Below, one piece after another: positions 1 to 64,000 of a stretch of DNA of 64,000 nucleotides. The position numbers and the translations under genes were made by a program. The notes under the pieces were generated by a model that worked only from the letters and a program-made list of their open reading frames with translations, did not search any database and was not told where the DNA came from. This DNA is from Bdellovibrionota bacterium (GTDB lineage Bacteria; Bdellovibrionota; UBA1018; CAIPTA01; JAALKR01), in the NCBI GenBank assembly GCA_965207455.1, contig CBDBMJ010000001.1:576001-640000 (forward strand), in the 5' to 3' direction. Within the stretch, counting starts at the first letter, position 1; each line of letters starts with the position of its first letter.

Positions 1-400
1 AGGAAGTAATAAAGACCTCTCCCCAAGAGTCTCTCCCATATACCTCATAAAAATCAAAGTAACGGTGTAGTTCTTTCCAAAGCATTTCTTTGTTTGGAAT
101 GATCCGTTTGTCGTTAATATGATTTCCTAGGAGACGGGTAAAGTACTCTAAGCTTCGAAGGTAGTCCTTTTGGCTAATGATCTGGTTACCAAACTGAAAG
201 GGCTTCGTTCTTTTACTCTTACGAAAAAAAACAATCTGTCTTTTTATGGCTAAGAGAAGGGAATCAATGGAAAGGTCTTCCTTCCATTGGGGAACATCAT
301 CGGGGCTTACCTTTCGCATAGCTTGATCTCTTTTCATGAGGGGTGCACGAGCGCAGGAGAAAAGAAGGGAGCAACAAACTAGGGAAAGAATAATTCGCAT
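1..400 (-). CDS. mltA: Probable MltA lytic murein transglycosylase lipoprotein, 5' part (runs off the window start)
   Basis: Not in the ORF track. Manual translation from ATG 400: MRIILSLVCCSLLFSC (lipobox) ... YFDFYEVYGRDSWGEVFITS, resembling the MltA segment before the TGYYEP motif. The frame is open to the window edge. Confidence 0.6.
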   Translation of the reverse strand, partial: MRIILSLVCCSLLFSCARAPLMKRDQAMRKVSPDDVPQWKEDLSIDSLLLAIKRQIVFFRKSKRTKPFQFGNQIISQKDYLRSLEYFTRLLGNHINDKRIIPNKEMLWKELHRYFDFYEVYGRDSWGEVFITS

Positions 401-474
401 AGTGATTATTATGGAAGAAAAGAAGTGTTTGGGCAAGATGAAACTGGTTTTAGCACGTCGAGTCTAACGATCTA

Positions 475-1143
475 CTAAGAGCAAACCCGTAGAAACTCAC
501 TCCGGGTTTCTGAATTTGTCTTAAAAGCACCACGGAGGTCCGAGGTGGCAGTGACACTATTGATATCCTCTATTCCACGGGCCACAACACAGAAATGCTT
601 GCCCTCTATATATACGGCAACATCCTCCGTATCCAGCACATAGCTCAAGCAATCTCCCACCTGCATACTAAGGCGCTCTTGGATCTGAGGCCTGCGAGCA
701 AAATAACGAACAATACGGTTGATCTTCGATAAGCCAATAACCCTGTTTTTAGGAATATAGGCCACTTGCGCCCGTCCCTGTATGGGTAGAAAATGGTGCT
801 CACAGATGGAAAGCATATTAATATTTTTTACAATGATCATTTGATCATAATGCATACTGTTTTCCACCACCGTAACTTTGGGGAAGTTTTTTGGATCCAA
901 ACCAGAAAATAGTTCTTTTATATACATTTGAGCTACCCTGTGGGGGGTGCGCTGGATACTTTCGTCCTTGGGGTCTAGGCCCAGAGTTTCCAAAATACCT
1001 TGGAAGTGCTCCATAATTTTCTTGTGCTTTTCTTCATCCAGGAGATCGTTTTTCCAGATAGGGGAGGGACGTACATGGGCAAGGATGTCCATGGTTGAGA
1101 ACTCCACCTTTTTTCCCTTAGTGTCTGTTTCATCATACTTCAT
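475..1143 (-). CDS. folE: GTP cyclohydrolase I
   Basis: TPHRVA, SICEHHFLP, GLSKINRIV, RPQIQER and HFCVVARG motifs. Confidence 0.97.
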   Translation of the reverse strand: MKYDETDTKGKKVEFSTMDILAHVRPSPIWKNDLLDEEKHKKIMEHFQGILETLGLDPKDESIQRTPHRVAQMYIKELFSGLDPKNFPKVTVVENSMHYDQMIIVKNINMLSICEHHFLPIQGRAQVAYIPKNRVIGLSKINRIVRYFARRPQIQERLSMQVGDCLSYVLDTEDVAVYIEGKHFCVVARGIEDINSVTATSDLRGAFKTNSETRSEFLRVCS

Positions 1144-1210
1144 GCTATTATTCTATATAATTAAGGCTAGGATGGTTGTCAACCGCTCTTAGTCGCTCCC
1201 TCCATTTATC

Positions 1211-2332
1211 ATGTCTAAAAGCATATCTAAAAGTGGACAAGGGAAGGGAAGTATTGTACGAAGGACTATTATGACGGGTAACAATCTCTGCAGTTGTGGT
1301 TCAGGGGAAAAATTAAAAAATTGCTGTAGAGGGAAGATCATTCCTTTTCCTGTTCCTCCCATGAGTGACAGAAAAAGTTCTTCTCTGGAGTTGATCGAAG
1401 AATTTCTCGATGAACGGGAGCATGAGCATTTTTCCTACAGGGATGCCCCTAAATATACAGAGAATAGGGATACACTTAAATATACAGAAAAAGATGTGGA
1501 GAACGACTCAGATATGCTACTTCCATTAGCGCCTGAGAATAAGCCCAATCCAGAGCTGCTTGGGCTTAGTCCCAATCAATTTAAGAACCTACTGTCCGTA
1601 GAGGCCATATTCAATAATCCATTTCTTACTTTCGACAATAGTAATCCCAGTGAGGATTTTTTGAAAATACCCATGATGAAACAAATCATCTATTTTCTCA
1701 ATACGCTTAAAAAAGAAGGGAGCATTAAGGCCACAGCAAAAGGTAATTTATCTAAAAAATTCGTTCAAGATTTTTATCGAGAATTTGCCGACCCTACCAT
1801 AGTCATGTTCCTTCCCCACACAGAAGACAATTATCCAGAAGTCACACGACTGAGAACAATTCTTTGCTTGCAAGAAATAGTGGAATTCAGGAGCAATAAA
1901 TTTTATTTAACTGACTATGGTGAGGAACTCCTAGATCAGAAGGATTATTCCACTATTTACAGTGAATCTTTCCACGCCTGTGTGAACCATTTTTACTGGA
2001 GCTATATGGGTCGTTTTACAGATTTTGATATTATACAGGAGACAGCCCCGTTTAATTTTTACCTCCTGGACCAAAAAGCCCAAGACTGGGTTTCTTTTGA
2101 GCGTTTGGGAGAAACGTATATCAGTATATTTCCCGAGGTGGTAAAGAGCTCGTCCCATCCCCTCTATGAAACACCAAAAGAAGAGGCAATAACTTGCTTT
2201 CATCATCAATTTCTTATTGATGCTTGTCTTTTTTTAGGCATTCTTTTGGGGGACGATCGAGAAGGGTATGGAACACCAACTCACTTTAAAGTGAGTCCAT
2301 TTTTTAAGAAGCGCTTTTCTTTTTTTTCGTAA
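1211..2332 (+). CDS. SEC-C motif protein of unknown function (start may be ATG 1271)
   Basis: NNLCSCGSGEKLKNCC matches the SEC-C metal-binding motif. The downstream region contains IKATAKGNL. Its 3' end overlaps the convergent pyrC by 29 bp. Confidence 0.7.
   Translation: MSKSISKSGQGKGSIVRRTIMTGNNLCSCGSGEKLKNCCRGKIIPFPVPPMSDRKSSSLELIEEFLDEREHEHFSYRDAPKYTENRDTLKYTEKDVENDSDMLLPLAPENKPNPELLGLSPNQFKNLLSVEAIFNNPFLTFDNSNPSEDFLKIPMMKQIIYFLNTLKKEGSIKATAKGNLSKKFVQDFYREFADPTIVMFLPHTEDNYPEVTRLRTILCLQEIVEFRSNKFYLTDYGEELLDQKDYSTIYSESFHACVNHFYWSYMGRFTDFDIIQETAPFNFYLLDQKAQDWVSFERLGETYISIFPEVVKSSSHPLYETPKEEAITCFHHQFLIDACLFLGILLGDDREGYGTPTHFKVSPFFKKRFSFFS
1439..1492 (+). repeat. Imperfect 27-bp in-frame tandem duplication (RDAPKYTEN / RDTLKYTEK)
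   Basis: agggatgcccctaaatatacagagaat followed directly by agggatacacttaaatatacagaaaaa. Confidence 0.8.
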
Positions 2333-3659
2333 AAATACACTCAGGTTCTACCCGTAGAGCAATGATTCCCAATAATTCTTGGGAAAGAAAACAAGAGTTG
2401 GAAGAAATGCCGGGTAAGGAGGATTCACTGAGAGTAAATTTTTCTTCCGGGTCTACAAAAAGATAGCCTTTAGGCTCCGGAGCGGATGGCAGAATCTCTC
2501 TTCCTTTAAGGGCATAGACCTCAATCAATCGTTCCAAGGAAAGCGCTCCCTGTTTCATCAATGTAATCAAAGTGGGAAGGGCAGTAATGAGTCCTCTGGT
2601 GCCAAAGGGGGCTTTTTCCCAAGAAAGCTCTTTGGACTGAAGTGTGTGTGGAGCATGGTCCGTGGAAACACAATCAATTAAACCGCTTTGCAGTCCTTCC
2701 CGTAGGGCCCCACGATCTGTTGGGCTAAATAGGGGAGGGTTCATTTTGAAAAAAGTGGATTGTGGGTGAGTGGGAGGTGGAATATCCTCGTTGGAAAAAA
2801 ATAAGTGATGGGGAGTAACTTCTGCAGTAATATTGAGTCCTGCCTCCTTGCCCTTGCGAATTTCTTCCAGGGTTTTTCTTGTGGAGATATGGAGTGCATG
2901 GTAATGGGCCCCGGGCACTTGCTTTAATAAACGAATGTCTCGAGCGACCATTTCACTTTCTGCTGTGTCGGGATATAAGGGCCAGTGGTATTTTTTTTGA
3001 ATGGCACTGGCACTGGCCACTCCACCATGACCGGGCATTTCGGCATGTTGGAGAAAAGGAACGTTATGTTTTGCTGAGAGTTCCAGGGCTTGTTTCATAG
3101 CTTGAGAAGAACCGATACCCCAACCGTCGTCCGTGATGGCAGCCGCCCCTGCTTCTACTAAACCCCCAATGTCGCTTACTTTGTCGCCTTTCATTCCCAG
3201 GGTTCCTGATCCTGAGAAAAATACGGTGGGCAGGGAATATTGTTGGGTGGAGAATTGGGAAAAGGTGGACACCTCTTGGTAAAAACGTTCCCTTGCGTTT
3301 TTTAAAATTTCAGGGCTGTCTAGGAAGGGTTGGGAGTTGGGCATGGTAAGAAGGGAGTCGTAGCCTCCCATAAAGGCAGATAGCAATCCTCCCTCTAGGG
3401 TTTCCTTGTCCGACTGGCCGGGAAAACGCAGGTGCACTTGGAGGTCGAAACCTGTGGGCACACAAATATAGTGGCTGGGTACCTCAAAGCGTTCTCCTTT
3501 CTCTTTTGTGATTTTATCTATTATGGAGGATGGTTTTTCCCCCACATATACCTTGGCATCCTCTTGACTATAAGCCCAAAAATGCTGAAATTCGCTGGAA
3601 TTTCGGGCCTTTTGTAAAACAATCCAACTTTTTCCTTTAGGTTGTGGTGATGCTCTCAT
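2304..3659 (-). CDS. pyrC: Dihydroorotase (amidohydrolase family)
   Basis: DLQVHLRFPG, TMPNSQP, TAEVTPHHL, KMNPPL and STDHAPH motifs. Confidence 0.9.
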   Translation of the reverse strand: MRASPQPKGKSWIVLQKARNSSEFQHFWAYSQEDAKVYVGEKPSSIIDKITKEKGERFEVPSHYICVPTGFDLQVHLRFPGQSDKETLEGGLLSAFMGGYDSLLTMPNSQPFLDSPEILKNARERFYQEVSTFSQFSTQQYSLPTVFFSGSGTLGMKGDKVSDIGGLVEAGAAAITDDGWGIGSSQAMKQALELSAKHNVPFLQHAEMPGHGGVASASAIQKKYHWPLYPDTAESEMVARDIRLLKQVPGAHYHALHISTRKTLEEIRKGKEAGLNITAEVTPHHLFFSNEDIPPPTHPQSTFFKMNPPLFSPTDRGALREGLQSGLIDCVSTDHAPHTLQSKELSWEKAPFGTRGLITALPTLITLMKQGALSLERLIEVYALKGREILPSAPEPKGYLFVDPEEKFTLSESSLPGISSNSCFLSQELLGIIALRVEPECIFTKKKKSAS

Positions 3660-3696
3660 AGTATAAGGAGTCTAACTTTTCTTGTGAGGAAACTCA

Positions 3697-4479
3697 ATGC
3701 TCCTGATTGTTATCGTCATCGCTGGAGGTCTTGCCATCGGTACTGTTATGGGGCTACTGGGCAGTGGTGGGGCTATCATTGCTATTCCCATACTGATCCA
3801 TGCTTTGGGCTATCCCGCGGCCCATGCCATGGGGCTTGCTCCCCTACTCATGTTTTGCACTGCTCTTGCCTCTTTTGTACGGAGTGGGCAAACGCGATCC
3901 TTTCCCCATGTGATTGTCTATGGCAGCACCACGGCTGTGTTTGCTTTTATTTGTGCTTTGTATGCGCCGGGTGTGTCTCCCAACGTTCGCATTATTCTTT
4001 TTATTTCTTTAATAATCCTTAGCAGTGTTTCCATATTATTCTCTCGACCTTCCCTAGAGGATAGTCGTGGGTATAGAAGCCCATTGACTCTGCCTTATTT
4101 TTTCCAGCATTTTATTTTTGCTGCCGTTGTGGGTTCCATTGTGGGCACTGTGGGTATGGGTGGAGGGATTTTGCTGGTCCCCATTTTACATCGCTTTTGT
4201 CGATTGCCGCTTACGGAAGCGATGAGTACGTCCATTACTATTATTTTAGCCACGAGTAGTTTTGCTTTTTTAGGTTCCCTATCTTTTCTGCTTTCCTCCG
4301 ATGTGCGTTGGTTGCCCTTTCTTTCATTAACCGCCATAGGGTTGGTGTGTTCTTGGTGGTTGACGAAAGTTCGTCACCAAGTGCCGGTGAGAAAACTGCG
4401 TATTGGTTTTGCGGTCTTTCTATGGTTCTTGGCGATTATGGAGTGTGTTTACTATGCTACGCAAAGTACAGGGCACTAA
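3697..4479 (+). CDS. Sulfite exporter TauE/SafE (TSUP) family membrane protein
   Basis: Two repeats of the GxxGxGG...P motif (GLLGSGGAIIAIP; GTVGMGGGILLVP) and multiple TM helices. Confidence 0.88.
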   Translation: MLLIVIVIAGGLAIGTVMGLLGSGGAIIAIPILIHALGYPAAHAMGLAPLLMFCTALASFVRSGQTRSFPHVIVYGSTTAVFAFICALYAPGVSPNVRIILFISLIILSSVSILFSRPSLEDSRGYRSPLTLPYFFQHFIFAAVVGSIVGTVGMGGGILLVPILHRFCRLPLTEAMSTSITIILATSSFAFLGSLSFLLSSDVRWLPFLSLTAIGLVCSWWLTKVRHQVPVRKLRIGFAVFLWFLAIMECVYYATQSTGH

Positions 4480-4570
4480 TATAAGTTTGACGAATATACA
4501 ATTTCTCCCTACAATAGTGAGGTGCGGTAATGAGGGGCAATAATAGTGATAATGGTGGCAATAATGGAGG

Positions 4571-6418
4571 GTGATAATGGGAGTGCATGAAAATAAAGAA
4601 TCGATGGAAATAGCTGAGGACGCTCGACAAAAAGAATGGGAAGATCCCAGTTTTGTGGCAAACATTTTTGCTGGCAGGTTTTCCATGGAGGATGTATTTC
4701 CAGAACAAAACCCTGAGGATAAAATTCAGGGCGACGATTTTCTAGAAAAGTTTGGAAACGTTGTTCGAGAGAATGTCGATCCAGACGCCATTGATCAGAA
4801 TCAAAAGACTCCTCCGGAAACTCTTCAAGCGCTTAAAAAATTTGGTGCCTTTGGCATGAAGATTCCTAAAAAATATGGAGGTATGGGGTTGAGCCAAACA
4901 AACTATACGCGGGCATTGGAAATGTTGGGTGGTCATTGTGGCACGATGACTGCTTGGATTTCTGCTCATCAAAGTATTGGCGCACCACAACCGCTCCTTG
5001 TGTTTGGAACAGAAGCGCAAAAAGAAAAATACCTTCCTCGACTTTGCCAAGAGATTTCTGCCTTTGCGCTCACTGAGCCAGATGTGGGTTCGGATCCTGC
5101 TCGAATGAGTACCATGGCCACTCCTTCGTCGGACGGAAAAACTTGGAAAATCACTGGTCAGAAATTATGGTGCACCAATGGTTCGGCTGCGGACATTATC
5201 GTTGTTATGTGTCGAACACCGGATAAGATTGTCAACGGTAGGGCGAAAAAACAAATCACGGCTTTTCTTGTGGAGAAGACCATGCCTGGTTTTAGTGTGA
5301 AACACCGTTGTAGATTTATGGGTTTAGAGGGCATTGAAAATGGATTTTTGGAATTTAAGGACGTGGAAGTTCCCCACGAGAATATTATAGGAGAAGTGGG
5401 CGGTGGGCTTCGTTTGGCTCTTACCACGCTCAATACAGGAAGGCTGGGGTTGCCGGGTACTTGTGTGGGTTTGGGGAAAAAATGTTTAGAGATATTACGT
5501 CACTGGGTTCGAGAGCGGGAGCAGTGGGGAACTAAGATAGGAAACCACGAAGAGATTGCGGCGAAGGTTACCGACGTTGCTGCCCATACTTTTGCCATGG
5601 AAGCCATCACCTACTGGACTTGTAATTTGGTGGACAGGGGCGGGGCCGACATTCGCCTAGAGGCAGCCATGTGTAAATTATTTTGCACGGAAACTTCTTG
5701 GCGCATAACGAACGAAACCTTGCAGGCTCGAGGGGGAAGGGGCTATGAGCGTGCCACATCTTTGAAAGAGCGAGGAGAAGCTCCCATTCCTTTGGAGCGT
5801 ATGGTGCGAGATATTCGTATTAATACAATTTTAGAGGGAAGCACGGAAATTATGCACCTATTTATTGCACGAGAAGCTTTGGACATGCACATGCGCCTAG
5901 CAATGCCTCTTCTACAGCCCCACACACCGGTTACCACTAAATTACTGACTTTCTTAAGGTGTGCTGCTTTTTATTCCCTATGGTATCCCAGACAATGGTT
6001 CCATTGGAGTTATTGGCCCATGTATTTTAATTTGAGGCTAGGCAAGCACCTTCGTTATGCAAAACGCACTAGCCATAGGCTTGCCCGAACTATTTTTCAT
6101 TCCATGCTTTGCCATGGTCCATCTTTGGAACGCCGTCAGCTTTTATTGGGTAGAATTGTGGAGATCGGAACGGAGCTTTTTGTGATTTCAGTTACTGTTG
6201 GGAAGGCTCACGCCATGATGAAAAAAAATCCCAGCAACCGCACACCTGAAATTTTAGCTAACTTGGCTTGCAGGAGTTCTCGAAGAAAAATAGAAAACCA
6301 CTTTCGTAAAATGCGCAGTAACGAGGACAAAGAGTCTCTTCAATTATCCAAAGACGTTATGAAAGGTAAATATACATGGCTAGAGGAAGGCACGATGAAA
6401 GGAAATATTTCCTATTAA
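4571..6418 (+). CDS. Acyl-CoA dehydrogenase with VLCAD/ACAD9-like C-terminal extension
   Basis: AFALTEPDVGSD, GQKLWCTNG, GGRGYE and RDIRINTILEGSTEI motifs. Confidence 0.93.
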   Translation: MIMGVHENKESMEIAEDARQKEWEDPSFVANIFAGRFSMEDVFPEQNPEDKIQGDDFLEKFGNVVRENVDPDAIDQNQKTPPETLQALKKFGAFGMKIPKKYGGMGLSQTNYTRALEMLGGHCGTMTAWISAHQSIGAPQPLLVFGTEAQKEKYLPRLCQEISAFALTEPDVGSDPARMSTMATPSSDGKTWKITGQKLWCTNGSAADIIVVMCRTPDKIVNGRAKKQITAFLVEKTMPGFSVKHRCRFMGLEGIENGFLEFKDVEVPHENIIGEVGGGLRLALTTLNTGRLGLPGTCVGLGKKCLEILRHWVREREQWGTKIGNHEEIAAKVTDVAAHTFAMEAITYWTCNLVDRGGADIRLEAAMCKLFCTETSWRITNETLQARGGRGYERATSLKERGEAPIPLERMVRDIRINTILEGSTEIMHLFIAREALDMHMRLAMPLLQPHTPVTTKLLTFLRCAAFYSLWYPRQWFHWSYWPMYFNLRLGKHLRYAKRTSHRLARTIFHSMLCHGPSLERRQLLLGRIVEIGTELFVISVTVGKAHAMMKKNPSNRTPEILANLACRSSRRKIENHFRKMRSNEDKESLQLSKDVMKGKYTWLEEGTMKGNISY

Positions 6419-6419
6419 T

Positions 6420-7199
6420 TTGCACAGCATTGTCCTAGGTATTATCCAAGGCATTAGTGAATTTCTTCCCATTAGTTCGTCTGCTCATCTTATTACCATT
6501 CCATGGCTTTTGGGTTGGCCACCGCACAGCCTAACCTTGGACGTTGCTCTTCATGTGGGCACTCTTATGGCAGTGGTGATTTACTTCCGAAAAAAATGGG
6601 CGCAAATGGCAAGTGCCTTGTTTCAGGGAAAATATAAAGAACCGGAGTCCAGGCTTTTTTTTCAAATTCTTTTGGCGACTATTCCTGGAGCTGTTATTGG
6701 ACTTTTGGGTAAAAGCTATGCAGAAACCGTATTTCGTACGCCTATTTTAATTGCTGCCACCCTTGCTTTTATGGGTATTGTGTTGTGGCTATGTGATAGC
6801 AAGTCGAGTAAAACAAGGGAACTTACGGATCTCAATACCAAGGATTGTCTGATCATCGGATTGTTCCAAGGGTTTGCCATTATTCCGGGTTTTTCTCGTT
6901 CAGGAACCACCATTTCAGCAGCTCTTCTATTGGGCATGAAAAGAAGTGCCGCTGCTGAGTTTTCTTTTCTCTTGAGCGTGCCCATTATTGCAGGAGCTGC
7001 GCTTCTTCAAATCCCGTCGGCAATGGAGCAGCAACTGTATAGCGATATAAATTTTTGGGTGGGTATGACAGTCTCTTTTCTTCTCGGTTATGCTTCCATC
7101 GCCTTTCTTTTAAAGTATGTGACAAAAATAGGCTATCTGCCATTTGCCATATACCGTTTTCTGCTGGGGTTTGTGATTCTTGTTTATTGGCTGTATTGA
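6420..7199 (+). CDS. uppP: Undecaprenyl-diphosphate phosphatase
   Basis: QGISEFLPISSSAHL and PGFSRSGTTI signature motifs. TTG start. Confidence 0.96.
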   Translation: MHSIVLGIIQGISEFLPISSSAHLITIPWLLGWPPHSLTLDVALHVGTLMAVVIYFRKKWAQMASALFQGKYKEPESRLFFQILLATIPGAVIGLLGKSYAETVFRTPILIAATLAFMGIVLWLCDSKSSKTRELTDLNTKDCLIIGLFQGFAIIPGFSRSGTTISAALLLGMKRSAAAEFSFLLSVPIIAGAALLQIPSAMEQQLYSDINFWVGMTVSFLLGYASIAFLLKYVTKIGYLPFAIYRFLLGFVILVYWLY

Positions 7200-7204
7200 A
7201 TAGC

Positions 7205-8074
7205 TTACTTCAATTTTAAATCACTGGCATATTTATAGCTTAAGGTTTGCAAAAAGATTGATTTTTTATATGCTTTTTCTTCATGTGAGGATTTATATAT
7301 TCCATTTAATCCTTTTTCTTTGATGAAATTGATGACTTTCTTAATTGTTTCTATTTCCCGATCATCAAATATTGATTTATTTATTTTTTTATTTGGTATT
7401 AGATTATGTCCACGGTCTTCTTTTATCATTTTTTTCTCCAGCATTAGCTGAAAAATTTCTCTAAATTTATCAGGGCATGGTCCATGTTCTAAACGAATAT
7501 ATTTACTACCTGTAAGGCTTACTTTGAAATTTTTAAAGTGGAGGAAATCAGCATAAAATAATGCTTTATTTATATATAAAGGGGTTTTGCATACTTTAAC
7601 TAAAGAAAGGACAAGATTTGAAAATAAATCAAAACTGAATTTTCTATTTCCTGAATAAATATCTTCTTTTTGGTTTTTCCAATACACATTTAAGAGGTTC
7701 AGTGTAGCGCTAAACTCATTAGTTTTTAGGCGAATATGTTCATTTTGGCTTGCGTCTTGGATATAGTATGTTTCCCATCTTTTTATGCTAGCTTCACCTA
7801 CCTTTAAGTATTTAGCAAATTCTAGTTGCGACATAGCAAATTTCTTTCTTATCGCTATAATTTCTTTTGAAGTCTGTAAATTGTGATTTTTTCTATATTT
7901 GTCTGCGGCAGCATTTCTTAATCCATCTGCTTGCTTTGAATCCATTAAGGACTCTCCGCAATTTGTACACACATATGCCGGTGATAATACATCTAAAGTT
8001 TCGCCTTTTAGTTTTGGCTTAAATCTAATTTTTTTTGTTTCAAAATCTTTGCTGTTGCAGTGTAAGCATTTCAT
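7205..8074 (-). CDS. Antitoxin: MqsA-like Zn ribbon + HTH fused to a Panacea (DUF4065/SocA) domain
   Basis: CLHC...CTNC Zn ribbon, then MSQLEFAKYLKVGEASIKRWE HTH, then INKALFYADF...LTGSKY...HGPCP...SHEE typical of DUF4065. Confidence 0.85.
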   Translation of the reverse strand: MKCLHCNSKDFETKKIRFKPKLKGETLDVLSPAYVCTNCGESLMDSKQADGLRNAAADKYRKNHNLQTSKEIIAIRKKFAMSQLEFAKYLKVGEASIKRWETYYIQDASQNEHIRLKTNEFSATLNLLNVYWKNQKEDIYSGNRKFSFDLFSNLVLSLVKVCKTPLYINKALFYADFLHFKNFKVSLTGSKYIRLEHGPCPDKFREIFQLMLEKKMIKEDRGHNLIPNKKINKSIFDDREIETIKKVINFIKEKGLNGIYKSSHEEKAYKKSIFLQTLSYKYASDLKLK

Positions 8075-8106
8075 GGTTCTCCTCTTCTTTTTTGTTACTA
8101 CTGTTG

Positions 8107-8517
8107 TTATTTATCTTTATGTAAGGAAATATAGTAAAAATAATCATCTATTAAAACATATTTCAGATACATCCTTTTGGATAGTTTTTGACTATTCCAA
8201 GCGAATGCAATTAATTCCTTTCCTTTAATTTTAGATTCATAAGACTTGTCTGGTGGCCTTCCTCCAGCATAATCAGATGGATCGATTTCTTTTAGTAAGT
8301 CTGATATTAATGACCAGACATCTGCTGAATTTCCTATTTCTAGCTCCATAAGTTCATTTACGAATTTAGAAGTTGCAAACATTCCTTTCTTTTCATTTAG
8401 AGCTTTTTTTGCATTTTCTATCTTGCCTGTTAGCTCTTTATGTGATGGTCGTCTTCGACCAGAGTTTCCTGAGTTGTGCAATTCCTCCTCCTCTATAGTA
8501 TCATCTATTGGTATCAT
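8107..8517 (-). CDS. MqsR/RelE-like toxin (probable mRNA interferase)
   Basis: Directly upstream of the MqsA-like gene. C-terminal MYLKY...YYISLH pattern resembles MqsR-like toxins. Confidence 0.7.
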   Translation of the reverse strand: MIPIDDTIEEEELHNSGNSGRRRPSHKELTGKIENAKKALNEKKGMFATSKFVNELMELEIGNSADVWSLISDLLKEIDPSDYAGGRPPDKSYESKIKGKELIAFAWNSQKLSKRMYLKYVLIDDYFYYISLHKDK

Positions 8518-8743
8518 ATGATACTTTTTTTTGCAAAGGTTTTTTCTTTAGAAATTATAGGTATTTATAGGTCTAAATCGCATTTGAGGGAGGTTGAAAT
8601 CTCTCAATTTAAAAATATGAATAGCACAGGATATTTATGGAACAATCCCCTCCAGATTGCTTGGCAAGGGTCATATTACTTGGAGGTTATTTTAGAAAAT
8701 TCATTATGAATCAATTTCATTTCCTAAGTGGAAAGGGGATTTT

Positions 8744-9049
8744 TTATTTACGACGCCCCCTTTGTCGAGTGGTTTTATTCATATTTAGTACTTCATCAAT
8801 TGAAGCGAATGAAGTTGGTGATGCTTGACTTGCTTTCAGTAATTCTTCTAAGCCACCAAGAACCATTAAGATTTTTAAAAAAGATTCTAGGGAGATGGAT
8901 CCTTTCTGTTCAAATTTGCGTAATGTGGGTAAAGCTACGCCAGATCGTTTTGCCAATCCTTCTTGGGTTAGGTTCATGCCTAAGCGTTGTTCACGGACGT
9001 TTTCGACCAGTTTTTTTTGTGCTTTTGATGCTGTTATAAATAATACCAT
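8744..9049 (-). CDS. XRE/HipB-like HTH transcriptional regulator
   Basis: RLGMNLTQEGLAKRSGVALPTLRKFEQKG. Confidence 0.88.
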   Translation of the reverse strand: MVLFITASKAQKKLVENVREQRLGMNLTQEGLAKRSGVALPTLRKFEQKGSISLESFLKILMVLGGLEELLKASQASPTSFASIDEVLNMNKTTRQRGRRK

Positions 9050-9077
9050 TTTATTATTAATATCCAGTAAATCCCTA

Positions 9078-9101
9078 TTACTAATACTATAATATTAGTA
9101 A
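9078..9101. promoter_or_regulatory. Perfect 9-bp inverted repeat, candidate operator of the HTH gene
   Basis: TTACTAATA-ctataa-TATTAGTAA, about 30 bp upstream of the HTH start and between divergent genes. Confidence 0.5.
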
Positions 9102-9130
9102 TTCTTAGAATCAAGCATTTCCCCTAGTTT

Positions 9131-9257
9131 GACCTATACGTTCGTTTTATTGATATTTACTGTCCTAATTACGGACACCAGTCAATGAATATAGGCCCCT
9201 AGAGGGGGCTCTGTGCCAGCTTTTTTGGTACGGAAATTGCTTTTACATGATTAAGAT
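9131..9257 (+). repeat. ~125-bp direct repeat, copy 1 (left of the R-M genes)
   Basis: Aligns with 11486-11610, including the identical blocks gtcctaattacggacaccagtcaatgaatataggcc and tggtacggaaattgcttttacatgattaagat. Confidence 0.92.
9226..9241 (+). promoter_or_regulatory. Sigma54 (-24/-12) promoter motif upstream of the methyltransferase
   Basis: TGGTACG-GAAA-TTGCT fits TGGYACG-N4-TTGCW with correct GG/GC spacing. Confidence 0.65.
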
Positions 9258-9300
9258 TTTCAGTTATTCTCTAGTAAGAGTTTTTGGCGGTTTATATAAT

Positions 9301-10476
9301 ATGGTAAAAAAATCATTAAGATGCGTATCCCTTTTTAGCGGAGGATTTGGTTTAGACATAGGTTTAGAGAAAGCTGGAATTTATTGCGATCTTGCTATTG
9401 AAATTGATCCTACCGCATGTAAAACAATTGAAATGAATAGGCCTGATATAGAGGTGTGGTGCAAAGATATTTCAGAACTTAAGGGTCGTGATATTTTAAA
9501 AGCACTTGGATGCAAAAAAGGTGAAGTAGATTTGATCGTAGGTGGACCACCATGTCAGTCATTTTCTACAGCGGGTAATCGAAAAACAGTCACCGATCCT
9601 AGAGGCTCTCTAATATTTCAATTTCTCAGAATTGTTGAAGAGGTGAAACCAAAAGCCTTTATAATGGAAAATGTAAGAGGGTTATTATCAGCGGTTAAAA
9701 ATTCAACAAGACTAATGCATGAATCAGGAAATGTATCCATTACTAGCGCTACTTTTTTGGGTTCCGTTGCAAGAGAATTAATCAATGAGTTCGCATTGCT
9801 TAATTATAGAGTAGATTACTACGCCGTAAATTCTGTAAATTATGGGGTTCCTCAATTAAGAGAACGAGCTTTATTTTTTGGTAATAGATTAGGTTTAAAG
9901 ACTGAATTTCCTCAACCCAATCATGGTTTAGAATTTACCAAGCCCTATCAAACAGTGAAACAAGCTTTAGCTGGCTTGAAAGAAAAAAACCCAGTCATTA
10001 TGGATTTCAGCCCTAGAAAGAAAAAATACTTGAGCATGATTCCTCCCGGAGAAAACTGGAGGACATTGCCTAATGAAATTGCAAAAGAATCTATGGGAAA
10101 AGCTTTTTATGCAAAGGGAGGGCGGTCAGGTTGGTGGAGAAGGCTTAGTTTTGATAGACCAAGTCCCACTATTGTAACCATGCCAAACCATGCTGGCACT
10201 TCTCTTTGTCACCCTATTGAAACTAGAGCACTTTCTGTGCGAGAATGCGCCTGCATCCAAGGTTTTCCCCGAAGTTGGAAATTTGCAGGTAGACCTAGTG
10301 AGCAATATAAACAGGTGGGGAATGCTGTGCCAATAAAACTGGGCGAGCTTTGTGGGAAAGCAATCTTGAAAGTTCTCGATGGAGTTGGTGCAATAGTGAA
10401 AAATGGCACAACCGAAGGTAAGGTACTAAAATCAACAGTGAGAACTAAGATCTACAAAGAGCGAAAATCGATATAA
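9301..10476 (+). CDS. DNA (cytosine-5) methyltransferase of a type II R-M system (ORF is open from 9247)
   Basis: SLFSGGFG (motif I), GGPPCQSFS (IV), MENVRG (VI), PQLRER (VIII) and YKQVGNAVP (X). ATG 9301 places motif I at the N-terminus. Confidence 0.95.
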   Translation: MVKKSLRCVSLFSGGFGLDIGLEKAGIYCDLAIEIDPTACKTIEMNRPDIEVWCKDISELKGRDILKALGCKKGEVDLIVGGPPCQSFSTAGNRKTVTDPRGSLIFQFLRIVEEVKPKAFIMENVRGLLSAVKNSTRLMHESGNVSITSATFLGSVARELINEFALLNYRVDYYAVNSVNYGVPQLRERALFFGNRLGLKTEFPQPNHGLEFTKPYQTVKQALAGLKEKNPVIMDFSPRKKKYLSMIPPGENWRTLPNEIAKESMGKAFYAKGGRSGWWRRLSFDRPSPTIVTMPNHAGTSLCHPIETRALSVRECACIQGFPRSWKFAGRPSEQYKQVGNAVPIKLGELCGKAILKVLDGVGAIVKNGTTEGKVLKSTVRTKIYKERKSI

Positions 10477-10494
10477 AGACGTAAAAAAAATACT

Positions 10495-11480
10495 ATGAGG
10501 AAGCAATATAAATTTTCAGAAGCATTTAATATCGAGCAAGTACTATCAAAACAAAAATGTGTTGATCTCATTAAAAAAGTGGATGCAGATGACAGATTAT
10601 CGACTAAGGTTGGGAAAATAGCATATGACTTGCGACAGAGATTTAGTTCCTCAACAACAGCACCACCTAAAATTGACGGTAAATCACTCAATCCATTTGT
10701 CTTGAGTATGATTTCATTTAAAAATAAGTTTAGTAAACCAACTGACTTAGTTCCAATTCTGCAATCCAGTAAGGAATTTTCTAGTTTTGAAACGTCTGCT
10801 GGAAAAATTATTGAAGATATTTTCCCCTTCCATTATGGATTTACAACAGAAGCAACAGCCAGTCATGATCCGTTTTCTGAAATAGATTGTATAAAAAAAG
10901 ATTCTCAATCAATAAAACTAATAGCGCTTAAAAGTGGACCTTCATGCATGAACGATACCATGGCTAATAAGATTGGTAGCGCAATTGCAGAATATAATCA
11001 TATATGGTTTGAACGATACAAGAAAACCATTTAACTTTTATAATTGGAATGAATTATAGCACAGCGAAATTATCTAATAAAAAGGATTGGCATGCTATCC
11101 GAATCGCTGAAGAGAAATTAAGATTTAACGGATATCATATCAAGAGCAGTTGTATTCGAAATAACAATATTGCAATTCCAAGCTTCACTGCTGAAAAGAA
11201 TAACAAGAAATTAGTTGTTCAAACACTCCAGGGTAAAAAATTATGGGAATTCATTACAGGATCAGAGATTGACTTTACTGTACTAATTCTCGCGCTGGCT
11301 AAAGCCTCGGTTGAAACTCCTAAATTATCTGATGCAAGTCTAGCAGTTTCCACTGGAGGGTTTTTAGAAACTATCGACTATAAATCCGTTACTCTTCCAG
11401 CGTTTGAAAATTTCAAGCATGAATTGATTCCTTGGTTTTTTCTTTATGTAAGACACTTTGTTGATCGGCTGGAACATTGA
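10495..11480 (+). pseudogene. Type II restriction endonuclease (PD-(D/E)xK, PmeII-like) split by a 1-nt frameshift
   Basis: ORF 10495-11034 has SSFETSAG...EID...LKSGP. Adding one A in gaaaacc (~11023-11026) joins it in frame to KKNHLTFIIGMNYS and ORF 11049-11480 (QGKKLWEFITG). Confidence 0.75.
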
Positions 11481-11485
11481 TACTG

Positions 11486-11610
11486 GACCTATACATGCGC
11501 TTATTGACATTTACCGTCCTAATTACGGACACCAGTCAATGAATATAGGCCATAGAAGGGGTTCTGTGCCAGCTTTTCTGGTACGGAAATTGCTTTTACA
11601 TGATTAAGAT
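11486..11610 (+). repeat. ~125-bp direct repeat, copy 2 (right of the R-M genes)
   Basis: Diverged copy of 9131-9257, starting 6 nt after the endonuclease stop codon. Confidence 0.92.
11579..11594 (+). promoter_or_regulatory. Sigma54 (-24/-12) promoter motif upstream of the small Lys-rich ORF
   Basis: TGGTACGGAAATTGCT, identical to 9226-9241. Confidence 0.65.
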
Positions 11611-11663
11611 GTTTACAGATGGTCCATTGATTTCATCTGTGTTAAGATAAATAAGGAGGAGAT

Positions 11664-11810
11664 ATGATGCAAGGCAAGAAAAAAGGAACAAAGAAAAAAA
11701 CTAAAAAAGTTAGAGCCAAAAAAAAGAAAAAAGATCACTGGGCTGATTTCAAGCCCTTAAGTCCCTTTTCTTTCTTTATTGCAGAAAGAGAACATTCCAG
11801 GTTAAAATAA
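11664..11810 (+). CDS. Small Lys-rich protein, 48 aa, copy 1 (not in the ORF track)
   Basis: RBS aaggagg, then MMQGKKKGTKKKTKKVRAKKKKKDHWADFKPLSPFSFFIAEREHSRLK*. A paralog at 12942 keeps the reading frame. Confidence 0.7.
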   Translation: MMQGKKKGTKKKTKKVRAKKKKKDHWADFKPLSPFSFFIAEREHSRLK

Positions 11811-11853
11811 CAGGTAATTAGTTAAAAAAAGTATTTATTTTTAACTGTGTTCT

Positions 11854-12873
11854 ATGAGTAATCCATTCCTTAATAAATATAAAACATGCATGTATGCAGA
11901 CAAACCATCTAAGGTTTTGCGAGCAGGAGATGTTATTACCCTTACTTTAGAGGATGTGAGTAGAATTGCTAGGCATCCCTCTATTCTTGAGGTATTTAAA
12001 CAGTATTCAGAAGATCTGCAATATCCACGGAATCTATGGGCAATATTAAATAAACCCTGCGATATGATTCATGATGGAGAAAATAAAAGATACTTCACAG
12101 CCAACTTATTTTTATCTCCACTCCAAGGGTTGAAAAATGTGTTGAAGCAGAAAACTGTCAAGGAAATTTTATTCCAACAAAAGAGAGCGATGGAATCTGT
12201 AAGAGAGACTTTTCATCAATACATTCAAAAAAATAAAAATACAATCCCCAGTTTCAAGGATACAGTGACATCCCTTTTATACTCTGTTGAGAGTGAAATA
12301 GAGTCATTGGAGACTCCAGAAGAAATATTAGATTATCTCATTAGTTATATAAATAAGAACAAGAAAAATAAACAGCAAGTTATTGACTTAGAATCTTTTA
12401 GAAATTCTTCTATTTGGAAGAAAAATCTTAAAAGACACAATCCTGTAAAAATAGATAAAAGTATAATCATACTTAAAGGGGATAAACCAAAGCCATTGGT
12501 TAATCTATTTCGCAATCAACTTGACTCCCAAGGAATTTTCTTCTATGAACCTCATAAAGATTTATCTAGCGTGGACCATGATTTGGCTTATGTGATACAA
12601 ATAGAGGATATGATAACTCTAAAAATAAAAAAAGAGTTTCAAAGGAATGGTGAGCTTCCGGAAATATTGATAAAAAATAGGAAGATATCCTTGTCAGAAA
12701 GTTTCTCAGATAGGCTTCTTAATATTATGGGTAATTATTTTTCAAGAATTGCAACAGATGATGTGAGTATTAGTGAGGTTACTGATTTATATAAGAAAAT
12801 CTATCCAGAAACTTTTTTTACCAGTGAAAAACAGTTTAACGAGGAGAAAGGGCAATTAAAAAGCCTAATTTAA
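11854..12873 (+). CDS. Hypothetical protein, 339 aa (possibly a PemK/MazF-like fold with a helical insertion)
   Basis: Long ORF with AGDVI...ILNKPCDM...FFYE...MGNYFSRIATDD. The fold guess is a weak inference. Confidence 0.7.
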   Translation: MSNPFLNKYKTCMYADKPSKVLRAGDVITLTLEDVSRIARHPSILEVFKQYSEDLQYPRNLWAILNKPCDMIHDGENKRYFTANLFLSPLQGLKNVLKQKTVKEILFQQKRAMESVRETFHQYIQKNKNTIPSFKDTVTSLLYSVESEIESLETPEEILDYLISYINKNKKNKQQVIDLESFRNSSIWKKNLKRHNPVKIDKSIIILKGDKPKPLVNLFRNQLDSQGIFFYEPHKDLSSVDHDLAYVIQIEDMITLKIKKEFQRNGELPEILIKNRKISLSESFSDRLLNIMGNYFSRIATDDVSISEVTDLYKKIYPETFFTSEKQFNEEKGQLKSLI

Positions 12874-12941
12874 TTTTTTTTGCCTATCATTTCAATGTAT
12901 GATACGAATTTTATTAAGATAGAAGGAGAAGGGAAGAGACC

Positions 12942-13103
12942 ATGAAGCGAAGCGTCGGAAGGAAAGTGGGAACAAAGAAAAAAACGGCTAAAAAACCTAG
13001 AGCCAAAAAAAAGAAAGAAGATTATTGGGCTGATTTCAAGCCCTTGAGTCCCTTTTCTTTCTTTATTGCAGAAAGAGAATATTCCAAGTCAAAATATAGA
13101 TAA
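12942..13103 (+). CDS. Small Lys-rich protein, 53 aa, copy 2 (not in the ORF track)
   Basis: MKRSVGRKVGTKKKTAKKPRAKKKKEDYWADFKPLSPFSFFIAEREYSKSKYR*, preceded by a purine-rich gaaggag...gggaagag leader. Confidence 0.7.
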   Translation: MKRSVGRKVGTKKKTAKKPRAKKKKEDYWADFKPLSPFSFFIAEREYSKSKYR

Positions 13104-13190
13104 TTAGTTGAAAAATAATTTGCATCAACTGAGGGTGTCATAAACGCAACTCTTAACTACACAATTTACTTTACAGGCCCACTATGTTCC

Positions 13191-13226
13191 ATGAATAATC
13201 CGTTCCTTAATAAATATAAATCCTGA
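13191..13226 (+). pseudogene. 11-codon stub duplicating the start of the 339-aa gene
   Basis: MNNPFLNKYKS* versus MSNPFLNKYKT. The upstream act(a/g)tgttc context is also shared. Confidence 0.75.
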
Positions 13227-13262
13227 CCTGTTCGAATATTGAGATTGCAATTACAGAATAGC

Positions 13263-15748
13263 TTACAGACGTATAGGAGTCCTTTCTTTAAGCTGAATTT
13301 TTTCCCTTATATCTGTATAAATATCTATATCTTCTTCTGTTTCTAAAGTAACAGCTAGGCTATATGGTATTGAAGAATTTATTTCAGGAGCATTTTCAGT
13401 ACAATTAATCTGAATGTTTATTTTTTCATCGTCAATAAATTCTGAAATTTTTGTTTTTGAAGATAATACTGAATGTTGAATTGTTCCGGCTCTTTTTTCT
13501 TGGTGTCCATCTACCTCTATCCCAGAATATTTGGGATTCCAAAACCCAGATATCTGGGGAGGTCTTTTTTTGAAGCCTTAGGAAAGCTTTCCTTTGCTTC
13601 ACCCCACTTGGCACTGTGAACTAAAAGCGTTTTTAGGACTACTGCATAGTTTCCATTAGGAATATTAAATTTATTTTTTTCTAACATTTCAAAAATTAAC
13701 CCTGCACTTCTAGATGCTAATGCATTGGCATTGCTGGTTCCTCTAGTGTAAGAATATTTGTTAGATGGTATGGCTACTTTTTGTCCCGGAGGTTTATTGG
13801 ATTTATTTATTTCATATTCTTTTTGGCTTGGACTACTATCTCTAACATTGTTATATAATTGTCGTCCTCCAGGGAGTAAAACATCTGGTTTTATAGAGTT
13901 TTTAAAACCATATCCTATTGATGATATGGGGGAGAGGGTGCCTTTACCGGAAGGCAAAATATCAATTCTATTGCCTATGTTAAATTCAGATACGTTATCT
14001 GTATGAGTGGCGCCAACCGTGATAGAGTTTATAGAGTCAGCAGGCATTATGATTTTTCGAAGTCGATGGTCACCCATTATTTTTTTAATTATTGATTTTG
14101 TTAAATCCTCATTTGTAGAATTATTATTTTCAATTTGTATATTATCTAAAAAATTACCAGCACTTACAAGAAAGAGAACTTTATATTTCCATGATAAGTA
14201 ATCTAAAAGCCTGCCTCCAGAGGTCATATTTTTATAAAACCATCTAGATTTATGCCCAACTGATAGATTAATAATTTTCACATTTGAGGCCATTGGAGGT
14301 ATGTCACCTGTTTCTTCAAACATTCTGCGAACAGACCGCTCAATTATATCTTCAAAAAATAAATCTGATGGAATTTCTTCTACATTCATGATTGGATGAT
14401 TTTTTAAAATTGGTCTGACATATATTTTTCGCTCTAAAGGTTTTTCTTCTATTTCTAAATCACCATTACAGATTAAAGAAGCCATGCTTGTTCCATGGAG
14501 TCTGGAGGTTGAGGGGTATGAGCTCTGAAAATCATCAGGGTCATCTATAGTTAGTTTTTCAGATAAAGCTTCATGATTTTGTAATGGAAGCCCGTCTAGC
14601 ATGGCTATAATAGGAGGTTTATTGTTTTTCTCTACACGATTAAAATCTCTGGCACTTGAAAAACCTCCTTGACTGTTAATATTTAAAGAATTTTGTCCAG
14701 ATGGTCTGAAAAATTTTATATTGTCATTTTTAAATAATTTATTAAATTGCCCATTCAAAGCAAGTTGAACCTCATTTGGAGGTAAGTTAACCTTGGCTAA
14801 ATGTATTTTGACATCATGTTTTTGATAAAATTTAACTTCTCCAACGTTGCCGCCTCGTTCTTGAACTATTTCTCTGATGTTTCTTTCAGCTATCTTTCTT
14901 TTCTCTTCATTTTCTTTGTACCAAAACTCCAATTCAAAGGAAATATTTTCGGTTTGAATTTTTGCATCATTTCTGAGATTTTGCAATATATTGCTTTCCT
15001 CTAATCTGTCATTTTCATTCCAATAGCGGATATTATGGAGGCAGTCGAAAACATCTCGCCATGGTGTTGTTCCTCTTTCAAAAACCCCGTTATTTTTATA
15101 TTTCCTCCATAATCTTAATAACTGTTCAATGCCATCTTGATTGCTCATACAAAGAAAAAGTTTGCCACGCAATGAAGTAGGGCACCCTTCTTTTTTAATT
15201 GCTTGCTTCAGAATTTTAATAATCTCTATTTCAGCGTGCTTTAATTTTTCAGGAATAAATTGGCTAAAATCACCCGGCGACTTCTTTTCATTCCAGAAAT
15301 ACTTTTTATTTTCTTGGTTCTCTAAAATGAAGTCATTGTTTTTCAAGCAGGCATAAATTTCCTTTAATTCGTCTGTTTTTTTAGTAATGTTTTCAGTTTT
15401 GAATAAATTAACTTTGATTGTATCTGTCTTGAAACCTATATTTTCTTCTATTTCAAAATCTTCAATCACTTGGTCTAAGCATTCAAGGCCAATTTTTTTG
15501 GCTGCAGCACTCAGATCTGTAATCTTTTCACCGAGGACCTCTAAAACAAGAACTTTTTCGATTGCTGAAATTTCAGATGGAGTGTTGGCAATAAATGCTT
15601 CATTCATAGAATTCATTTTTTTATTCAGGCGTTCCCATTGTTCACCTCTGTTTGGTTTGATGAAACCTTGAGAAATAGGGCGTAGGATTTTTTGTACTGA
15701 ACTTATATTTGGTTTGTTAAATAAAAGGAGAGGTCTATTTTCTGGCAT
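13263..15748 (-). pseudogene. S8 subtilisin-like protease (IetS-type) with internal deletion/frameshift at ~13520
   Basis: ORF 13517-15748 keeps the triad motifs IAMLDG, HGTSMAS and GTSNA but stops after GFGIPNILG. Another frame (13523->13263) encodes a family-like C-terminus: AGTIQHS...IPYSLAVTLE...DIYTDIREKIQLKERTPIRL*. Confidence 0.8.
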
Positions 15749-16700
15749 TTTTTTTACTGGAAGATTTTAATTGACTAAGTCTATCTGTGATAGTGCGTTT
15801 GGTTATTTTCCCTGATCTTAATAAGACAGATTGTCTATAAATATCTAAACAGAAATCTTCTATTTCAGAAAAGCTTAATTTATAAAGTTTTTCTGACAAA
15901 TGCTCAATATTATAATCAAAACCTAGATTTGTTTTTTCAATAAATTGACTTAAGAAAGGAATTATTTGTTTTTTCAAGGGCATTGAAAGTTCTAATTTTA
16001 ATTGAAAACGCCTCCATACTGCTTTATCTAAAAGTTCAGGATGGTTGGTTGCTGTGATAACAACAACATAACTAGGTAGTTTATCTATTTGAAGTAATAA
16101 TGAACTCACTACTCGCTTAATTTCTCCTGTTTCTTTTGAGTCGCCTCGTTCTTTAGCTAAGGTATCAAACTCATCAAAAAATAAAACACAGCTTCTTGTT
16201 TTGATATAGTCAAATAAACTTTGCAGTTTTGTTGCTGTTTCACCTAAATAACTTCCAATTAAATTTTCATACCTTACAGTAAACATAGGGATCATCAGTT
16301 CTGTGGCGATAGCTTCAGCTAAACTTGTTTTTCCATTTCCAGGAGGTCCGTCTAAAAGAATTCTATGCCTGGGTTCTAGCGAATAGGATTGAAGCAGTTC
16401 TGCTCTATGTTGCTCCTCAATTAATGCTTCGCATACAGTGAGATTGGTTTTGCTTAGAAAGAGGCTATCTAAATTTCTATTTGGAGTAGTTTCAAAAAAT
16501 AAATCGTCGCATTTATTTGCAGTGTTATAGAATGTTTTTTTAGCTCCGTTCTTTAAAATTTTGCGCAATTGGTCGGCCAAAACATGATGGTTTTTTGCTT
16601 GTTCCTCATTAATTAAAGCTTCAACGCTTTTCTTAAGTAGGGATATATCTCCAGAATAGCCAGATTTAACGATGCGCATGATTATGTCGGATTTTGCCAT
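15735..16700 (-). CDS. AAA+ ATPase (IetA-type), partner of the S8 protease
   Basis: GPPGNGKT Walker A, FFDEFD Walker B and ATNHPELLDKAVWRRF. Overlaps the protease start. Confidence 0.92.
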   Translation of the reverse strand: MAKSDIIMRIVKSGYSGDISLLKKSVEALINEEQAKNHHVLADQLRKILKNGAKKTFYNTANKCDDLFFETTPNRNLDSLFLSKTNLTVCEALIEEQHRAELLQSYSLEPRHRILLDGPPGNGKTSLAEAIATELMIPMFTVRYENLIGSYLGETATKLQSLFDYIKTRSCVLFFDEFDTLAKERGDSKETGEIKRVVSSLLLQIDKLPSYVVVITATNHPELLDKAVWRRFQLKLELSMPLKKQIIPFLSQFIEKTNLGFDYNIEHLSEKLYKLSFSEIEDFCLDIYRQSVLLRSGKITKRTITDRLSQLKSSSKKNARK

Positions 16701-16877
16701 TTAAGGTTCTCCGTTGCTGTAGTCATAATATTTTGCCAATACATTATTTATAATCTTATTTTGCTCTGCGCCTTAGTGTAATTTTACCTCAAAAAATAGA
16801 TATTGTTCTAAGCGATACCACAATTTCTTTTGTTAATATAATTCATTGAACTCGAATATCCAAGAGTATATTTTGCT

Positions 16878-17960
16878 TTAATTATGGCCCTTCCACTCCT
16901 TCAAAATCGACTGCACCGCACGTTTAGACGGCAGGGGTATGGTTAAGTTTTGGGTGGATTTCCAAGAGAACTCCTTGCCAACGCCATGGAATTTTTTTTG
17001 CAGGAATTTTTGTAAGGGCTTTTTATCTACAAAAAAGCAATCTACGGTGAAGTGAATTCGATGATGGGTGATAGTGCGCTTGCCCCTATACTCTCCAATT
17101 TTTTTCCATTGAGGCGAGGGAGAAATAGCTTTATCTTCTATCCACCACGGGAGATCCCATAACCCTTGCAGCCAAGACCCCTTGGGACGACGGTTAAGCA
17201 GAACCTCTAAACCCTTGCCACTCACACCCCTTTTGCCATAGAAAATAAGCATACTTCGAGCCACTAAATCCACCACCTTTGTTTTGGCTTTTTTTACAGG
17301 GATTTCGTTCAAAAGATTCTTATGTAAGCCTATACAATGTTTCGTAAGGGGACAGACCAGGCATTTAGGATTTTTTACGGAGCAAATACCAGAACTTATG
17401 TCCATCAAGGCTTGATTTATATCCCCTGGCTGGCCTTGCTCCACGAGCCTTTGGGCTAGATCAGAAACAGGCTTTGCCCCTTTGGCGATTTCTCTCCATC
17501 CCAATAACCGGGAGAGAACCCTTTCTAAATTACCGTCCACTGAGGCATAGGCCTGGTTAAAAGCCATGCTGGAAATAGCTGCTGCGGTATAGGGACCAAT
17601 CCCAGGCAACTCTACTAACTCTTCATAACTGTTGGGTAAACACCCTCCATGCTTATTTACAATAACCACCGCAGCCTTGCGGAGATTCTCAGCCCTAGAG
17701 TAATAACCTAAGCCCGTCCATAGGGTTCGTAAATTGTCCATGGAAGAATCAGCAAGCTGGTATACAGTGGGAAAGGCTTTTAAAAATCGCTCATAATAGG
17801 GCAGCACTGTCTCCACCCGCGTTTGCTGTAACATAATCTCTGAAATCCAAATGCGATAAGGGTCTTGGTTTTTCCGCCACGGGAGCGTGCGCTTTTCCCG
17901 TTGGTACCAATCCACTAAGATCGTATGTATGGCGTTAACTTTTTTTGACGAAAAACTCAT
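16878..17960 (-). CDS. mutY: A/G-specific adenine glycosylase
   Basis: LPWR, SEIMLQQT, GLGYYSRA, LPGIGPYTA, VDGN and the Cx6Cx2Cx5C FeS motif. Confidence 0.96.
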   Translation of the reverse strand: MSFSSKKVNAIHTILVDWYQREKRTLPWRKNQDPYRIWISEIMLQQTRVETVLPYYERFLKAFPTVYQLADSSMDNLRTLWTGLGYYSRAENLRKAAVVIVNKHGGCLPNSYEELVELPGIGPYTAAAISSMAFNQAYASVDGNLERVLSRLLGWREIAKGAKPVSDLAQRLVEQGQPGDINQALMDISSGICSVKNPKCLVCPLTKHCIGLHKNLLNEIPVKKAKTKVVDLVARSMLIFYGKRGVSGKGLEVLLNRRPKGSWLQGLWDLPWWIEDKAISPSPQWKKIGEYRGKRTITHHRIHFTVDCFFVDKKPLQKFLQKKFHGVGKEFSWKSTQNLTIPLPSKRAVQSILKEWKGHN

Positions 17961-17962
17961 TT

Positions 17963-19150
17963 CTATACTACTTTGTGTTTTTTTCCCACCTCTGTAAAAG
18001 CATCCACGGCACGATCGATTTGATCCGTCGTGTGAGCAGCTGAAATTTGTACGCGCACTCTGGCCTCTCCCTGTGGAACCACAGGATAGAAAAAACCCAC
18101 CACATAAATTCCCATCTTTAACAAATCCTGGGCAAAGACCTGAGAAAGCCGAGCCTCACCAAGCATAATAGGTATAACAGGATGATGACCACTCTTACTA
18201 GTAAAACCAGCTTCTTGTATGCGAGTACGAAAAAGCTTTGTATTGTCCCATAGTCGCTGTCGTAATTGCTTCCCTATGCTGGAATCGCCTACCATATCAA
18301 TGGCAGTTAAACTGGCCATGACCACGGGAGGAGTAATAGTATTGGAAAAAAGATAGGGCCTAGCCTTTTGCCTAAGCATGGCAATGACCTCATTACTAGC
18401 ACTCACAAAACCACCTGAGCTTCCTCCCAGCGCTTTTCCTAACGTGGAGGTAATAATATCCACACCGTCCAAGCCAAAAAACTCATGGGTGCCTCGCCCA
18501 TTTTCCCCCATAATTCCCGTGCAATGGGAGTCGTCCACCATTACCATGGCTTGGTACTTCTTTCCTAAGGCACAGATTTCTTTAAGGGGAGCAATCGTGC
18601 CGTCCATACTAAATGCACCGTCAGTTACAATAAGACGAAAGCGATGGTTCTTAGCCTCCTTGAGCTTGTTTTCTAAATCACTCATGTTGCGATTTTTATA
18701 GCGGTAGCGCTGAGCTTTACACAGACGTATGCCGTCGATAATGGAAGCGTGATTGAGAGAGTCGGAAATAATAGCATCCTCCTTATTCAACAAAGCCTCA
18801 AAAACACCTCCATTGGCATCAAAGCAAGAAGAGAAAAGGCAAGTATCCTCCATCCCTAAAAAATTGGAAATTTTCTTTTCCAACGATCGATGTATATCCT
18901 GAGTTCCACAAATAAAACGAACACTGGAAAGACCATAGCCGTATTGATCTAAGCCCCTATGGGCAGCCTCCACTAAGCTGGGATGATTGGAAAGCCCTAA
19001 ATAATTGTTGGAACAGAAATTTAATACCTTCCTGTTGTTTACACGAATTTCTCCACCCTGCGGGGACTGTATCTCCTGCTCTCTTTTATATAAACCCTGA
19101 GAATCTATTTCTTTTAATCTTGCATGGAGATGGTCTTTAAATAGTCGCAT
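17963..19150 (-). CDS. kbl: Glycine C-acetyltransferase (2-amino-3-ketobutyrate CoA ligase)
   Basis: [38 protein letters not shown] and RPYLFSN motifs. Confidence 0.97.
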
Positions 19151-19158
19151 TTTTAAGG

Positions 19159-20307
19159 TTACCGGAAATCAATAAGTACTTTAGAATAGGTACGGATCTT
19201 TTCTTCAAACAAAGGAGGATGGAACTCATGGAAGGGAATCGTTCCCTTACCTTCGTTTAAAATATACTTCCATATACTCTCCTGCACTCCATTACTTTTG
19301 TCCTCTAAAATTTCTTTTGTTTGCTCCCATGTGGAAAAAATCCTTCTACCAATTATGGGAAAAATTCTCTTTCCCGATTTAATATACTGCTCAAAGGAAG
19401 GGATTTCCAAAGCACCACTGGAGACTCCAAATAATACAATATTACCACCACGGGCACTTCCCACTAGAGCTTGGAGGAAACTAGTGGGGTGTCCGCTCAT
19501 TTCTAAGCAGTAGTCGGCTCCAATGCCGTCGAAATAATCTAGAACTGCTTGGCCTGTGGCATCTTTCGCACCCGTAGTAAGGGGAGCCATTACATGGTTG
19601 GCACCCATTTGCTTGGCCTTCTCTCCATTCGCCTTATTCGGTTCCACACAAAGTATTTTTTTTGCTCCTAAACTACGAGCCACTAAAACAGAAAATAAAC
19701 CAATAGCACCACAACCAAAGATGGCTATGTTTTTTCCCTTCAACGACGCTCCTTCAAAAGGCAAACAAGCGTGAACAGCGTTGCCAAAAGGCTCTTGAAT
19801 AGCTCCCACCTCAGGACGAATTTTATCCAAATCTGTGGGCCATAAAGTATTGGCAGGAAGCTTTACCGATTGTGCAAAACAACCATGAGCTGTAACACCA
19901 ATAATGCGATCCTTTAGGCAAACATGGCGATTATTATTTGCACAAGCCGAACATTCACCACAATATAGATGGCTTTCCGTGCTTACTATTTCTCCTATAC
20001 GCAGCCCTCCTGCGCGTTTTACATTCGATCCAAGAGCAGTAATTTTTCCTAACATTTCATGACCAGCAATACGGTAGTGGAACCTTTCCCGCTCTAGGCT
20101 GCTAAGAATGGACTCTTTAAAGATTTTGCGAAACCAAATACCCTTATCTGTACCGCATACTCCTCCAAAAATAGGAGCTACAAGTACAGCATTAGCGTCG
20201 CTGGGATTTTGGGACTCCTCTAAACGGGGAGCTTCTACGTCTCGGGAAACATAGCCCTTGGTGGTGGACCAGTTTTTGCGATTTACCTCCAATACAATGG
20301 CCTGCAT
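19159..20307 (-). CDS. tdh: Zn-dependent dehydrogenase, probable L-threonine 3-dehydrogenase
   Basis: CGTD, GHE, CGECSAC...C, EPFGNAVH and GCGAIG motifs. Adjacent to kbl. Confidence 0.82.
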
Positions 20308-20406
20308 GGCTCCGTTCTATCATATTTTACCTATTTTAATGAATAATAGCGTGTATTTTCAATAAAGTATTGCAGTGCGCTATTAAATTGACTAAAATAG
20401 TAGTAT

Positions 20407-23088
20407 ATGGGTTTGGGGATCACATTTAAGCAACAAAGCAAAGAGACTCAGTCGGGTTCTGCCATTTTAATGGTGATGGTCTTAGGTTTATTTATATCTA
20501 GCCTTTCCTACCTTTCCCTTCGAAAGTATCAGATTCATTTAGGGTCGCAAAAAACAGCGGAAGCTCGACAAACACTGCACATGATCCATACAGATATTCG
20601 AGGTGTATTGGGAGACACGCAATCTTGCACAGAGACAATAAAAAAAATTGCCATTTCAGAGGTAAGTAGCAAACTTCTTCCATTTATTAAAGGTTCTGGT
20701 GGGCAGATACTCTACCGGGTTAATAGGCCAGATAGCACTGGAACAACAATCACTGAACTGCAACTCTCCAAGCTTACTCCTATCCCGGGTACTACTAGCT
20801 CCATGGCAGAACTCTCTATCTTTTTTGAAAGGAAAAATAGCACTGGTCTTGAACTTCCTTCCTTTCGAGCCAGAGATATTAAAATTAAAATAGATCATCC
20901 ACCTCTTAATGTGACTCAACTTGCTCTCGGGAAATACCACACATGTGCGTTGTTTACTAATGGAAGGATGAAGTGCTGGGGCGGTGGTAGCGGAGGGAAT
21001 AATAAAGGACAATTAGGTTATGAAAATAAGGATACTATAGGTGATATTGTAGATGAGTTAGGGGGCAATCTTCCCTTTGTAGATTTAGGGTCCGGTATTA
21101 ATGGTCCTTATAAAGCAACAGCTATTTCTGCTGGTAATCAGCATACCTGTGCACTTTTAAATGTGGAAGGAACGGGAAGAGTAAAATGCTGGGGAAATAA
21201 TGCTGCTGGACAGTTGGGTTATGGCAATATATTTTCAAAGGGAGATCAAGAACATGATATGACAAATCTTCCTTTTATAGATTTGGGTGGTATTATTGAC
21301 GGTCATCATTTTTCAGTGCTGGCTATTGCTAGTGGGGATAGTCACAACTGTGCAATTATAGTGGATCCTCCTAGAGCGCCACCGGGACGAGCTTGGGAAG
21401 AAAGAAAAGTTAAGTGCTGGGGAGAGAATGAGCATGGGCAGCTTGGGCGAGGGAATACAGAGGATAGAGGCGATGAGGGTGGGGAGATGAGAAACGCTTT
21501 GGACTTCATACAATTAGGGCAAGGAGGAGGGCAACAGTTAGAGGTTGTTGCTATTAGTGCAGGAATAAGCCACAGCTGTGCTATTTTGAATACTACGCAA
21601 GGTAAGCAAATTAAGTGTTGGGGAAGTAATAGTGCTGGTCAATTAGGGGCAGGATCTACTGCTAGTAAAAGAGGAGCACTTGCAAATGAGATGGGTAGTT
21701 TTTTAAATTTTATTAATTTAGGAACGATTAGTGGTGGTACTGATCCTTTACATGTTTTGTCGATGAGTACAGGGGGAGAAACTAGCTGTGCTGTTTTAGA
21801 TATAAGTACCGGAAGTAGGTTAAAGTGCTGGGGATATAATTCAAAAGGACAGTTAGGTATTGGTAACAGTAATTCAAAGGGACAATCTCCCAACCATATG
21901 GGAAACTATATTTCCTCTAGTGTAGGGCTTCCCTTTGTGGATTTGGGTACAAATTTAGTGGCTAAATCCGTTTCTGTTGGTAATAAGCATACTTGTGTTA
22001 CTTTAACAAGTGGTAAAGTAAAATGTTGGGGAGAGGGTGGTGATGGTCGGCTTGGTTTGGGTAGTGGAGGTGTTTCTGATCCTATTGGCAATAGAGCTAA
22101 CGAAATGGGATATTATTTAAAATATTCTAAATTGGGAACTGATGCTAGTACTGGTGAACGCCATAGGGCTAGTGATGTTTTTGCTGGTTTTGTTCACACT
22201 TGTGCTGTAATGAGTGAAAAAGTAAAGTGTTGGGGTGAGGGAGGTGACAGAGCGCTTGGGTATGGCAATAACCAAAGTATTGCTCGTTTTAACGCTGGTG
22301 AAATGGGGAACAATCTTGGATTTGCTTTGATAGGGTCAGAAAAAATATGCACAGCAATTTTTGCCGAAGATGGAGAAAATTGGGAGTATAAGGATGGGTC
22401 CATTTTTTTGGGTGATGATAGCACAAAGCTGGGTATTGGTACGGATGAACCCGAGGAGATGCTTCATGTGAAGGGTACTATGAAAATAGAGGGAGATGCT
22501 TCTGCTGAAAATGTGTTCAGTTCTGGTTCGATACAATTAGATGAATTTACAGGATCGGATTGTACTGATACAGAAAAGGGGACTCAGCGATTTCGTGGAT
22601 ATGAAATGGAATATTGTGACGGAACTGATTGGAGGAATTTGGGTCAATCGCTTTGGGAGGAACATCCTAACCAAATAGCCACACCAGCTACTGGTACGCC
22701 TAGAAATGTGGGAATAGGAACGGATAATCCTCAAGCTAGATTACATGTTGCAGGAGAAAGTAAATTAGAAAACGGTGAATTTACAGTAGATGGCAATTCC
22801 GCTAGTCCTAGTAGCATTCCTAAGGCATTAGCTATTGGTGGTAATGTTGGAGTTGGGGGAGATGCTACAGGTGCGGAAAATACGGGTACAGATTATAGAT
22901 TAAAAATTGAGGATGGAAACTTTGTATCTACGGGTTTTACGAAAATGGATCATATGAAGTTGAAGGCTACAACTGCTCCTGAGTGCTCCCCTGCAAAGGG
23001 TTTAAACACTCTCTACTATAATATAGCTATTAATAGTCTCCAGTACTGTGATGGGAATATCTGGAGAAGTTTTAGGGTAGCTCCCTAG
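20407..23088 (+). CDS. 'A1': PilX/GspK-like prepilin + inserted long-blade RCC1 propeller + fibre-like stalk
   Basis: QSG|SAILMVMVL leader, repeated H(T/S)C...KCWG.N..GQLG...LPFVDLG blades, then (V/L)GIGT..P...LHV.G and YCDG..W motifs. Confidence 0.8.
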   Translation: MGLGITFKQQSKETQSGSAILMVMVLGLFISSLSYLSLRKYQIHLGSQKTAEARQTLHMIHTDIRGVLGDTQSCTETIKKIAISEVSSKLLPFIKGSGGQILYRVNRPDSTGTTITELQLSKLTPIPGTTSSMAELSIFFERKNSTGLELPSFRARDIKIKIDHPPLNVTQLALGKYHTCALFTNGRMKCWGGGSGGNNKGQLGYENKDTIGDIVDELGGNLPFVDLGSGINGPYKATAISAGNQHTCALLNVEGTGRVKCWGNNAAGQLGYGNIFSKGDQEHDMTNLPFIDLGGIIDGHHFSVLAIASGDSHNCAIIVDPPRAPPGRAWEERKVKCWGENEHGQLGRGNTEDRGDEGGEMRNALDFIQLGQGGGQQLEVVAISAGISHSCAILNTTQGKQIKCWGSNSAGQLGAGSTASKRGALANEMGSFLNFINLGTISGGTDPLHVLSMSTGGETSCAVLDISTGSRLKCWGYNSKGQLGIGNSNSKGQSPNHMGNYISSSVGLPFVDLGTNLVAKSVSVGNKHTCVTLTSGKVKCWGEGGDGRLGLGSGGVSDPIGNRANEMGYYLKYSKLGTDASTGERHRASDVFAGFVHTCAVMSEKVKCWGEGGDRALGYGNNQSIARFNAGEMGNNLGFALIGSEKICTAIFAEDGENWEYKDGSIFLGDDSTKLGIGTDEPEEMLHVKGTMKIEGDASAENVFSSGSIQLDEFTGSDCTDTEKGTQRFRGYEMEYCDGTDWRNLGQSLWEEHPNQIATPATGTPRNVGIGTDNPQARLHVAGESKLENGEFTVDGNSASPSSIPKALAIGGNVGVGGDATGAENTGTDYRLKIEDGNFVSTGFTKMDHMKLKATTAPECSPAKGLNTLYYNIAINSLQYCDGNIWRSFRVAP

Positions 23089-23253
23089 TCCATCCTATAA
23101 AAATCTATAAATAGTCTATAAATAGGGCTGAAACCTTATTATATTTGACTTGAGCAAAAAATGTTAATTTTTCTAAATATTTGTTTAGTTGACTAAAAAA
23201 CAATGTTATACTAAAGGTAGAGTATTTTTACAGAAAAGTAATGGGGGATTTTA

Positions 23254-26200
23254 ATGCTAACAAAGCCAATAAGTGGAAAGCGTCCTTTTAGTAATCAGTC
23301 TGGTGTAACCCTAGTGGGTGTGGTAGTAGCGGCTGGTTTGCTGGGAGTGCTTACCCTATTTTCCATGCAAGTCCAAATTAATTTAATCGGTAGTCAGGAA
23401 ACAACGGATAATCGGTATGCGTTTAATAATATTCAATCTAATATTCGTCAATTGTTAGGGAGTCCAAAAGCTTGTAGAGAAACGTTAGAAGGACAGATCA
23501 TTCCTAATCTACCGAATAATTATCTTTCTGTTTCTGACATAAGAGACGATACGGGATCAGCAACGTACAGTCAAGGTAGTTCTTATGAGGGTGGTAGGGT
23601 ATTGATTTCAAAAATGGATCTTTCTTCCTTTGTTCCCAGTGAAAGCGGTTCCCATGAAGGTACAGCAGAATTGCTGGTCTTTTTTCAATCCGCAACAAAT
23701 GTTCCTGGAACTATTGATGCAAAACCAAGAAGAATTGCTTTAAGTATTAAAACCAATCTTACTACTCGTTCTATTACTAAGTGTAGTGCCCTATTTTCAG
23801 AAAAAAATGACAACTCTTGGAGAGAGAATGTCCAGAAGGATCTGTATTTTGATGCTAGTTATGTGGGTATTGGTGTGGAGAATCCAGAAAATGAACTGGA
23901 TATATTGGGAGACGCTAAGTTTAAAGGTAGTTTGAATGTAATAGGCTTATATGATCTGAAAACAATAAAGGTTGGATTTTCGGGTGACTGTAATGCAGGG
24001 TCTCAGCGATATAATACGGGCACCGATACTATGGAGTTTTGCAATAGTGGTAGCTGGGAAGCGATGGGGAGCCTTTGGTCTCAAACGGATACTGGAAACT
24101 TTTATACTGATCCCGCAAAAAATGTTGGTATTGGAACAGAAACACCAGAAAAGAAATTTCATGTGGATGGTAATGCTAAGTTTGATGGTTATATGAGGAT
24201 GGATTCCAGTTCTGGATCAAGCCAGGCATTGGCAGTGCAGGGAAGAGTTATCATTGGACAAAATTTAGATAGCAGCTCTTCTATTGTAATTCCTCCAACG
24301 CTAGCTTCTGATGATACACAGTTCGGTGTGGATGGTGATGTGGAAATTGAAGGCACACTAGAAACGAGTACTATGCAAATAAGCCATGGCAGTCAAGCCT
24401 GTAATGGGGAGAGCATTGGAGTAACGAAGCGTTCTGGTTCAGGTCAGTTTAAATACTGTGATGGAAATAATTGGCAAGTTCTTTTGCCTGAGGATGTAAA
24501 CTTTGTGAAGGAAGAAGATGATGAAATTTTAGAGGTAGATAAAATAATGGTGGGTAAAAATCATACTTGCACTTACTTTACGAATAAAAAAGTAAAATGT
24601 TTTGGAAAAAATAATAAGGGTCAACTGGGTGATAATACGAATAATGATAGTGGTACTCCTGTTTATGTTGAAGATGATGGAGGTAACCATTTAGAAGATG
24701 TTGCTGCAATTTCAACCCATGGAGAGAGCGATTCCACCTGTGCTCGTATGGTTGATGGAACGGTGAGATGTTGGGGAGCAAATAATGAAGGCCAGTTAGG
24801 TAACGGGAGTTCTTCTGATTCGAATCATGCAGTAGCAGTTAATGATATTTCTACAGCTACTTTAATTTCTGTGGCTGCTAAACATGCTTGTGTGCGGTTG
24901 AGTGACGGTACTGCAAAATGTTGGGGAGCAAATGATGAAGGCCAGTTGGGTGATGGTACTAAATTCCAGAGAAATACGCCTGTTTTAGTTAAAGACTCTT
25001 CGGGTACAGATAATCGTGAAGATATTACAAGTATAGAAACAGGTAATGATAGGACTTGTATTAACTATGAGGTTGGTGGGGAGACTAGATCTGGATGTTG
25101 GGGCAAAGATGGAGATCAAACAGCACCTGGTAATACAGATGATTCACTTTTTTCAGGGCCAGTAGATATTGCTATAGCAGGAGATCATATTTGTATGCGA
25201 CCACAAAGTGGAACCGTTCAATGCTGGGGGCTGAATCAATTTGGGCAACTTGGTGATGGTCATACTAGTAGTGATGAGACATACAGATCAGAGCCAAAGC
25301 TTGTGATTGGTATAACGAGTGCAGTGAAAATTGCTGTACGCAATGGATCTAGCTGCGCTATCTTAAGAGATAAGTCTTTGTGGTGTTGGGGACAGATAAC
25401 AAATGATATATCATCAAACAAAGCAGTTAAGGTTGTGGGTTTTGAGAATGTTGTGGATGTTCGTCTTGGTTATTATCATAACTGTGTAACATTTGAAGAC
25501 GGAACAGGCAAGTGCTGGTCAAATGACCCCAGCAGTGTTACGAATCAAGAAGGTCTTGTTAGTAATCCAGATAATTCTATTTCTACCGAGAGTGAGACGC
25601 TTGAAATATTTGATCATGCTGAAACGGTTGGACAATTCAGGTTTAGACCTTGTGGAGGTGTAATTAGACATAAAAGTGAATCTACTGGTGTAGTAGGAGA
25701 TAGGCGATCTTGTGCAGTAGGTTCTGCTTTTCATAACGATATTGTAGACGGTGTTTGTGTTCAATCCTTAAATTGTTCTTTTGATGGTTCAGGGTATGGC
25801 CGTGAGAGAGTTTGTGAATCTGCACAAGGAACCTGTAAGTATACATGTAGTAATAGTACTTGGACAAGAAAGACAAACAATTGTGAAAAGCTAGTAACGC
25901 GAGTTCATTCACCAGACGGACCGCCACCAGTGTGGCCTATACAAATTGCCTCGGGATATTATCATACCTGCGTAGTTCTTAATGATGGCACAGCCAAATG
26001 CTGGGGGAGGAATAATAAAGGGCAATTGGGTAATGGTACTAAAGACAGTAGTTCAACACCAGTTAAAGTTTCTGATCTAACGAATGCGGTTCAAATTTCC
26101 GTGGGAGATAATCACAGTTGCGCAGTTCTTAGTGATGGCACAGCCAAGTGCTGGGGAAATAACGAAGATGGACAATTGGGTGATGGTCATACAACCAATA

Positions 26201-28080
26201 GATATACACCAGTTGCAGTTTCTGGTCTAACGAATGCGGTTCAAATTGCCTTGGGGGAAGAACACACCTGCGCAGTTCTTCGTGACGGCACAGCCAAATG
26301 CTGGGGAGCTAATAGTAGCGGGCAATTGGGTGATAATAGTTTAACCAGGAGAAATACAGCAGTTGCAGTTGATGGTATAACGAATGCGGTTCAAATTGCC
26401 TTGGGATATACTCACAGTTGCGCAGTTCTTAATGATGGCACAGCAAAGTGTTGGGGAAAGAATAATTTTGGGCAGTTGGGTGACGGTTTTACAACTAATA
26501 GACGTAAACCAGTTGAAGTTTTTGAGTTAACGAATGCCGCTCAGATTGCCTTAGGAGATTTTCACACCTGTGCGATTCTTACTGATGGTACAGCAAAATG
26601 CTGGGGGCGGAATAACTATGGGCAATTGGGTGATAGTACAGGAACCCAGAGAAATACCCCAGTTGCAGTTCTCGAGTTAACGAATGCGGTTCAAATTGCC
26701 TTGGGATCTTATCACACCTGCGCAGTTCTTCGTGACGGCACAGCCAAATGCTGGGGGTATAATAATAGAGGGCAATTGGGTAATGGTAGTACAACCCATA
26801 GATCTACACCAGGTACAGTTCCTGTGTTAACGAATGTGCTTCAAATTGCCTTGGGATCAGCGCACAGTTGCGCAGTTCTTCGTGACGGCACAGCCAAATG
26901 TTGGGGGTGGAATGCATATGGGCAATTGGGTAATGGTAGTACAACCCAGAGAACTACACCAGTCTTCGTTGATGGTTTTTCCACTCCCTACCTTTTTCCC
27001 ACGGAAATTGCTGGGGGAGAAACCCACAGTTGCGCACTTATGAATGATGGCACAGCCAAATGCTGGGGGTGGAATAACTATGGGCAATTGGGTAATGGTA
27101 CTAAAGACAGTAGTTCAACACCAGTTAAAGTTTCTGATCTAACGAATGCGATTCAAATTTCCTTGGGAGATAATCACAGTTGCGCAGTTCTTAGTGACGG
27201 CACAGCCAAATGCTGGGGGTATAATAATAAAGGGCAATTGGGTGATAATACTACAGCAGATAAATTAACACCAGTTAAAGTTTTAGGGTTAGCGAATGCG
27301 GTTCAAATTGCCTTGGGAGGGTATCACACCTGCGCACTTCTTCGTGACGGCAAAGCAAAGTGCTGGGGGAATAATAATAGAGGGCAATTGGGTGATGGTA
27401 CTACAACCCATAGATCTAAACCAGTTGCAGTTCTCGTGTTAACGAATGCGGTTCAAATTGCCTTGGGAGAAAACCACAGTTGCGCAGTTCTTCTTGACGG
27501 CACAGCAAAATGCTGGGGGTGGAATAAATATGGGCAATTGGGTAATGGTACAGGAACCCAGAGAAATACCCCAGTTGCAGTTCTCGAGTTAACGAATGCG
27601 ATTCAAATTTCCTTGGGAGGTTACCACAGTTGCGCACTTCTTCGTGACGGCACAGCCAAATGTTGGGGGCGGAATGGTAATGGGCAATTGGGTGCTAGCA
27701 CTACACAGACATGTGGCACTGCAAATATTCCTTGTAGCAGCACACCAGTTGCAGTTGATGGGTTAACGAATGCGGTTCAAATTGCCTTGGGATTTCACCA
27801 CAGTTGCGCAGTTCTTCGTGACGGCACAGCCAAATGTTGGGGGTGGAATGCATATGGGCAATTGGGTAATGGTAGTACAACCGATAGATATACACCAGTT
27901 GCAGTTTCTGGGTTAACGAATGCCGTTCAAATTTCCTTGGGAGATAATCACAGTTGCGCAGTTCTTAGTGATGGCACAGCCAAATGCTGGGGGAGGAATG
28001 CATCTGGGCGATTGGGTGATGGTCATACAACCGACAGATCTACACCAGTCTTCGTTGATGGTACATTATTAAATCCATAA
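23254..28080 (+). CDS. 'B1': prepilin-like + fibre stalk + RCC1 propeller + 8-Cys domain + two extra 7-blade RCC1 propellers
   Basis: NQSG|VTLVGVVVAAG leader, VGIG..P repeats, and 14 near-identical ~50-aa repeats at the C-terminus. Confidence 0.82.
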   Translation: MLTKPISGKRPFSNQSGVTLVGVVVAAGLLGVLTLFSMQVQINLIGSQETTDNRYAFNNIQSNIRQLLGSPKACRETLEGQIIPNLPNNYLSVSDIRDDTGSATYSQGSSYEGGRVLISKMDLSSFVPSESGSHEGTAELLVFFQSATNVPGTIDAKPRRIALSIKTNLTTRSITKCSALFSEKNDNSWRENVQKDLYFDASYVGIGVENPENELDILGDAKFKGSLNVIGLYDLKTIKVGFSGDCNAGSQRYNTGTDTMEFCNSGSWEAMGSLWSQTDTGNFYTDPAKNVGIGTETPEKKFHVDGNAKFDGYMRMDSSSGSSQALAVQGRVIIGQNLDSSSSIVIPPTLASDDTQFGVDGDVEIEGTLETSTMQISHGSQACNGESIGVTKRSGSGQFKYCDGNNWQVLLPEDVNFVKEEDDEILEVDKIMVGKNHTCTYFTNKKVKCFGKNNKGQLGDNTNNDSGTPVYVEDDGGNHLEDVAAISTHGESDSTCARMVDGTVRCWGANNEGQLGNGSSSDSNHAVAVNDISTATLISVAAKHACVRLSDGTAKCWGANDEGQLGDGTKFQRNTPVLVKDSSGTDNREDITSIETGNDRTCINYEVGGETRSGCWGKDGDQTAPGNTDDSLFSGPVDIAIAGDHICMRPQSGTVQCWGLNQFGQLGDGHTSSDETYRSEPKLVIGITSAVKIAVRNGSSCAILRDKSLWCWGQITNDISSNKAVKVVGFENVVDVRLGYYHNCVTFEDGTGKCWSNDPSSVTNQEGLVSNPDNSISTESETLEIFDHAETVGQFRFRPCGGVIRHKSESTGVVGDRRSCAVGSAFHNDIVDGVCVQSLNCSFDGSGYGRERVCESAQGTCKYTCSNSTWTRKTNNCEKLVTRVHSPDGPPPVWPIQIASGYYHTCVVLNDGTAKCWGRNNKGQLGNGTKDSSSTPVKVSDLTNAVQISVGDNHSCAVLSDGTAKCWGNNEDGQLGDGHTTNRYTPVAVSGLTNAVQIALGEEHTCAVLRDGTAKCWGANSSGQLGDNSLTRRNTAVAVDGITNAVQIALGYTHSCAVLNDGTAKCWGKNNFGQLGDGFTTNRRKPVEVFELTNAAQIALGDFHTCAILTDGTAKCWGRNNYGQLGDSTGTQRNTPVAVLELTNAVQIALGSYHTCAVLRDGTAKCWGYNNRGQLGNGSTTHRSTPGTVPVLTNVLQIALGSAHSCAVLRDGTAKCWGWNAYGQLGNGSTTQRTTPVFVDGFSTPYLFPTEIAGGETHSCALMNDGTAKCWGWNNYGQLGNGTKDSSSTPVKVSDLTNAIQISLGDNHSCAVLSDGTAKCWGYNNKGQLGDNTTADKLTPVKVLGLANAVQIALGGYHTCALLRDGKAKCWGNNNRGQLGDGTTTHRSKPVAVLVLTNAVQIALGENHSCAVLLDGTAKCWGWNKYGQLGNGTGTQRNTPVAVLELTNAIQISLGGYHSCALLRDGTAKCWGRNGNGQLGASTTQTCGTANIPCSSTPVAVDGLTNAVQIALGFHHSCAVLRDGTAKCWGWNAYGQLGNGSTTDRYTPVAVSGLTNAVQISLGDNHSCAVLSDGTAKCWGRNASGRLGDGHTTDRSTPVFVDGTLLNP
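25930..28060 (+). repeat. 14 coding tandem repeats of ~150 bp (RCC1/BLIP-II blades, 2 x 7)
   Basis: Recurrent gcagttctt...ggcacagccaaatgctgggg...gggcaattgggt...acgaatgcggttcaaattgccttggga, with linker FSTPYLFPT after blade 7. Confidence 0.93.
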
Positions 28081-28092
28081 AGGAGAGTAAGC

Positions 28093-30591
28093 ATGGGAAG
28101 AAAGGTTGATAGAATGATGAAAAAAATAGTTCTTTTAAAAAAAATAATGGGCACGGAATCTGGTGTTTCTTTAGTGAGTGTAATGATAGCGGCAGGGATA
28201 TTGGGTATAGTTACACTTTTTTCTATTAAAGTTCAAGAAGGAATGATAGGAGGAGCAAAGTCTGTGGAGCGAAGGCATTCCGTAATGGGAGTATTTTCTA
28301 ATATTCGTTCCTTTCTTGCTAATGCTGAGGTTTGTAAGGAAAGCTTAGCTGGATTAAAGCCCGCAGAATCCGTTCCTGAAATAAAGGATGATAAAGGGAA
28401 TGTAGTATACCAAGAAAATAATTTTTATGAAGATGGAAATATTCAGCTTCAGTCCATGAATCTTTCAGCTTTAACAGAGAGCTTTAGTGGATCCAGCAGA
28501 GGGTTTCTTGATTTGAATGTAGTATTTTCTCAGGGAGAAAATAGGACTGGAAGACAATCCTTAGGATTTCTTCCCAGGAGGATTCGCCTTTATGTGGAAA
28601 TAGACCCTAACAATGATGGTGTTATTAAAAACTGTATTACTGTTGCGGGAAAAAATAGTGGAAACTGGCAATATGGATCCAATGAAAGTTTATACTATAT
28701 GGGTAATTCTGTGGGGGTTGGAACCAATAGTCCTGGATCGAAATTAGATGTTCAAGGAAATGCTAAAATAGAGGGACAAATGGGAGCTCACCATGTAGAG
28801 AGTAAGGGTGCTATACAAGTGGGTCAAACAGCAAGTACCTTAGCTTGTTCTGGAAACAATAGGGGAACCCAGCGCTATAGCGTTATTGGTGGTGAAATTG
28901 TTATGCAGTTTTGCAGTGAAAATCGTTGGAAAGCTATGAAAGAGATTTGGGAAGAAAACGGTTCATTTATATTCTCACCCACTGATAGTATTGTGGGTAT
29001 TGGAACCAATACCCCCAGTAGTACTGAAAGATTGGAAGTGAAAGGTGATAGTTGGTTTCAAGGTTTTATGGCTATGAGTGCTCCGTCCGGTTCCTCTAAA
29101 GCACTGGTGGTACGAGGAAATGTTCGTATTGATGACTCATCCTCTGATGCAGACACTGTTTTGCAAGATCCAAGCACATCAGTAAGGTTAGGTGTAAATG
29201 GAAATGTAAAAATAGAAAAATCCATTAAATCAGTATTGTGGCTGAAAGACGGTGGTGCGAATAGTATAACTTGTGATGCTACTAAAGTAGGGTCAGTGCG
29301 AAGTAACGTTAGTGAATTACAGTATTGTAATGGAACAGCTTGGAAAACCATACAAACAAAAAAATTGCCAACAGTGGATCAAATTGGGAGTGGTCTATAT
29401 CATTCTTGTGCAAAAATTAACGATGGAATTCAAACAACAGCTAAATGCTGGGGTTCTAATACCTGGGGACAATTAGGCATTGGAAAGTTTGGACAGAATA
29501 TTCCCGTACCCACTACAGTATTAGAAAGTGGTACACCTGAGAGTAACCCGATACCTTTTAAGCAAATTAAAGAGCTTTCTTTGGGTGATAGCCATACCTG
29601 TATAATAGCTGGAACTAATAGAAAAGCTTATTGCTGGGGAAATAATCATTCCTATAAATTAGGTATTGATGGTTTTGAACAGAGGGACGCTGATAATAAG
29701 CTCACATTTAAGATTCATCCTACTGAAATTGTTAAAACTATTGCTGATGATCCATTTACTGATATAGATAAGATATCCGCAGGTTTCTATCATACTTGCG
29801 CTGTTAAGAATCAAGCGGCTTGGTGTTGGGGTGGAAATTTTTATGGTCAAATTGGAAATGGAGAGTCTGGTAATGACAAATTTGTAAAACTTCCCACTAA
29901 GATTAATACTGATGGGTATGTGGTAGATGTGGCTGCCAGCGAATCTTTTACTTGCGCATTATTGGCGAATAAAAAAGCACAATGCTGGGGGGCTAATTGG
30001 TATGGTCAACTTGGTAATGACAATGATGAGTATAAAGGAAAAGGTAGTCCTGAACATATTTATGTAGAAGGAATTACTGATATAGCGCAAATTGCTGTAG
30101 GCTTGCGCCACGCCTGTGCTCGATTAGAGAATGGATCAATGTGGTGTTGGGGTGCTGGTTGGTCTGGGCAGCTAGGTAACGGTACTTTCGATTCCAGTTC
30201 TATTCCCGTTCAAGTAGAAACAAGTCCAGGGGTAGCGCTTCTTGGAGTTACTCATATTTCTGCTTCTCAATACCAAACTTGCGCTGTTTTAACTGGAGGT
30301 AAAGCTATGTGCTGGGGATTGAATAAAAAAGGAGAAGTGGGTAATGGATTAACTGAGAAAACCCATACTCCCGCTCTAGTATCTGATATTATAAATGTGG
30401 AAAAAGTTTCTGCAGGATATAACCATACCTGTGCGGTTTCCAACGAGCCTGTCAATGGTGGTAACCCTTTAGTTAAAGGAAGTACAGTTTCTTGCTGGGG
30501 TTCCAATTATAAGGGTCAACTGGGCGTTGGTCAGGATAGCTCAAGCCACAGTCTGCTTCCTAAAGCAACGCTTCTGTTGCTCCAAGACTAG
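28093..30591 (+). CDS. 'C1': prepilin-like + fibre stalk + C-terminal RCC1 propeller
   Basis: ESG|VSLVSVMIAAG leader, VGVGTNSP/VGIGTNTP, YCNGTAW and seven CWG blades. Confidence 0.82.
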   Translation: MGRKVDRMMKKIVLLKKIMGTESGVSLVSVMIAAGILGIVTLFSIKVQEGMIGGAKSVERRHSVMGVFSNIRSFLANAEVCKESLAGLKPAESVPEIKDDKGNVVYQENNFYEDGNIQLQSMNLSALTESFSGSSRGFLDLNVVFSQGENRTGRQSLGFLPRRIRLYVEIDPNNDGVIKNCITVAGKNSGNWQYGSNESLYYMGNSVGVGTNSPGSKLDVQGNAKIEGQMGAHHVESKGAIQVGQTASTLACSGNNRGTQRYSVIGGEIVMQFCSENRWKAMKEIWEENGSFIFSPTDSIVGIGTNTPSSTERLEVKGDSWFQGFMAMSAPSGSSKALVVRGNVRIDDSSSDADTVLQDPSTSVRLGVNGNVKIEKSIKSVLWLKDGGANSITCDATKVGSVRSNVSELQYCNGTAWKTIQTKKLPTVDQIGSGLYHSCAKINDGIQTTAKCWGSNTWGQLGIGKFGQNIPVPTTVLESGTPESNPIPFKQIKELSLGDSHTCIIAGTNRKAYCWGNNHSYKLGIDGFEQRDADNKLTFKIHPTEIVKTIADDPFTDIDKISAGFYHTCAVKNQAAWCWGGNFYGQIGNGESGNDKFVKLPTKINTDGYVVDVAASESFTCALLANKKAQCWGANWYGQLGNDNDEYKGKGSPEHIYVEGITDIAQIAVGLRHACARLENGSMWCWGAGWSGQLGNGTFDSSSIPVQVETSPGVALLGVTHISASQYQTCAVLTGGKAMCWGLNKKGEVGNGLTEKTHTPALVSDIINVEKVSAGYNHTCAVSNEPVNGGNPLVKGSTVSCWGSNYKGQLGVGQDSSSHSLLPKATLLLLQD

Positions 30592-30622
30592 CTATAACTG
30601 TTTTGTGTGATGGAGGAGAATT

Positions 30623-32038
30623 ATGAGAAAAAAAGGCAAAACCACTTGGTTGAACTCTTCAGGTATGAGTTTAGTTGCTGTAATGATAGTTGTGACGTTT
30701 ATGAGTTCCTGTGGCAATGGAACATTTGAAGTTACAGCAGATTCCACAGGTGTGACGGGTACCACGAGAGACACAGCAAGTAAAATACTTTTGGGACGCG
30801 ATCATACTTGCGCACTTATTAGTGATGGCACTGTAAAATGTTGGGGAAATAATTTTTATGGGCAATTGGGTAACGATTCTACGGATGATAGCACCACCCC
30901 TGTTATAGTTTCTGGACTCTCTAACGTACGTCAAGTTATATTATATTGGGAACATACTTGCGCAATCATTAATGATGGTACTGTGAAGTGCTGGGGAAAG
31001 AATGAAAATAGTCAGTTGGGTGCTAGCACTACACAGACATGTGGCACTGCAAATATTCCTTGTAGCAGCACACCCGTTGAAGTTTCTGGCTTAAGTAATG
31101 TGAGTCAAATTGCTTCAGGAGCGTATCATTATTGTGCATTATTAACTACAGGCTCTGTAAAATGCTGGGGTTTAAATAGTTCTGGACAATTGGGCGACGG
31201 CAATGGTGGTAATACTGGAGATAAAAGTCCAACACCTGTTCTCGTTTCTGGGATTACCAATGCAAGTCGAATTGCCTTAGGACATTATTATAGTTGTGCA
31301 TTATTAACGACTGGCTCTGTGAAATGTTGGGGGCGAAATAGTTTTAGGCAGTTAGGCGACGGTACTTCTGAGCAAAGAACGGTGCCAGTTGCCGTTTCTG
31401 GGATTACCAATGCAAGTCAAATTAGAGCTGGGGAAGATTCCACCTGTGTTATTTTAAGTGACGCTTCTGTAAAATGCTGGGGAACTAGTTCTTATGGGAA
31501 GTTGGGTTATGGTAGTACAGATCATACCGCAATACCAGTTACAGTTTCCGGTATTGATAACGCAAGTCAAATTCTTATGTCCAATGTTCACGCTTGTGCA
31601 TTATTAACCACTGGTTCTGTGAAATGTTGGGGGAAGAATGAGTCCGGGCAATTGGGAAATGGCAGTGGTGGTAGCAGTGGAGATAAAAGTTTAGCACCAG
31701 TTGAGGTTTTTGGCATTACTAATGCAAGTCAAATTGATATTGGCTACTATCATTTTTGTGCATTATTATCGACTGGCTTTGTGAAGTGTTGGGGCTTGAA
31801 TAGTTCTGGGCAATTGGGCGACGGCAATGGTGGTAATACTGGAGACAAAAGCCTAGTACCGGTTACAGTTTCTGAACTCAGCAATGTAAGCCAACTTTCA
31901 TTAGGAGGTCATTATAGTTGTGTTGTTTTAAATGATGATACTGTGAAATGCTGGGGTCAGAATAGTGATGGGCAGTTAGGCGACGGTTCCACAGATGATC
32001 GCACCACACCCATTAATCTCGTTAACTTACTTGAATGA
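30623..32038 (+). CDS. 'D': exported RCC1-repeat protein (8 repeats) with a prepilin-like and/or lipoprotein signal
   Basis: SSG|MSLVAVMIVVTFMSSC leader and eight VKCWG repeats. Confidence 0.8.
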   Translation: MRKKGKTTWLNSSGMSLVAVMIVVTFMSSCGNGTFEVTADSTGVTGTTRDTASKILLGRDHTCALISDGTVKCWGNNFYGQLGNDSTDDSTTPVIVSGLSNVRQVILYWEHTCAIINDGTVKCWGKNENSQLGASTTQTCGTANIPCSSTPVEVSGLSNVSQIASGAYHYCALLTTGSVKCWGLNSSGQLGDGNGGNTGDKSPTPVLVSGITNASRIALGHYYSCALLTTGSVKCWGRNSFRQLGDGTSEQRTVPVAVSGITNASQIRAGEDSTCVILSDASVKCWGTSSYGKLGYGSTDHTAIPVTVSGIDNASQILMSNVHACALLTTGSVKCWGKNESGQLGNGSGGSSGDKSLAPVEVFGITNASQIDIGYYHFCALLSTGFVKCWGLNSSGQLGDGNGGNTGDKSLVPVTVSELSNVSQLSLGGHYSCVVLNDDTVKCWGQNSDGQLGDGSTDDRTTPINLVNLLE

Positions 32039-32303
32039 AATAAAATGTTCAAATAAAATTGAAAATAGATCGACAGGATCAGGGATTTCTACGTCGTAAC
32101 GGGTATTTTTATCTAAAGCTGAGGTTGGACTTCCATAACTGACTCACACGCCTTCAGGTTGCAGAAGAATTTCTAATTCTTTATATTCCTAATTTTATTA
32201 CCTTATTTCCTTACCTTATTTCCTCTTTACTAAAGTAATTTTAAATTGTTCCGACAAGGTGTATACTGGACGACTTATTAAATTTAAAAAACAATAATAT
32301 ACA

Positions 32304-32710
32304 ATTGAAAGCGTGGCGGTTGATTCGGCGGCTGATTCGACGGAAAATCGAATTCCTATATCTTTCGTATCAACATGGAAGACAACTGCTCCCAATGAAA
32401 GCATCACCTTGCCATTACGTTCTGGTTCCAATTATGATTTTATTGTTGATTGGGGAGGATGAATGGGATGTTTCGCAGACTTAATTCTTTAACTTCTCTT
32501 GATGTTTCACATTTTGATATTGCTCAAGTGAACGATATGTCTTATATATTTGCCTACAACGATAAATTAGCTTCTCTTGATGTCGAAGGGTGGGATATCA
32601 GAAATGTAAAAGCTAGGAGTAGCGCTTTCGCTTCCACAAACAGTCGTTTAAAAGTACACTGCCTTCCAGTAGGGTCGAAATTCTTTAATAAAACTTGTAG
32701 CGCTAAATAG
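32304..32710 (+). pseudogene. BspA/DUF285-type LRR surface protein remnant
   Basis: One frame encodes SFVSTWKTTAPNESITLPLRSGSNYDFIVDWG (typical BspA-family N-terminal module). It abuts, out of frame, MF..LNSLTSLDVSHFD...MSYIF...LASLDVEGWD LRR units. Confidence 0.72.
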
Positions 32711-32801
32711 AACACTTTCATGCATAAAAATAACGAATTCTATTTGCATTTCACGGTTAAATTGATTAAAATTGGAATAGGTTAATTTGTGGAACGAATA
32801 G

Positions 32802-35414
32802 ATGAATGTAAGTCTTACGAAAGATAGGAATCATTTTCAATCAGGAGCTGCCCTTCTTATAGTGATGGCCTTGAGTGTATTGTTAGCCAGTATATCTCTT
32901 ATTTCCACACAGAAATTTCAGTTTCACTTAGGGATGCAAAAAACAGTAGAAGCCCGTCATGCCATAAAAGTTATCCATGCGGATATTCGAGGTGTGCTGG
33001 GAGATAGGCAATCCTGCACAGAGACGATAAAAGAGGTTACCCTGTCTGAGATAGACGGCAGTCCTATTTTTTCTATTAAAGGGCCTAGTGGGCAGGAACT
33101 CTATAGAGTGAATGTGGAGATATCTGGTGGAACGAAAATCTCTAGAATGGAATTCTCTACATTCACGCCCATTGATTTCATTACTGGCACAGCAAAAATT
33201 TCTCTTTTTTTTCAACAAAGAGCTAGTGGTGGGATTGGATCAGCAAATACCCAATCCAAAAAAGACATTACACTCAAAATCGATCGCCCTCCTCTTGAAG
33301 CAAAGCAACTTGCTCTTGGAAAATTCCATACATGCGCACTATTTACGAATGAAAAGGTGAAGTGCTGGGGTGGTGGTAGAGGAGGGAATAATCAAGGGCA
33401 ATTGGGGTATGGGGATCGCAATCCCAGAGGATATATTATCGATGAGTTAGGGGAAAATCTTCCCTTTGTAGATTTAGGTTCTGATGCCTCTGGTTCCTAT
33501 AAAGCAACAGCTATTTCTTCTGGTAATCAATACACCTGTGCAATTTTAAATGTGCAAGGAAAGGGAAGGGTGAAGTGCTGGGGGAGTAATTCAAGCGGTC
33601 AGTTAGGTCAGGGCGATCATAATTCAAGGGGAGATGGAACTTCAGAGATGGGAAATAATCTTCCTTTTGTAGATTTGGGAGGCACTAGTGCAGGTGAATT
33701 TTATGCAGTACTGGGTATTGCTAGTGGAGATAGTCACAGTTGTGCAATTTTAGATAGAGCAGGAAAAGGAGCATTGAAGTGCTGGGGGGATAATTCAGCA
33801 GGACAGCTTGGGTTAGGTCATACACGCAATATTGGTGATGATAGTGATGAAATGGGGGATTTCCTCAATTTTCTAGATTTGGGACAAGAAAATGGATTGG
33901 AACTAGAGGTTAGCGCTGTTGCCTTAGGATTAGAGCATAGCTGTGCTGTTTTTCAAAATAGGAAAACCAAATGTTGGGGATCCAACAATTCAGGTCAGCT
34001 TGGATTGACTAATCGTAGTGAGAGTAGAGGTGATGCCACAAGTGATATGTCCAACAACCTTCCCTTTCTGGATTTTGGAATGATAAACTCTATTCCACTA
34101 GGAACTCTAGCCATTAGTGCAAGAGGAAACAGCAACTGTGTTATTTTGGATTCCAATATTGGCAGTAGATTGAAGTGCTGGGGAAACAATTATAGGGGTA
34201 TGTTGGGGCTGGGATTATCCACTGCTTTCTTGGGTCATCGTACAGATCAGATGGGAAACGATCTCCCTTTTGTGGATTTGGGTACAGGTATAGAAGCTAA
34301 ATTCGTTAGTGTGGCTAAAGAATTTGTTTGTGTTACCTTAAGAAATGGTCGGGTGAAGTGTTGGGGGAGTGGTGTTAATGGTCAGCTTGGTTTGGATACA
34401 GGATCTGTTGTTGCTATCGGAGATAGTTCTAGCCACATGGGGGATAATTTAGGATTTATTGACTTAGGAACCGTTGATGGTACTGATACTGGTTCTCCCC
34501 ATCGAGTTAGTGCTGTTTATTCCGGTTTTTTTCATAGCTGCGCTATCATTTCAGGGGGGTTGAAGTGCTGGGGTTTAGGTGGCGACGCTGCACTTGGAAA
34601 CGGCAGTAACGAAGATATTGGCAATAATGCTGGAGAAATGGGTAATAATTTTGATCTAATGGCATTAGTGCGACAGCAGTTTTGTACAGCGATTTTTGCT
34701 AGTGACGGAGAAAATTGGGAATATGACCCCACAAACTCAGCAATTTTTTTAAGTGGCACGCAAAATGTGGGTATTGGTACGGATGATCCTCAAGAGAAGC
34801 TTCATGTGATTGGTATTATGAAGGTGATAGGAGAGGTTTCTGCTGGAAGCGTAGTTAGTGCTGGTCCCATAAAAATGCAGGACGAAAGGGAATTGAATTG
34901 CGACACTACAGAAGAGGGAACTCAGCGCTTTCGTAGAGATATAATGGAATTTTGTAATGGAAGCGAATGGAAAAGTATGGGTCAGTCGATCTGGGAGGAA
35001 AACACGAACCAAATATTTATAGCGGATACAGCTGGTGTGTTCAGAAATGTGGGAATAGGAACCAATAATCCTCAAGCCAGGTTTCATGTTCGAGGAAATA
35101 GTAAACTAGAAAATGGTCTATTTAAAATAGATGGCAATGCCAGTGACCCTAATTTCCCCAAGGCATTGGCCATTGGTGGTAATGTTGGGGTTGGAGCGGA
35201 CTTTGCGGGGGCAGAAAATACAGTCTATAAATTAAAAGTTGCAGACGGAAATTTTGTTGCCACAGGATCGGTGCAGGCGCATAGCATACAATTGGATTCT
35301 AGTGCTCCAGAGTGCACCCAAAACAAAGGCATAGAGACTATTTATTATAATGAAAGTGCTGCTAGCCTCCAGTACTGCGATGGAGAATCTTGGAGAAGTT
35401 TTGATTTGGAATAG
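32802..35414 (+). CDS. 'A2': full-length paralog of A1
   Basis: QSG|AALLIVMAL leader. IHADIRGVLGDRQSCTETIK versus IHTDIRGVLGDTQSCTETIK. Same domain order. Confidence 0.82.
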   Translation: MNVSLTKDRNHFQSGAALLIVMALSVLLASISLISTQKFQFHLGMQKTVEARHAIKVIHADIRGVLGDRQSCTETIKEVTLSEIDGSPIFSIKGPSGQELYRVNVEISGGTKISRMEFSTFTPIDFITGTAKISLFFQQRASGGIGSANTQSKKDITLKIDRPPLEAKQLALGKFHTCALFTNEKVKCWGGGRGGNNQGQLGYGDRNPRGYIIDELGENLPFVDLGSDASGSYKATAISSGNQYTCAILNVQGKGRVKCWGSNSSGQLGQGDHNSRGDGTSEMGNNLPFVDLGGTSAGEFYAVLGIASGDSHSCAILDRAGKGALKCWGDNSAGQLGLGHTRNIGDDSDEMGDFLNFLDLGQENGLELEVSAVALGLEHSCAVFQNRKTKCWGSNNSGQLGLTNRSESRGDATSDMSNNLPFLDFGMINSIPLGTLAISARGNSNCVILDSNIGSRLKCWGNNYRGMLGLGLSTAFLGHRTDQMGNDLPFVDLGTGIEAKFVSVAKEFVCVTLRNGRVKCWGSGVNGQLGLDTGSVVAIGDSSSHMGDNLGFIDLGTVDGTDTGSPHRVSAVYSGFFHSCAIISGGLKCWGLGGDAALGNGSNEDIGNNAGEMGNNFDLMALVRQQFCTAIFASDGENWEYDPTNSAIFLSGTQNVGIGTDDPQEKLHVIGIMKVIGEVSAGSVVSAGPIKMQDERELNCDTTEEGTQRFRRDIMEFCNGSEWKSMGQSIWEENTNQIFIADTAGVFRNVGIGTNNPQARFHVRGNSKLENGLFKIDGNASDPNFPKALAIGGNVGVGADFAGAENTVYKLKVADGNFVATGSVQAHSIQLDSSAPECTQNKGIETIYYNESAASLQYCDGESWRSFDLE

Positions 35415-35661
35415 ATTTTTTACTCTTAATCCTTTTTTATTGTGATCACCAAGCGATTTTGTCGCATCATAATAACCAAGTAATGGGGTCAGGATTTTTA
35501 ATACTTTCTCAAATAATATCGGATATTTATGCAATAACGCTGAAAATTGGGGTGTCAAAGTATTTGAGCATAAGTTGCAGATTTTCGAAAATGACGCATT
35601 TTGAAAAACAGCTTGAAAAGGACACTTCAGTCATGTTATAGTAGTCATATAGGAGAGATTG

Positions 35662-35923
35662 ATGTCGATACCTAATGTAGAGAAAAGCGGTGAATTACCT
35701 GCTGGGGTTCATGCTGCTACCATTAAAGAAATTGAGAAGAGATTTGGTCGATCCTCTGACAGAAGGAGGCTTTTAATGACTGGACTCAAGAAAGCAATTG
35801 ATGAGTTTAAAAAAGTGAATGTAAAGAAGATCTATGTTGATGGATGTTGGGTATCAGAGGGAGTTAAAGAAGAAGACCTATACAGATGCTGATTCTAAGG
35901 GAATCATCAGAATTGATATTTAA
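35662..35923 (+). pseudogene. DUF6932-like nucleotidyltransferase toxin remnant with internal deletions
   Basis: GELPAGVH.AT..EI..RFG..S.RR...IYVDG is joined directly to CW. The C-terminal KGIIRIDI* is in another frame. Confidence 0.6.
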
Positions 35924-35939
35924 AAGAAAGGGTTTTGTT

Positions 35940-36359
35940 ATGATTACAAGCAAAAGACAATTAAATGCATCTAAAAAGAAGATTGAGTTTTTAAGAAAGT
36001 CAAGTAAGGCAATGAAAAAGAAATCAAGAGGTGTTCTTGCAAAATCTTCTCTTATTCAAACTGAGACCATGATTCAAGAGCTTGAAAATAAGGTTCTGGA
36101 ATATGAAACTCTTTATAGCAAAGGACTTGAAGCTATTGAGATTGAAATGCTAGAAGATATTATGCTTTTACCGATTAAGTACAGAATCGCAAAACATTTG
36201 TCTAAAGAAGATTTTGCTCGTAAAGTAGATGTACCAGTTAGAATGATTTCAAGATATGAGACAGAGGGATATACTAATATCAGAGGAGTGACTTTTAAAA
36301 AGATTTTACATAATCTTCCTCTACTGTTGAACGTAAAGAAGCGTAATAAAATTGGATAA
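35940..36359 (+). CDS. XRE HTH protein, probable cognate antitoxin (ORF open from 35886)
   Basis: MITSKRQL coiled N-terminus and RIAKHLSKEDFARKVDVPVRMISRYE HTH. Confidence 0.75.
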   Translation: MITSKRQLNASKKKIEFLRKSSKAMKKKSRGVLAKSSLIQTETMIQELENKVLEYETLYSKGLEAIEIEMLEDIMLLPIKYRIAKHLSKEDFARKVDVPVRMISRYETEGYTNIRGVTFKKILHNLPLLLNVKKRNKIG

Positions 36360-36555
36360 GACGAAAACTGTGGTACTCCAGATAAGTTGCGGTAGTTACA
36401 CAATTTGCGGTAGTTAGGATAAGTATTGACAAGTCGCGTCTCTCCAAAATAATGCTCTGCATTGTGTTATTTGATGCTAGTCCTCTCTTCTAGTTGATAG
36501 AAAAATAATGTTACAATAAGGAGGGTTATGGTTTATCTCCAGAAAGGGAGAATCG

Positions 36556-39261
36556 GTGATTTGTACTAAATCGGGTATTTCTAGGCTTTTTATTTTTCTG
36601 TTCTTATGTAGCAAGACACATGCAAGGAGCACCAATCAATCGGGTGTAACCCTAGTGAGTGTAATGATAGCCACTGCTTTACTTGGTATGCTTGTTTTGC
36701 TTGCTGTCCAAGTCCAAGTTAATTTAATCGGTGGTCAAGAAATAGCAGATAATCGATATGCTTTAAATACTATTCATTCCCATATTCGCCAACTATTATC
36801 TCATACAAGAGCTTGCGAACAAACATTCCAGGGCAAAATCGTTACTACTAATGTAGGAACTTTTCTCAGCATACCTGATATAAAAGATAAAACAGGCGCA
36901 GTGGCCTATGCAATAGATACTCTTTATGAATACAATAAGGTGGAAATTTCAAAAATAGATCTTTCTCCCTTTGTTCCTAGTAGTTCCGATCCCTATGATG
37001 GTAGGGCCGATCTATATTTTCATTTTAAACCGTCACAAAATTTTAATGCTATTCCTATGAAACCGAGAAAAGTTCCTTTAAGGATTCAAATTGATTTAAA
37101 TGGCAACAATTCTATTATTAGTTGTAGTACTATATCTTCCAATAGAGGTGGCCATTCTTGGAAAATAAATAACAATAATGTTTACTTTGATGGTGATTAC
37201 GTTGGTATTGGTACAGATGAACCAAGATCTATATTAGATGTATTAGGAGACACTAAGATCGCAGGAAAATTAGAGGCAGAGGAGTTATACAATATAAAAA
37301 AAATGCAAATTGGTTATTTGGATGACTGTACTAATGGAGCTCAAAGATACAATATCACCAGCAAGGTTATGGAATTTTGTAATGGTAGTGTTTGGGTATC
37401 TATGGGAGGTCTTTGGTCCCAAGCAAGCAATGGAAGTGTTTATTATAATGGTGGAAAAAATATTGGTATTGGTATAGTAACACCTGGAGAAAAATTCCAT
37501 CTGTACGGCAAAGCAAATTTCATAGGTTATATGCAGATAGATAATCCATCCAGCCAAGCGCTAGCTTTGCAAGGAAAAATTGCCATTGGGAAAAGTTGGG
37601 ACTCTGCTTCTCGAACTCTAGCTCCAGGCGATCAGCTTGGCGTGGAAGGTGATGTGTTAATCGATGGTACTTTAGAAACGAAAATCCTAAATATGAAAAA
37701 AGGAACTCAGGAGTGCAATACCACCAATAGTGGAATAAGCAAATTTTCTGGTCCCAGTCAGTTTCATTACTGTGATGGAAGGAATTGGCAGCTTCTTCTG
37801 CCCAAGGATGATCGCAGTGTTGTGAATGAAGTGGAAAAAGAGAGATTAGAGGTGGATCAAGTGGTGGTGGGTACAAACCATACTTGCGCTCTTTTCAGCA
37901 GTGGTAAGGCAAAGTGTTGGGGAAAGAATAATTTTGGGCAGTTGGGTAATGGCACTACTAACGATAGTAATATACCCACTTATGTTCTCAATAGTCTAGA
38001 TAGTCAGCCACTAGAGAGTATTCTACAGATTGATACCAGCCATGAAACCACCTGTGTTCTTCTTAGTGATGGCAGTGTGAAATGTTGGGGGCATGGAAGG
38101 CGAGGTCAATTAGGTAATGGGCATTTTAGTGAGTTTGAGAGGTGGCCACAAACAGTTCGCACGATTGTCAGTGCCACTCAAATTTCTGTGGCATATGAAA
38201 GTGCTTGTGCACGATTGAACAATGGAGAGGCAAAGTGTTGGGGGTTAAATGATAAGGCTCAGTTGGGTAATGGGGAGACCACAAATAGTTCCACACCTGT
38301 TTTTGTTTCCGTTTCACCGGGAATGAATCGTCCAGATATTGTGAGCATATATGTGGGTAGGTACCAGACTTGTATTACTTTTTCCACTGGTGGGGAGAAG
38401 GAATTTGGATGTTGGGGTTGGCGTGGGCAAGCTGGAATTGGTGATGATGGGGCACAAATAGGAAATAAAATATGGGCACCTAAGGATGCTGTAGAATCTA
38501 TCCTTCGAGATGTGGAGTTTGCTGCCGTGGGAGAAAAGCATATTTGTGTGAAGCTAGAAGATACAAGTTCCCGATGCTGGGGAAAGAATGATAAAGGGCA
38601 GCTTGGTGATAATAGTACTTTAGCAAAAACGAAACCAACACTCGTCTACGGTTTAATCAATGTGGCAAAAATTGCTGTTCATAATGAATTTTCTTGTGCA
38701 GTCTTAATCGATCAATCGGTATTTTGTTGGGGAAATATACCGTCAGCCATTGAAATAAATACACCTGCTAGGATTGTAAATTTTGAGATTGCCAAAGATA
38801 TTTCTCTTGGTAAATATCATAACTGCATAGTGAAGGAAAATAAAACAATCCTATGCTGGTTACATGATCTTAGTACTGATCCCAGTAATGAGCCAATAGT
38901 TGTTGCCGAAGGGGTAGATGATTACTTTTCCAATCAAAATGAGTTACTTACCACATTTGATTATACTCCAGACTCGCCATCACAGGGATACAAACCCTGT
39001 AAAGGTAAAATAATATCTTCGGCAAACTCCAGTGCTCTCAACAATAAAACATCTTGTATGATGGGTGTTGGTTTTCATAATGAATCTAAAACTGGTGTTT
39101 GCACCCAAAACGAAACTTGTCGTATTGAAGTTATTGGACTCGATCGTAAAAGAGTTTGTGAATGGGGTAGGGGAATTTGCATATATAGTTGTAGCAATGG
39201 TACTTGGATTAAAACAACAAACGTTTGCGAAAAGGAAATATTAGAAATTTTGTCCTTATAG
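36556..39261 (+). CDS. 'B2': paralog of B1 that ends after the 8-Cys domain
   Basis: NQSG|VTLVSVMIAT leader. Collinear with B1 up to CSNGTWIKTTNVCEK. Confidence 0.82.
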   Translation: MICTKSGISRLFIFLFLCSKTHARSTNQSGVTLVSVMIATALLGMLVLLAVQVQVNLIGGQEIADNRYALNTIHSHIRQLLSHTRACEQTFQGKIVTTNVGTFLSIPDIKDKTGAVAYAIDTLYEYNKVEISKIDLSPFVPSSSDPYDGRADLYFHFKPSQNFNAIPMKPRKVPLRIQIDLNGNNSIISCSTISSNRGGHSWKINNNNVYFDGDYVGIGTDEPRSILDVLGDTKIAGKLEAEELYNIKKMQIGYLDDCTNGAQRYNITSKVMEFCNGSVWVSMGGLWSQASNGSVYYNGGKNIGIGIVTPGEKFHLYGKANFIGYMQIDNPSSQALALQGKIAIGKSWDSASRTLAPGDQLGVEGDVLIDGTLETKILNMKKGTQECNTTNSGISKFSGPSQFHYCDGRNWQLLLPKDDRSVVNEVEKERLEVDQVVVGTNHTCALFSSGKAKCWGKNNFGQLGNGTTNDSNIPTYVLNSLDSQPLESILQIDTSHETTCVLLSDGSVKCWGHGRRGQLGNGHFSEFERWPQTVRTIVSATQISVAYESACARLNNGEAKCWGLNDKAQLGNGETTNSSTPVFVSVSPGMNRPDIVSIYVGRYQTCITFSTGGEKEFGCWGWRGQAGIGDDGAQIGNKIWAPKDAVESILRDVEFAAVGEKHICVKLEDTSSRCWGKNDKGQLGDNSTLAKTKPTLVYGLINVAKIAVHNEFSCAVLIDQSVFCWGNIPSAIEINTPARIVNFEIAKDISLGKYHNCIVKENKTILCWLHDLSTDPSNEPIVVAEGVDDYFSNQNELLTTFDYTPDSPSQGYKPCKGKIISSANSSALNNKTSCMMGVGFHNESKTGVCTQNETCRIEVIGLDRKRVCEWGRGICIYSCSNGTWIKTTNVCEKEILEILSL

Positions 39262-39293
39262 TAGAAAAATATGGATAAGCGAGGATTCTAATC

Positions 39294-41732
39294 ATGAATA
39301 AAATGAATCAGCAATCGGGTACTTCTTTGATCAGTGTGATGATAGCTGCAGTGATACTGGCGATAATTTCACTGTTTGCCATAAAGCTTCAAGAGAATAT
39401 ACTCAGTGGGCAAAAATATGTGGAGCGAAGATATTCCGTACAGGAAATCTTTGAGGATATTCGTACATTTATGGGTAATGCAAGAGTTTGTAGGAAAAGT
39501 TTGGAAGGCTTGAGACTGCCTACTGCCTCTGTTCCTCAAATAAAAGATGTTAATGGAGATATGGTATACGAAGAAAATGCTTTTTATGAAAATGGAAATA
39601 TTGAGCTTAGCTCTATAGCTCTTTCTAGACTCTACCCGGAGTTTCCTGGTTCCAATAATGGCTTAGCTGATTTAACATTAACATTTCTTCCAAGAGCAAA
39701 CGCTCTTGGGTCTGAATTTGTGGGCACCTTTCATCCTAGAATAATTCGTCTTTCTGTAGAATTAGACCCCAACAATGGAAATAGCATAAAAAACTGTATT
39801 AGCATTGCAGGGACAAACGATGCGAATTGGCAGTATGGAGCCAATGAAGATTTATACTATATGGGTAATTTTGTGGGGATAGGAACCAATGCCCCTCGTT
39901 CAAGATTGGACGTTCGAGGAAATATTCGAGTGGATGGAGCAATGGACGTTGATGAATTAGTTACGAATGGTGCTATGTATGTGGGATCTGCGGACGCACT
40001 TGTTTGTTCGAATACTACGGAAGGAACTCAGCGCCACAGAATCTTTAATGGTGAAAGTTCTATGCAGTTCTGTAGCAATGATAGTTGGAAAACTATGAAA
40101 GATATTTGGCAACAAGATGATTTGTTTATATATGCACCTCTTACTAGGAGTGTGGGTATTGGAGTTAATGCTCCCAATGTGAAATTAGATGTAAAAGGTA
40201 GTAGTCGGTTTCAGGGCACTGTAGCCATGATCGCGTCTCCGGGTTCTTCTTTGGGATTAGTGGTGCGGGGAAAGGTTCAAATTGCTCAATCCTCCTCCAG
40301 TGCCAATGCTATTTTAGACAGGGCATCAACAACTAGTAGTCTGGGCGTGAAAGGAAATGTGAAAATAGAAGAAGCCACTAGAGGAGTATTGTGGTTCAAA
40401 GAAAGAGCTACAAATGTACGCTGTGATAATTCTAAAAAAGGGACCATACGAAGTAAGAATAGAAAATTACAATACTGCAATGGAGGTGCTTGGAAAACAC
40501 TAAAAACAAAGAGAATGTTAATCATAGAGCAAATTGAGAGTGGTTTAAACTATTCTTGTGCAAGAGTTACTAGCCGTAATAGAACTACAGCAAAATGTTG
40601 GGGTTCTAATTTTTGGGGGCAGTTGGGCATAGGGAAATCTGGATTTTATAATCCTGTTCCTAATACAGTCTTGGAAAGGGGAATACCAGAGGATAGACTT
40701 TCCAGTTATCTTGATAATGTTACGGAAATTTCTTTAGGTTATAACCATACTTGCGCAATAGCAGGTACAGCTAAAAAAGTTTATTGTTGGGGGAGTAACG
40801 ATAAATATAAATTGGGGGCAGGGTTCAATGAAAGAAATAGTACGGGTGAGATTGAGTTTAAGGTTAATCCTGTTTTAGTATCAGGTGTAGCCTTTAACCG
40901 TGATGTGGATAAAATATCTGTAGGTCACAGTCATAGTTGTGCTGTGAAAAATAAGGAAGTTTATTGTTGGGGAGCCAATAATCATGGTCAGATCGGCAAT
41001 GGAACGGTTACTGAATTTGTGGAAGTTCCCACTAAGGCAACGGGCATTCATAATGCAATAGATGTATTTACTAGTGAGTCCTTTACTTGTGCAAGGTTAA
41101 GTGATGGTAGGGCAAAATGCTGGGGGTCGAATTGGTACGGTCAATTGGGTAATAATGATGACCAGTATTGGAAAAGAGGCAGCTCTATTCCCATTTCTGT
41201 AAAAAATCTTAGTGGTATAGAACAACTCACCTTGGGTTCACGCCATGCTTGCGCTCGATTAATAGACAAAACAATGTGGTGCTGGGGAGATGGAGAAAGT
41301 GGGCAATTGGGCAATGGTGTTCTCACTCTCAGCAATCTTCCCGTTCAGGTGCTTTTAGAAATAAGTCCTGTAAGTGTTTCTCTTTCTGGAGTTACCCATA
41401 TTTCCGCTGGTCATCAAACTTGCGCTGTTATAGGGGAGACAGGCATAGCTATGTGTTGGGGACTCAATCGACAAGGTGAGCTTGGCAATGGATCAAGAAC
41501 AATAAGCTCTCTTCCCAGCAAAGTAGCTGGTCTTACAAAGGTATCAAAAATTTCAGTGGGGTATCACCATACCTGTGCAATTTCTACTGAGACCGTTAGT
41601 GGTGAGGAGAAAGGAAACACAGTTGCTTGCTGGGGACTGAATACTCATGGTCAACTGGGAACGGGGTTGACCACTGTACGCAATAGCTTCTACCCCACAT
41701 CTGCCCTTCTTTTATTTAAATCTTCGCCATAA
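39294..41732 (+). CDS. 'C2': full-length paralog of C1
   Basis: QQSG|TSLISVMIAAV leader. LDPNNG...IKNC, WQYG.NE.LYYMGN and TTAKCWGSN.WGQLGIGK are shared with C1. Confidence 0.82.
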   Translation: MNKMNQQSGTSLISVMIAAVILAIISLFAIKLQENILSGQKYVERRYSVQEIFEDIRTFMGNARVCRKSLEGLRLPTASVPQIKDVNGDMVYEENAFYENGNIELSSIALSRLYPEFPGSNNGLADLTLTFLPRANALGSEFVGTFHPRIIRLSVELDPNNGNSIKNCISIAGTNDANWQYGANEDLYYMGNFVGIGTNAPRSRLDVRGNIRVDGAMDVDELVTNGAMYVGSADALVCSNTTEGTQRHRIFNGESSMQFCSNDSWKTMKDIWQQDDLFIYAPLTRSVGIGVNAPNVKLDVKGSSRFQGTVAMIASPGSSLGLVVRGKVQIAQSSSSANAILDRASTTSSLGVKGNVKIEEATRGVLWFKERATNVRCDNSKKGTIRSKNRKLQYCNGGAWKTLKTKRMLIIEQIESGLNYSCARVTSRNRTTAKCWGSNFWGQLGIGKSGFYNPVPNTVLERGIPEDRLSSYLDNVTEISLGYNHTCAIAGTAKKVYCWGSNDKYKLGAGFNERNSTGEIEFKVNPVLVSGVAFNRDVDKISVGHSHSCAVKNKEVYCWGANNHGQIGNGTVTEFVEVPTKATGIHNAIDVFTSESFTCARLSDGRAKCWGSNWYGQLGNNDDQYWKRGSSIPISVKNLSGIEQLTLGSRHACARLIDKTMWCWGDGESGQLGNGVLTLSNLPVQVLLEISPVSVSLSGVTHISAGHQTCAVIGETGIAMCWGLNRQGELGNGSRTISSLPSKVAGLTKVSKISVGYHHTCAISTETVSGEEKGNTVACWGLNTHGQLGTGLTTVRNSFYPTSALLLFKSSP

Positions 41733-41856
41733 TTTAGTGGAGACCTCCAATTAGATCGATGCATTAAGTTTATTTGAATTTCAAAGCTGTAAGCATCTAT
41801 TTTGCTTTTGACATACACCTTTTTGTGGGTTAATCTTTATCAGAGGTTATCAGAGA

Positions 41857-43244
41857 TGGATTCTCAAAACATACAAAAATCCTTTATTTTCAATGGGTTA
41901 TATCTTTGAGTAGGGCAGAATGGGAGAGTTTCATTAGGAATGCCCTTGAAAACCGGCAATAGGCAAATGAGATAGATTTCAAGTACACCCTATCGGAAAA
42001 TAAGTCTCGTTTAAAAGAGCACATTAATGCCTTTGGGAATTCTAGTAATGGTGGCTGCTTTGTCTTTGGCATAAAGGACTTTAAACCTGAACCTAGGTCC
42101 AAGGCAAGTCAAGGTGAAGCAGTTAAAAGCATTACTATGCTGGCAAGGGATGGTCAGGAGCCACCTCTTAGTGTGGATATTTTTTACATAGAAATAAATA
42201 ATATTTCCATTCTTTGTATTCATATAGGTGCAGGTTTGTCAAAGCCAGTATTTATAAAAGGAAAAGACGTCTGGTCTGGAAAATCTTGTTTTAAGCGAAC
42301 AGGAGCGGCTACACTGCCTATGACGGAAAGTGAAATTCGACAATACTTAGCAACCAAAACCTATTACGATGAATCTCCTATTATTGATAGAGATATAAGC
42401 TTTCTATATCTTATCTGGTAACAAAAAAAATCCGCATATTACAGTAGCAGGTTGGCTTAGCTTTGCTAAAAATCCACAAAGCTATCGAGCATTTAAAAAT
42501 GCTTATATTGAAATACAAGTTTTTAATCGCACCACTCGAGCCAACCCTCTAAAGATGGTTTCTATACAGGGAACTCTACCAGATCAAATAAATGACTCCA
42601 TTGCATTTCTAATGCAGCATCAATGGACTATGCCAAGTATAGAGGGAGCAAAGCGAGTAGATGTTCCTGCATATTCAGAGAGTGTATTTCGTGAAATAAT
42701 CACAAACGCTATTGTACACAGAGACTATCAAAAAATGTACCAGCCTATTAAAATAGCGATATTTACCGACAGAATAGAAGTGGAAAGTCTAGGGGGGCTC
42801 CTTCCCGGACTAACACCTTTGAGCTTGATACATAAGAAGGAGTGGAGAAACCCCACACTGGCGAATCTTATGAAGAAATTGAAGTACGGAGAGATGGATG
42901 GTCAGGGTATTGCTCGCATTTATACTTTGAGTAGGAGATTGAAAGTACCTGGACCTAAATTTGTTGATCAAGATTCTTCTTTTAAGGTTATTCTAAGCGG
43001 GCCAAAAGATTTTCAGCAATTTACTTACGAAGAAAAACAACTCACCTTAATTATTATGCTTATTATCGATGATTTCATTAACAATGAGTCTATCCGGAAC
43101 GCATTTGGAATAACGAATGAACAGGCAGGAACTCTAATAAAGTCTACGTTAAAAGCAAATATCATTATCCCACGCAATAATAGTAGAAAATTTGCTAAAT
43201 ACGAACTTACACCACAATGGAGAGAGAAAATTTATGGGTCATAG
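41857..43244 (+). pseudogene. Fragmented Schlafen/AlbA_2 + HATPase_c_4 + HTH protein
   Basis: NEIDFK...HINAFGNSSNGGCFVFGI (AlbA_2-like) is preceded by an in-frame stop and continues into ORF 42137-42421. ORF 42555-43244 has FREIITNAIVHRDY...DRIEVES.GGL...RNP.LA. Confidence 0.78.
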
Positions 43245-43264
43245 ATCCGTGGATCATGGTTTCA

Positions 43265-45559
43265 TCATGGTCTGGGTAGGTCTGTAACTAAGATGGGTGC
43301 TTTGCTACAGCTATCGCCACCACATCTTTGTGAAGTTGTGGCACCTAGTTGACCATATTTATTATATCCCCAGCATTTTGTAATACCGTTATTGGTAAGC
43401 GCACAGGTGTGGGGTCCTCCTAGGGAAATTTGACTCACATCCTGTAGCCCAGAAATTGTAACTGGTGTTGTCTTTTGGTATGTACTACCGTCCGATTGAC
43501 CTTTGTTATTATTCCCCCAGCATTTTATGGGACCGGTGTTGAGAGTTGCGCAGGTATGATCCCTTCCTAGGCTGATTTGATTCACATTGCTTAGGCTGGA
43601 GATTAACACTGCTGTTGGGCTATCTACTTTACTACCGTTACCCAATTGTCCGTAAAGGTTCCAGCCCCAGCATGTTGCACTACCATCATTGGTAACTGCG
43701 CAGGTGTGAGATACTCCTAAAGCAATTTGAGTAGTATTTGTTAAGCTAGTAACCACAACTGGTAGTGATTTGTCTTCCATACTATTATCACCCAGTTGAC
43801 CAAATTCATTTTTCCCCCAGCATTTTGCTGTACCATCATTAAGAACTGCACAAGTGTGTGATTCTCCCAATGAAATTTGACTTACATTGGATAAACCAGT
43901 GACTGTAACGGGTGACTTTTTATTTATTTCACTATCATCGCCCAATTGTCCATTAAAGTTATTTCCCCAGCAACTCACAGTGCCGTCGCTGATAAGTGCG
44001 CAACTGTGTTGCCCGCCTAAAGCAACTTGACTCACACTGGTTAAACCAGTAACCGTAACTGGTGTTAATTTATCTCCTGTAGTATTATCCCCCAATTGCC
44101 CAAGGCTATTATCTCCCCAGCACTGTACAGTGCGATCACTTAAAAGTGCGCAACTGTGATCCGTTCCTGAGGAGATTTGATTTACATTGGATAAACCAAT
44201 AACGGTAACCGGGTCTACTTTGTCTGTTGTGGTGTCATCACCTAACTGACCTTTGTTATTATATCCCCAGCACTGTACTGTACTGTCATTGATAAGTGCG
44301 CAGCTATGATTATATCCCAAGGCAATTTGTGTGGGGAAAGTATATGGGGTTGAATAATTATCGATGATAATTGGCGTTGTGCTACAGGAATCTCCATCAC
44401 ATGTTTCTGTAGTTACGGCACCTAATTGTCCATTGTAATCCCAACCCCAGCATTGTACGGTTCGGTTTTTTAACAATGCACAAGTGTGTTCTCTGCCTAA
44501 GGAAATTTCATTTACATTGAGTAAATCAGGAACTAAAACTGGCTCTAGTTTTCTATCAATAGTGCTGTCGCCCAGTTGTCCTGATGGATTAAAGCCCCAG
44601 CATATTGTATTACTATCAGTCAAAACTGCGCAAGCGTGGGAATCTCCTAGGTCAATTTGAGTGGCATTGAGTATATTGGAAACTGGATTTATTGTCAGTT
44701 TATTGATAACAGTACCATCACCCAACTGTCCATTTTCATTCGAACCCCAGCACTGTATGGTGCCATCATTGATTAGCGCACAAGTGAAAAATTCTCCTAA
44801 AGCAATTTCTCTTACATTGGATAAACTAGTAACCACAGTTGGTGTGTGTCTATCGGCTGTTGTGGCATCACCTAATTGTCCAAAGCCATTATATCCCCAG
44901 CATGCAGCAGTTCCATCTATAAAAACAACACAGGTGTGGGAATTTCCCAAAGCAATTTGTTTCACATTACTTAAACCAGAAACTTCAAGTGGTGTTGATT
45001 TTTGGTCGGTGGTATTGTCGCCTAATTGTCCAGAATCATTTTTTCCCCAGCATTGTACGGTGCCATTATTAATGAGCGCACAACTGTGATCATCGCCTAA
45101 AGCAATTTCACGGACATTACTTAAACCGGGAACCGTAGCTGCCATTTCTTTGTCTACACCAGAGCCGTCGCCCAGTTGACCATAAAAATTATCTCCCCAA
45201 CATTTTACGGTGCGATCCTTTAACAGTGCACAAGTATGGTCTGAACCTAAAGCAACTTGACTTACATTCGTTAAATCAAGAACATTAACTGGCTCATGTC
45301 TTTCATATGCAGTACCATCACCCAACTGACCAACGCCGTTATCTCCCCAACATTTCACAGTGTGATCGCTGGAAAGTGCGCAGCTATGATTTCCCCCGGC
45401 GATGACTTGTGTAAGTACGGTTGTGGGAGATATTTCCACTGGTGGATTTAGTATGTCGCTACCGCATGCATTCAAAAAAATAAGTAAAAGTGGTACGCTG
45501 ATAAAGCGTAGCAGCAGACCTTCAAAACTCGTCGGTATACCCGATTTCTTGTAAACCAT
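43265..45559 (-). CDS. Lipoprotein with two 7-blade RCC1/BLIP-II propellers (ORF open from 45592)
   Basis: LLLIFLNAC lipobox, 14 CWG repeats and linker YSTPYTFPT. RBS ggagg precedes ATG 45559. Confidence 0.85.
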   Translation of the reverse strand: MVYKKSGIPTSFEGLLLRFISVPLLLIFLNACGSDILNPPVEISPTTVLTQVIAGGNHSCALSSDHTVKCWGDNGVGQLGDGTAYERHEPVNVLDLTNVSQVALGSDHTCALLKDRTVKCWGDNFYGQLGDGSGVDKEMAATVPGLSNVREIALGDDHSCALINNGTVQCWGKNDSGQLGDNTTDQKSTPLEVSGLSNVKQIALGNSHTCVVFIDGTAACWGYNGFGQLGDATTADRHTPTVVTSLSNVREIALGEFFTCALINDGTIQCWGSNENGQLGDGTVINKLTINPVSNILNATQIDLGDSHACAVLTDSNTICWGFNPSGQLGDSTIDRKLEPVLVPDLLNVNEISLGREHTCALLKNRTVQCWGWDYNGQLGAVTTETCDGDSCSTTPIIIDNYSTPYTFPTQIALGYNHSCALINDSTVQCWGYNNKGQLGDDTTTDKVDPVTVIGLSNVNQISSGTDHSCALLSDRTVQCWGDNSLGQLGDNTTGDKLTPVTVTGLTSVSQVALGGQHSCALISDGTVSCWGNNFNGQLGDDSEINKKSPVTVTGLSNVSQISLGESHTCAVLNDGTAKCWGKNEFGQLGDNSMEDKSLPVVVTSLTNTTQIALGVSHTCAVTNDGSATCWGWNLYGQLGNGSKVDSPTAVLISSLSNVNQISLGRDHTCATLNTGPIKCWGNNNKGQSDGSTYQKTTPVTISGLQDVSQISLGGPHTCALTNNGITKCWGYNKYGQLGATTSQRCGGDSCSKAPILVTDLPRP

Positions 45560-45610
45560 TTTCTTCACCCTCCATAGTTGAACAAACCTCACCTTTCAAT
45601 GATAGTTTAT

Positions 45611-45628
45611 TTTTCCGTTAACGGAAAA
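45611..45628. promoter_or_regulatory. Perfect 18-bp palindrome upstream of the RCC1 lipoprotein
   Basis: TTTTCCGTT|AACGGAAAA. Confidence 0.45.
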
Positions 45629-45689
45629 GTAATAATGCAAAAAGTGTATATTTTTGACTAAATAGCCCAGAAAGATGCTAGAAAGATGC

Positions 45690-46304
45690 TTATTGAGAAA
45701 CCTTACAAAGCATTTTTGTTTTCCCATGGGCCTCTACCAACTCTTCCCAAGAGGCATCCCTGCCCACAGAATCTTTTATAAGTTTGAGGAATAATTCCAT
45801 GCAGACTTTTGTATCTGCCATTGCACGGTGAGCACCCTTCACGGTAATACCGTTAGTGGTGGCTAATTTTTCCAGTTTGTAGCTTGGCTCCGTCTTCCAT
45901 ACTCTTCGGGCCATTGTATAGGTATCGAGGACAGGACTTTGTTGCACGGGAAGTGGCGTCTGCTCGTTCTGAAAATGCAGAAAGCCTAAATCAAAACGTA
46001 CATTGTGACCCATGGGAACCGCTCCCTCAATAAAGCGGTAAAAAGCAGGTAACACTTGGTATATTTTAGGAGCATTGGCTACCATGGTACCGTCAATGCC
46101 GTGTATGTGGGTGGCTATTTTTGGAATGAGTCGCCCGGGATGGACAAGTGTTTGAAAATATTCCAGAGGACCTTGATTCAGACGGAAGCGAACAGCTGCA
46201 ATTTCAACAATAGCGTCGAACTTGGGACTAAAGCCCGTGGTTTCTGTATCAAAAGCAATAAAATCCATGGAATCAATGGGCGTTTGTGGTATTTGTGTAA
46301 TCAT
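45690..46304 (-). CDS. DEDDh 3'-5' exonuclease (DnaQ/PolC-like)
   Basis: FDTETTG, GHNVRFD and HRAMAD motifs. Confidence 0.92.
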   Translation of the reverse strand: MITQIPQTPIDSMDFIAFDTETTGFSPKFDAIVEIAAVRFRLNQGPLEYFQTLVHPGRLIPKIATHIHGIDGTMVANAPKIYQVLPAFYRFIEGAVPMGHNVRFDLGFLHFQNEQTPLPVQQSPVLDTYTMARRVWKTEPSYKLEKLATTNGITVKGAHRAMADTKVCMELFLKLIKDSVGRDASWEELVEAHGKTKMLCKVSQ

Positions 46305-46346
46305 TGGCTAACCATAAATTAGTTTTTCAATTCAAGGAACTATTTA

Positions 46347-47315
46347 ATGAATATTTTTATCACAGGTGGTACGGGTTTTTTAGGCGCCCATCTTGTGGAT
46401 GCGTTATTGGGCTTGGGCCATCGGGTGCGCATTGGACAACGGAACGTAGCGACACAATCAAACGCCAATTCCACTGAATACATACAGGCAGATATTCTCG
46501 ATAAAGACAGCCTAAGAGATGCTATGTCGGGGATAGACGCAGTCTTTCATGTGGCAGGTTTTGTCTCCTACGATCCAAGTAAGAACCAGCAGATGCATAA
46601 TGTAAATGTTTTGGGCACCAGAAATGTTGGAGAAATTGCCCTAGAACTGGGAGTAAAACGATTGGTGTATACCAGCTCTATTTCAGCCCTAGGAATTAAC
46701 ACAAACCCAAACATACAAATGAACGAAACCCATACTTTTAATGCTGAGTCTTCGGGCATGGCTTACTTCACTACAAAGTATGGAGCTGAGCAAGAACTGC
46801 ACCGCTTGAAATCCAAGGGCCTTGACTATGTGATCGTCAACCCTGGATCCATTTTAGGGCCTAAGGATAGTCGGAAAAAAAAGCAAGTCTATCCCGGTCT
46901 GATCCAAAGGCTCAACCCTCCATTCGCCATTCCGGGCGGAAACTCCTTTGTGGATATTGAGGATGCTGTTGCTGGACACCTATTGGCTTGGAAGAATGGG
47001 CGCTGTGGAGAACGCTATATTTTGGGAGGAGAGAACCTTACCCTAAGGGAGCTTATTGATCGCACGAATCGTATTCTTGGTCGACGGGAAACTCGCTTTT
47101 GCCTTCCTCCATGGCTCATGCCTTTACTGGCCCAAGGCGTGCGACTCGCTCGCTGGATGGGAAAACCCATAACAGTTACGCCAGAATTGATTCGGAATAT
47201 GGCCTCTTGGTATCTTTTTGTGGACTCCTCTAAGGCCACACAAGAACTAGGCTACACACCCCACTCCATAGATGGTGCTATTACTCGCACTTTGGAGTGG
47301 TTACGGGAAGAATAG
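46347..47315 (+). CDS. NAD-dependent epimerase/dehydratase (extended SDR, HpnA/DFR-like)
   Basis: ITGGTGFLG, YFTTK and GERYILGGEN motifs. Confidence 0.9.
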   Translation: MNIFITGGTGFLGAHLVDALLGLGHRVRIGQRNVATQSNANSTEYIQADILDKDSLRDAMSGIDAVFHVAGFVSYDPSKNQQMHNVNVLGTRNVGEIALELGVKRLVYTSSISALGINTNPNIQMNETHTFNAESSGMAYFTTKYGAEQELHRLKSKGLDYVIVNPGSILGPKDSRKKKQVYPGLIQRLNPPFAIPGGNSFVDIEDAVAGHLLAWKNGRCGERYILGGENLTLRELIDRTNRILGRRETRFCLPPWLMPLLAQGVRLARWMGKPITVTPELIRNMASWYLFVDSSKATQELGYTPHSIDGAITRTLEWLREE

Positions 47316-47419
47316 TAGAAGAGTAGAGGAGGGTATGCGGGCAGTGTCATTTCCGGTGCTCTAAGGTAAGCGTAAGCCTCCCTATTTTAAACAAAGTAAG
47401 CCATATATTTCATGCAGTA

Positions 47420-49081
47420 GTGTATAAAATACGATATACCTTTTTCATGCTACGTTTTTCAGAATTTCCTCTTCACGCCTCTTTGTTAAAAAATATTGAA
47501 GCCATGGGATTTACTGAGGCTACAACGATACAGGAGGAGGTCATTCCCCATGCTTTGGCTGGGAAGGATGTTTCTGGTTTGTCTCGTACTGGAACGGGGA
47601 AGACTTGTGCTTTTCTGATTCCCGTTATTCAGCGTCTTTTGGATTTGCCTCCCCATGCTTGCGTTCTTTGTTTAACTCCCACGAGGGAGTTAGCCCTTCA
47701 GATTGAAAAGGAAGCAATAGAGTTGAGCAAGGGCATGAGCTTTCAGGTGGTTTCTTTGGTGGGGGGGATGCCGCTCAATCAGCAGGTGGAGCAGTTGCGT
47801 ACAGGTGCCCGTCTCATTGTTGGTACTCCAGGTAGAGTGATGGATCATATTCGTAGTCGAACCTTAGTTGCCAGTGATATTTCTATTCTTATTTTCGACG
47901 AGGCTGATCGTATGTTTGACATGGGCTTTATCGACGATATGAAATTTATTCTTCAAAAGGTCGACCCCAAACGACAGGTGCTTCTCTTCAGTGCCACCTT
48001 AAATTTTTCCGTTCTCAACCTTGCCTATGAGTTTCATGTGGACCCGGTGGAAATAAATATTTCCAAGGACGAGATTACAGCTGAGGGAATCCAGCAATGT
48101 ATTTATCATGTTGGAGAGAATGAAAAGCCAGTGGCTTTGGTTGTCCTTTGTAAGCAGGTGGAAAAGGGAGGCATTATTGTTTTCGTGAACTACCGGGAGA
48201 AGGTATTTGGGGTGGCAGATCTGCTCAATGCCAATGGTATTCGGGCAAAAGGGATATCCAGCCTATTGCGTCAAGACAGGCGAAATCAAATTTTAAAGTC
48301 CTTTCGTGAGGGGGAATTTCAAGCCTTAGTGGCTACCGATGTGGCATCCCGTGGCTTGGATATTGACGATGTGAGGTTGGTGGTTAACTATCACCTTCCA
48401 GAGGAGGCTGCCAGTTATGTTCATCGAATTGGGAGAACAGCTAGGGCAGGGAAATCTGGTTTAGCTACTTCCATTGCAAGCTCTGAGGATGTATACAATC
48501 AGATGAGGATAGAGGAGTTTTTAGGAAAAAAAATTCCCATGGGTCAATTAAATGAAGAGGAATTATCTATGACAGTGGAGAGACCCCGTGGTGGAGACAG
48601 ATCAGGTCGCAGTGCGCGCCCCAATAGAGGAGGAGGAGATTCTACTCGCAGTCGTTCTTCGAGTCGTGATAATCGGGATAGCCGCGATAGCCGCGATAGC
48701 CGCGATAGCCGCGATAGCCGGCCTTTGAGCCGTGACAATCGGGATAGTCGTGATAGCCGTGATAGTCGTGATAGCCGTGATAGTCGGTCTTCAAGTCGTG
48801 ACAATCGAGACAGTCGAGACAGTCGAGGCGAGGGGCGTCCTCCCCCTAGGCGTAGCAGAGATGGGAATTCGAGCACCTATAGGGGTAGGGGCAGGAATGT
48901 GGGTCCACGTAGTGAACGCCCAAAAACGAAGACAACTCGTCCATCTGATGTAATTACAGGTTCTCCCGTTATTTATTGCACCCTTACAGGAAAGCCTAAG
49001 GCTAATCCTGTAAATGCTCCTCAAAAAGAAGAAGGCAATATTTTAAAGAAATTTGTAAATTCCATATTTAGTAAAAAATAA
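47420..49081 (+). CDS. DEAD-box RNA helicase (RhlB/RhlE-like) with an RDS-repeat tail (start may be ATG 47447)
   Basis: TGTGKT, PTRELA, DEAD, SAT and HRIGRTARAG motifs. Confidence 0.95.
   Translation: MYKIRYTFFMLRFSEFPLHASLLKNIEAMGFTEATTIQEEVIPHALAGKDVSGLSRTGTGKTCAFLIPVIQRLLDLPPHACVLCLTPTRELALQIEKEAIELSKGMSFQVVSLVGGMPLNQQVEQLRTGARLIVGTPGRVMDHIRSRTLVASDISILIFDEADRMFDMGFIDDMKFILQKVDPKRQVLLFSATLNFSVLNLAYEFHVDPVEINISKDEITAEGIQQCIYHVGENEKPVALVVLCKQVEKGGIIVFVNYREKVFGVADLLNANGIRAKGISSLLRQDRRNQILKSFREGEFQALVATDVASRGLDIDDVRLVVNYHLPEEAASYVHRIGRTARAGKSGLATSIASSEDVYNQMRIEEFLGKKIPMGQLNEEELSMTVERPRGGDRSGRSARPNRGGGDSTRSRSSSRDNRDSRDSRDSRDSRDSRPLSRDNRDSRDSRDSRDSRDSRSSSRDNRDSRDSRGEGRPPPRRSRDGNSSTYRGRGRNVGPRSERPKTKTTRPSDVITGSPVIYCTLTGKPKANPVNAPQKEEGNILKKFVNSIFSKK
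48662..48826 (+). repeat. 9-bp coding minisatellite encoding (SRD)n in three blocks
   Basis: Perfect gatagccgc run, then gatag(t/c)cgt and gacagtcga variants. Each block starts SRDNRD. Confidence 0.93.
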
Positions 49082-49096
49082 GTTACTATAAAAGAG

Positions 49097-50767
49097 ATGC
49101 ACCAAGCGTCTGAACTACTTTTTATCTTATTTATACTGTCGGCCGCACTGTTGGCAGCCACCATTTTCCATAAGCTCAAGCAACCCACTCTTATTGGTTT
49201 TATTGTAGGAGGTATTTTTATTGGTCCCGGTGTTTTGGCTCTCGTTCCTTATAGCAAGGTGGAGATTTTAACTGAGATAGGTGTGGGTCTATTGATGTTT
49301 ACCATTGGTCTGGAGCTTTCGGTGCAAAAGCTCCTGCGGGTACGAACGGTGGCAATTTTGGGTGGCTGTATTCAAACCGCTTGTATTGTTATGGTTGTTT
49401 GGCTTTTGGGTAAGAGCTGGGGTTGGAGTAACGCGCAGTCCCTTACCGTTGGTTGCATTGTGGCCCTTTCGTCTACGGCTGTGGTATTACGTCTTTTGAC
49501 GGATCGTGGAGAGATTGGTTCCAGTCATGGAAATATTATAACAGGCACGCTTTTATTTCAGGACATTGTAGCCATTCCCATTTTGATGATTATTCCTCTC
49601 CTAGCCTCCCAGAAAACGATGAGTTGGGAGTTTCTCCTTCCCTTGCTTTTGAAGTTGCTGGTTTACGCTTTTTTATTATATGTGGTGGCTCGATTTTTCG
49701 TTTCTAAATTTCTAAGGGTCATTGCCCAAACCAATAGTAAGGAATTGTTTTCTATTGCTGTTTTATGTATTTGTTTGGGTGTGGCAGCCACGGCAGAGTT
49801 ATCTGGGCTGAACTTAGCGTTGGGTGCATTTTTAGCTGGGCTTATTATTAGTGAGGGTGATTTTAAAAATCAAGCTAAGTCGGAAATTCTTCCTTTAAAG
49901 GATACATTTAGTGCCATTTTTTTTGCTAGTCTTGGGATGCTTTTAAACCCATCCGTATTTCTCGATCATTGGTTTCTTTTGATTGTGGCTGTGCTTTTAG
50001 TTATAGGATTAAAAGCTACCGTTACTTTCGTTGTTGTATTTTTCTTTCGTTATCCTGTGAAAACAGCTTTAATGGTGGCGTTTGGAATTTCACAGATTGG
50101 AGAGTTTAGCTTTCTTATTTTAGTAACAGCTTTTCAGTCGAATATTATCGACTCTAATCTCTATCAACTACTTTTGGCCACAGCTTTAATGAGCATTGTT
50201 GCCACTCCTTATTTATTGAAATCGGCGCCTTGGTTGGCAAGAAAAATAGAGTTTTTAGAGAAGTTACAGTATTTTTCCAAAGAGATTGCTGTTAAAGAAA
50301 AGAAAAAAACGGACCATGTGATTGTTTGCGGGTATGGACCTACGGGTGTGATTGTGGCAAAGGAGTTACAGAGCACGGGAGTGGAAGTGGTATTTATCGA
50401 TCTCAACTATTCTGTGATAAAGAGTTTAAAAGCGAAAAATCATTGGGCAGTTTATGGGGATTGTTCTTCTCAAAAGGTATTGGATGCTGCCCATATTGAA
50501 GGAGCCGTTCTTTTGGTTCTAACTATTCCCGATCCCATTTCTATGCAGAATTCTGTTCTGAAGGTACGAGAGGCCTATCCTGATTTACCCATACTGGTTC
50601 GTGTGAAGTATGAGTCGGACAAGAAAAAATTGACTGCCTTGGGAGCTAGTGAAGTTGTTTGGGAGGAGTACGAAGCAGGTCATGAGCTTACGAAAAGAGC
50701 GCTTTCGAGGTTAAAGTTAGGAGAAGATGCAGTACGCGTCCATGATACTGCTTTATTATCCGAGTGA
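49097..50767 (+). CDS. CPA2 cation:proton antiporter with TrkA-N domain (KefB/KefC-like)
   Basis: LMFTIGLELS, ALSSTAVV, LLFQD, QIGEFSF and VIVCGYGPTG motifs. Confidence 0.93.
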   Translation: MHQASELLFILFILSAALLAATIFHKLKQPTLIGFIVGGIFIGPGVLALVPYSKVEILTEIGVGLLMFTIGLELSVQKLLRVRTVAILGGCIQTACIVMVVWLLGKSWGWSNAQSLTVGCIVALSSTAVVLRLLTDRGEIGSSHGNIITGTLLFQDIVAIPILMIIPLLASQKTMSWEFLLPLLLKLLVYAFLLYVVARFFVSKFLRVIAQTNSKELFSIAVLCICLGVAATAELSGLNLALGAFLAGLIISEGDFKNQAKSEILPLKDTFSAIFFASLGMLLNPSVFLDHWFLLIVAVLLVIGLKATVTFVVVFFFRYPVKTALMVAFGISQIGEFSFLILVTAFQSNIIDSNLYQLLLATALMSIVATPYLLKSAPWLARKIEFLEKLQYFSKEIAVKEKKKTDHVIVCGYGPTGVIVAKELQSTGVEVVFIDLNYSVIKSLKAKNHWAVYGDCSSQKVLDAAHIEGAVLLVLTIPDPISMQNSVLKVREAYPDLPILVRVKYESDKKKLTALGASEVVWEEYEAGHELTKRALSRLKLGEDAVRVHDTALLSE

Positions 50768-50952
50768 ATGGAAGCCTATAAATCACAGGTTCTGGCGTCC
50801 CTATCGTCAAAGCCAATAATAATTCCTGGATTGCCGCAGATTAAAGTAAATTGATCGTCTTCGATTGATTCAATACTTGCAAATATTAATATTTTTTGAT
50901 GATAATTGTATTCACTTACCTGCATGGAATCGAGTTATCAACAAGCTGCAAT

Positions 50953-51627
50953 CTACTTAATAAAATGCTCATAGGCAGCTTCATTAATCCTGGCAAAATA
51001 TTCATTTTTCTTTCGCTCCCTTCTTTTGGGACGAGTATGAAGAGAAAAAATATTATGCTTCATTGTAATCAAGCCAATATTCCATTGCTTGAAGGCATGA
51101 AGATTTCTTAGTGCTGGGGCTGCTCTATCCCCATCTAAAAGAACAAATGAGAAGTCTGAAAATTTTTGGTATCTCCTTGCCTGCTGTAGCGCTCTATCCC
51201 AGTTCTTGAGTTTTGCTTCAATAGAAATTACAGCGTCAGTGATTGGTTGGTATTCATTAACTACTCGGTAGCGATAAGCACCTGTATTGATAATAAATCC
51301 AGCATTTTTGTATTCCTTGATTCTGGCAAGAGCAGTCTTTCTGGAAAGGTCGTATGCACAAGAAAAATCAGATAGCGTAAAATTATGATTCTTTGTAAAA
51401 GACAATAAAGGAGCAAGCCAATTTAGGTTTATAGTGCGTCTCTGTGATCGTTTAGATAGATAAGGACGGTATGTTCCTAGAACAATATCTGCAACGCCAA
51501 AATAGCTATCAAATTCTTGGATAAGAAAATGACGAGAAACTGATTTATCCAGAAATTTTGAAAGAAACAATTTTGACTTAGATGCAAATGCAGAAACAAG
51601 CTCCTTTTCCTGATTAAACAATCTCAT
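50953..51627 (-). CDS. PD-(D/E)xK nuclease-like protein with an inserted winged-helix segment
   Basis: E...GVADIV ... ISIEAKLKNWDRALQQARRY ... IGLI. A helix-turn-helix-wing-like segment lies between the D and ExK motifs. Confidence 0.7.
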   Translation of the reverse strand: MRLFNQEKELVSAFASKSKLFLSKFLDKSVSRHFLIQEFDSYFGVADIVLGTYRPYLSKRSQRRTINLNWLAPLLSFTKNHNFTLSDFSCAYDLSRKTALARIKEYKNAGFIINTGAYRYRVVNEYQPITDAVISIEAKLKNWDRALQQARRYQKFSDFSFVLLDGDRAAPALRNLHAFKQWNIGLITMKHNIFSLHTRPKRRERKKNEYFARINEAAYEHFIK

Positions 51628-51637
51628 AACCTCCCTT

Positions 51638-51844
51638 TTACTTCTTAAAAAATTTTATTGGAAGAACTTTCTTGATCATGGCCTCAATTGTAGTTGACTC
51701 CTTGTGATTGTGTTTTTTGCACCAAGCCGAAAGTGCTTGCTTGGTGCTTTGAGAAAGAGTGAAATTGTATCTCATCTTCCTGTCCTGAGGCTTTTTGAGT
51801 TCTTCTAAGACTTGTTCTTCACAGGATTTCATCTTTTTATACAC
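51638..51844 (-). CDS. Small ribbon-helix-helix-like DNA-binding protein
   Basis: RYNFTLS strand followed by two helices (KQALSAWCKK; ESTTIEAMIKK). An ataagtat direct repeat lies just upstream (51852-51868). Confidence 0.6.
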   Translation of the reverse strand: MYKKMKSCEEQVLEELKKPQDRKMRYNFTLSQSTKQALSAWCKKHNHKESTTIEAMIKKVLPIKFFKK

Positions 51845-51964
51845 ACTTTATATAAGTATAATAAGTATGTATTAAATGGTCAAGAAAAAGTTGAGCAAGA
51901 GATAGGTAGTTTCCTGATAAAAAGAAACCTTGATTCCTCACTCAAGCCGTACTAAAAGATTTCC

Positions 51965-52312
51965 ATGGACACAAAGCTAGAGAGATTTGAAAACCGTACG
52001 CAGCATAGGAGATATAAGGTTGATTTTCACTGCCCAGAGTTTACTTGCCTTTGTCCTAAATCTGGCTTTCCCGACTTTGCCAATATTCATATTTGCTATG
52101 TGCCCGACAAATGGTGCGTGGAATTGAAAAGCTTAAAGTTATACATTAACTCCTATCGAGATCAGGGCATTTTTCATGAAGATGTTACCAACCTTATTAT
52201 GAACGATCTTATCGCTCTTCTTGATCCTTGGAAGATAGAGGTTACGGGGGATTTCAATGTTCGAGGAAATATTAAAACGATAGTGAGTGCGGAGCACATA
52301 AAAGAAGAGTAG
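51965..52312 (+). CDS. queF: PreQ0 reductase (unimodular QueF)
   Basis: [24 protein letters not shown] and FHE motifs. Confidence 0.96.
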
Positions 52313-52357
52313 CTTTTGTTCTCAAGGCGAGGATGACCTTGGCAGAAATGAAATCGC

Positions 52358-52699
52358 TTATGGATTAAATATACATTTTCCATGAAATGAATGAAAGAAA
52401 CTCATGGGAATAGACCTTTGACATTTGTAACTCTTATTCCCAACATGCGTGAAATTTTTTTCGAGGTATTTCCCCGGACATAAAATAATTCCTTCTACCT
52501 TATTTGTTCTTTGATCTGTTAATGCAATTAAATAGCGTATTTCTTTTGTTGTAAAACCGGGGCAGTCAGGGATCTCAACTTCAAATTCTGGAGTATATTT
52601 ACCTAGATCAACTGTGGAAGAGTCCTGTAATTTTATTTCTAAAGCTTGATGGCGAATTTGATAAAAAATTAGTGGCTTTTTACATTGAACGCTTCCCAA
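52358..52699 (-). pseudogene. C-terminal fragment of a type II restriction endonuclease
   Basis: IRHQALEIKLQDSSTVDLG (ExK motif) ... IRYLIAL ... KCQRSIPMSFF. No N-terminal half and no credible start. Confidence 0.55.
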
Positions 52700-53010
52700 A
52701 CCAACCCATTGATTTGTGATTCAAGGTTGGCAGTATCCTTACCATCCTTTGTTCTTTGATAGCCTCTTTTAGCTAATGTGATGATTTTCTTTGAATTAGT
52801 CTTGTTGGGGTCGGGAATGGGAAATTGCTCAACGTATTGGCTCATAAAGCGGCAGCGACCAGAGTACAACCTATTGTTAAACTTATATTCATAAAATTTC
52901 ATTATAAAGTCTGAATTTGCAGTGGCCAATGCAAGCCATAAGATATCATCAGAGTTTTTGCTATCATTCGTAAACCAATAGCAATCACCAAGGGAATAGG
53001 ACGGACGCAT
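52669..53010 (-). pseudogene. C-terminal (target-recognition) fragment of an N6-adenine methyltransferase
   Basis: GDCYW...LWLALATANS...FNNRLYSGRCRFMSQYVEQFPIP...INGLVWEAF resembles TaqI-like C-terminal domains. Catalytic motifs are absent. Confidence 0.62.
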
Positions 53011-53048
53011 TGCGCTATTCGTGGGCGATTGTGTTGAGTGAAGGCTAT

Positions 53049-53552
53049 CTATTTAACATCCCAAACGGGTTCTTTCCCTTGGTGGACCCATTGCACTCGT
53101 CCCTGCTTGTCCGCATATACAGAAATCCATTCCTTGGTTTTATTGTTTATAAATTGGGAGTCCAGTTGACTTAAGACACTGGCACTAGGGTCTGTGAGTA
53201 TTGTTCCTGAGAACCCGGTCAATCTTTTTACGTTCATAGTGAAAATAACATTCTTTCGAGAGATTAATACAATGTTCTTCAAGGTTTTCATTTTTTCAAT
53301 CATATTTTTAAAAGTAGTGGTGATATTTTTAGTAAGTAAATCGGGCATAAAATGAATGAAGATGCTTTTTGAGTTGGGGAATTGAAAGGCCCGGCTGTTG
53401 GAATCTAATAAAGTGAATTGGAGTTTTTTTTCTGTGTTGAGTAATTTGCTGTTGTTGGAGTACAGTAGGCCCAAGAAGGAGCTTCCAGCTAGGCCGAGTA
53501 GAAAGATTCCCAGAGGATAGTATTTTCGTTTTCCGTGAAAAAATTTAGCCAT
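53049..53552 (-). CDS. Membrane-anchored redoxin-like protein lacking Cys
   Basis: N-terminal TM, then FTLLDSNS...IFIHFMP...ILTDPS...ADKQGRV resembling an AhpC/TSA pattern. No cysteine. Confidence 0.5.
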   Translation of the reverse strand: MAKFFHGKRKYYPLGIFLLGLAGSSFLGLLYSNNSKLLNTEKKLQFTLLDSNSRAFQFPNSKSIFIHFMPDLLTKNITTTFKNMIEKMKTLKNIVLISRKNVIFTMNVKRLTGFSGTILTDPSASVLSQLDSQFINNKTKEWISVYADKQGRVQWVHQGKEPVWDVK

Positions 53553-54129
53553 GCATTTCTTTTCCCAGTGCCGCGGCTTGCTGTTGTAATTGTTCGTGGT
53601 CGTAATTTTTTAAAAAAGATTCTGCTACTCGTATGTGTTCTTCTTCTTCTTGAGCGATGCGCTTGAAAATCGCTCCCGATTGGGGATCCACTTCCATAAT
53701 AGCCTTCACCATGGATAGACCCATATCCATTCCTCTCGCCTCCGCTCGTACCATCAGGTATTGGAAAAATTCGGGGCTACCGGCGGAGCGGAACATGCGG
53801 ATGAGATAGTCGGAAACCTTGCGCTCCCCTAGGTTTATTTCCAACTTATGGGCATGGTCTAGGAGCAGTTGGGCGTGGCGAGCCTCTTGCTTCGCTAAAT
53901 CCAACCAGGTGGATCGCCACAGGGGGTCTGCCTGTGTAAAACGTTGGTAACCCCATAGGAAGCCTTGGTGTGCTTGAACTTCTGCAAAGGCTACGGCTCG
54001 GATACGGTCGCCAATTCCTTCGGGTATTTTCACCGATCGCATGCGGTGGGGGCGAGGATCTACCCAAAAAGGGTGCCATTTGTTTTCTTGTTGGATATCT
54101 GCTGCAAAATAATTCATAACAGCTTCCAT
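53545..54129 (-). CDS. Ferritin-like (DUF455-like) di-iron protein (start 54129 or 54117; ORF track extends to 54237)
   Basis: AFAEVQA...QEARH...AEARG...EEEEH, giving paired E/ExxH motifs. Confidence 0.75.
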   Translation of the reverse strand: MEAVMNYFAADIQQENKWHPFWVDPRPHRMRSVKIPEGIGDRIRAVAFAEVQAHQGFLWGYQRFTQADPLWRSTWLDLAKQEARHAQLLLDHAHKLEINLGERKVSDYLIRMFRSAGSPEFFQYLMVRAEARGMDMGLSMVKAIMEVDPQSGAIFKRIAQEEEEHIRVAESFLKNYDHEQLQQQAAALGKEMHG

Positions 54130-54150
54130 AATACGATATAATGGAATTCT

Positions 54151-54462
54151 ATGAAAGATAAAGATGATTGGCACAACATTGATATTTCCCCTGCCGAGAT
54201 AAAAAAAGAACGGGCTAAGGCGCGTACTTTGCGTCAATCCCAGTGGTGGAAGGCGACGTTAGGAAAAGGGATCTGTTATTATTGTGAAAAGAAATTTTCA
54301 CCACAGGAGTTGACCATGGATCATATTGTGCCCATTGCTCGTGGAGGCAAAAGCAAGAAAGGGAATATAGCCCCTTCTTGTAAAAAATGTAATACGGAGA
54401 AAAAGCTATCGACTCCCGCCGAACTCGCCCTAAAAAAAATGAAAGGAAATACGGGCGAGTAA
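54151..54462 (+). CDS. Small HNH endonuclease
   Basis: CYYC...MDHIVPIARGG...N...CKKCN. Confidence 0.9.
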   Translation: MKDKDDWHNIDISPAEIKKERAKARTLRQSQWWKATLGKGICYYCEKKFSPQELTMDHIVPIARGGKSKKGNIAPSCKKCNTEKKLSTPAELALKKMKGNTGE

Positions 54463-54489
54463 GGGAGAAGAACCATATAAACTATGGAT

Positions 54490-55746
54490 TTAAAAATATA
54501 ATTTCAAGTCTACGCGAGCATAGGAAACATCAGGAACATTTACTCCATTTAAGGTGCTATTGTACAATGCCTCTACTTCCATGGGAACGGGGAAATCTTT
54601 TTTGCGGAACATACTAAATGTGGAGAATCCTAAACCTACTTCTGCGCTGGTTGCAGTATGGTCCGTATTTTTGGCAAGAGCCTCATAGAAAAAACCGCTA
54701 GGACCAGTGAAACTGTCCTCTCCTTTTTCCTTATATTGATACGCTCCCCAGACTTTGAACATATTGCCTGGGATAAACGCTGTAGCTGCCACTTCTGTTT
54801 CTAGCAAAGCTCCTTGCTGTCTTTTTACGGACTGTACTTGATTAGCAGCAGGCACTAGGCTGGGAAGGATATCTGCAGAGCTTTTGGGTACAGCACGATT
54901 TTTCGTGTCTGAGAAGTTATACTCTCCATTAGCATAAGCGCTTAGGGTAAGAATACCATTCCACATAGTTACATCTTGGTATAGGGATAGGCCAACACTC
55001 CAAACGCCGTTTCCAGATCCTGAGTCGAAGGGATTTTCTAAACTCCCTGTGCTGCCTGTGGGAGCACGCATACCTAATTGTGCTGATGAGGTAACGCTTC
55101 CTGTGTTCACGAAAGCATATTTGCCTCCAAGTTCCAGGTCTCCAAATTCTGTTTTTGCAAAGCTGCTAGGTATGCTATAGCCGAGGTTTTCCAGTGAAAA
55201 ACCATTGTTAATATCGAGCTTGCCTATTTGATCTAAGGCACCCGCTAGTTCTGGATTAGGATTTTCACCCAGTCCTGCTCTAACGCGATTCGCATTATTT
55301 GTGAGCGTTCCATTGAGGTTAGAATTATAGGTTCGAGTGACTACAGGGACACGCACGCCTACGTTGAAATTTTTCATTAAGCCGTATTCGTATGCCAAGA
55401 CTACTGCATTTTGGTTCATTTTTATATCGTGTGTATAATTTAAATTCAATAGCTGACTTCCCATACCTGGGGATGTTGCGTTCAATCCCTTGACTAAGCC
55501 TGAAGCAGCTGGGTTGTTATGAAAAAGTTGTTTTGCATTTAGAGAGAAGTTTAAGGGACTTAGTTTTGACTTATTTCCGTTAGAGTTGAATTTTTGGTCT
55601 ATGGAATTAAGGCTTACACCTACCATACGGAATCGGCTGATTCCTTTGGGAAGAACTGTCGGTGTTTTCAAGGCATGGGCTATGGATGTGAGAAAAGTAG
55701 TGGAAAGCAGGATTGCCAGTAGATTGCTGGTGTTTTTTGATTTCAT
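54490..55746 (-). CDS. Probable outer-membrane beta-barrel/transporter (ORF open from 55890)
   Basis: Signal peptide from MKSK...IAHA, FGDLELGGKY...APTG motif, and C-terminal RVDLKLYF beta-signal. Confidence 0.65.
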   Translation of the reverse strand: MKSKNTSNLLAILLSTTFLTSIAHALKTPTVLPKGISRFRMVGVSLNSIDQKFNSNGNKSKLSPLNFSLNAKQLFHNNPAASGLVKGLNATSPGMGSQLLNLNYTHDIKMNQNAVVLAYEYGLMKNFNVGVRVPVVTRTYNSNLNGTLTNNANRVRAGLGENPNPELAGALDQIGKLDINNGFSLENLGYSIPSSFAKTEFGDLELGGKYAFVNTGSVTSSAQLGMRAPTGSTGSLENPFDSGSGNGVWSVGLSLYQDVTMWNGILTLSAYANGEYNFSDTKNRAVPKSSADILPSLVPAANQVQSVKRQQGALLETEVAATAFIPGNMFKVWGAYQYKEKGEDSFTGPSGFFYEALAKNTDHTATSAEVGLGFSTFSMFRKKDFPVPMEVEALYNSTLNGVNVPDVSYARVDLKLYF

Positions 55747-55948
55747 GTTTTTGTTGACTCCTTTTTTAGTTAAAATTAATTTCTTTCCTTCTGTATCAAT
55801 TCCATTACAACGCGTCAAGTCTTTATTTTGATTTTTATTGGGTATACCCTTTATATGATGTAAATTATTGTTTTTGAGAGTGAATTTCATTTATTGCGAC
55901 AAACTAAACCGACTATATTAGTCGAATAAAAAGAAGGGATTAAGAGTT

Positions 55949-57298
55949 ATGGAAGCATTTGACAATATATTAGGAGTACTTTTAGGCTATGTTTGGGGAT
56001 TGCCCACAGTGCTATTGCTCTGTGGAGCCGGTTTATTTTTTACCATAGGGCTTGGTCTCCCGCAGTTTCGCGGTTTTTTCCATGGCATACGCGTAGTAAG
56101 GGGAAAGTTCGACAACCCCGATGATCCCGGGCAAATTACCCACTTTCAGGCATTATGTACTGCTCTTTCAGCCACAGTGGGATTAGGAAATATTTCTGGT
56201 GTGGCAGTGGCCATTCATTTGGGTGGACCTGGAGCTATTTTTTGGATGGTTGTGGTTGGCTTGCTGGGTATGGCAACAAAATATTCAGAGTGTACGTTAG
56301 CGATTCTCCATAGGCGTATTGATGAAAATGGTGTGGTTCGTGGAGGACCCATGTACTATATTGAAAAAGCTTTGGGTCCCGTAGGGAAGCCTGCAGCCGC
56401 ATTTTTTGCTGTGGCTTGTATTTTTGCCAGCTTTGGAGCAGCCAATATGTTTCAAGTAAGGGAAGTGGCTAATATTTTAGACCGAAGTTTTTCTATTCCT
56501 GCTTGGATTACAGCGATTACACTGGCCACAATCACCGGGCTTGTTATTATTGGTGGGATACGAAGAATTGCTAAAGTGGCTTCTATTTTATTGCCTGTGA
56601 TGGCAGTAATTTATGTTGGTGGTGCTCTGGTTGTTATTCTGTCCAATATTTCTCTTGTTCCGGGTGTATTTGCTCAAATTCTACAGGACGCTTTTACGGG
56701 CACAGCCGCTGTGGGTGGTTTTACGGGAATTGTTCTCCGACAAGTGATTGTTCAAGGGGTACGTAGAGCCTGTTTCTCCAATGAGGCGGGTATAGGTACA
56801 GCACCGTTTGCCCACGCTGCTGCTGCCACAAAGGAGCCCGTGCGAGAGGGTATGGTCGCTATGCTTGGTCCTTTTATTGATACGGTTGTTATTTGTACCA
56901 TGACGGCTTTTGTGATTTTAATTTCTGGTGCATGGACAAATCCAGAACTAAACGGGGTGGCACTAACGGCAGCAGCATTTGATATAGGCTTGCCCGGTTT
57001 TGGTCAATGGTTCTTACCCATAGGGGTTACTTTGTTTGCTACTTCCACTATTTTGAGTTGGTCCTATTATGGAGAGCGTGCCTCGGATTATCTTTTCGGG
57101 AAAAAGGGTTCCATTCCCTATAAGGTTTTTTATTGTATATTTGCTTTTATGGGTGGTCTATGGCCTCTAGCTACTATTATTAATTTTTCCGACCTCATGC
57201 TTGGATGCATGATTGTTCCCAACATAATAGCAGTAATTATTCTTTTCCCCAAGATACGGGAAGAGACCAAGAAATATTTTGCTCGTTATGTAAACTAA
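55949..57298 (+). CDS. Alanine/glycine:cation symporter (AGCS family)
   Basis: TVGLGNISGVA, GGPGAIFWM, GGPMYYI, FSNEAG and FIDTVVICT motifs. Confidence 0.95.
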   Translation: MEAFDNILGVLLGYVWGLPTVLLLCGAGLFFTIGLGLPQFRGFFHGIRVVRGKFDNPDDPGQITHFQALCTALSATVGLGNISGVAVAIHLGGPGAIFWMVVVGLLGMATKYSECTLAILHRRIDENGVVRGGPMYYIEKALGPVGKPAAAFFAVACIFASFGAANMFQVREVANILDRSFSIPAWITAITLATITGLVIIGGIRRIAKVASILLPVMAVIYVGGALVVILSNISLVPGVFAQILQDAFTGTAAVGGFTGIVLRQVIVQGVRRACFSNEAGIGTAPFAHAAAATKEPVREGMVAMLGPFIDTVVICTMTAFVILISGAWTNPELNGVALTAAAFDIGLPGFGQWFLPIGVTLFATSTILSWSYYGERASDYLFGKKGSIPYKVFYCIFAFMGGLWPLATIINFSDLMLGCMIVPNIIAVIILFPKIREETKKYFARYVN

Positions 57299-57340
57299 GT
57301 TAATTGTAATAAATCCTAATGGTTATGTTATTATTGCGTA

Positions 57341-58312
57341 ATGGAAGATTCCTCAAATACCACTATTGTACTTGATAAGGCACTTGAGGAAAAATTAATC
57401 GATAAGAATTCCTTTGAAAAGGCATTAGTCGATTTAGATATCTACCCAAGCAGTGAAAACTGGCAAAAGTTTGTGAAATATATGCTTGCCGCTTGTGGCA
57501 CAGCTTTTTTAATGTCAGGAATAATATTTTTCTTCGCTTATAACTGGGATGAACTGACCAAGTTTGTGAAGTTAGGGCTAATCGTTGCGGGATTTTTGCT
57601 TTCATTGTCGTTTTTTTTCTTAAAAAAAATAGACTCATTCTCCTCAAATCTTTCAGTATTAGTAGGATCAATATTTGTGGGTGCATTTTTTGCGGTTTTT
57701 GGGCAAATTTATCAAACAGGAGCTGATGCCTACGATCTATTTCTTATCTGGACATTGTGTATTCTTTTATGGACGTTGATCAGTCGTTTTGAGTGCCAAT
57801 GGGTTCTAGTATTCTTACTTTTAGATATCACTATTATTTCTTATCATCAGCAAGTGGTTGAAAAATATAATAACGATCACATTTTTCTATATATGGCCCT
57901 AACAAATATGCTAATAGTTGGGTTTGGCGAATACGCAGGTCGCTTCTTATTTATTTCCAAGGAAAGATGGATACCTAGAATCTTTATGCTTGTGGGAATT
58001 TCATATACATGCTTAGGTGCTATTTTGAGCCTCAGTCACAAGAACTTCGAGAAGGTATTCTTCGCTTATCTTATCCTAACTTCAGGAGTGATTTGGGTAT
58101 ATATGAAATTCATAAAAGATTTATACATGCTTGCCATTGCTTTCATGAACTTCATGTTATTTGTTACATTCTTTTTAATAAAAGATGCATCAATCCTCAG
58201 TAAAGGATTTGGCTCACTTCTTCCTATAGGTATTTTTGTGATTGGCATGGGTGTTTCGGCAGCTTATATACTCCAATCCATATCTAGGAAATGGAAGGAA
58301 GAATCAGAATGA
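57341..58312 (+). CDS. DUF2157 membrane protein
   Basis: GIIFFFAYNW and FGQIYQTGADAY motifs. Confidence 0.85.
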   Translation: MEDSSNTTIVLDKALEEKLIDKNSFEKALVDLDIYPSSENWQKFVKYMLAACGTAFLMSGIIFFFAYNWDELTKFVKLGLIVAGFLLSLSFFFLKKIDSFSSNLSVLVGSIFVGAFFAVFGQIYQTGADAYDLFLIWTLCILLWTLISRFECQWVLVFLLLDITIISYHQQVVEKYNNDHIFLYMALTNMLIVGFGEYAGRFLFISKERWIPRIFMLVGISYTCLGAILSLSHKNFEKVFFAYLILTSGVIWVYMKFIKDLYMLAIAFMNFMLFVTFFLIKDASILSKGFGSLLPIGIFVIGMGVSAAYILQSISRKWKEESE

Positions 58313-59355
58313 CTTCAGATAAACAACTACGGAATTATCTTGCTGGAAACTGTAACGTGGATTCATCAGCGATTGATTCCCTCATTTCGCAAACCACTAA
58401 CACCAGTCCATGGTATACTAACTTGCTAATTATTTCTTCCGCATGGTTGGGATCAATTTTAATTGTTGGAGGTCTTCTTTTTTCCTTGATGAACGTCCTA
58501 CTAGAAGATAAGGTTGGAATGTCTATTGGTTTGTTTATCGTTGTAGCTACAGTCATACTATCCAGAAATAAGGAATTTGATAGAGAGAACATTTTTCTTG
58601 AGCAAATGCTCGCAGCATGTAATTTAATCGGATTAGGGATTTTCCTTGGAAGCGCAATACCTGCATTTAAAGGCAATTTTCCCGAGATAATATTAATAAT
58701 AGGGATTATTCAGGCTCTTATCGTTCCTGTATTTCCCATCAAAACAGCACAGTTTCTAGGCACCCTAATTTCTATTGCAGCGTTTGATATATTCGTTACT
58801 GCGCGCCATAGCTTTTTTGTTTTTGAAATTATGACAACTTTAGTGTGTTTCTCTTCTTTTTTATTCCTTCTTAAAAAATCTGAACTAGTTGGGAGGTTAG
58901 GTGCAGATGCATACTATGCTATAAATTCTGCCTTGCTTTTAGCATCACTATATTTACTGCATATAAACTCTATAATGGGTGTTAAAGAAATGAGGTTCCC
59001 TTTTATTTTGCTGTTATTTGGGGGATGCATAAACTGGTATTTGATAAAGACGTATATTAAACAAATTAATATTAGCTATTATGTAGCTCTTGGCTTTATT
59101 GTTGTGGTGGGACTTATTACCTATCGGTATCCAGGAATTCTAGCGACAATTGGGTTTGTTATACTTTGTTTTTCAAAGGGGCAAACAACAAATTTAAAAC
59201 TTTCGATTATTTCGTTAGCAGCATTAATTTTTTATTTATATTATTCTTTGCAATATACTCTTCTTCAAAAATCTATCTCTCTAATGATTTTGGGAGGATT
59301 TCTTTTGATCGCTGCTGCCATATATTCGAAAAGAGGTGTGTTATCCGCAAACTAA
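58309..59355 (+). CDS. DUF4401-like membrane protein
   Basis: ATGA overlap with the upstream gene. SPWY...AWLG and YYSLQYTLLQKS motifs. Canonical position in the DUF2157-DUF4401-GDYXXLXY triad. Confidence 0.8.
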   Translation: MTSDKQLRNYLAGNCNVDSSAIDSLISQTTNTSPWYTNLLIISSAWLGSILIVGGLLFSLMNVLLEDKVGMSIGLFIVVATVILSRNKEFDRENIFLEQMLAACNLIGLGIFLGSAIPAFKGNFPEIILIIGIIQALIVPVFPIKTAQFLGTLISIAAFDIFVTARHSFFVFEIMTTLVCFSSFLFLLKKSELVGRLGADAYYAINSALLLASLYLLHINSIMGVKEMRFPFILLLFGGCINWYLIKTYIKQINISYYVALGFIVVVGLITYRYPGILATIGFVILCFSKGQTTNLKLSIISLAALIFYLYYSLQYTLLQKSISLMILGGFLLIAAAIYSKRGVLSAN

Positions 59356-59807
59356 TCTTTCTTTTAAATACACTCGTAATTCTTTGCGTTTTTTTCTATT
59401 CTACGTATAAACAGGAGCGTATTCTTAAAGCTGGAACTTCCATTTTTATTCCGCTTGCTCCACTTGATCTACGCTCTTTGATCCAAGGCGACTACATGAT
59501 TCTCAACTATGATTTCCGAGAGATTGAGGAAAAGGCCAAAAATTTAAATCAAGGATATATTAGTTATACGACCGATCAAAATAACGTTATTATCTTTAAA
59601 GATGTTTTATCTGACTTTAATGATTCAGATAAATTGCTTTTATTTAAAAAAAGAAATAGACAAATTTACATTGGAGCAGAATCATTTCTCTTTCAAGAAG
59701 GCAAGGCTGAGCACTTTGGAAAAGCCAAATATGCAGAATTAAAAATAACGCAAGAGGGAAAAGTACTTTTAGTTGGTCTTAGGGATGAGCAGTTCAATAA
59801 TCTTTGA
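59343..59807 (+). CDS. GDYXXLXY domain protein (start uncertain)
   Basis: LAPLDLRSLIQGDYMILNY...ESFLFQEG. The expected start codon reads ATC. Confidence 0.85.
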   Translation: MRKLIFLLNTLVILCVFFYSTYKQERILKAGTSIFIPLAPLDLRSLIQGDYMILNYDFREIEEKAKNLNQGYISYTTDQNNVIIFKDVLSDFNDSDKLLLFKKRNRQIYIGAESFLFQEGKAEHFGKAKYAELKITQEGKVLLVGLRDEQFNNL

Positions 59808-59839
59808 GAAACAAATTATTTACTAGAAAGCCAATAGGA

Positions 59840-61318
59840 TTATATTTTCCCCGCTTTTTCTATTAGGGATTGATTGATGCTTACGGAGAAATTCTCCCGC
59901 AGTTCCTTCATCCAGGCGTCAAGAAAGGTGCGGTACTTGCGTTCAATAAGTGTTTTGCTTTGTTTTTCCTTGTCCCTTTTCATCTTTGCAAAATCAGGGA
60001 GCATTTTCTTTTTCACTTGAGCCACGATGATGCCACCAGCGGCTTCAAATAGTTGGGGTCCTTTTTGAATGGGAGCTTTGTTGTTGAATGCAGCGGTCAT
60101 GATTTCAGAAGCGTTTCCAATATTAGGTATGGTTGGCTGCATTTTTGTAAAGAGTCCCGTTGTTTTGAGTTTTAGTGATTTCTTCTGTCCTTTTTTCCAT
60201 TTACTCATTATACCTTGAGCTGTTTTTCTATTAATTTTTCGTACTTCTGCAAAGCGACTCTTTTTAATGAGTTGCTTTGCAATTTCCTTTTCTACTTTTT
60301 CAAACTTTTTTTCAAAGCCTTTAATTTTTTTATAGGTATAAATATAGTGCCAACCGAAACTACTTTTCACGGGCTTAGAAATTCCTCCAGTTTTGAGCGC
60401 AAAGGCACTGGCTTCAAAGTTTTTATCCATTACTCCAGTACCAAAGCAGCCCAGGTCTCCTCCTTTGGATTTTGTGGGTCCTTCAGAGTGTTTTCTTGCT
60501 AATTTGGCAAAGTTCTTAGCATTTAGGGGTTGGATTCCTAGGAATTTCTTGGTTGGTTTTTTTCCTTTGGATTTGGATAAAATATGGCGAGCGCAGACTT
60601 CAGGGGATTTTTTATATTTATGTATGTTCGTTTTATAGTTTTCTTTGGCTAGATTCAGTTTCGTCTCTATTTTCAGGAAATCCTTTATTTCCTTTGTGCT
60701 TATTTTCATTTTTTTATAGGCATCTTCGTTGCGGATATGTACATATTCCAGGTCTCGTTTGCTATTTTTTAGCTGGTAGTCTTGGCGGAGTTCTTGGTCG
60801 GTTACTCGAATGCGTTGTCGTAGAAAGTCTAGTAGTTGGGATTGTACAAGGCTTTCGTTAATGAGTTTTTCGTATGAGCCTGGGGTGAAGCGATTGGCTG
60901 CCAGCAGGTTTTTGTACTTGTCTACGTCAAACCGTTTCTCTTTATTGTGAAAAACAGCTTGTTTTTCAATTGTTTTCCGGACCTCCTCACTGCTTACAGA
61001 AAAGCCCATACGGCGCGCTTCTAGGAGTATGAGGCGGTTCTGGATTAAATTGTTTACAATTTGGTCTCTGAGCTGCTTCATAAAAAGGGGGGGCATTTTA
61101 TCGGCAAACTGTTTGTATACTTTCATTTGCTGGTCATAGGCTTTTTGGAACTCTGCTAAGGAGATAGATTCACCTGCCACGGTGGCAATATCTTGATCAT
61201 TGATAAAGCTCGTTGCTGCGGGAAAAACCCCCACAAAAACAAAAACTAGGCTAATGAGTCCAATAATGGCAATGACAAACCATTTATTCAGTCGTTTCTT
61301 CAGATCTTCTACAATCAT
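59840..61318 (-). CDS. ppiD: PpiD/SurA-like periplasmic chaperone with a parvulin domain
   Basis: N-terminal TM, SurA-N-like region, ARHIL...GGDLG...SSFGWH. Confidence 0.8.
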   Translation of the reverse strand: MIVEDLKKRLNKWFVIAIIGLISLVFVFVGVFPAATSFINDQDIATVAGESISLAEFQKAYDQQMKVYKQFADKMPPLFMKQLRDQIVNNLIQNRLILLEARRMGFSVSSEEVRKTIEKQAVFHNKEKRFDVDKYKNLLAANRFTPGSYEKLINESLVQSQLLDFLRQRIRVTDQELRQDYQLKNSKRDLEYVHIRNEDAYKKMKISTKEIKDFLKIETKLNLAKENYKTNIHKYKKSPEVCARHILSKSKGKKPTKKFLGIQPLNAKNFAKLARKHSEGPTKSKGGDLGCFGTGVMDKNFEASAFALKTGGISKPVKSSFGWHYIYTYKKIKGFEKKFEKVEKEIAKQLIKKSRFAEVRKINRKTAQGIMSKWKKGQKKSLKLKTTGLFTKMQPTIPNIGNASEIMTAAFNNKAPIQKGPQLFEAAGGIIVAQVKKKMLPDFAKMKRDKEKQSKTLIERKYRTFLDAWMKELRENFSVSINQSLIEKAGKI

Positions 61319-61405
61319 TTTTTCCTCCTATTTATCTATAATTTTCCATATCCTTATATATTGCTTGATTTTTATGCATTTTACGAACTAAAATTCATAA
61401 ATGAA

Positions 61406-62245
61406 ATGTGGACTGCAATCAAAGAATATCGTCACTATATCCTTGCGGTTCTTCTTGTTATTTTGCCCCTCATTGCGCTGAATACTAGCAATAGGGAGCC
61501 AGCTAAGCTGTATTGGTGGGATAAAGGGATTTTGCGACTAGTTGCGCCAGTCCAAGGTGCGTTGAGTTGGGTTATTGGTTTTGTGGGAACGGGTGTGGGC
61601 GATTATTTTCTGCTGCTGGATGTCAAGCAGAATAGCAAGAAAGTAACTTTGGAGAATCGAAGACTGCTCCATGAGTTAGACGCTTTTGAGGAATTGGCTT
61701 TGGAGAATGAGCGTCTTCGGAAGTTAATGAAATTTTCCAGATCCACTCAGGGAAATAAAATTATGGCTCAAGTGATTGCTCAGGACATTTTATCTGCATT
61801 TCGAACGGTGCGACTGAATAAGGGAAGTGCAGACGGTGTGACAAAGGGGATGGCCGCTGTGACCTATGAGGGGATTGTGGGTCGAGTTTTGCGTGTGGAT
61901 TCCCATTATTCGGACGTGCTTACACTAGTGGACAGTTCCAGCAACGTGGCTTCTCTTATTCAAAGGAATCGTACCCGTGGTTTAGTGGAGGGTTATGAGG
62001 GAAATGTACTGCGCATGAAGTATGTGCGTAGGACAGACGACATACAGGTGGGAGATAATGTGATGAGTTCTGGAATTGGAGGTTTGTTTCCCAAGGGAGT
62101 GATGATTGGAAAAGTAGTTAAGGTTACGAAGAAGAGTTACGGTCTTACCCAGAACATTGAGGTGCATCCCAGTGTGGATTTTTCCACTCTAGAGGAGGTA
62201 ATGATTATTAAGCCTCAGAGTCGGGTGGAAAGTAAAAAGGAGTAG
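61406..62245 (+). CDS. mreC: Rod shape-determining protein MreC (ORF open from 61361)
   Basis: ENERLRKL coiled coil, LNKGSADGV, GIVGRV and SSGIGGLFPKG motifs. Confidence 0.95.
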   Translation: MWTAIKEYRHYILAVLLVILPLIALNTSNREPAKLYWWDKGILRLVAPVQGALSWVIGFVGTGVGDYFLLLDVKQNSKKVTLENRRLLHELDAFEELALENERLRKLMKFSRSTQGNKIMAQVIAQDILSAFRTVRLNKGSADGVTKGMAAVTYEGIVGRVLRVDSHYSDVLTLVDSSSNVASLIQRNRTRGLVEGYEGNVLRMKYVRRTDDIQVGDNVMSSGIGGLFPKGVMIGKVVKVTKKSYGLTQNIEVHPSVDFSTLEEVMIIKPQSRVESKKE

Positions 62246-62249
62246 GGGA

Positions 62250-62786
62250 ATGGTAAAAGAAGTCTACCAGATTTTAAATGTACTTTGTTATCTTGTGTTG
62301 GCTATCATCTTTTGTGCCATTCAAACCGTGCTTTTGAAATTGCCATTTTTTAGTTGGATGCAGGTGGATTTAATTTTATTATTGGTTACCTATTTAGGGT
62401 TATTTAAAAGTATTACACAAGGAGCGATTCTTTCCTTGCTGATAGTGCATATAGTGGAGATCCACTCTGGAGCACCGGTGGGTTTGGTCCTAAGTTGTTA
62501 TAGCATTAGTTTTATTGTTACGTTGCTCACCAAGGATTTTTTTCTATTACAGGGGGCTTTTTCCAACATATTAGCTGGTGTGATGTCTGGCTTGGTTTGG
62601 AAGCTTGCATTTCTTGGTCTGGCCATATATTTAGGCATTTTTCCTAATGTATGGAGGCCCACATTGCAGTTTCTTATTCCCTTTCTTGTTGTGGAAGCCC
62701 TTTTAGCAAAATCAGTATTTTCTATTGGTCACAGTATTGAGCGATTGACGGATTTTGAAAGTCACACGAAATTAAGATTCCATTAA
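62250..62786 (+). CDS. mreD: Probable MreD
   Basis: Hydrophobic 178-aa protein between mreC and mrdA. Confidence 0.75.
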   Translation: MVKEVYQILNVLCYLVLAIIFCAIQTVLLKLPFFSWMQVDLILLLVTYLGLFKSITQGAILSLLIVHIVEIHSGAPVGLVLSCYSISFIVTLLTKDFFLLQGAFSNILAGVMSGLVWKLAFLGLAIYLGIFPNVWRPTLQFLIPFLVVEALLAKSVFSIGHSIERLTDFESHTKLRFH

Positions 62787-62804
62787 GTAAAGAATAAATA
62801 CACT

Positions 62805-64000
62805 ATGCTTGGACAAGACGAACAATTACAAAACTATCAAGACCGATTCCAATATTTTTATATTATTCTCGTAATAGCAGGTTTAATTCTTGGTTCTCGT
62901 CTCTGGTATTTACAAATTCTTCAAGGGGATAATTTTCAGCGTATTTCGGAAGAAAATCGTTTAAAGACCGTTAAATTAACAGCTCCCCGTGGAATGATTT
63001 TTGATCGGAATCGGACTTTGATTTTAGATAATCAACCCAACTTTAATCTTTTTATTATACCACAGTATTTTCGGAAGGAATCAAAAAAAGAACAGGAAGA
63101 AATTTTAAATAAAGTTAGTGGCATTGTGAAAGTACCTAAAGAAAGAATAAAGAAAATTTTAAAGCGTGCTAAAAACCAACCAAGATTTCAACCAGTAATG
63201 ATTAAAAAAAATCTTACTCAGGATGAAGTAGCTCTTATTGAGATGGAGAAAATTGATTTAGTGGGCACTGAGGTGCATGTTGGGATTCAGCGGACCAGTA
63301 TATTTAATACTATCGGTGCCCATTTATTGGGTTATATTTCCCGAATTTCTCCATCGGAAATTCCCAAGCTTTGGAATTCTGGCAAAAAATATAACAAAAG
63401 TGATTATATTGGAAAATCTGGTTTGGAACAACAATGGGAGTCTACTTTGCGAGGGCAGGACGGTGTGGAGTACTTAGAGGTGGATGCTTTTGGGAGAAAG
63501 CAATCAACATCTGTGGGTGATTCCGTTTTAAGTAGTTTGAAGTCTCAGAAAGCAAAGCCGGGGAAAAATATTGTGCTTACCATAGATATGGACTTACAGT
63601 TAGAGGCTGCAAAAGCATTTGGAGAGGAAAAAACGGGAGCATTAGTGGCCATGGATCCCAATACAGGAGAAATACTGAGTATGTTGAGTTGGCCCAGTTT
63701 CGACAGTACTAAATTCTCCATAGGTATAAATTCCAAAGACTGGCAAAAGCTAATTAGAAACGAAGACAAACCCCTAAGAGACAAAACCATTCAAGATCAT
63801 TACAGTCCCGGCTCTGTTTTTAAAATTGTTTCTGCCATTGCTGGGCTAGAGGAAGGGATTATTACTCCATCCACCGTAGTTAATGGGGGTGGAAGTTTCC
63901 GTTTTGGTGGACGAAAATACCATGAATGGAAACGTTCCGGTTTTGGAAAAACAAGTATTATAAAAGCGCTATATCAAAGTGTGGATGTTTTTTTCTATAA
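62805..64000 (+). CDS. mrdA: Penicillin-binding protein 2, 5' part (runs off the window end)
   Basis: Not in the ORF track. MLGQDEQ...RLWYLQI...APRGMIFDRN...GKSGLE...YSPGSVFK (SxxK)...SVD. Confidence 0.95.
   Translation, partial: MLGQDEQLQNYQDRFQYFYIILVIAGLILGSRLWYLQILQGDNFQRISEENRLKTVKLTAPRGMIFDRNRTLILDNQPNFNLFIIPQYFRKESKKEQEEILNKVSGIVKVPKERIKKILKRAKNQPRFQPVMIKKNLTQDEVALIEMEKIDLVGTEVHVGIQRTSIFNTIGAHLLGYISRISPSEIPKLWNSGKKYNKSDYIGKSGLEQQWESTLRGQDGVEYLEVDAFGRKQSTSVGDSVLSSLKSQKAKPGKNIVLTIDMDLQLEAAKAFGEEKTGALVAMDPNTGEILSMLSWPSFDSTKFSIGINSKDWQKLIRNEDKPLRDKTIQDHYSPGSVFKIVSAIAGLEEGIITPSTVVNGGGSFRFGGRKYHEWKRSGFGKTSIIKALYQSVDVFFY

Follow-up and report, generated by a model that had tools for sequence, protein, structure and literature searches.

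A locus of pilin-fibre-propeller chimeras in an uncultured Bdellovibrionota bacterium encodes candidate modular tip pilins

The window analysed here (the whole stretch of DNA, 64,000 nucleotides) contains six large paralogous genes on the + strand in the order A1, B1, C1 ... A2, B2, C2, which have in common a leader, an N-terminal domain (N-domain), a collinear stalk and RCC1 propellers. This gene order had been proposed in a sequence-only reading of the locus, and long + strand ORFs were confirmed at the positions below, which are counted from the first letter of the window; the basis of each assignment is given in brackets where it applies, and a slash in a leader marks the predicted cleavage site.

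20407..23088, + strand: A1, 893 aa; pilin-like module split by an inserted RCC1 propeller, C-terminal stalk (ORF, RCC1 Pfam matches, six-way alignment)
20407..20901, + strand: A1 N-part; leader, alpha1 helix, first pilin-head strands and first Cys, C74 (alignments)
22366..23088, + strand: A1 stalk, 240 aa; immediately preceded by the last pilin strand, which contains C648 (alignments)
23254..28080, + strand: B1, 1608 aa; pilin module, stalk, propeller, Cys-rich module and more propellers, in this order (ORF, Pfam, alignments)
23254-23790, + strand: B1 pilin module
23776-24495, + strand: B1 stalk
25942..28061, + strand: tandem array within B1; 150-bp unit encoding a single RCC1 blade, ~14 copies, 75-85% matches
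28093..30591, + strand: C1, 832 aa; pilin module 28093-28650, stalk 28624-29355, one propeller (ORF, Pfam, alignments)
30623..32038, + strand: seventh gene, D; SG/MSLVAVMIVV-type leader, lipobox-like MSSC and propeller, without pilin head and without stalk (ORF, Pfam)
32802..35414, + strand: A2, 870 aa; pilin N-part 32802-33266, inserted propeller, stalk 34713-35414 (ORF, Pfam, alignments)
35886..36359, + strand: HTH_3 (XRE-type) gene between A2 and B2 (Pfam HTH_3, 1.8e-7)
36556..39261, + strand: B2, 901 aa from GTG; pilin module 36631-37160, stalk 37126-37815, propeller, C-terminal Cys-rich module (ORF, Pfam, alignments)
39294..41732, + strand: C2, 812 aa; pilin module 39294-39815, stalk 39786-40505, one propeller (ORF, Pfam, alignment, AF2 model of residues 1-174)
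43265..45592, - strand: lipoprotein with an LNAC lipobox and two RCC1 propellers; ends the propeller island and is not a pilin chimera

The claim of duplicated triplets held in that the A-B-C order is kept twice, but the triplets are not clean: the propeller gene D follows C1, and the HTH gene with ~1.1 kb separates A2 from B2, whereas B and C are spaced by 12-32 bp. The start codon of B2 is uncertain, as the GTG at 36556 competes with a database gene call (P0012) that begins 36 codons later, within the hydrophobic helix. NCBIfam assigned no family to any of the six genes, no pilus-machine genes were found within the 64-kb window, and promoter and terminator scans gave counts no higher than those of shuffled sequence.

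In a genome search, residues 1-402 of C2 matched the other five genes with E values of 1e-132 to 1e-17, and identity was 45-56% within types and 26-36% between types. The N-domain tree grouped A1/A2, B1/B2 and C1/C2 as pairs with 98-100% support; in the stalk tree, A1/A2 was recovered at 100/100 and C1/C2 at only 88/92, while B1, B2 and P0016 (a B-type protein from another organism, see below) formed one clade (100/100) with no resolved inner order. Overall, the locus reads as a three-gene block duplicated once, and the similar divergence within each type indicates that the block was duplicated as a unit. The strain variant P0011 has 1245 aa compared to the 1608 aa of B1, which contains the tandem array. 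Neither the order A, B, C kept in both copies nor the near-equal stalk lengths are needed by a simple duplication of a repertoire.

The N-domain appears to be a genuine, if degenerate, version of a type IV pilin module. The glycine at position -1 (Gly-1) was invariant in an alignment of 19 sequences, made up of the six genes, a further paralogue and 12 relatives, whereas Phe1 and Glu5 were gone from all eight paralogues of this genome; in C2, C1, B1, B2, A1 and A2 the +1 residue is T, V, V, V, S and A, and the +5 residue S, S, G, S, M and I, respectively. Relatives in the same class carry the canonical G/F-T-L-x-E motif, and the 12 aligned relatives with a whole or near-whole domain retained Gly-1 (12/12) and mostly Glu5 (11/12), with F (10), L (1) or M (1) at +1; the leader of the B-type orthologue P0016 reads QLG/MSLIE. 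The type IV prepilin-like leader of the sequence-only reading thus stands with respect to Gly-1, but it is degenerate, without Phe1 and Glu5. A search with Pfam N_methyl (PF07963, IPR012902; gathering cut-off 21.2 bits), which had been suggested as a check, gave a divided result: by hmmscan all six genes were below the cut-off or absent (B2 17.8 and C2 15.9 bits; no match at E<=0.01 for the other four), while in a scan of the genome B2 (23.4) and C2 (21.4) exceeded it, B1 (18.6) and C1 (15.2) fell under it and A1 and A2 were absent, so that, according to which scan is used, between four and six of the genes have an N_methyl match that is sub-threshold or missing. The same model was passed by 6 of 14 scanned relatives, which were hand-picked (best matches, largest ORFs) rather than sampled at random. 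With the N-domain profile, homologues were found in 73 of the 127 genomes of the class.

Both Cys residues that had been assigned to this small domain were present in the alignment and lie in the pilin head (C66 and C168 in C2). An AF2 model of C2 residues 1-174 (pLDDT 88.9, pTM 0.75) consists of a 51-residue helix (10-60) followed by a beta-sheet with strands in 82-170. Compared to 48,161 PDB representatives, pilins or pseudopilins made up 19 of the best 50 rows, headed by EpsI/GspI (Z 5.3, rmsd 3.3 over 81 residues), although matches at Z <=5.3 are weak and, by the tool's own threshold, may reflect a common arrangement only. Foldseek returned nothing at E<=0.001 for the C2 N-domain model, and the N-domain profile matched the alpha1 helices of TcpA and PilA weakly (E 0.005-0.02). 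The genome encodes pilus-type machinery, namely canonical GFTLIE pilins, three A24 peptidase matches, four secretins and five T2SSE ATPases. The A24 peptidases and filament machineries represent means for processing and filament entry only.

The stalks measure 227-240 aa across the six genes in the alignment (roughly 220-235 aa in the sequence-only reading), and their described collinearity was borne out. The listed motifs were confirmed: of the 242 profile positions in the six-way stalk alignment, 29 are invariant, and these include G.G..P...L...G, G.QR, M..C....W, GIG...P and YC.G..W. Each stalk is composed of two repeat modules (two full VGIGT units), both of which end in a Cys-Cys motif that may form a disulfide knob. 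Searched against solved structures, the stalk profile matched Bd2133 (8ond, E 2.7e-6), MYRF (7dc3, E 3.7e-4) and, weakly, three other MAT entries. All solved stalk relatives found were MAT fibres or MYRF, the latter a homotrimer, which agrees with the VGIGT-type kinship to phage-tail-like and MAT fibres claimed before. Judging from homology, the stalk is probably trimeric. An AF2 monomer model of C2 residues 1-409 had a mean pLDDT of 47, with the stalk below 30 and the Cys-containing pieces at 50-67. A profile of the N-domain plus stalk matched 67,031 proteins, and 145 of the best 150 were fibre proteins of 1014-7920 aa with 8-47 repeats of the stalk unit; Peptidase_S74 was C-terminal in 3 of 8 such fibre proteins scanned (10 proteins were scanned in all, the other two being P0011 and P0016).

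RCC1, RCC1_2 or RCC1-like-domain Pfam matches (PF25390, PF00415, PF13540; E 3e-17 to 7e-212) were obtained in all six genes, as expected from the propellers described earlier. In the B and C types, the propellers are distal to the stalk. For the A type, the alignment corrected the pilin-fibre-propeller order of the sequence-only reading: the propeller is inserted within the pilin head, at the last hairpin and ahead of the last strand and second Cys (C648 in A1), and the stalk comes last, at the C-terminus. A, B and C have one and the same pilin-to-stalk junction, since the A-type propeller interrupts the pilin head. Taken together, the proposed fusion of three parts was supported, namely a module like that of type IV pilins, a VGIGT/phage-tail/MAT-type fibre and RCC1 propellers.

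No Peptidase_S74 match was found in the six genes or in the whole 2.38-Mb genome (94.7% complete), confirming the reported absence of an S74 chaperone. A C-terminal Peptidase_S74 domain was present in 5 of 14 examined relatives with the same N-domain, each a single gene, and these S74 relatives have the same pilin-to-fibre junction ('...C....W..Y..VGxGT'). The joining of pilin, fibre and S74 in single genes therefore points to homotrimers. In a relative from the same order, two pilA-like genes come after the pilin-fibre-S74 gene. P0016 (B type) was the only full-architecture relative from another organism, and none of A or C type from another organism was found in the top 150 of the 67,031 matches; likewise, the stretches of 10 further relatives held no A-B-C triplet. 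A single B2 query against genome contigs and a B-type alignment against metagenome contigs yielded no relative; P0016 and P0011 are encoded on ENA contigs of 11,988 and 8,909 bp, respectively. Members of this class-wide family join a small minor-pilin head straight to a tail-fibre-like stalk.

We consider the chances somewhat better than even that the six genes encode alternative modular tip pilins, as S74-less members of this class-wide pilin-like family. In this reading, a prepilin peptidase would cleave each protein after the conserved Gly, and each protein would trimerise via its own stalk, like MAT fibres, S74 fibres and CofB/TcpB. Each trimer would then occupy the extreme tip of a type IV filament, which it would prime or cap, and it would be restricted to this position because Glu5 is lost. 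There, the propellers would be displayed for adhesion to prey, host or surface ligands, and the duplicated A-B-C block would provide six alternative tips, much as Bdellovibrio has a repertoire of 21 MATs.

The sequence-only reading had gone further in proposing that A, B and C each give one chain to an in-register heterotrimeric fibre at the pilus tip, the two triplets being alternative tips, which gained no positive support here and which we regard as improbable. Such a heterotrimer would carry one basal propeller (A) and several distal ones (B, C), with the second triplet as an alternative tip. If true, neither a tail-fibre-like stalk that is heterotrimeric nor a pilus tip made from three fused pilin-fibre chains would have a precedent. 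The A, B, C order in both copies, the similar within-type divergence (45-56%), the collinear stalks of 227-240 aa despite 26-36% between-type identity, the common pilin-to-stalk junction and a genome without an S74 chaperone to drive homotrimerisation are all consistent with it. However, single-gene relatives with S74 share the pilin-to-fibre junction, no A-B-C triplet was found in the 10 further stretches, and the sole foreign full-architecture protein is of B type, with no A or C in the best 150 of 67,031 matches. The HTH gene and ~1.1 kb that part A2 from B2-C2, against B-C gaps of 12-32 bp, as well as loop lengths that differ between types at at least six places and also between B1 and B2, likewise argue against it. 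Within GspK-I-J, Glu5 is missing from GspK only, whereas here it is absent from all three types. The GspK-I-J tip of three minor pseudopilins nevertheless offers a precedent for a heterotrimeric tip (PMC8179133), while the solved stalk relatives are MYRF and MATs, the latter being trimers of one protein (PMC10769870).

A different explanation is that the proteins are not pilus-borne and that the N-terminal helix is a mere membrane anchor, cleaved or not, with fibre and propellers acting in the envelope or on the cell surface, independently of any filament, as MATs do on Bdellovibrio; we judge this unlikely. The loss of Phe1 and Glu5 in eight paralogues, compared to Glu5 kept in 11 of 12 relatives, could mean that entry into a filament has ceased, and N_methyl scores at or under the cut-off, a window without pilus genes and gene D, with the same leader and a lipobox-like motif but no pilin head, fit such an anchor. 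On the other side, an invariant Gly-1 in 19 rows is expected if peptidase cleavage is still selected, the entire pilin head and its two Cys are conserved, and a missing Glu5 is a known mark of tip-located subunits such as GspK. Surface display of MATs has no known pilus link in the parts of PMC10769870 considered here, but PilX2 of TM7x, without a predicted PilD signal, works with the pilus all the same (PMC11623550). It seems very improbable to us that the stalk is instead a monomeric spacer of beta-hairpin/disulfide-knob modules, which would make each protein a monomeric modular minor pilin. In its favour are a short stalk of no more than two full VGIGT units, intrachain Cys pairs of the stalk itself, propellers that fold autonomously as monomers, and the monomeric state of most modular pilins described to date (PMC8179133); yet the stalk profile matches trimeric MAT/MYRF elements and the repeat unit of S74-terminated fibres, and stalk pLDDT values below 30, compared to 50-67 for the Cys pieces, are what oligomer-dependent folding would produce.

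Returning to the reading as alternative modular tip pilins, a pilus-tip adhesin role is a reasonable proposal. The six-gene set unites a pilin, a trimeric-type fibre and a propeller, building blocks of adhesins that are usually studied apart. It also has a propeller inserted in a pilin head, and its consistent lack of Phe1 and Glu5 is in keeping with subunits confined to the tip. In the discussion of PMC10769870, the anchoring of tail-fibre-like adhesins on predator cells is left open and an interplay with type IV pili is raised; the fusion of the fibre to a pilin module in this class (with S74 in relatives and RCC1 here) suggests display on a type IV filament as a candidate route. Should prey or host surfaces be recognised by the propellers, as they are by PilX2 in Saccharibacteria, the island would represent the recognition repertoire of an uncultured bacterium.

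Among known systems, GspK resembles the six proteins as a tip subunit without Glu5 and with a domain inserted in the pilin sheet, and GspI/EpsI is the nearest, albeit weak (Z 5.3), fold match of the N-domain, but GspK-I-J associate by their pilin heads and not by a shared fibre. PilY1 likewise places a beta-propeller at the pilus tip, although it is no pilin and has a propeller of a different family; a PF05567 (PilY1) search gave no match in the genome and equally none in 14 control genomes. CofB and TcpB of type IVb pili are homotrimeric tip pilins with beta-rich domains after the pilin module, through which they trimerise at the pilus tip (PMC8179133), but they have no sequence relation to the six genes, other C-terminal folds and a location within the pilus operon.

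The MATs of Bdellovibrio bacteriovorus (Caulton et al. 2024, PMC10769870), each a trimer of a single protein, share with our set a VGIGT-type fibre, a variable distal binding domain, S74 and non-S74 forms and a repertoire of many paralogues. They differ in having a Sec signal peptide and a conserved ~130-aa beta-rich N-domain instead of a pilin module; their stalks greatly exceed those of the six genes in length, and the parts of PMC10769870 considered report no MAT tipped with RCC1. A single MAT-like protein was compared directly, P0274 ('tail fiber domain-containing protein [Bdellovibrio bacteriovorus]', an S74 fibre), which begins with a Sec-type signal as read from its sequence. The N-domain profile aligned to it with an hhalign probability of 0.2%, and the stalk matched at the motif level only (E 0.0038, probability 8.8%). 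Assignment of the family to the MATs was rejected, as the N-domain is unrelated to that of P0274.

In the Saccharibacteria strain TM7x (PMC11623550), binding to a host bacterium requires PilX2, a minor pilin that starts with a non-canonical signal peptide and ends in a seven-bladed RCC1 propeller. PilX2 is likened to the six proteins by description only, as an RCC1-propeller minor pilin with a non-canonical signal, and differs in being a single gene in a pilus locus of a monoderm-like episymbiont, with no fibre stalk described in the parts of PMC11623550 considered. The closest general concept is that of the modular pilins (Raynaud et al. 2021, PMC8179133), in which functional modules are grafted on a small pilin module and predicted to be exposed at the tip. 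The six proteins have an N-terminal pilin module joined to non-pilus modules (fibre and RCC1), with a degenerate signal. Dataset S1 of PMC8179133 lists 29 proteins with pilin plus S74 (IPR012902-IPR030392), 8 more with extra repeats, and five single-protein architectures of pilin plus RCC1, which are not reported as studied in the parts of PMC8179133 considered. Pilin-S74 and pilin-RCC1 proteins are thus already catalogued as modular pilins, and the pilin-fibre-RCC1 combination differs from them: the six genes combine three parts, with a fibre that matches no database signature, without S74, with both Phe1 and Glu5 lost and with the A-type propeller lying within the pilin head.

Nine RCC1-propeller genes form an island in the window at 20.4-45.6 kb. 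Housekeeping genes border it: those for a zinc dehydrogenase and an aminotransferase to the left, and one for an RNase T-family exonuclease to the right. We confirmed that the six related genes described in the sequence-only reading are present, that all carry RCC1 repeats and that they are clear paralogues: residues 1-402 of C2 matched the other five at E values of 1e-132 to 1e-17 in a search of the genome, identity was 45-56% within types and 26-36% between types for N-domain and stalk alike, and the within-type pairs (A1/A2, B1/B2, C1/C2) had 98-100% support in the N-domain tree. This pairing and the identity pattern indicate that the three types arose first and were duplicated afterwards in one single block event. 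Each set has a gap of only 12-32 bp between B and C.

20407-23088, +, A1, one of six chimera genes
23254-28080, +, B1, one of six chimera genes
28093-30591, +, C1, one of six chimera genes
30623-32038, +, D, seventh propeller gene, directly after C1
32802-35414, +, A2, one of six chimera genes
35886-36359, +, HTH gene, between A2 and B2
36556-39261, +, B2, one of six chimera genes
39294-41732, +, C2, one of six chimera genes

The leader of gene D is of the family's SG|MSLVAVMIVV type (the bar follows Gly-1); after it come a lipobox-like MSSC and, directly, the propeller, with neither pilin head nor stalk. The gene could encode a lipoprotein or else a minimal fusion of leader and propeller. Two further N-domain paralogues lie elsewhere in the genome (G000:C3:325958-327280, locus L001; G000:C1:1334430-1335002, locus L002), giving eight in total. 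Both have the same degenerate leader and neither is near pilus genes; one carries a fused tail rich in Pro and Cys, and the other appears truncated (189-191 aa). Elsewhere in the window, ORF 7205-8074 (-) joins an MqsA-antitoxin domain and a SocA/Panacea domain and adjoins an unannotated 136-aa ORF (8107-8517). A possible mobile or defence island is the low-GC stretch at ~8000-16700 (0.32-0.36 vs about 0.41 around it), where a Dcm-type C5 methylase (9247-10476) lies together with several ORFs without family and an S8 peptidase and AAA ATPase pair (13517-16700, -).

The prepilin-like leader claimed for the six genes stood in part: Gly-1 is invariant in all eight paralogues and homologues are canonical, but Phe1 and Glu5 are missing in all eight and the leader alone is unconvincing. 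In the alignment, the six have T, V, S or A at +1 and S, G, M or I at +5, and the ordinary pilins of the genome read G|FTLIE. The suggested N_methyl profile check gave a similarly divided result, as the six scored at or below the Pfam cut-off, yet 6 of 14 N-domain proteins from relatives passed it. Of 127 genomes of the class, 73 contained homologues detected with an N-domain profile; among the 12 aligned that cover the whole or nearly the whole domain, all have Gly-1 and 11 have Glu5, with F, L or M at +1. P0016, which the stalk tree places with the B types (100/100) and which is the sole full-architecture protein from another organism among the best 150 hits, begins QLG|MSLIE. Because relatives have canonical leaders, we take the N-terminal module to be a pilin in degenerate form, and this link to canonical prepilins is a stronger argument than fold. 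An AF2 model of C2 residues 1-174, built on a 19-row alignment (pLDDT 88.9, pTM 0.75), has a helix of 51 residues and, after it, a beta-sheet. Searched against 48,161 PDB representatives, it gave type IV pilins or pseudopilins in 19 of the top 50 rows, and the leading ones were EpsI/GspI (Z 5.3, with an rmsd of 3.3 across 81 residues), S. sanguinis PilB and GspK; as the Z values are low and Foldseek gave no significant match with this model, the fold evidence is supportive, not decisive. An alternative explanation is that the N-terminal helix is a pilus-independent membrane anchor; the altered +1 and +5 positions leave room for it and the invariant Gly-1 speaks against it, and we regard it as rather unlikely. 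Prepilin peptidase cleavage is determined by Gly-1, and Glu5 is known to be dispensable only in the first subunit, at the tip, of which GspK is an example. The genome also has two A24 prepilin peptidase hits 4 kb apart with identical scores of 74.8 bits (G000:C1:1819807-1820133 and 1823960-1824286), both close to a pilA-like gene at C1:1816407, which may reflect a recent duplication.

The stalk motifs are real, with 29 invariant columns in the six-way alignment, and the region appears to be a short piece of a tail-fibre-like stalk. Its profile matched the Bdellovibrio MAT Bd2133 (8ond, E 2.7e-6), human MYRF directly ahead of its chaperone domain (7dc3, E 3.7e-4) and, weakly, three further MAT entries. 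An exhaustive search with the N-domain and stalk profile returned 67,031 proteins at E<=0.001, and only 5 of the best 150 cover both parts: P0016 and four from the window's genome or a nearly identical strain. The other 145 are 1014-7920 aa long and contain the stalk unit 8-47 times. In ten hits scanned against Pfam, Peptidase_S74 ends 3 of 8 fibre proteins, and RCC1 occurs in P0121 as well as in P0011 and P0016, which both have the full architecture. As an AF2 monomer the stalk was unfolded (pLDDT below 30), and with these fibre matches we consider a monomeric stalk very improbable.

For the A type, the proposed layout of stalk followed by propeller did not hold. The stalk departs from the pilin head at an identical point in all three types, and the A protein terminates in it, while B and C run on into propellers. 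The six-way alignment places the second conserved N-domain Cys and its surrounding strand (A1 C648, '...KICTAIFA...') after the propeller and matches them with the final strand of the B and C heads, so the A-type propeller, as far as the alignment indicates, is inserted into the pilin head at its last hairpin. GspK and ComZ are precedents for domain insertion into the pilin sheet. In B1, 25942-28061 is a tandem array of about 14 150-bp units (75-85% matches), one RCC1 blade each; P0011, a near-identical strain variant from another data set, has 1245 aa vs 1608 aa in B1, so blade or propeller number varies between strains. A Cys-rich module (C.Y.C....W....N.C) without Pfam match follows the first propeller of B1 (~25560-25830), ends B2 (~38950-39261), occurs five times in the orthologue P0016 and is found in ORFs adjoining both other N-domain paralogues (L001 5965-6160, L002 5828-6199).

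Among 14 N-domain proteins of relatives, chosen from best hits and largest ORFs, five end in Peptidase_S74 (493, 653, 659, 821 and 959 aa), and the N_methyl and S74 pattern recurs in two more database proteins (P0162, P0165). Relatives and the six genes share the junction '...C....W..Y..G.VG.GT..P...L.V' from N-domain to fibre. These pilin-fibre-S74 relatives are single genes and probably represent the ancestral form; the A-B-C synteny sought in related genomes was not seen at the loci read, where tandem pairs of pilin-like genes do occur and one locus has an adjoining second S74 ORF. In a same-order relative (L019, G006:C111, 2223-8173), a PMT_2/TPR glycosyltransferase-like gene and a pilin-fibre-S74 gene (821-aa ORF) are followed by two pilA-like genes. 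This arrangement connects the family with a type IV pilus locus, apparently one that has a fibre-tipped pilin of its own and may include a pilin glycosylase. As S74 domains are trimerisation chaperones (PMC10769870), these relatives would most simply be homotrimers. The S74 domain said to be missing from the window is indeed absent from the whole genome.

Overall, we lean, at slightly better than even, towards the six genes encoding modular, tip-restricted pilin-like adhesins, in which each stalk would probably drive trimerisation of its own protein and the six together would form a jointly duplicated set of alternative tips. The sequence-only reading had instead combined A, B and C stalks in one heterotrimeric fibre. 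Conserved gene order, equal stalk lengths, an identical pilin-stalk junction across types and the absent chaperone are all in keeping with such a fibre, but the relatives indicate homotrimers, and we give it a small chance. A tie between these putative alternative tips and predation is conjecture.

No description of a pilin-fibre-propeller protein was found in the literature searched. Raynaud et al. 2021 (PMC8179133) defines modular pilins, and its Dataset S1 lists 29 proteins of IPR012902-IPR030392 architecture (pilin and S74), 8 more with extra repeats, and five pilin and RCC1 architectures with a single protein each; it describes CofB and TcpB as homotrimeric tip pilins and GspK-I-J as a heterotrimer. 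A 2024 preprint (PMC11623550) describes PilX2 of Saccharibacteria, a minor pilin that carries a seven-bladed RCC1 propeller and has a signal peptide of non-canonical type; deletion of PilX2 halved host binding. A B. bacteriovorus S74 fibre (one such protein compared) is unlike the six genes in its Sec signal start and unrelated N-domain, whereas the Bdellovibrio MATs (PMC10769870) resemble them in the fibre and in the idea of a repertoire.
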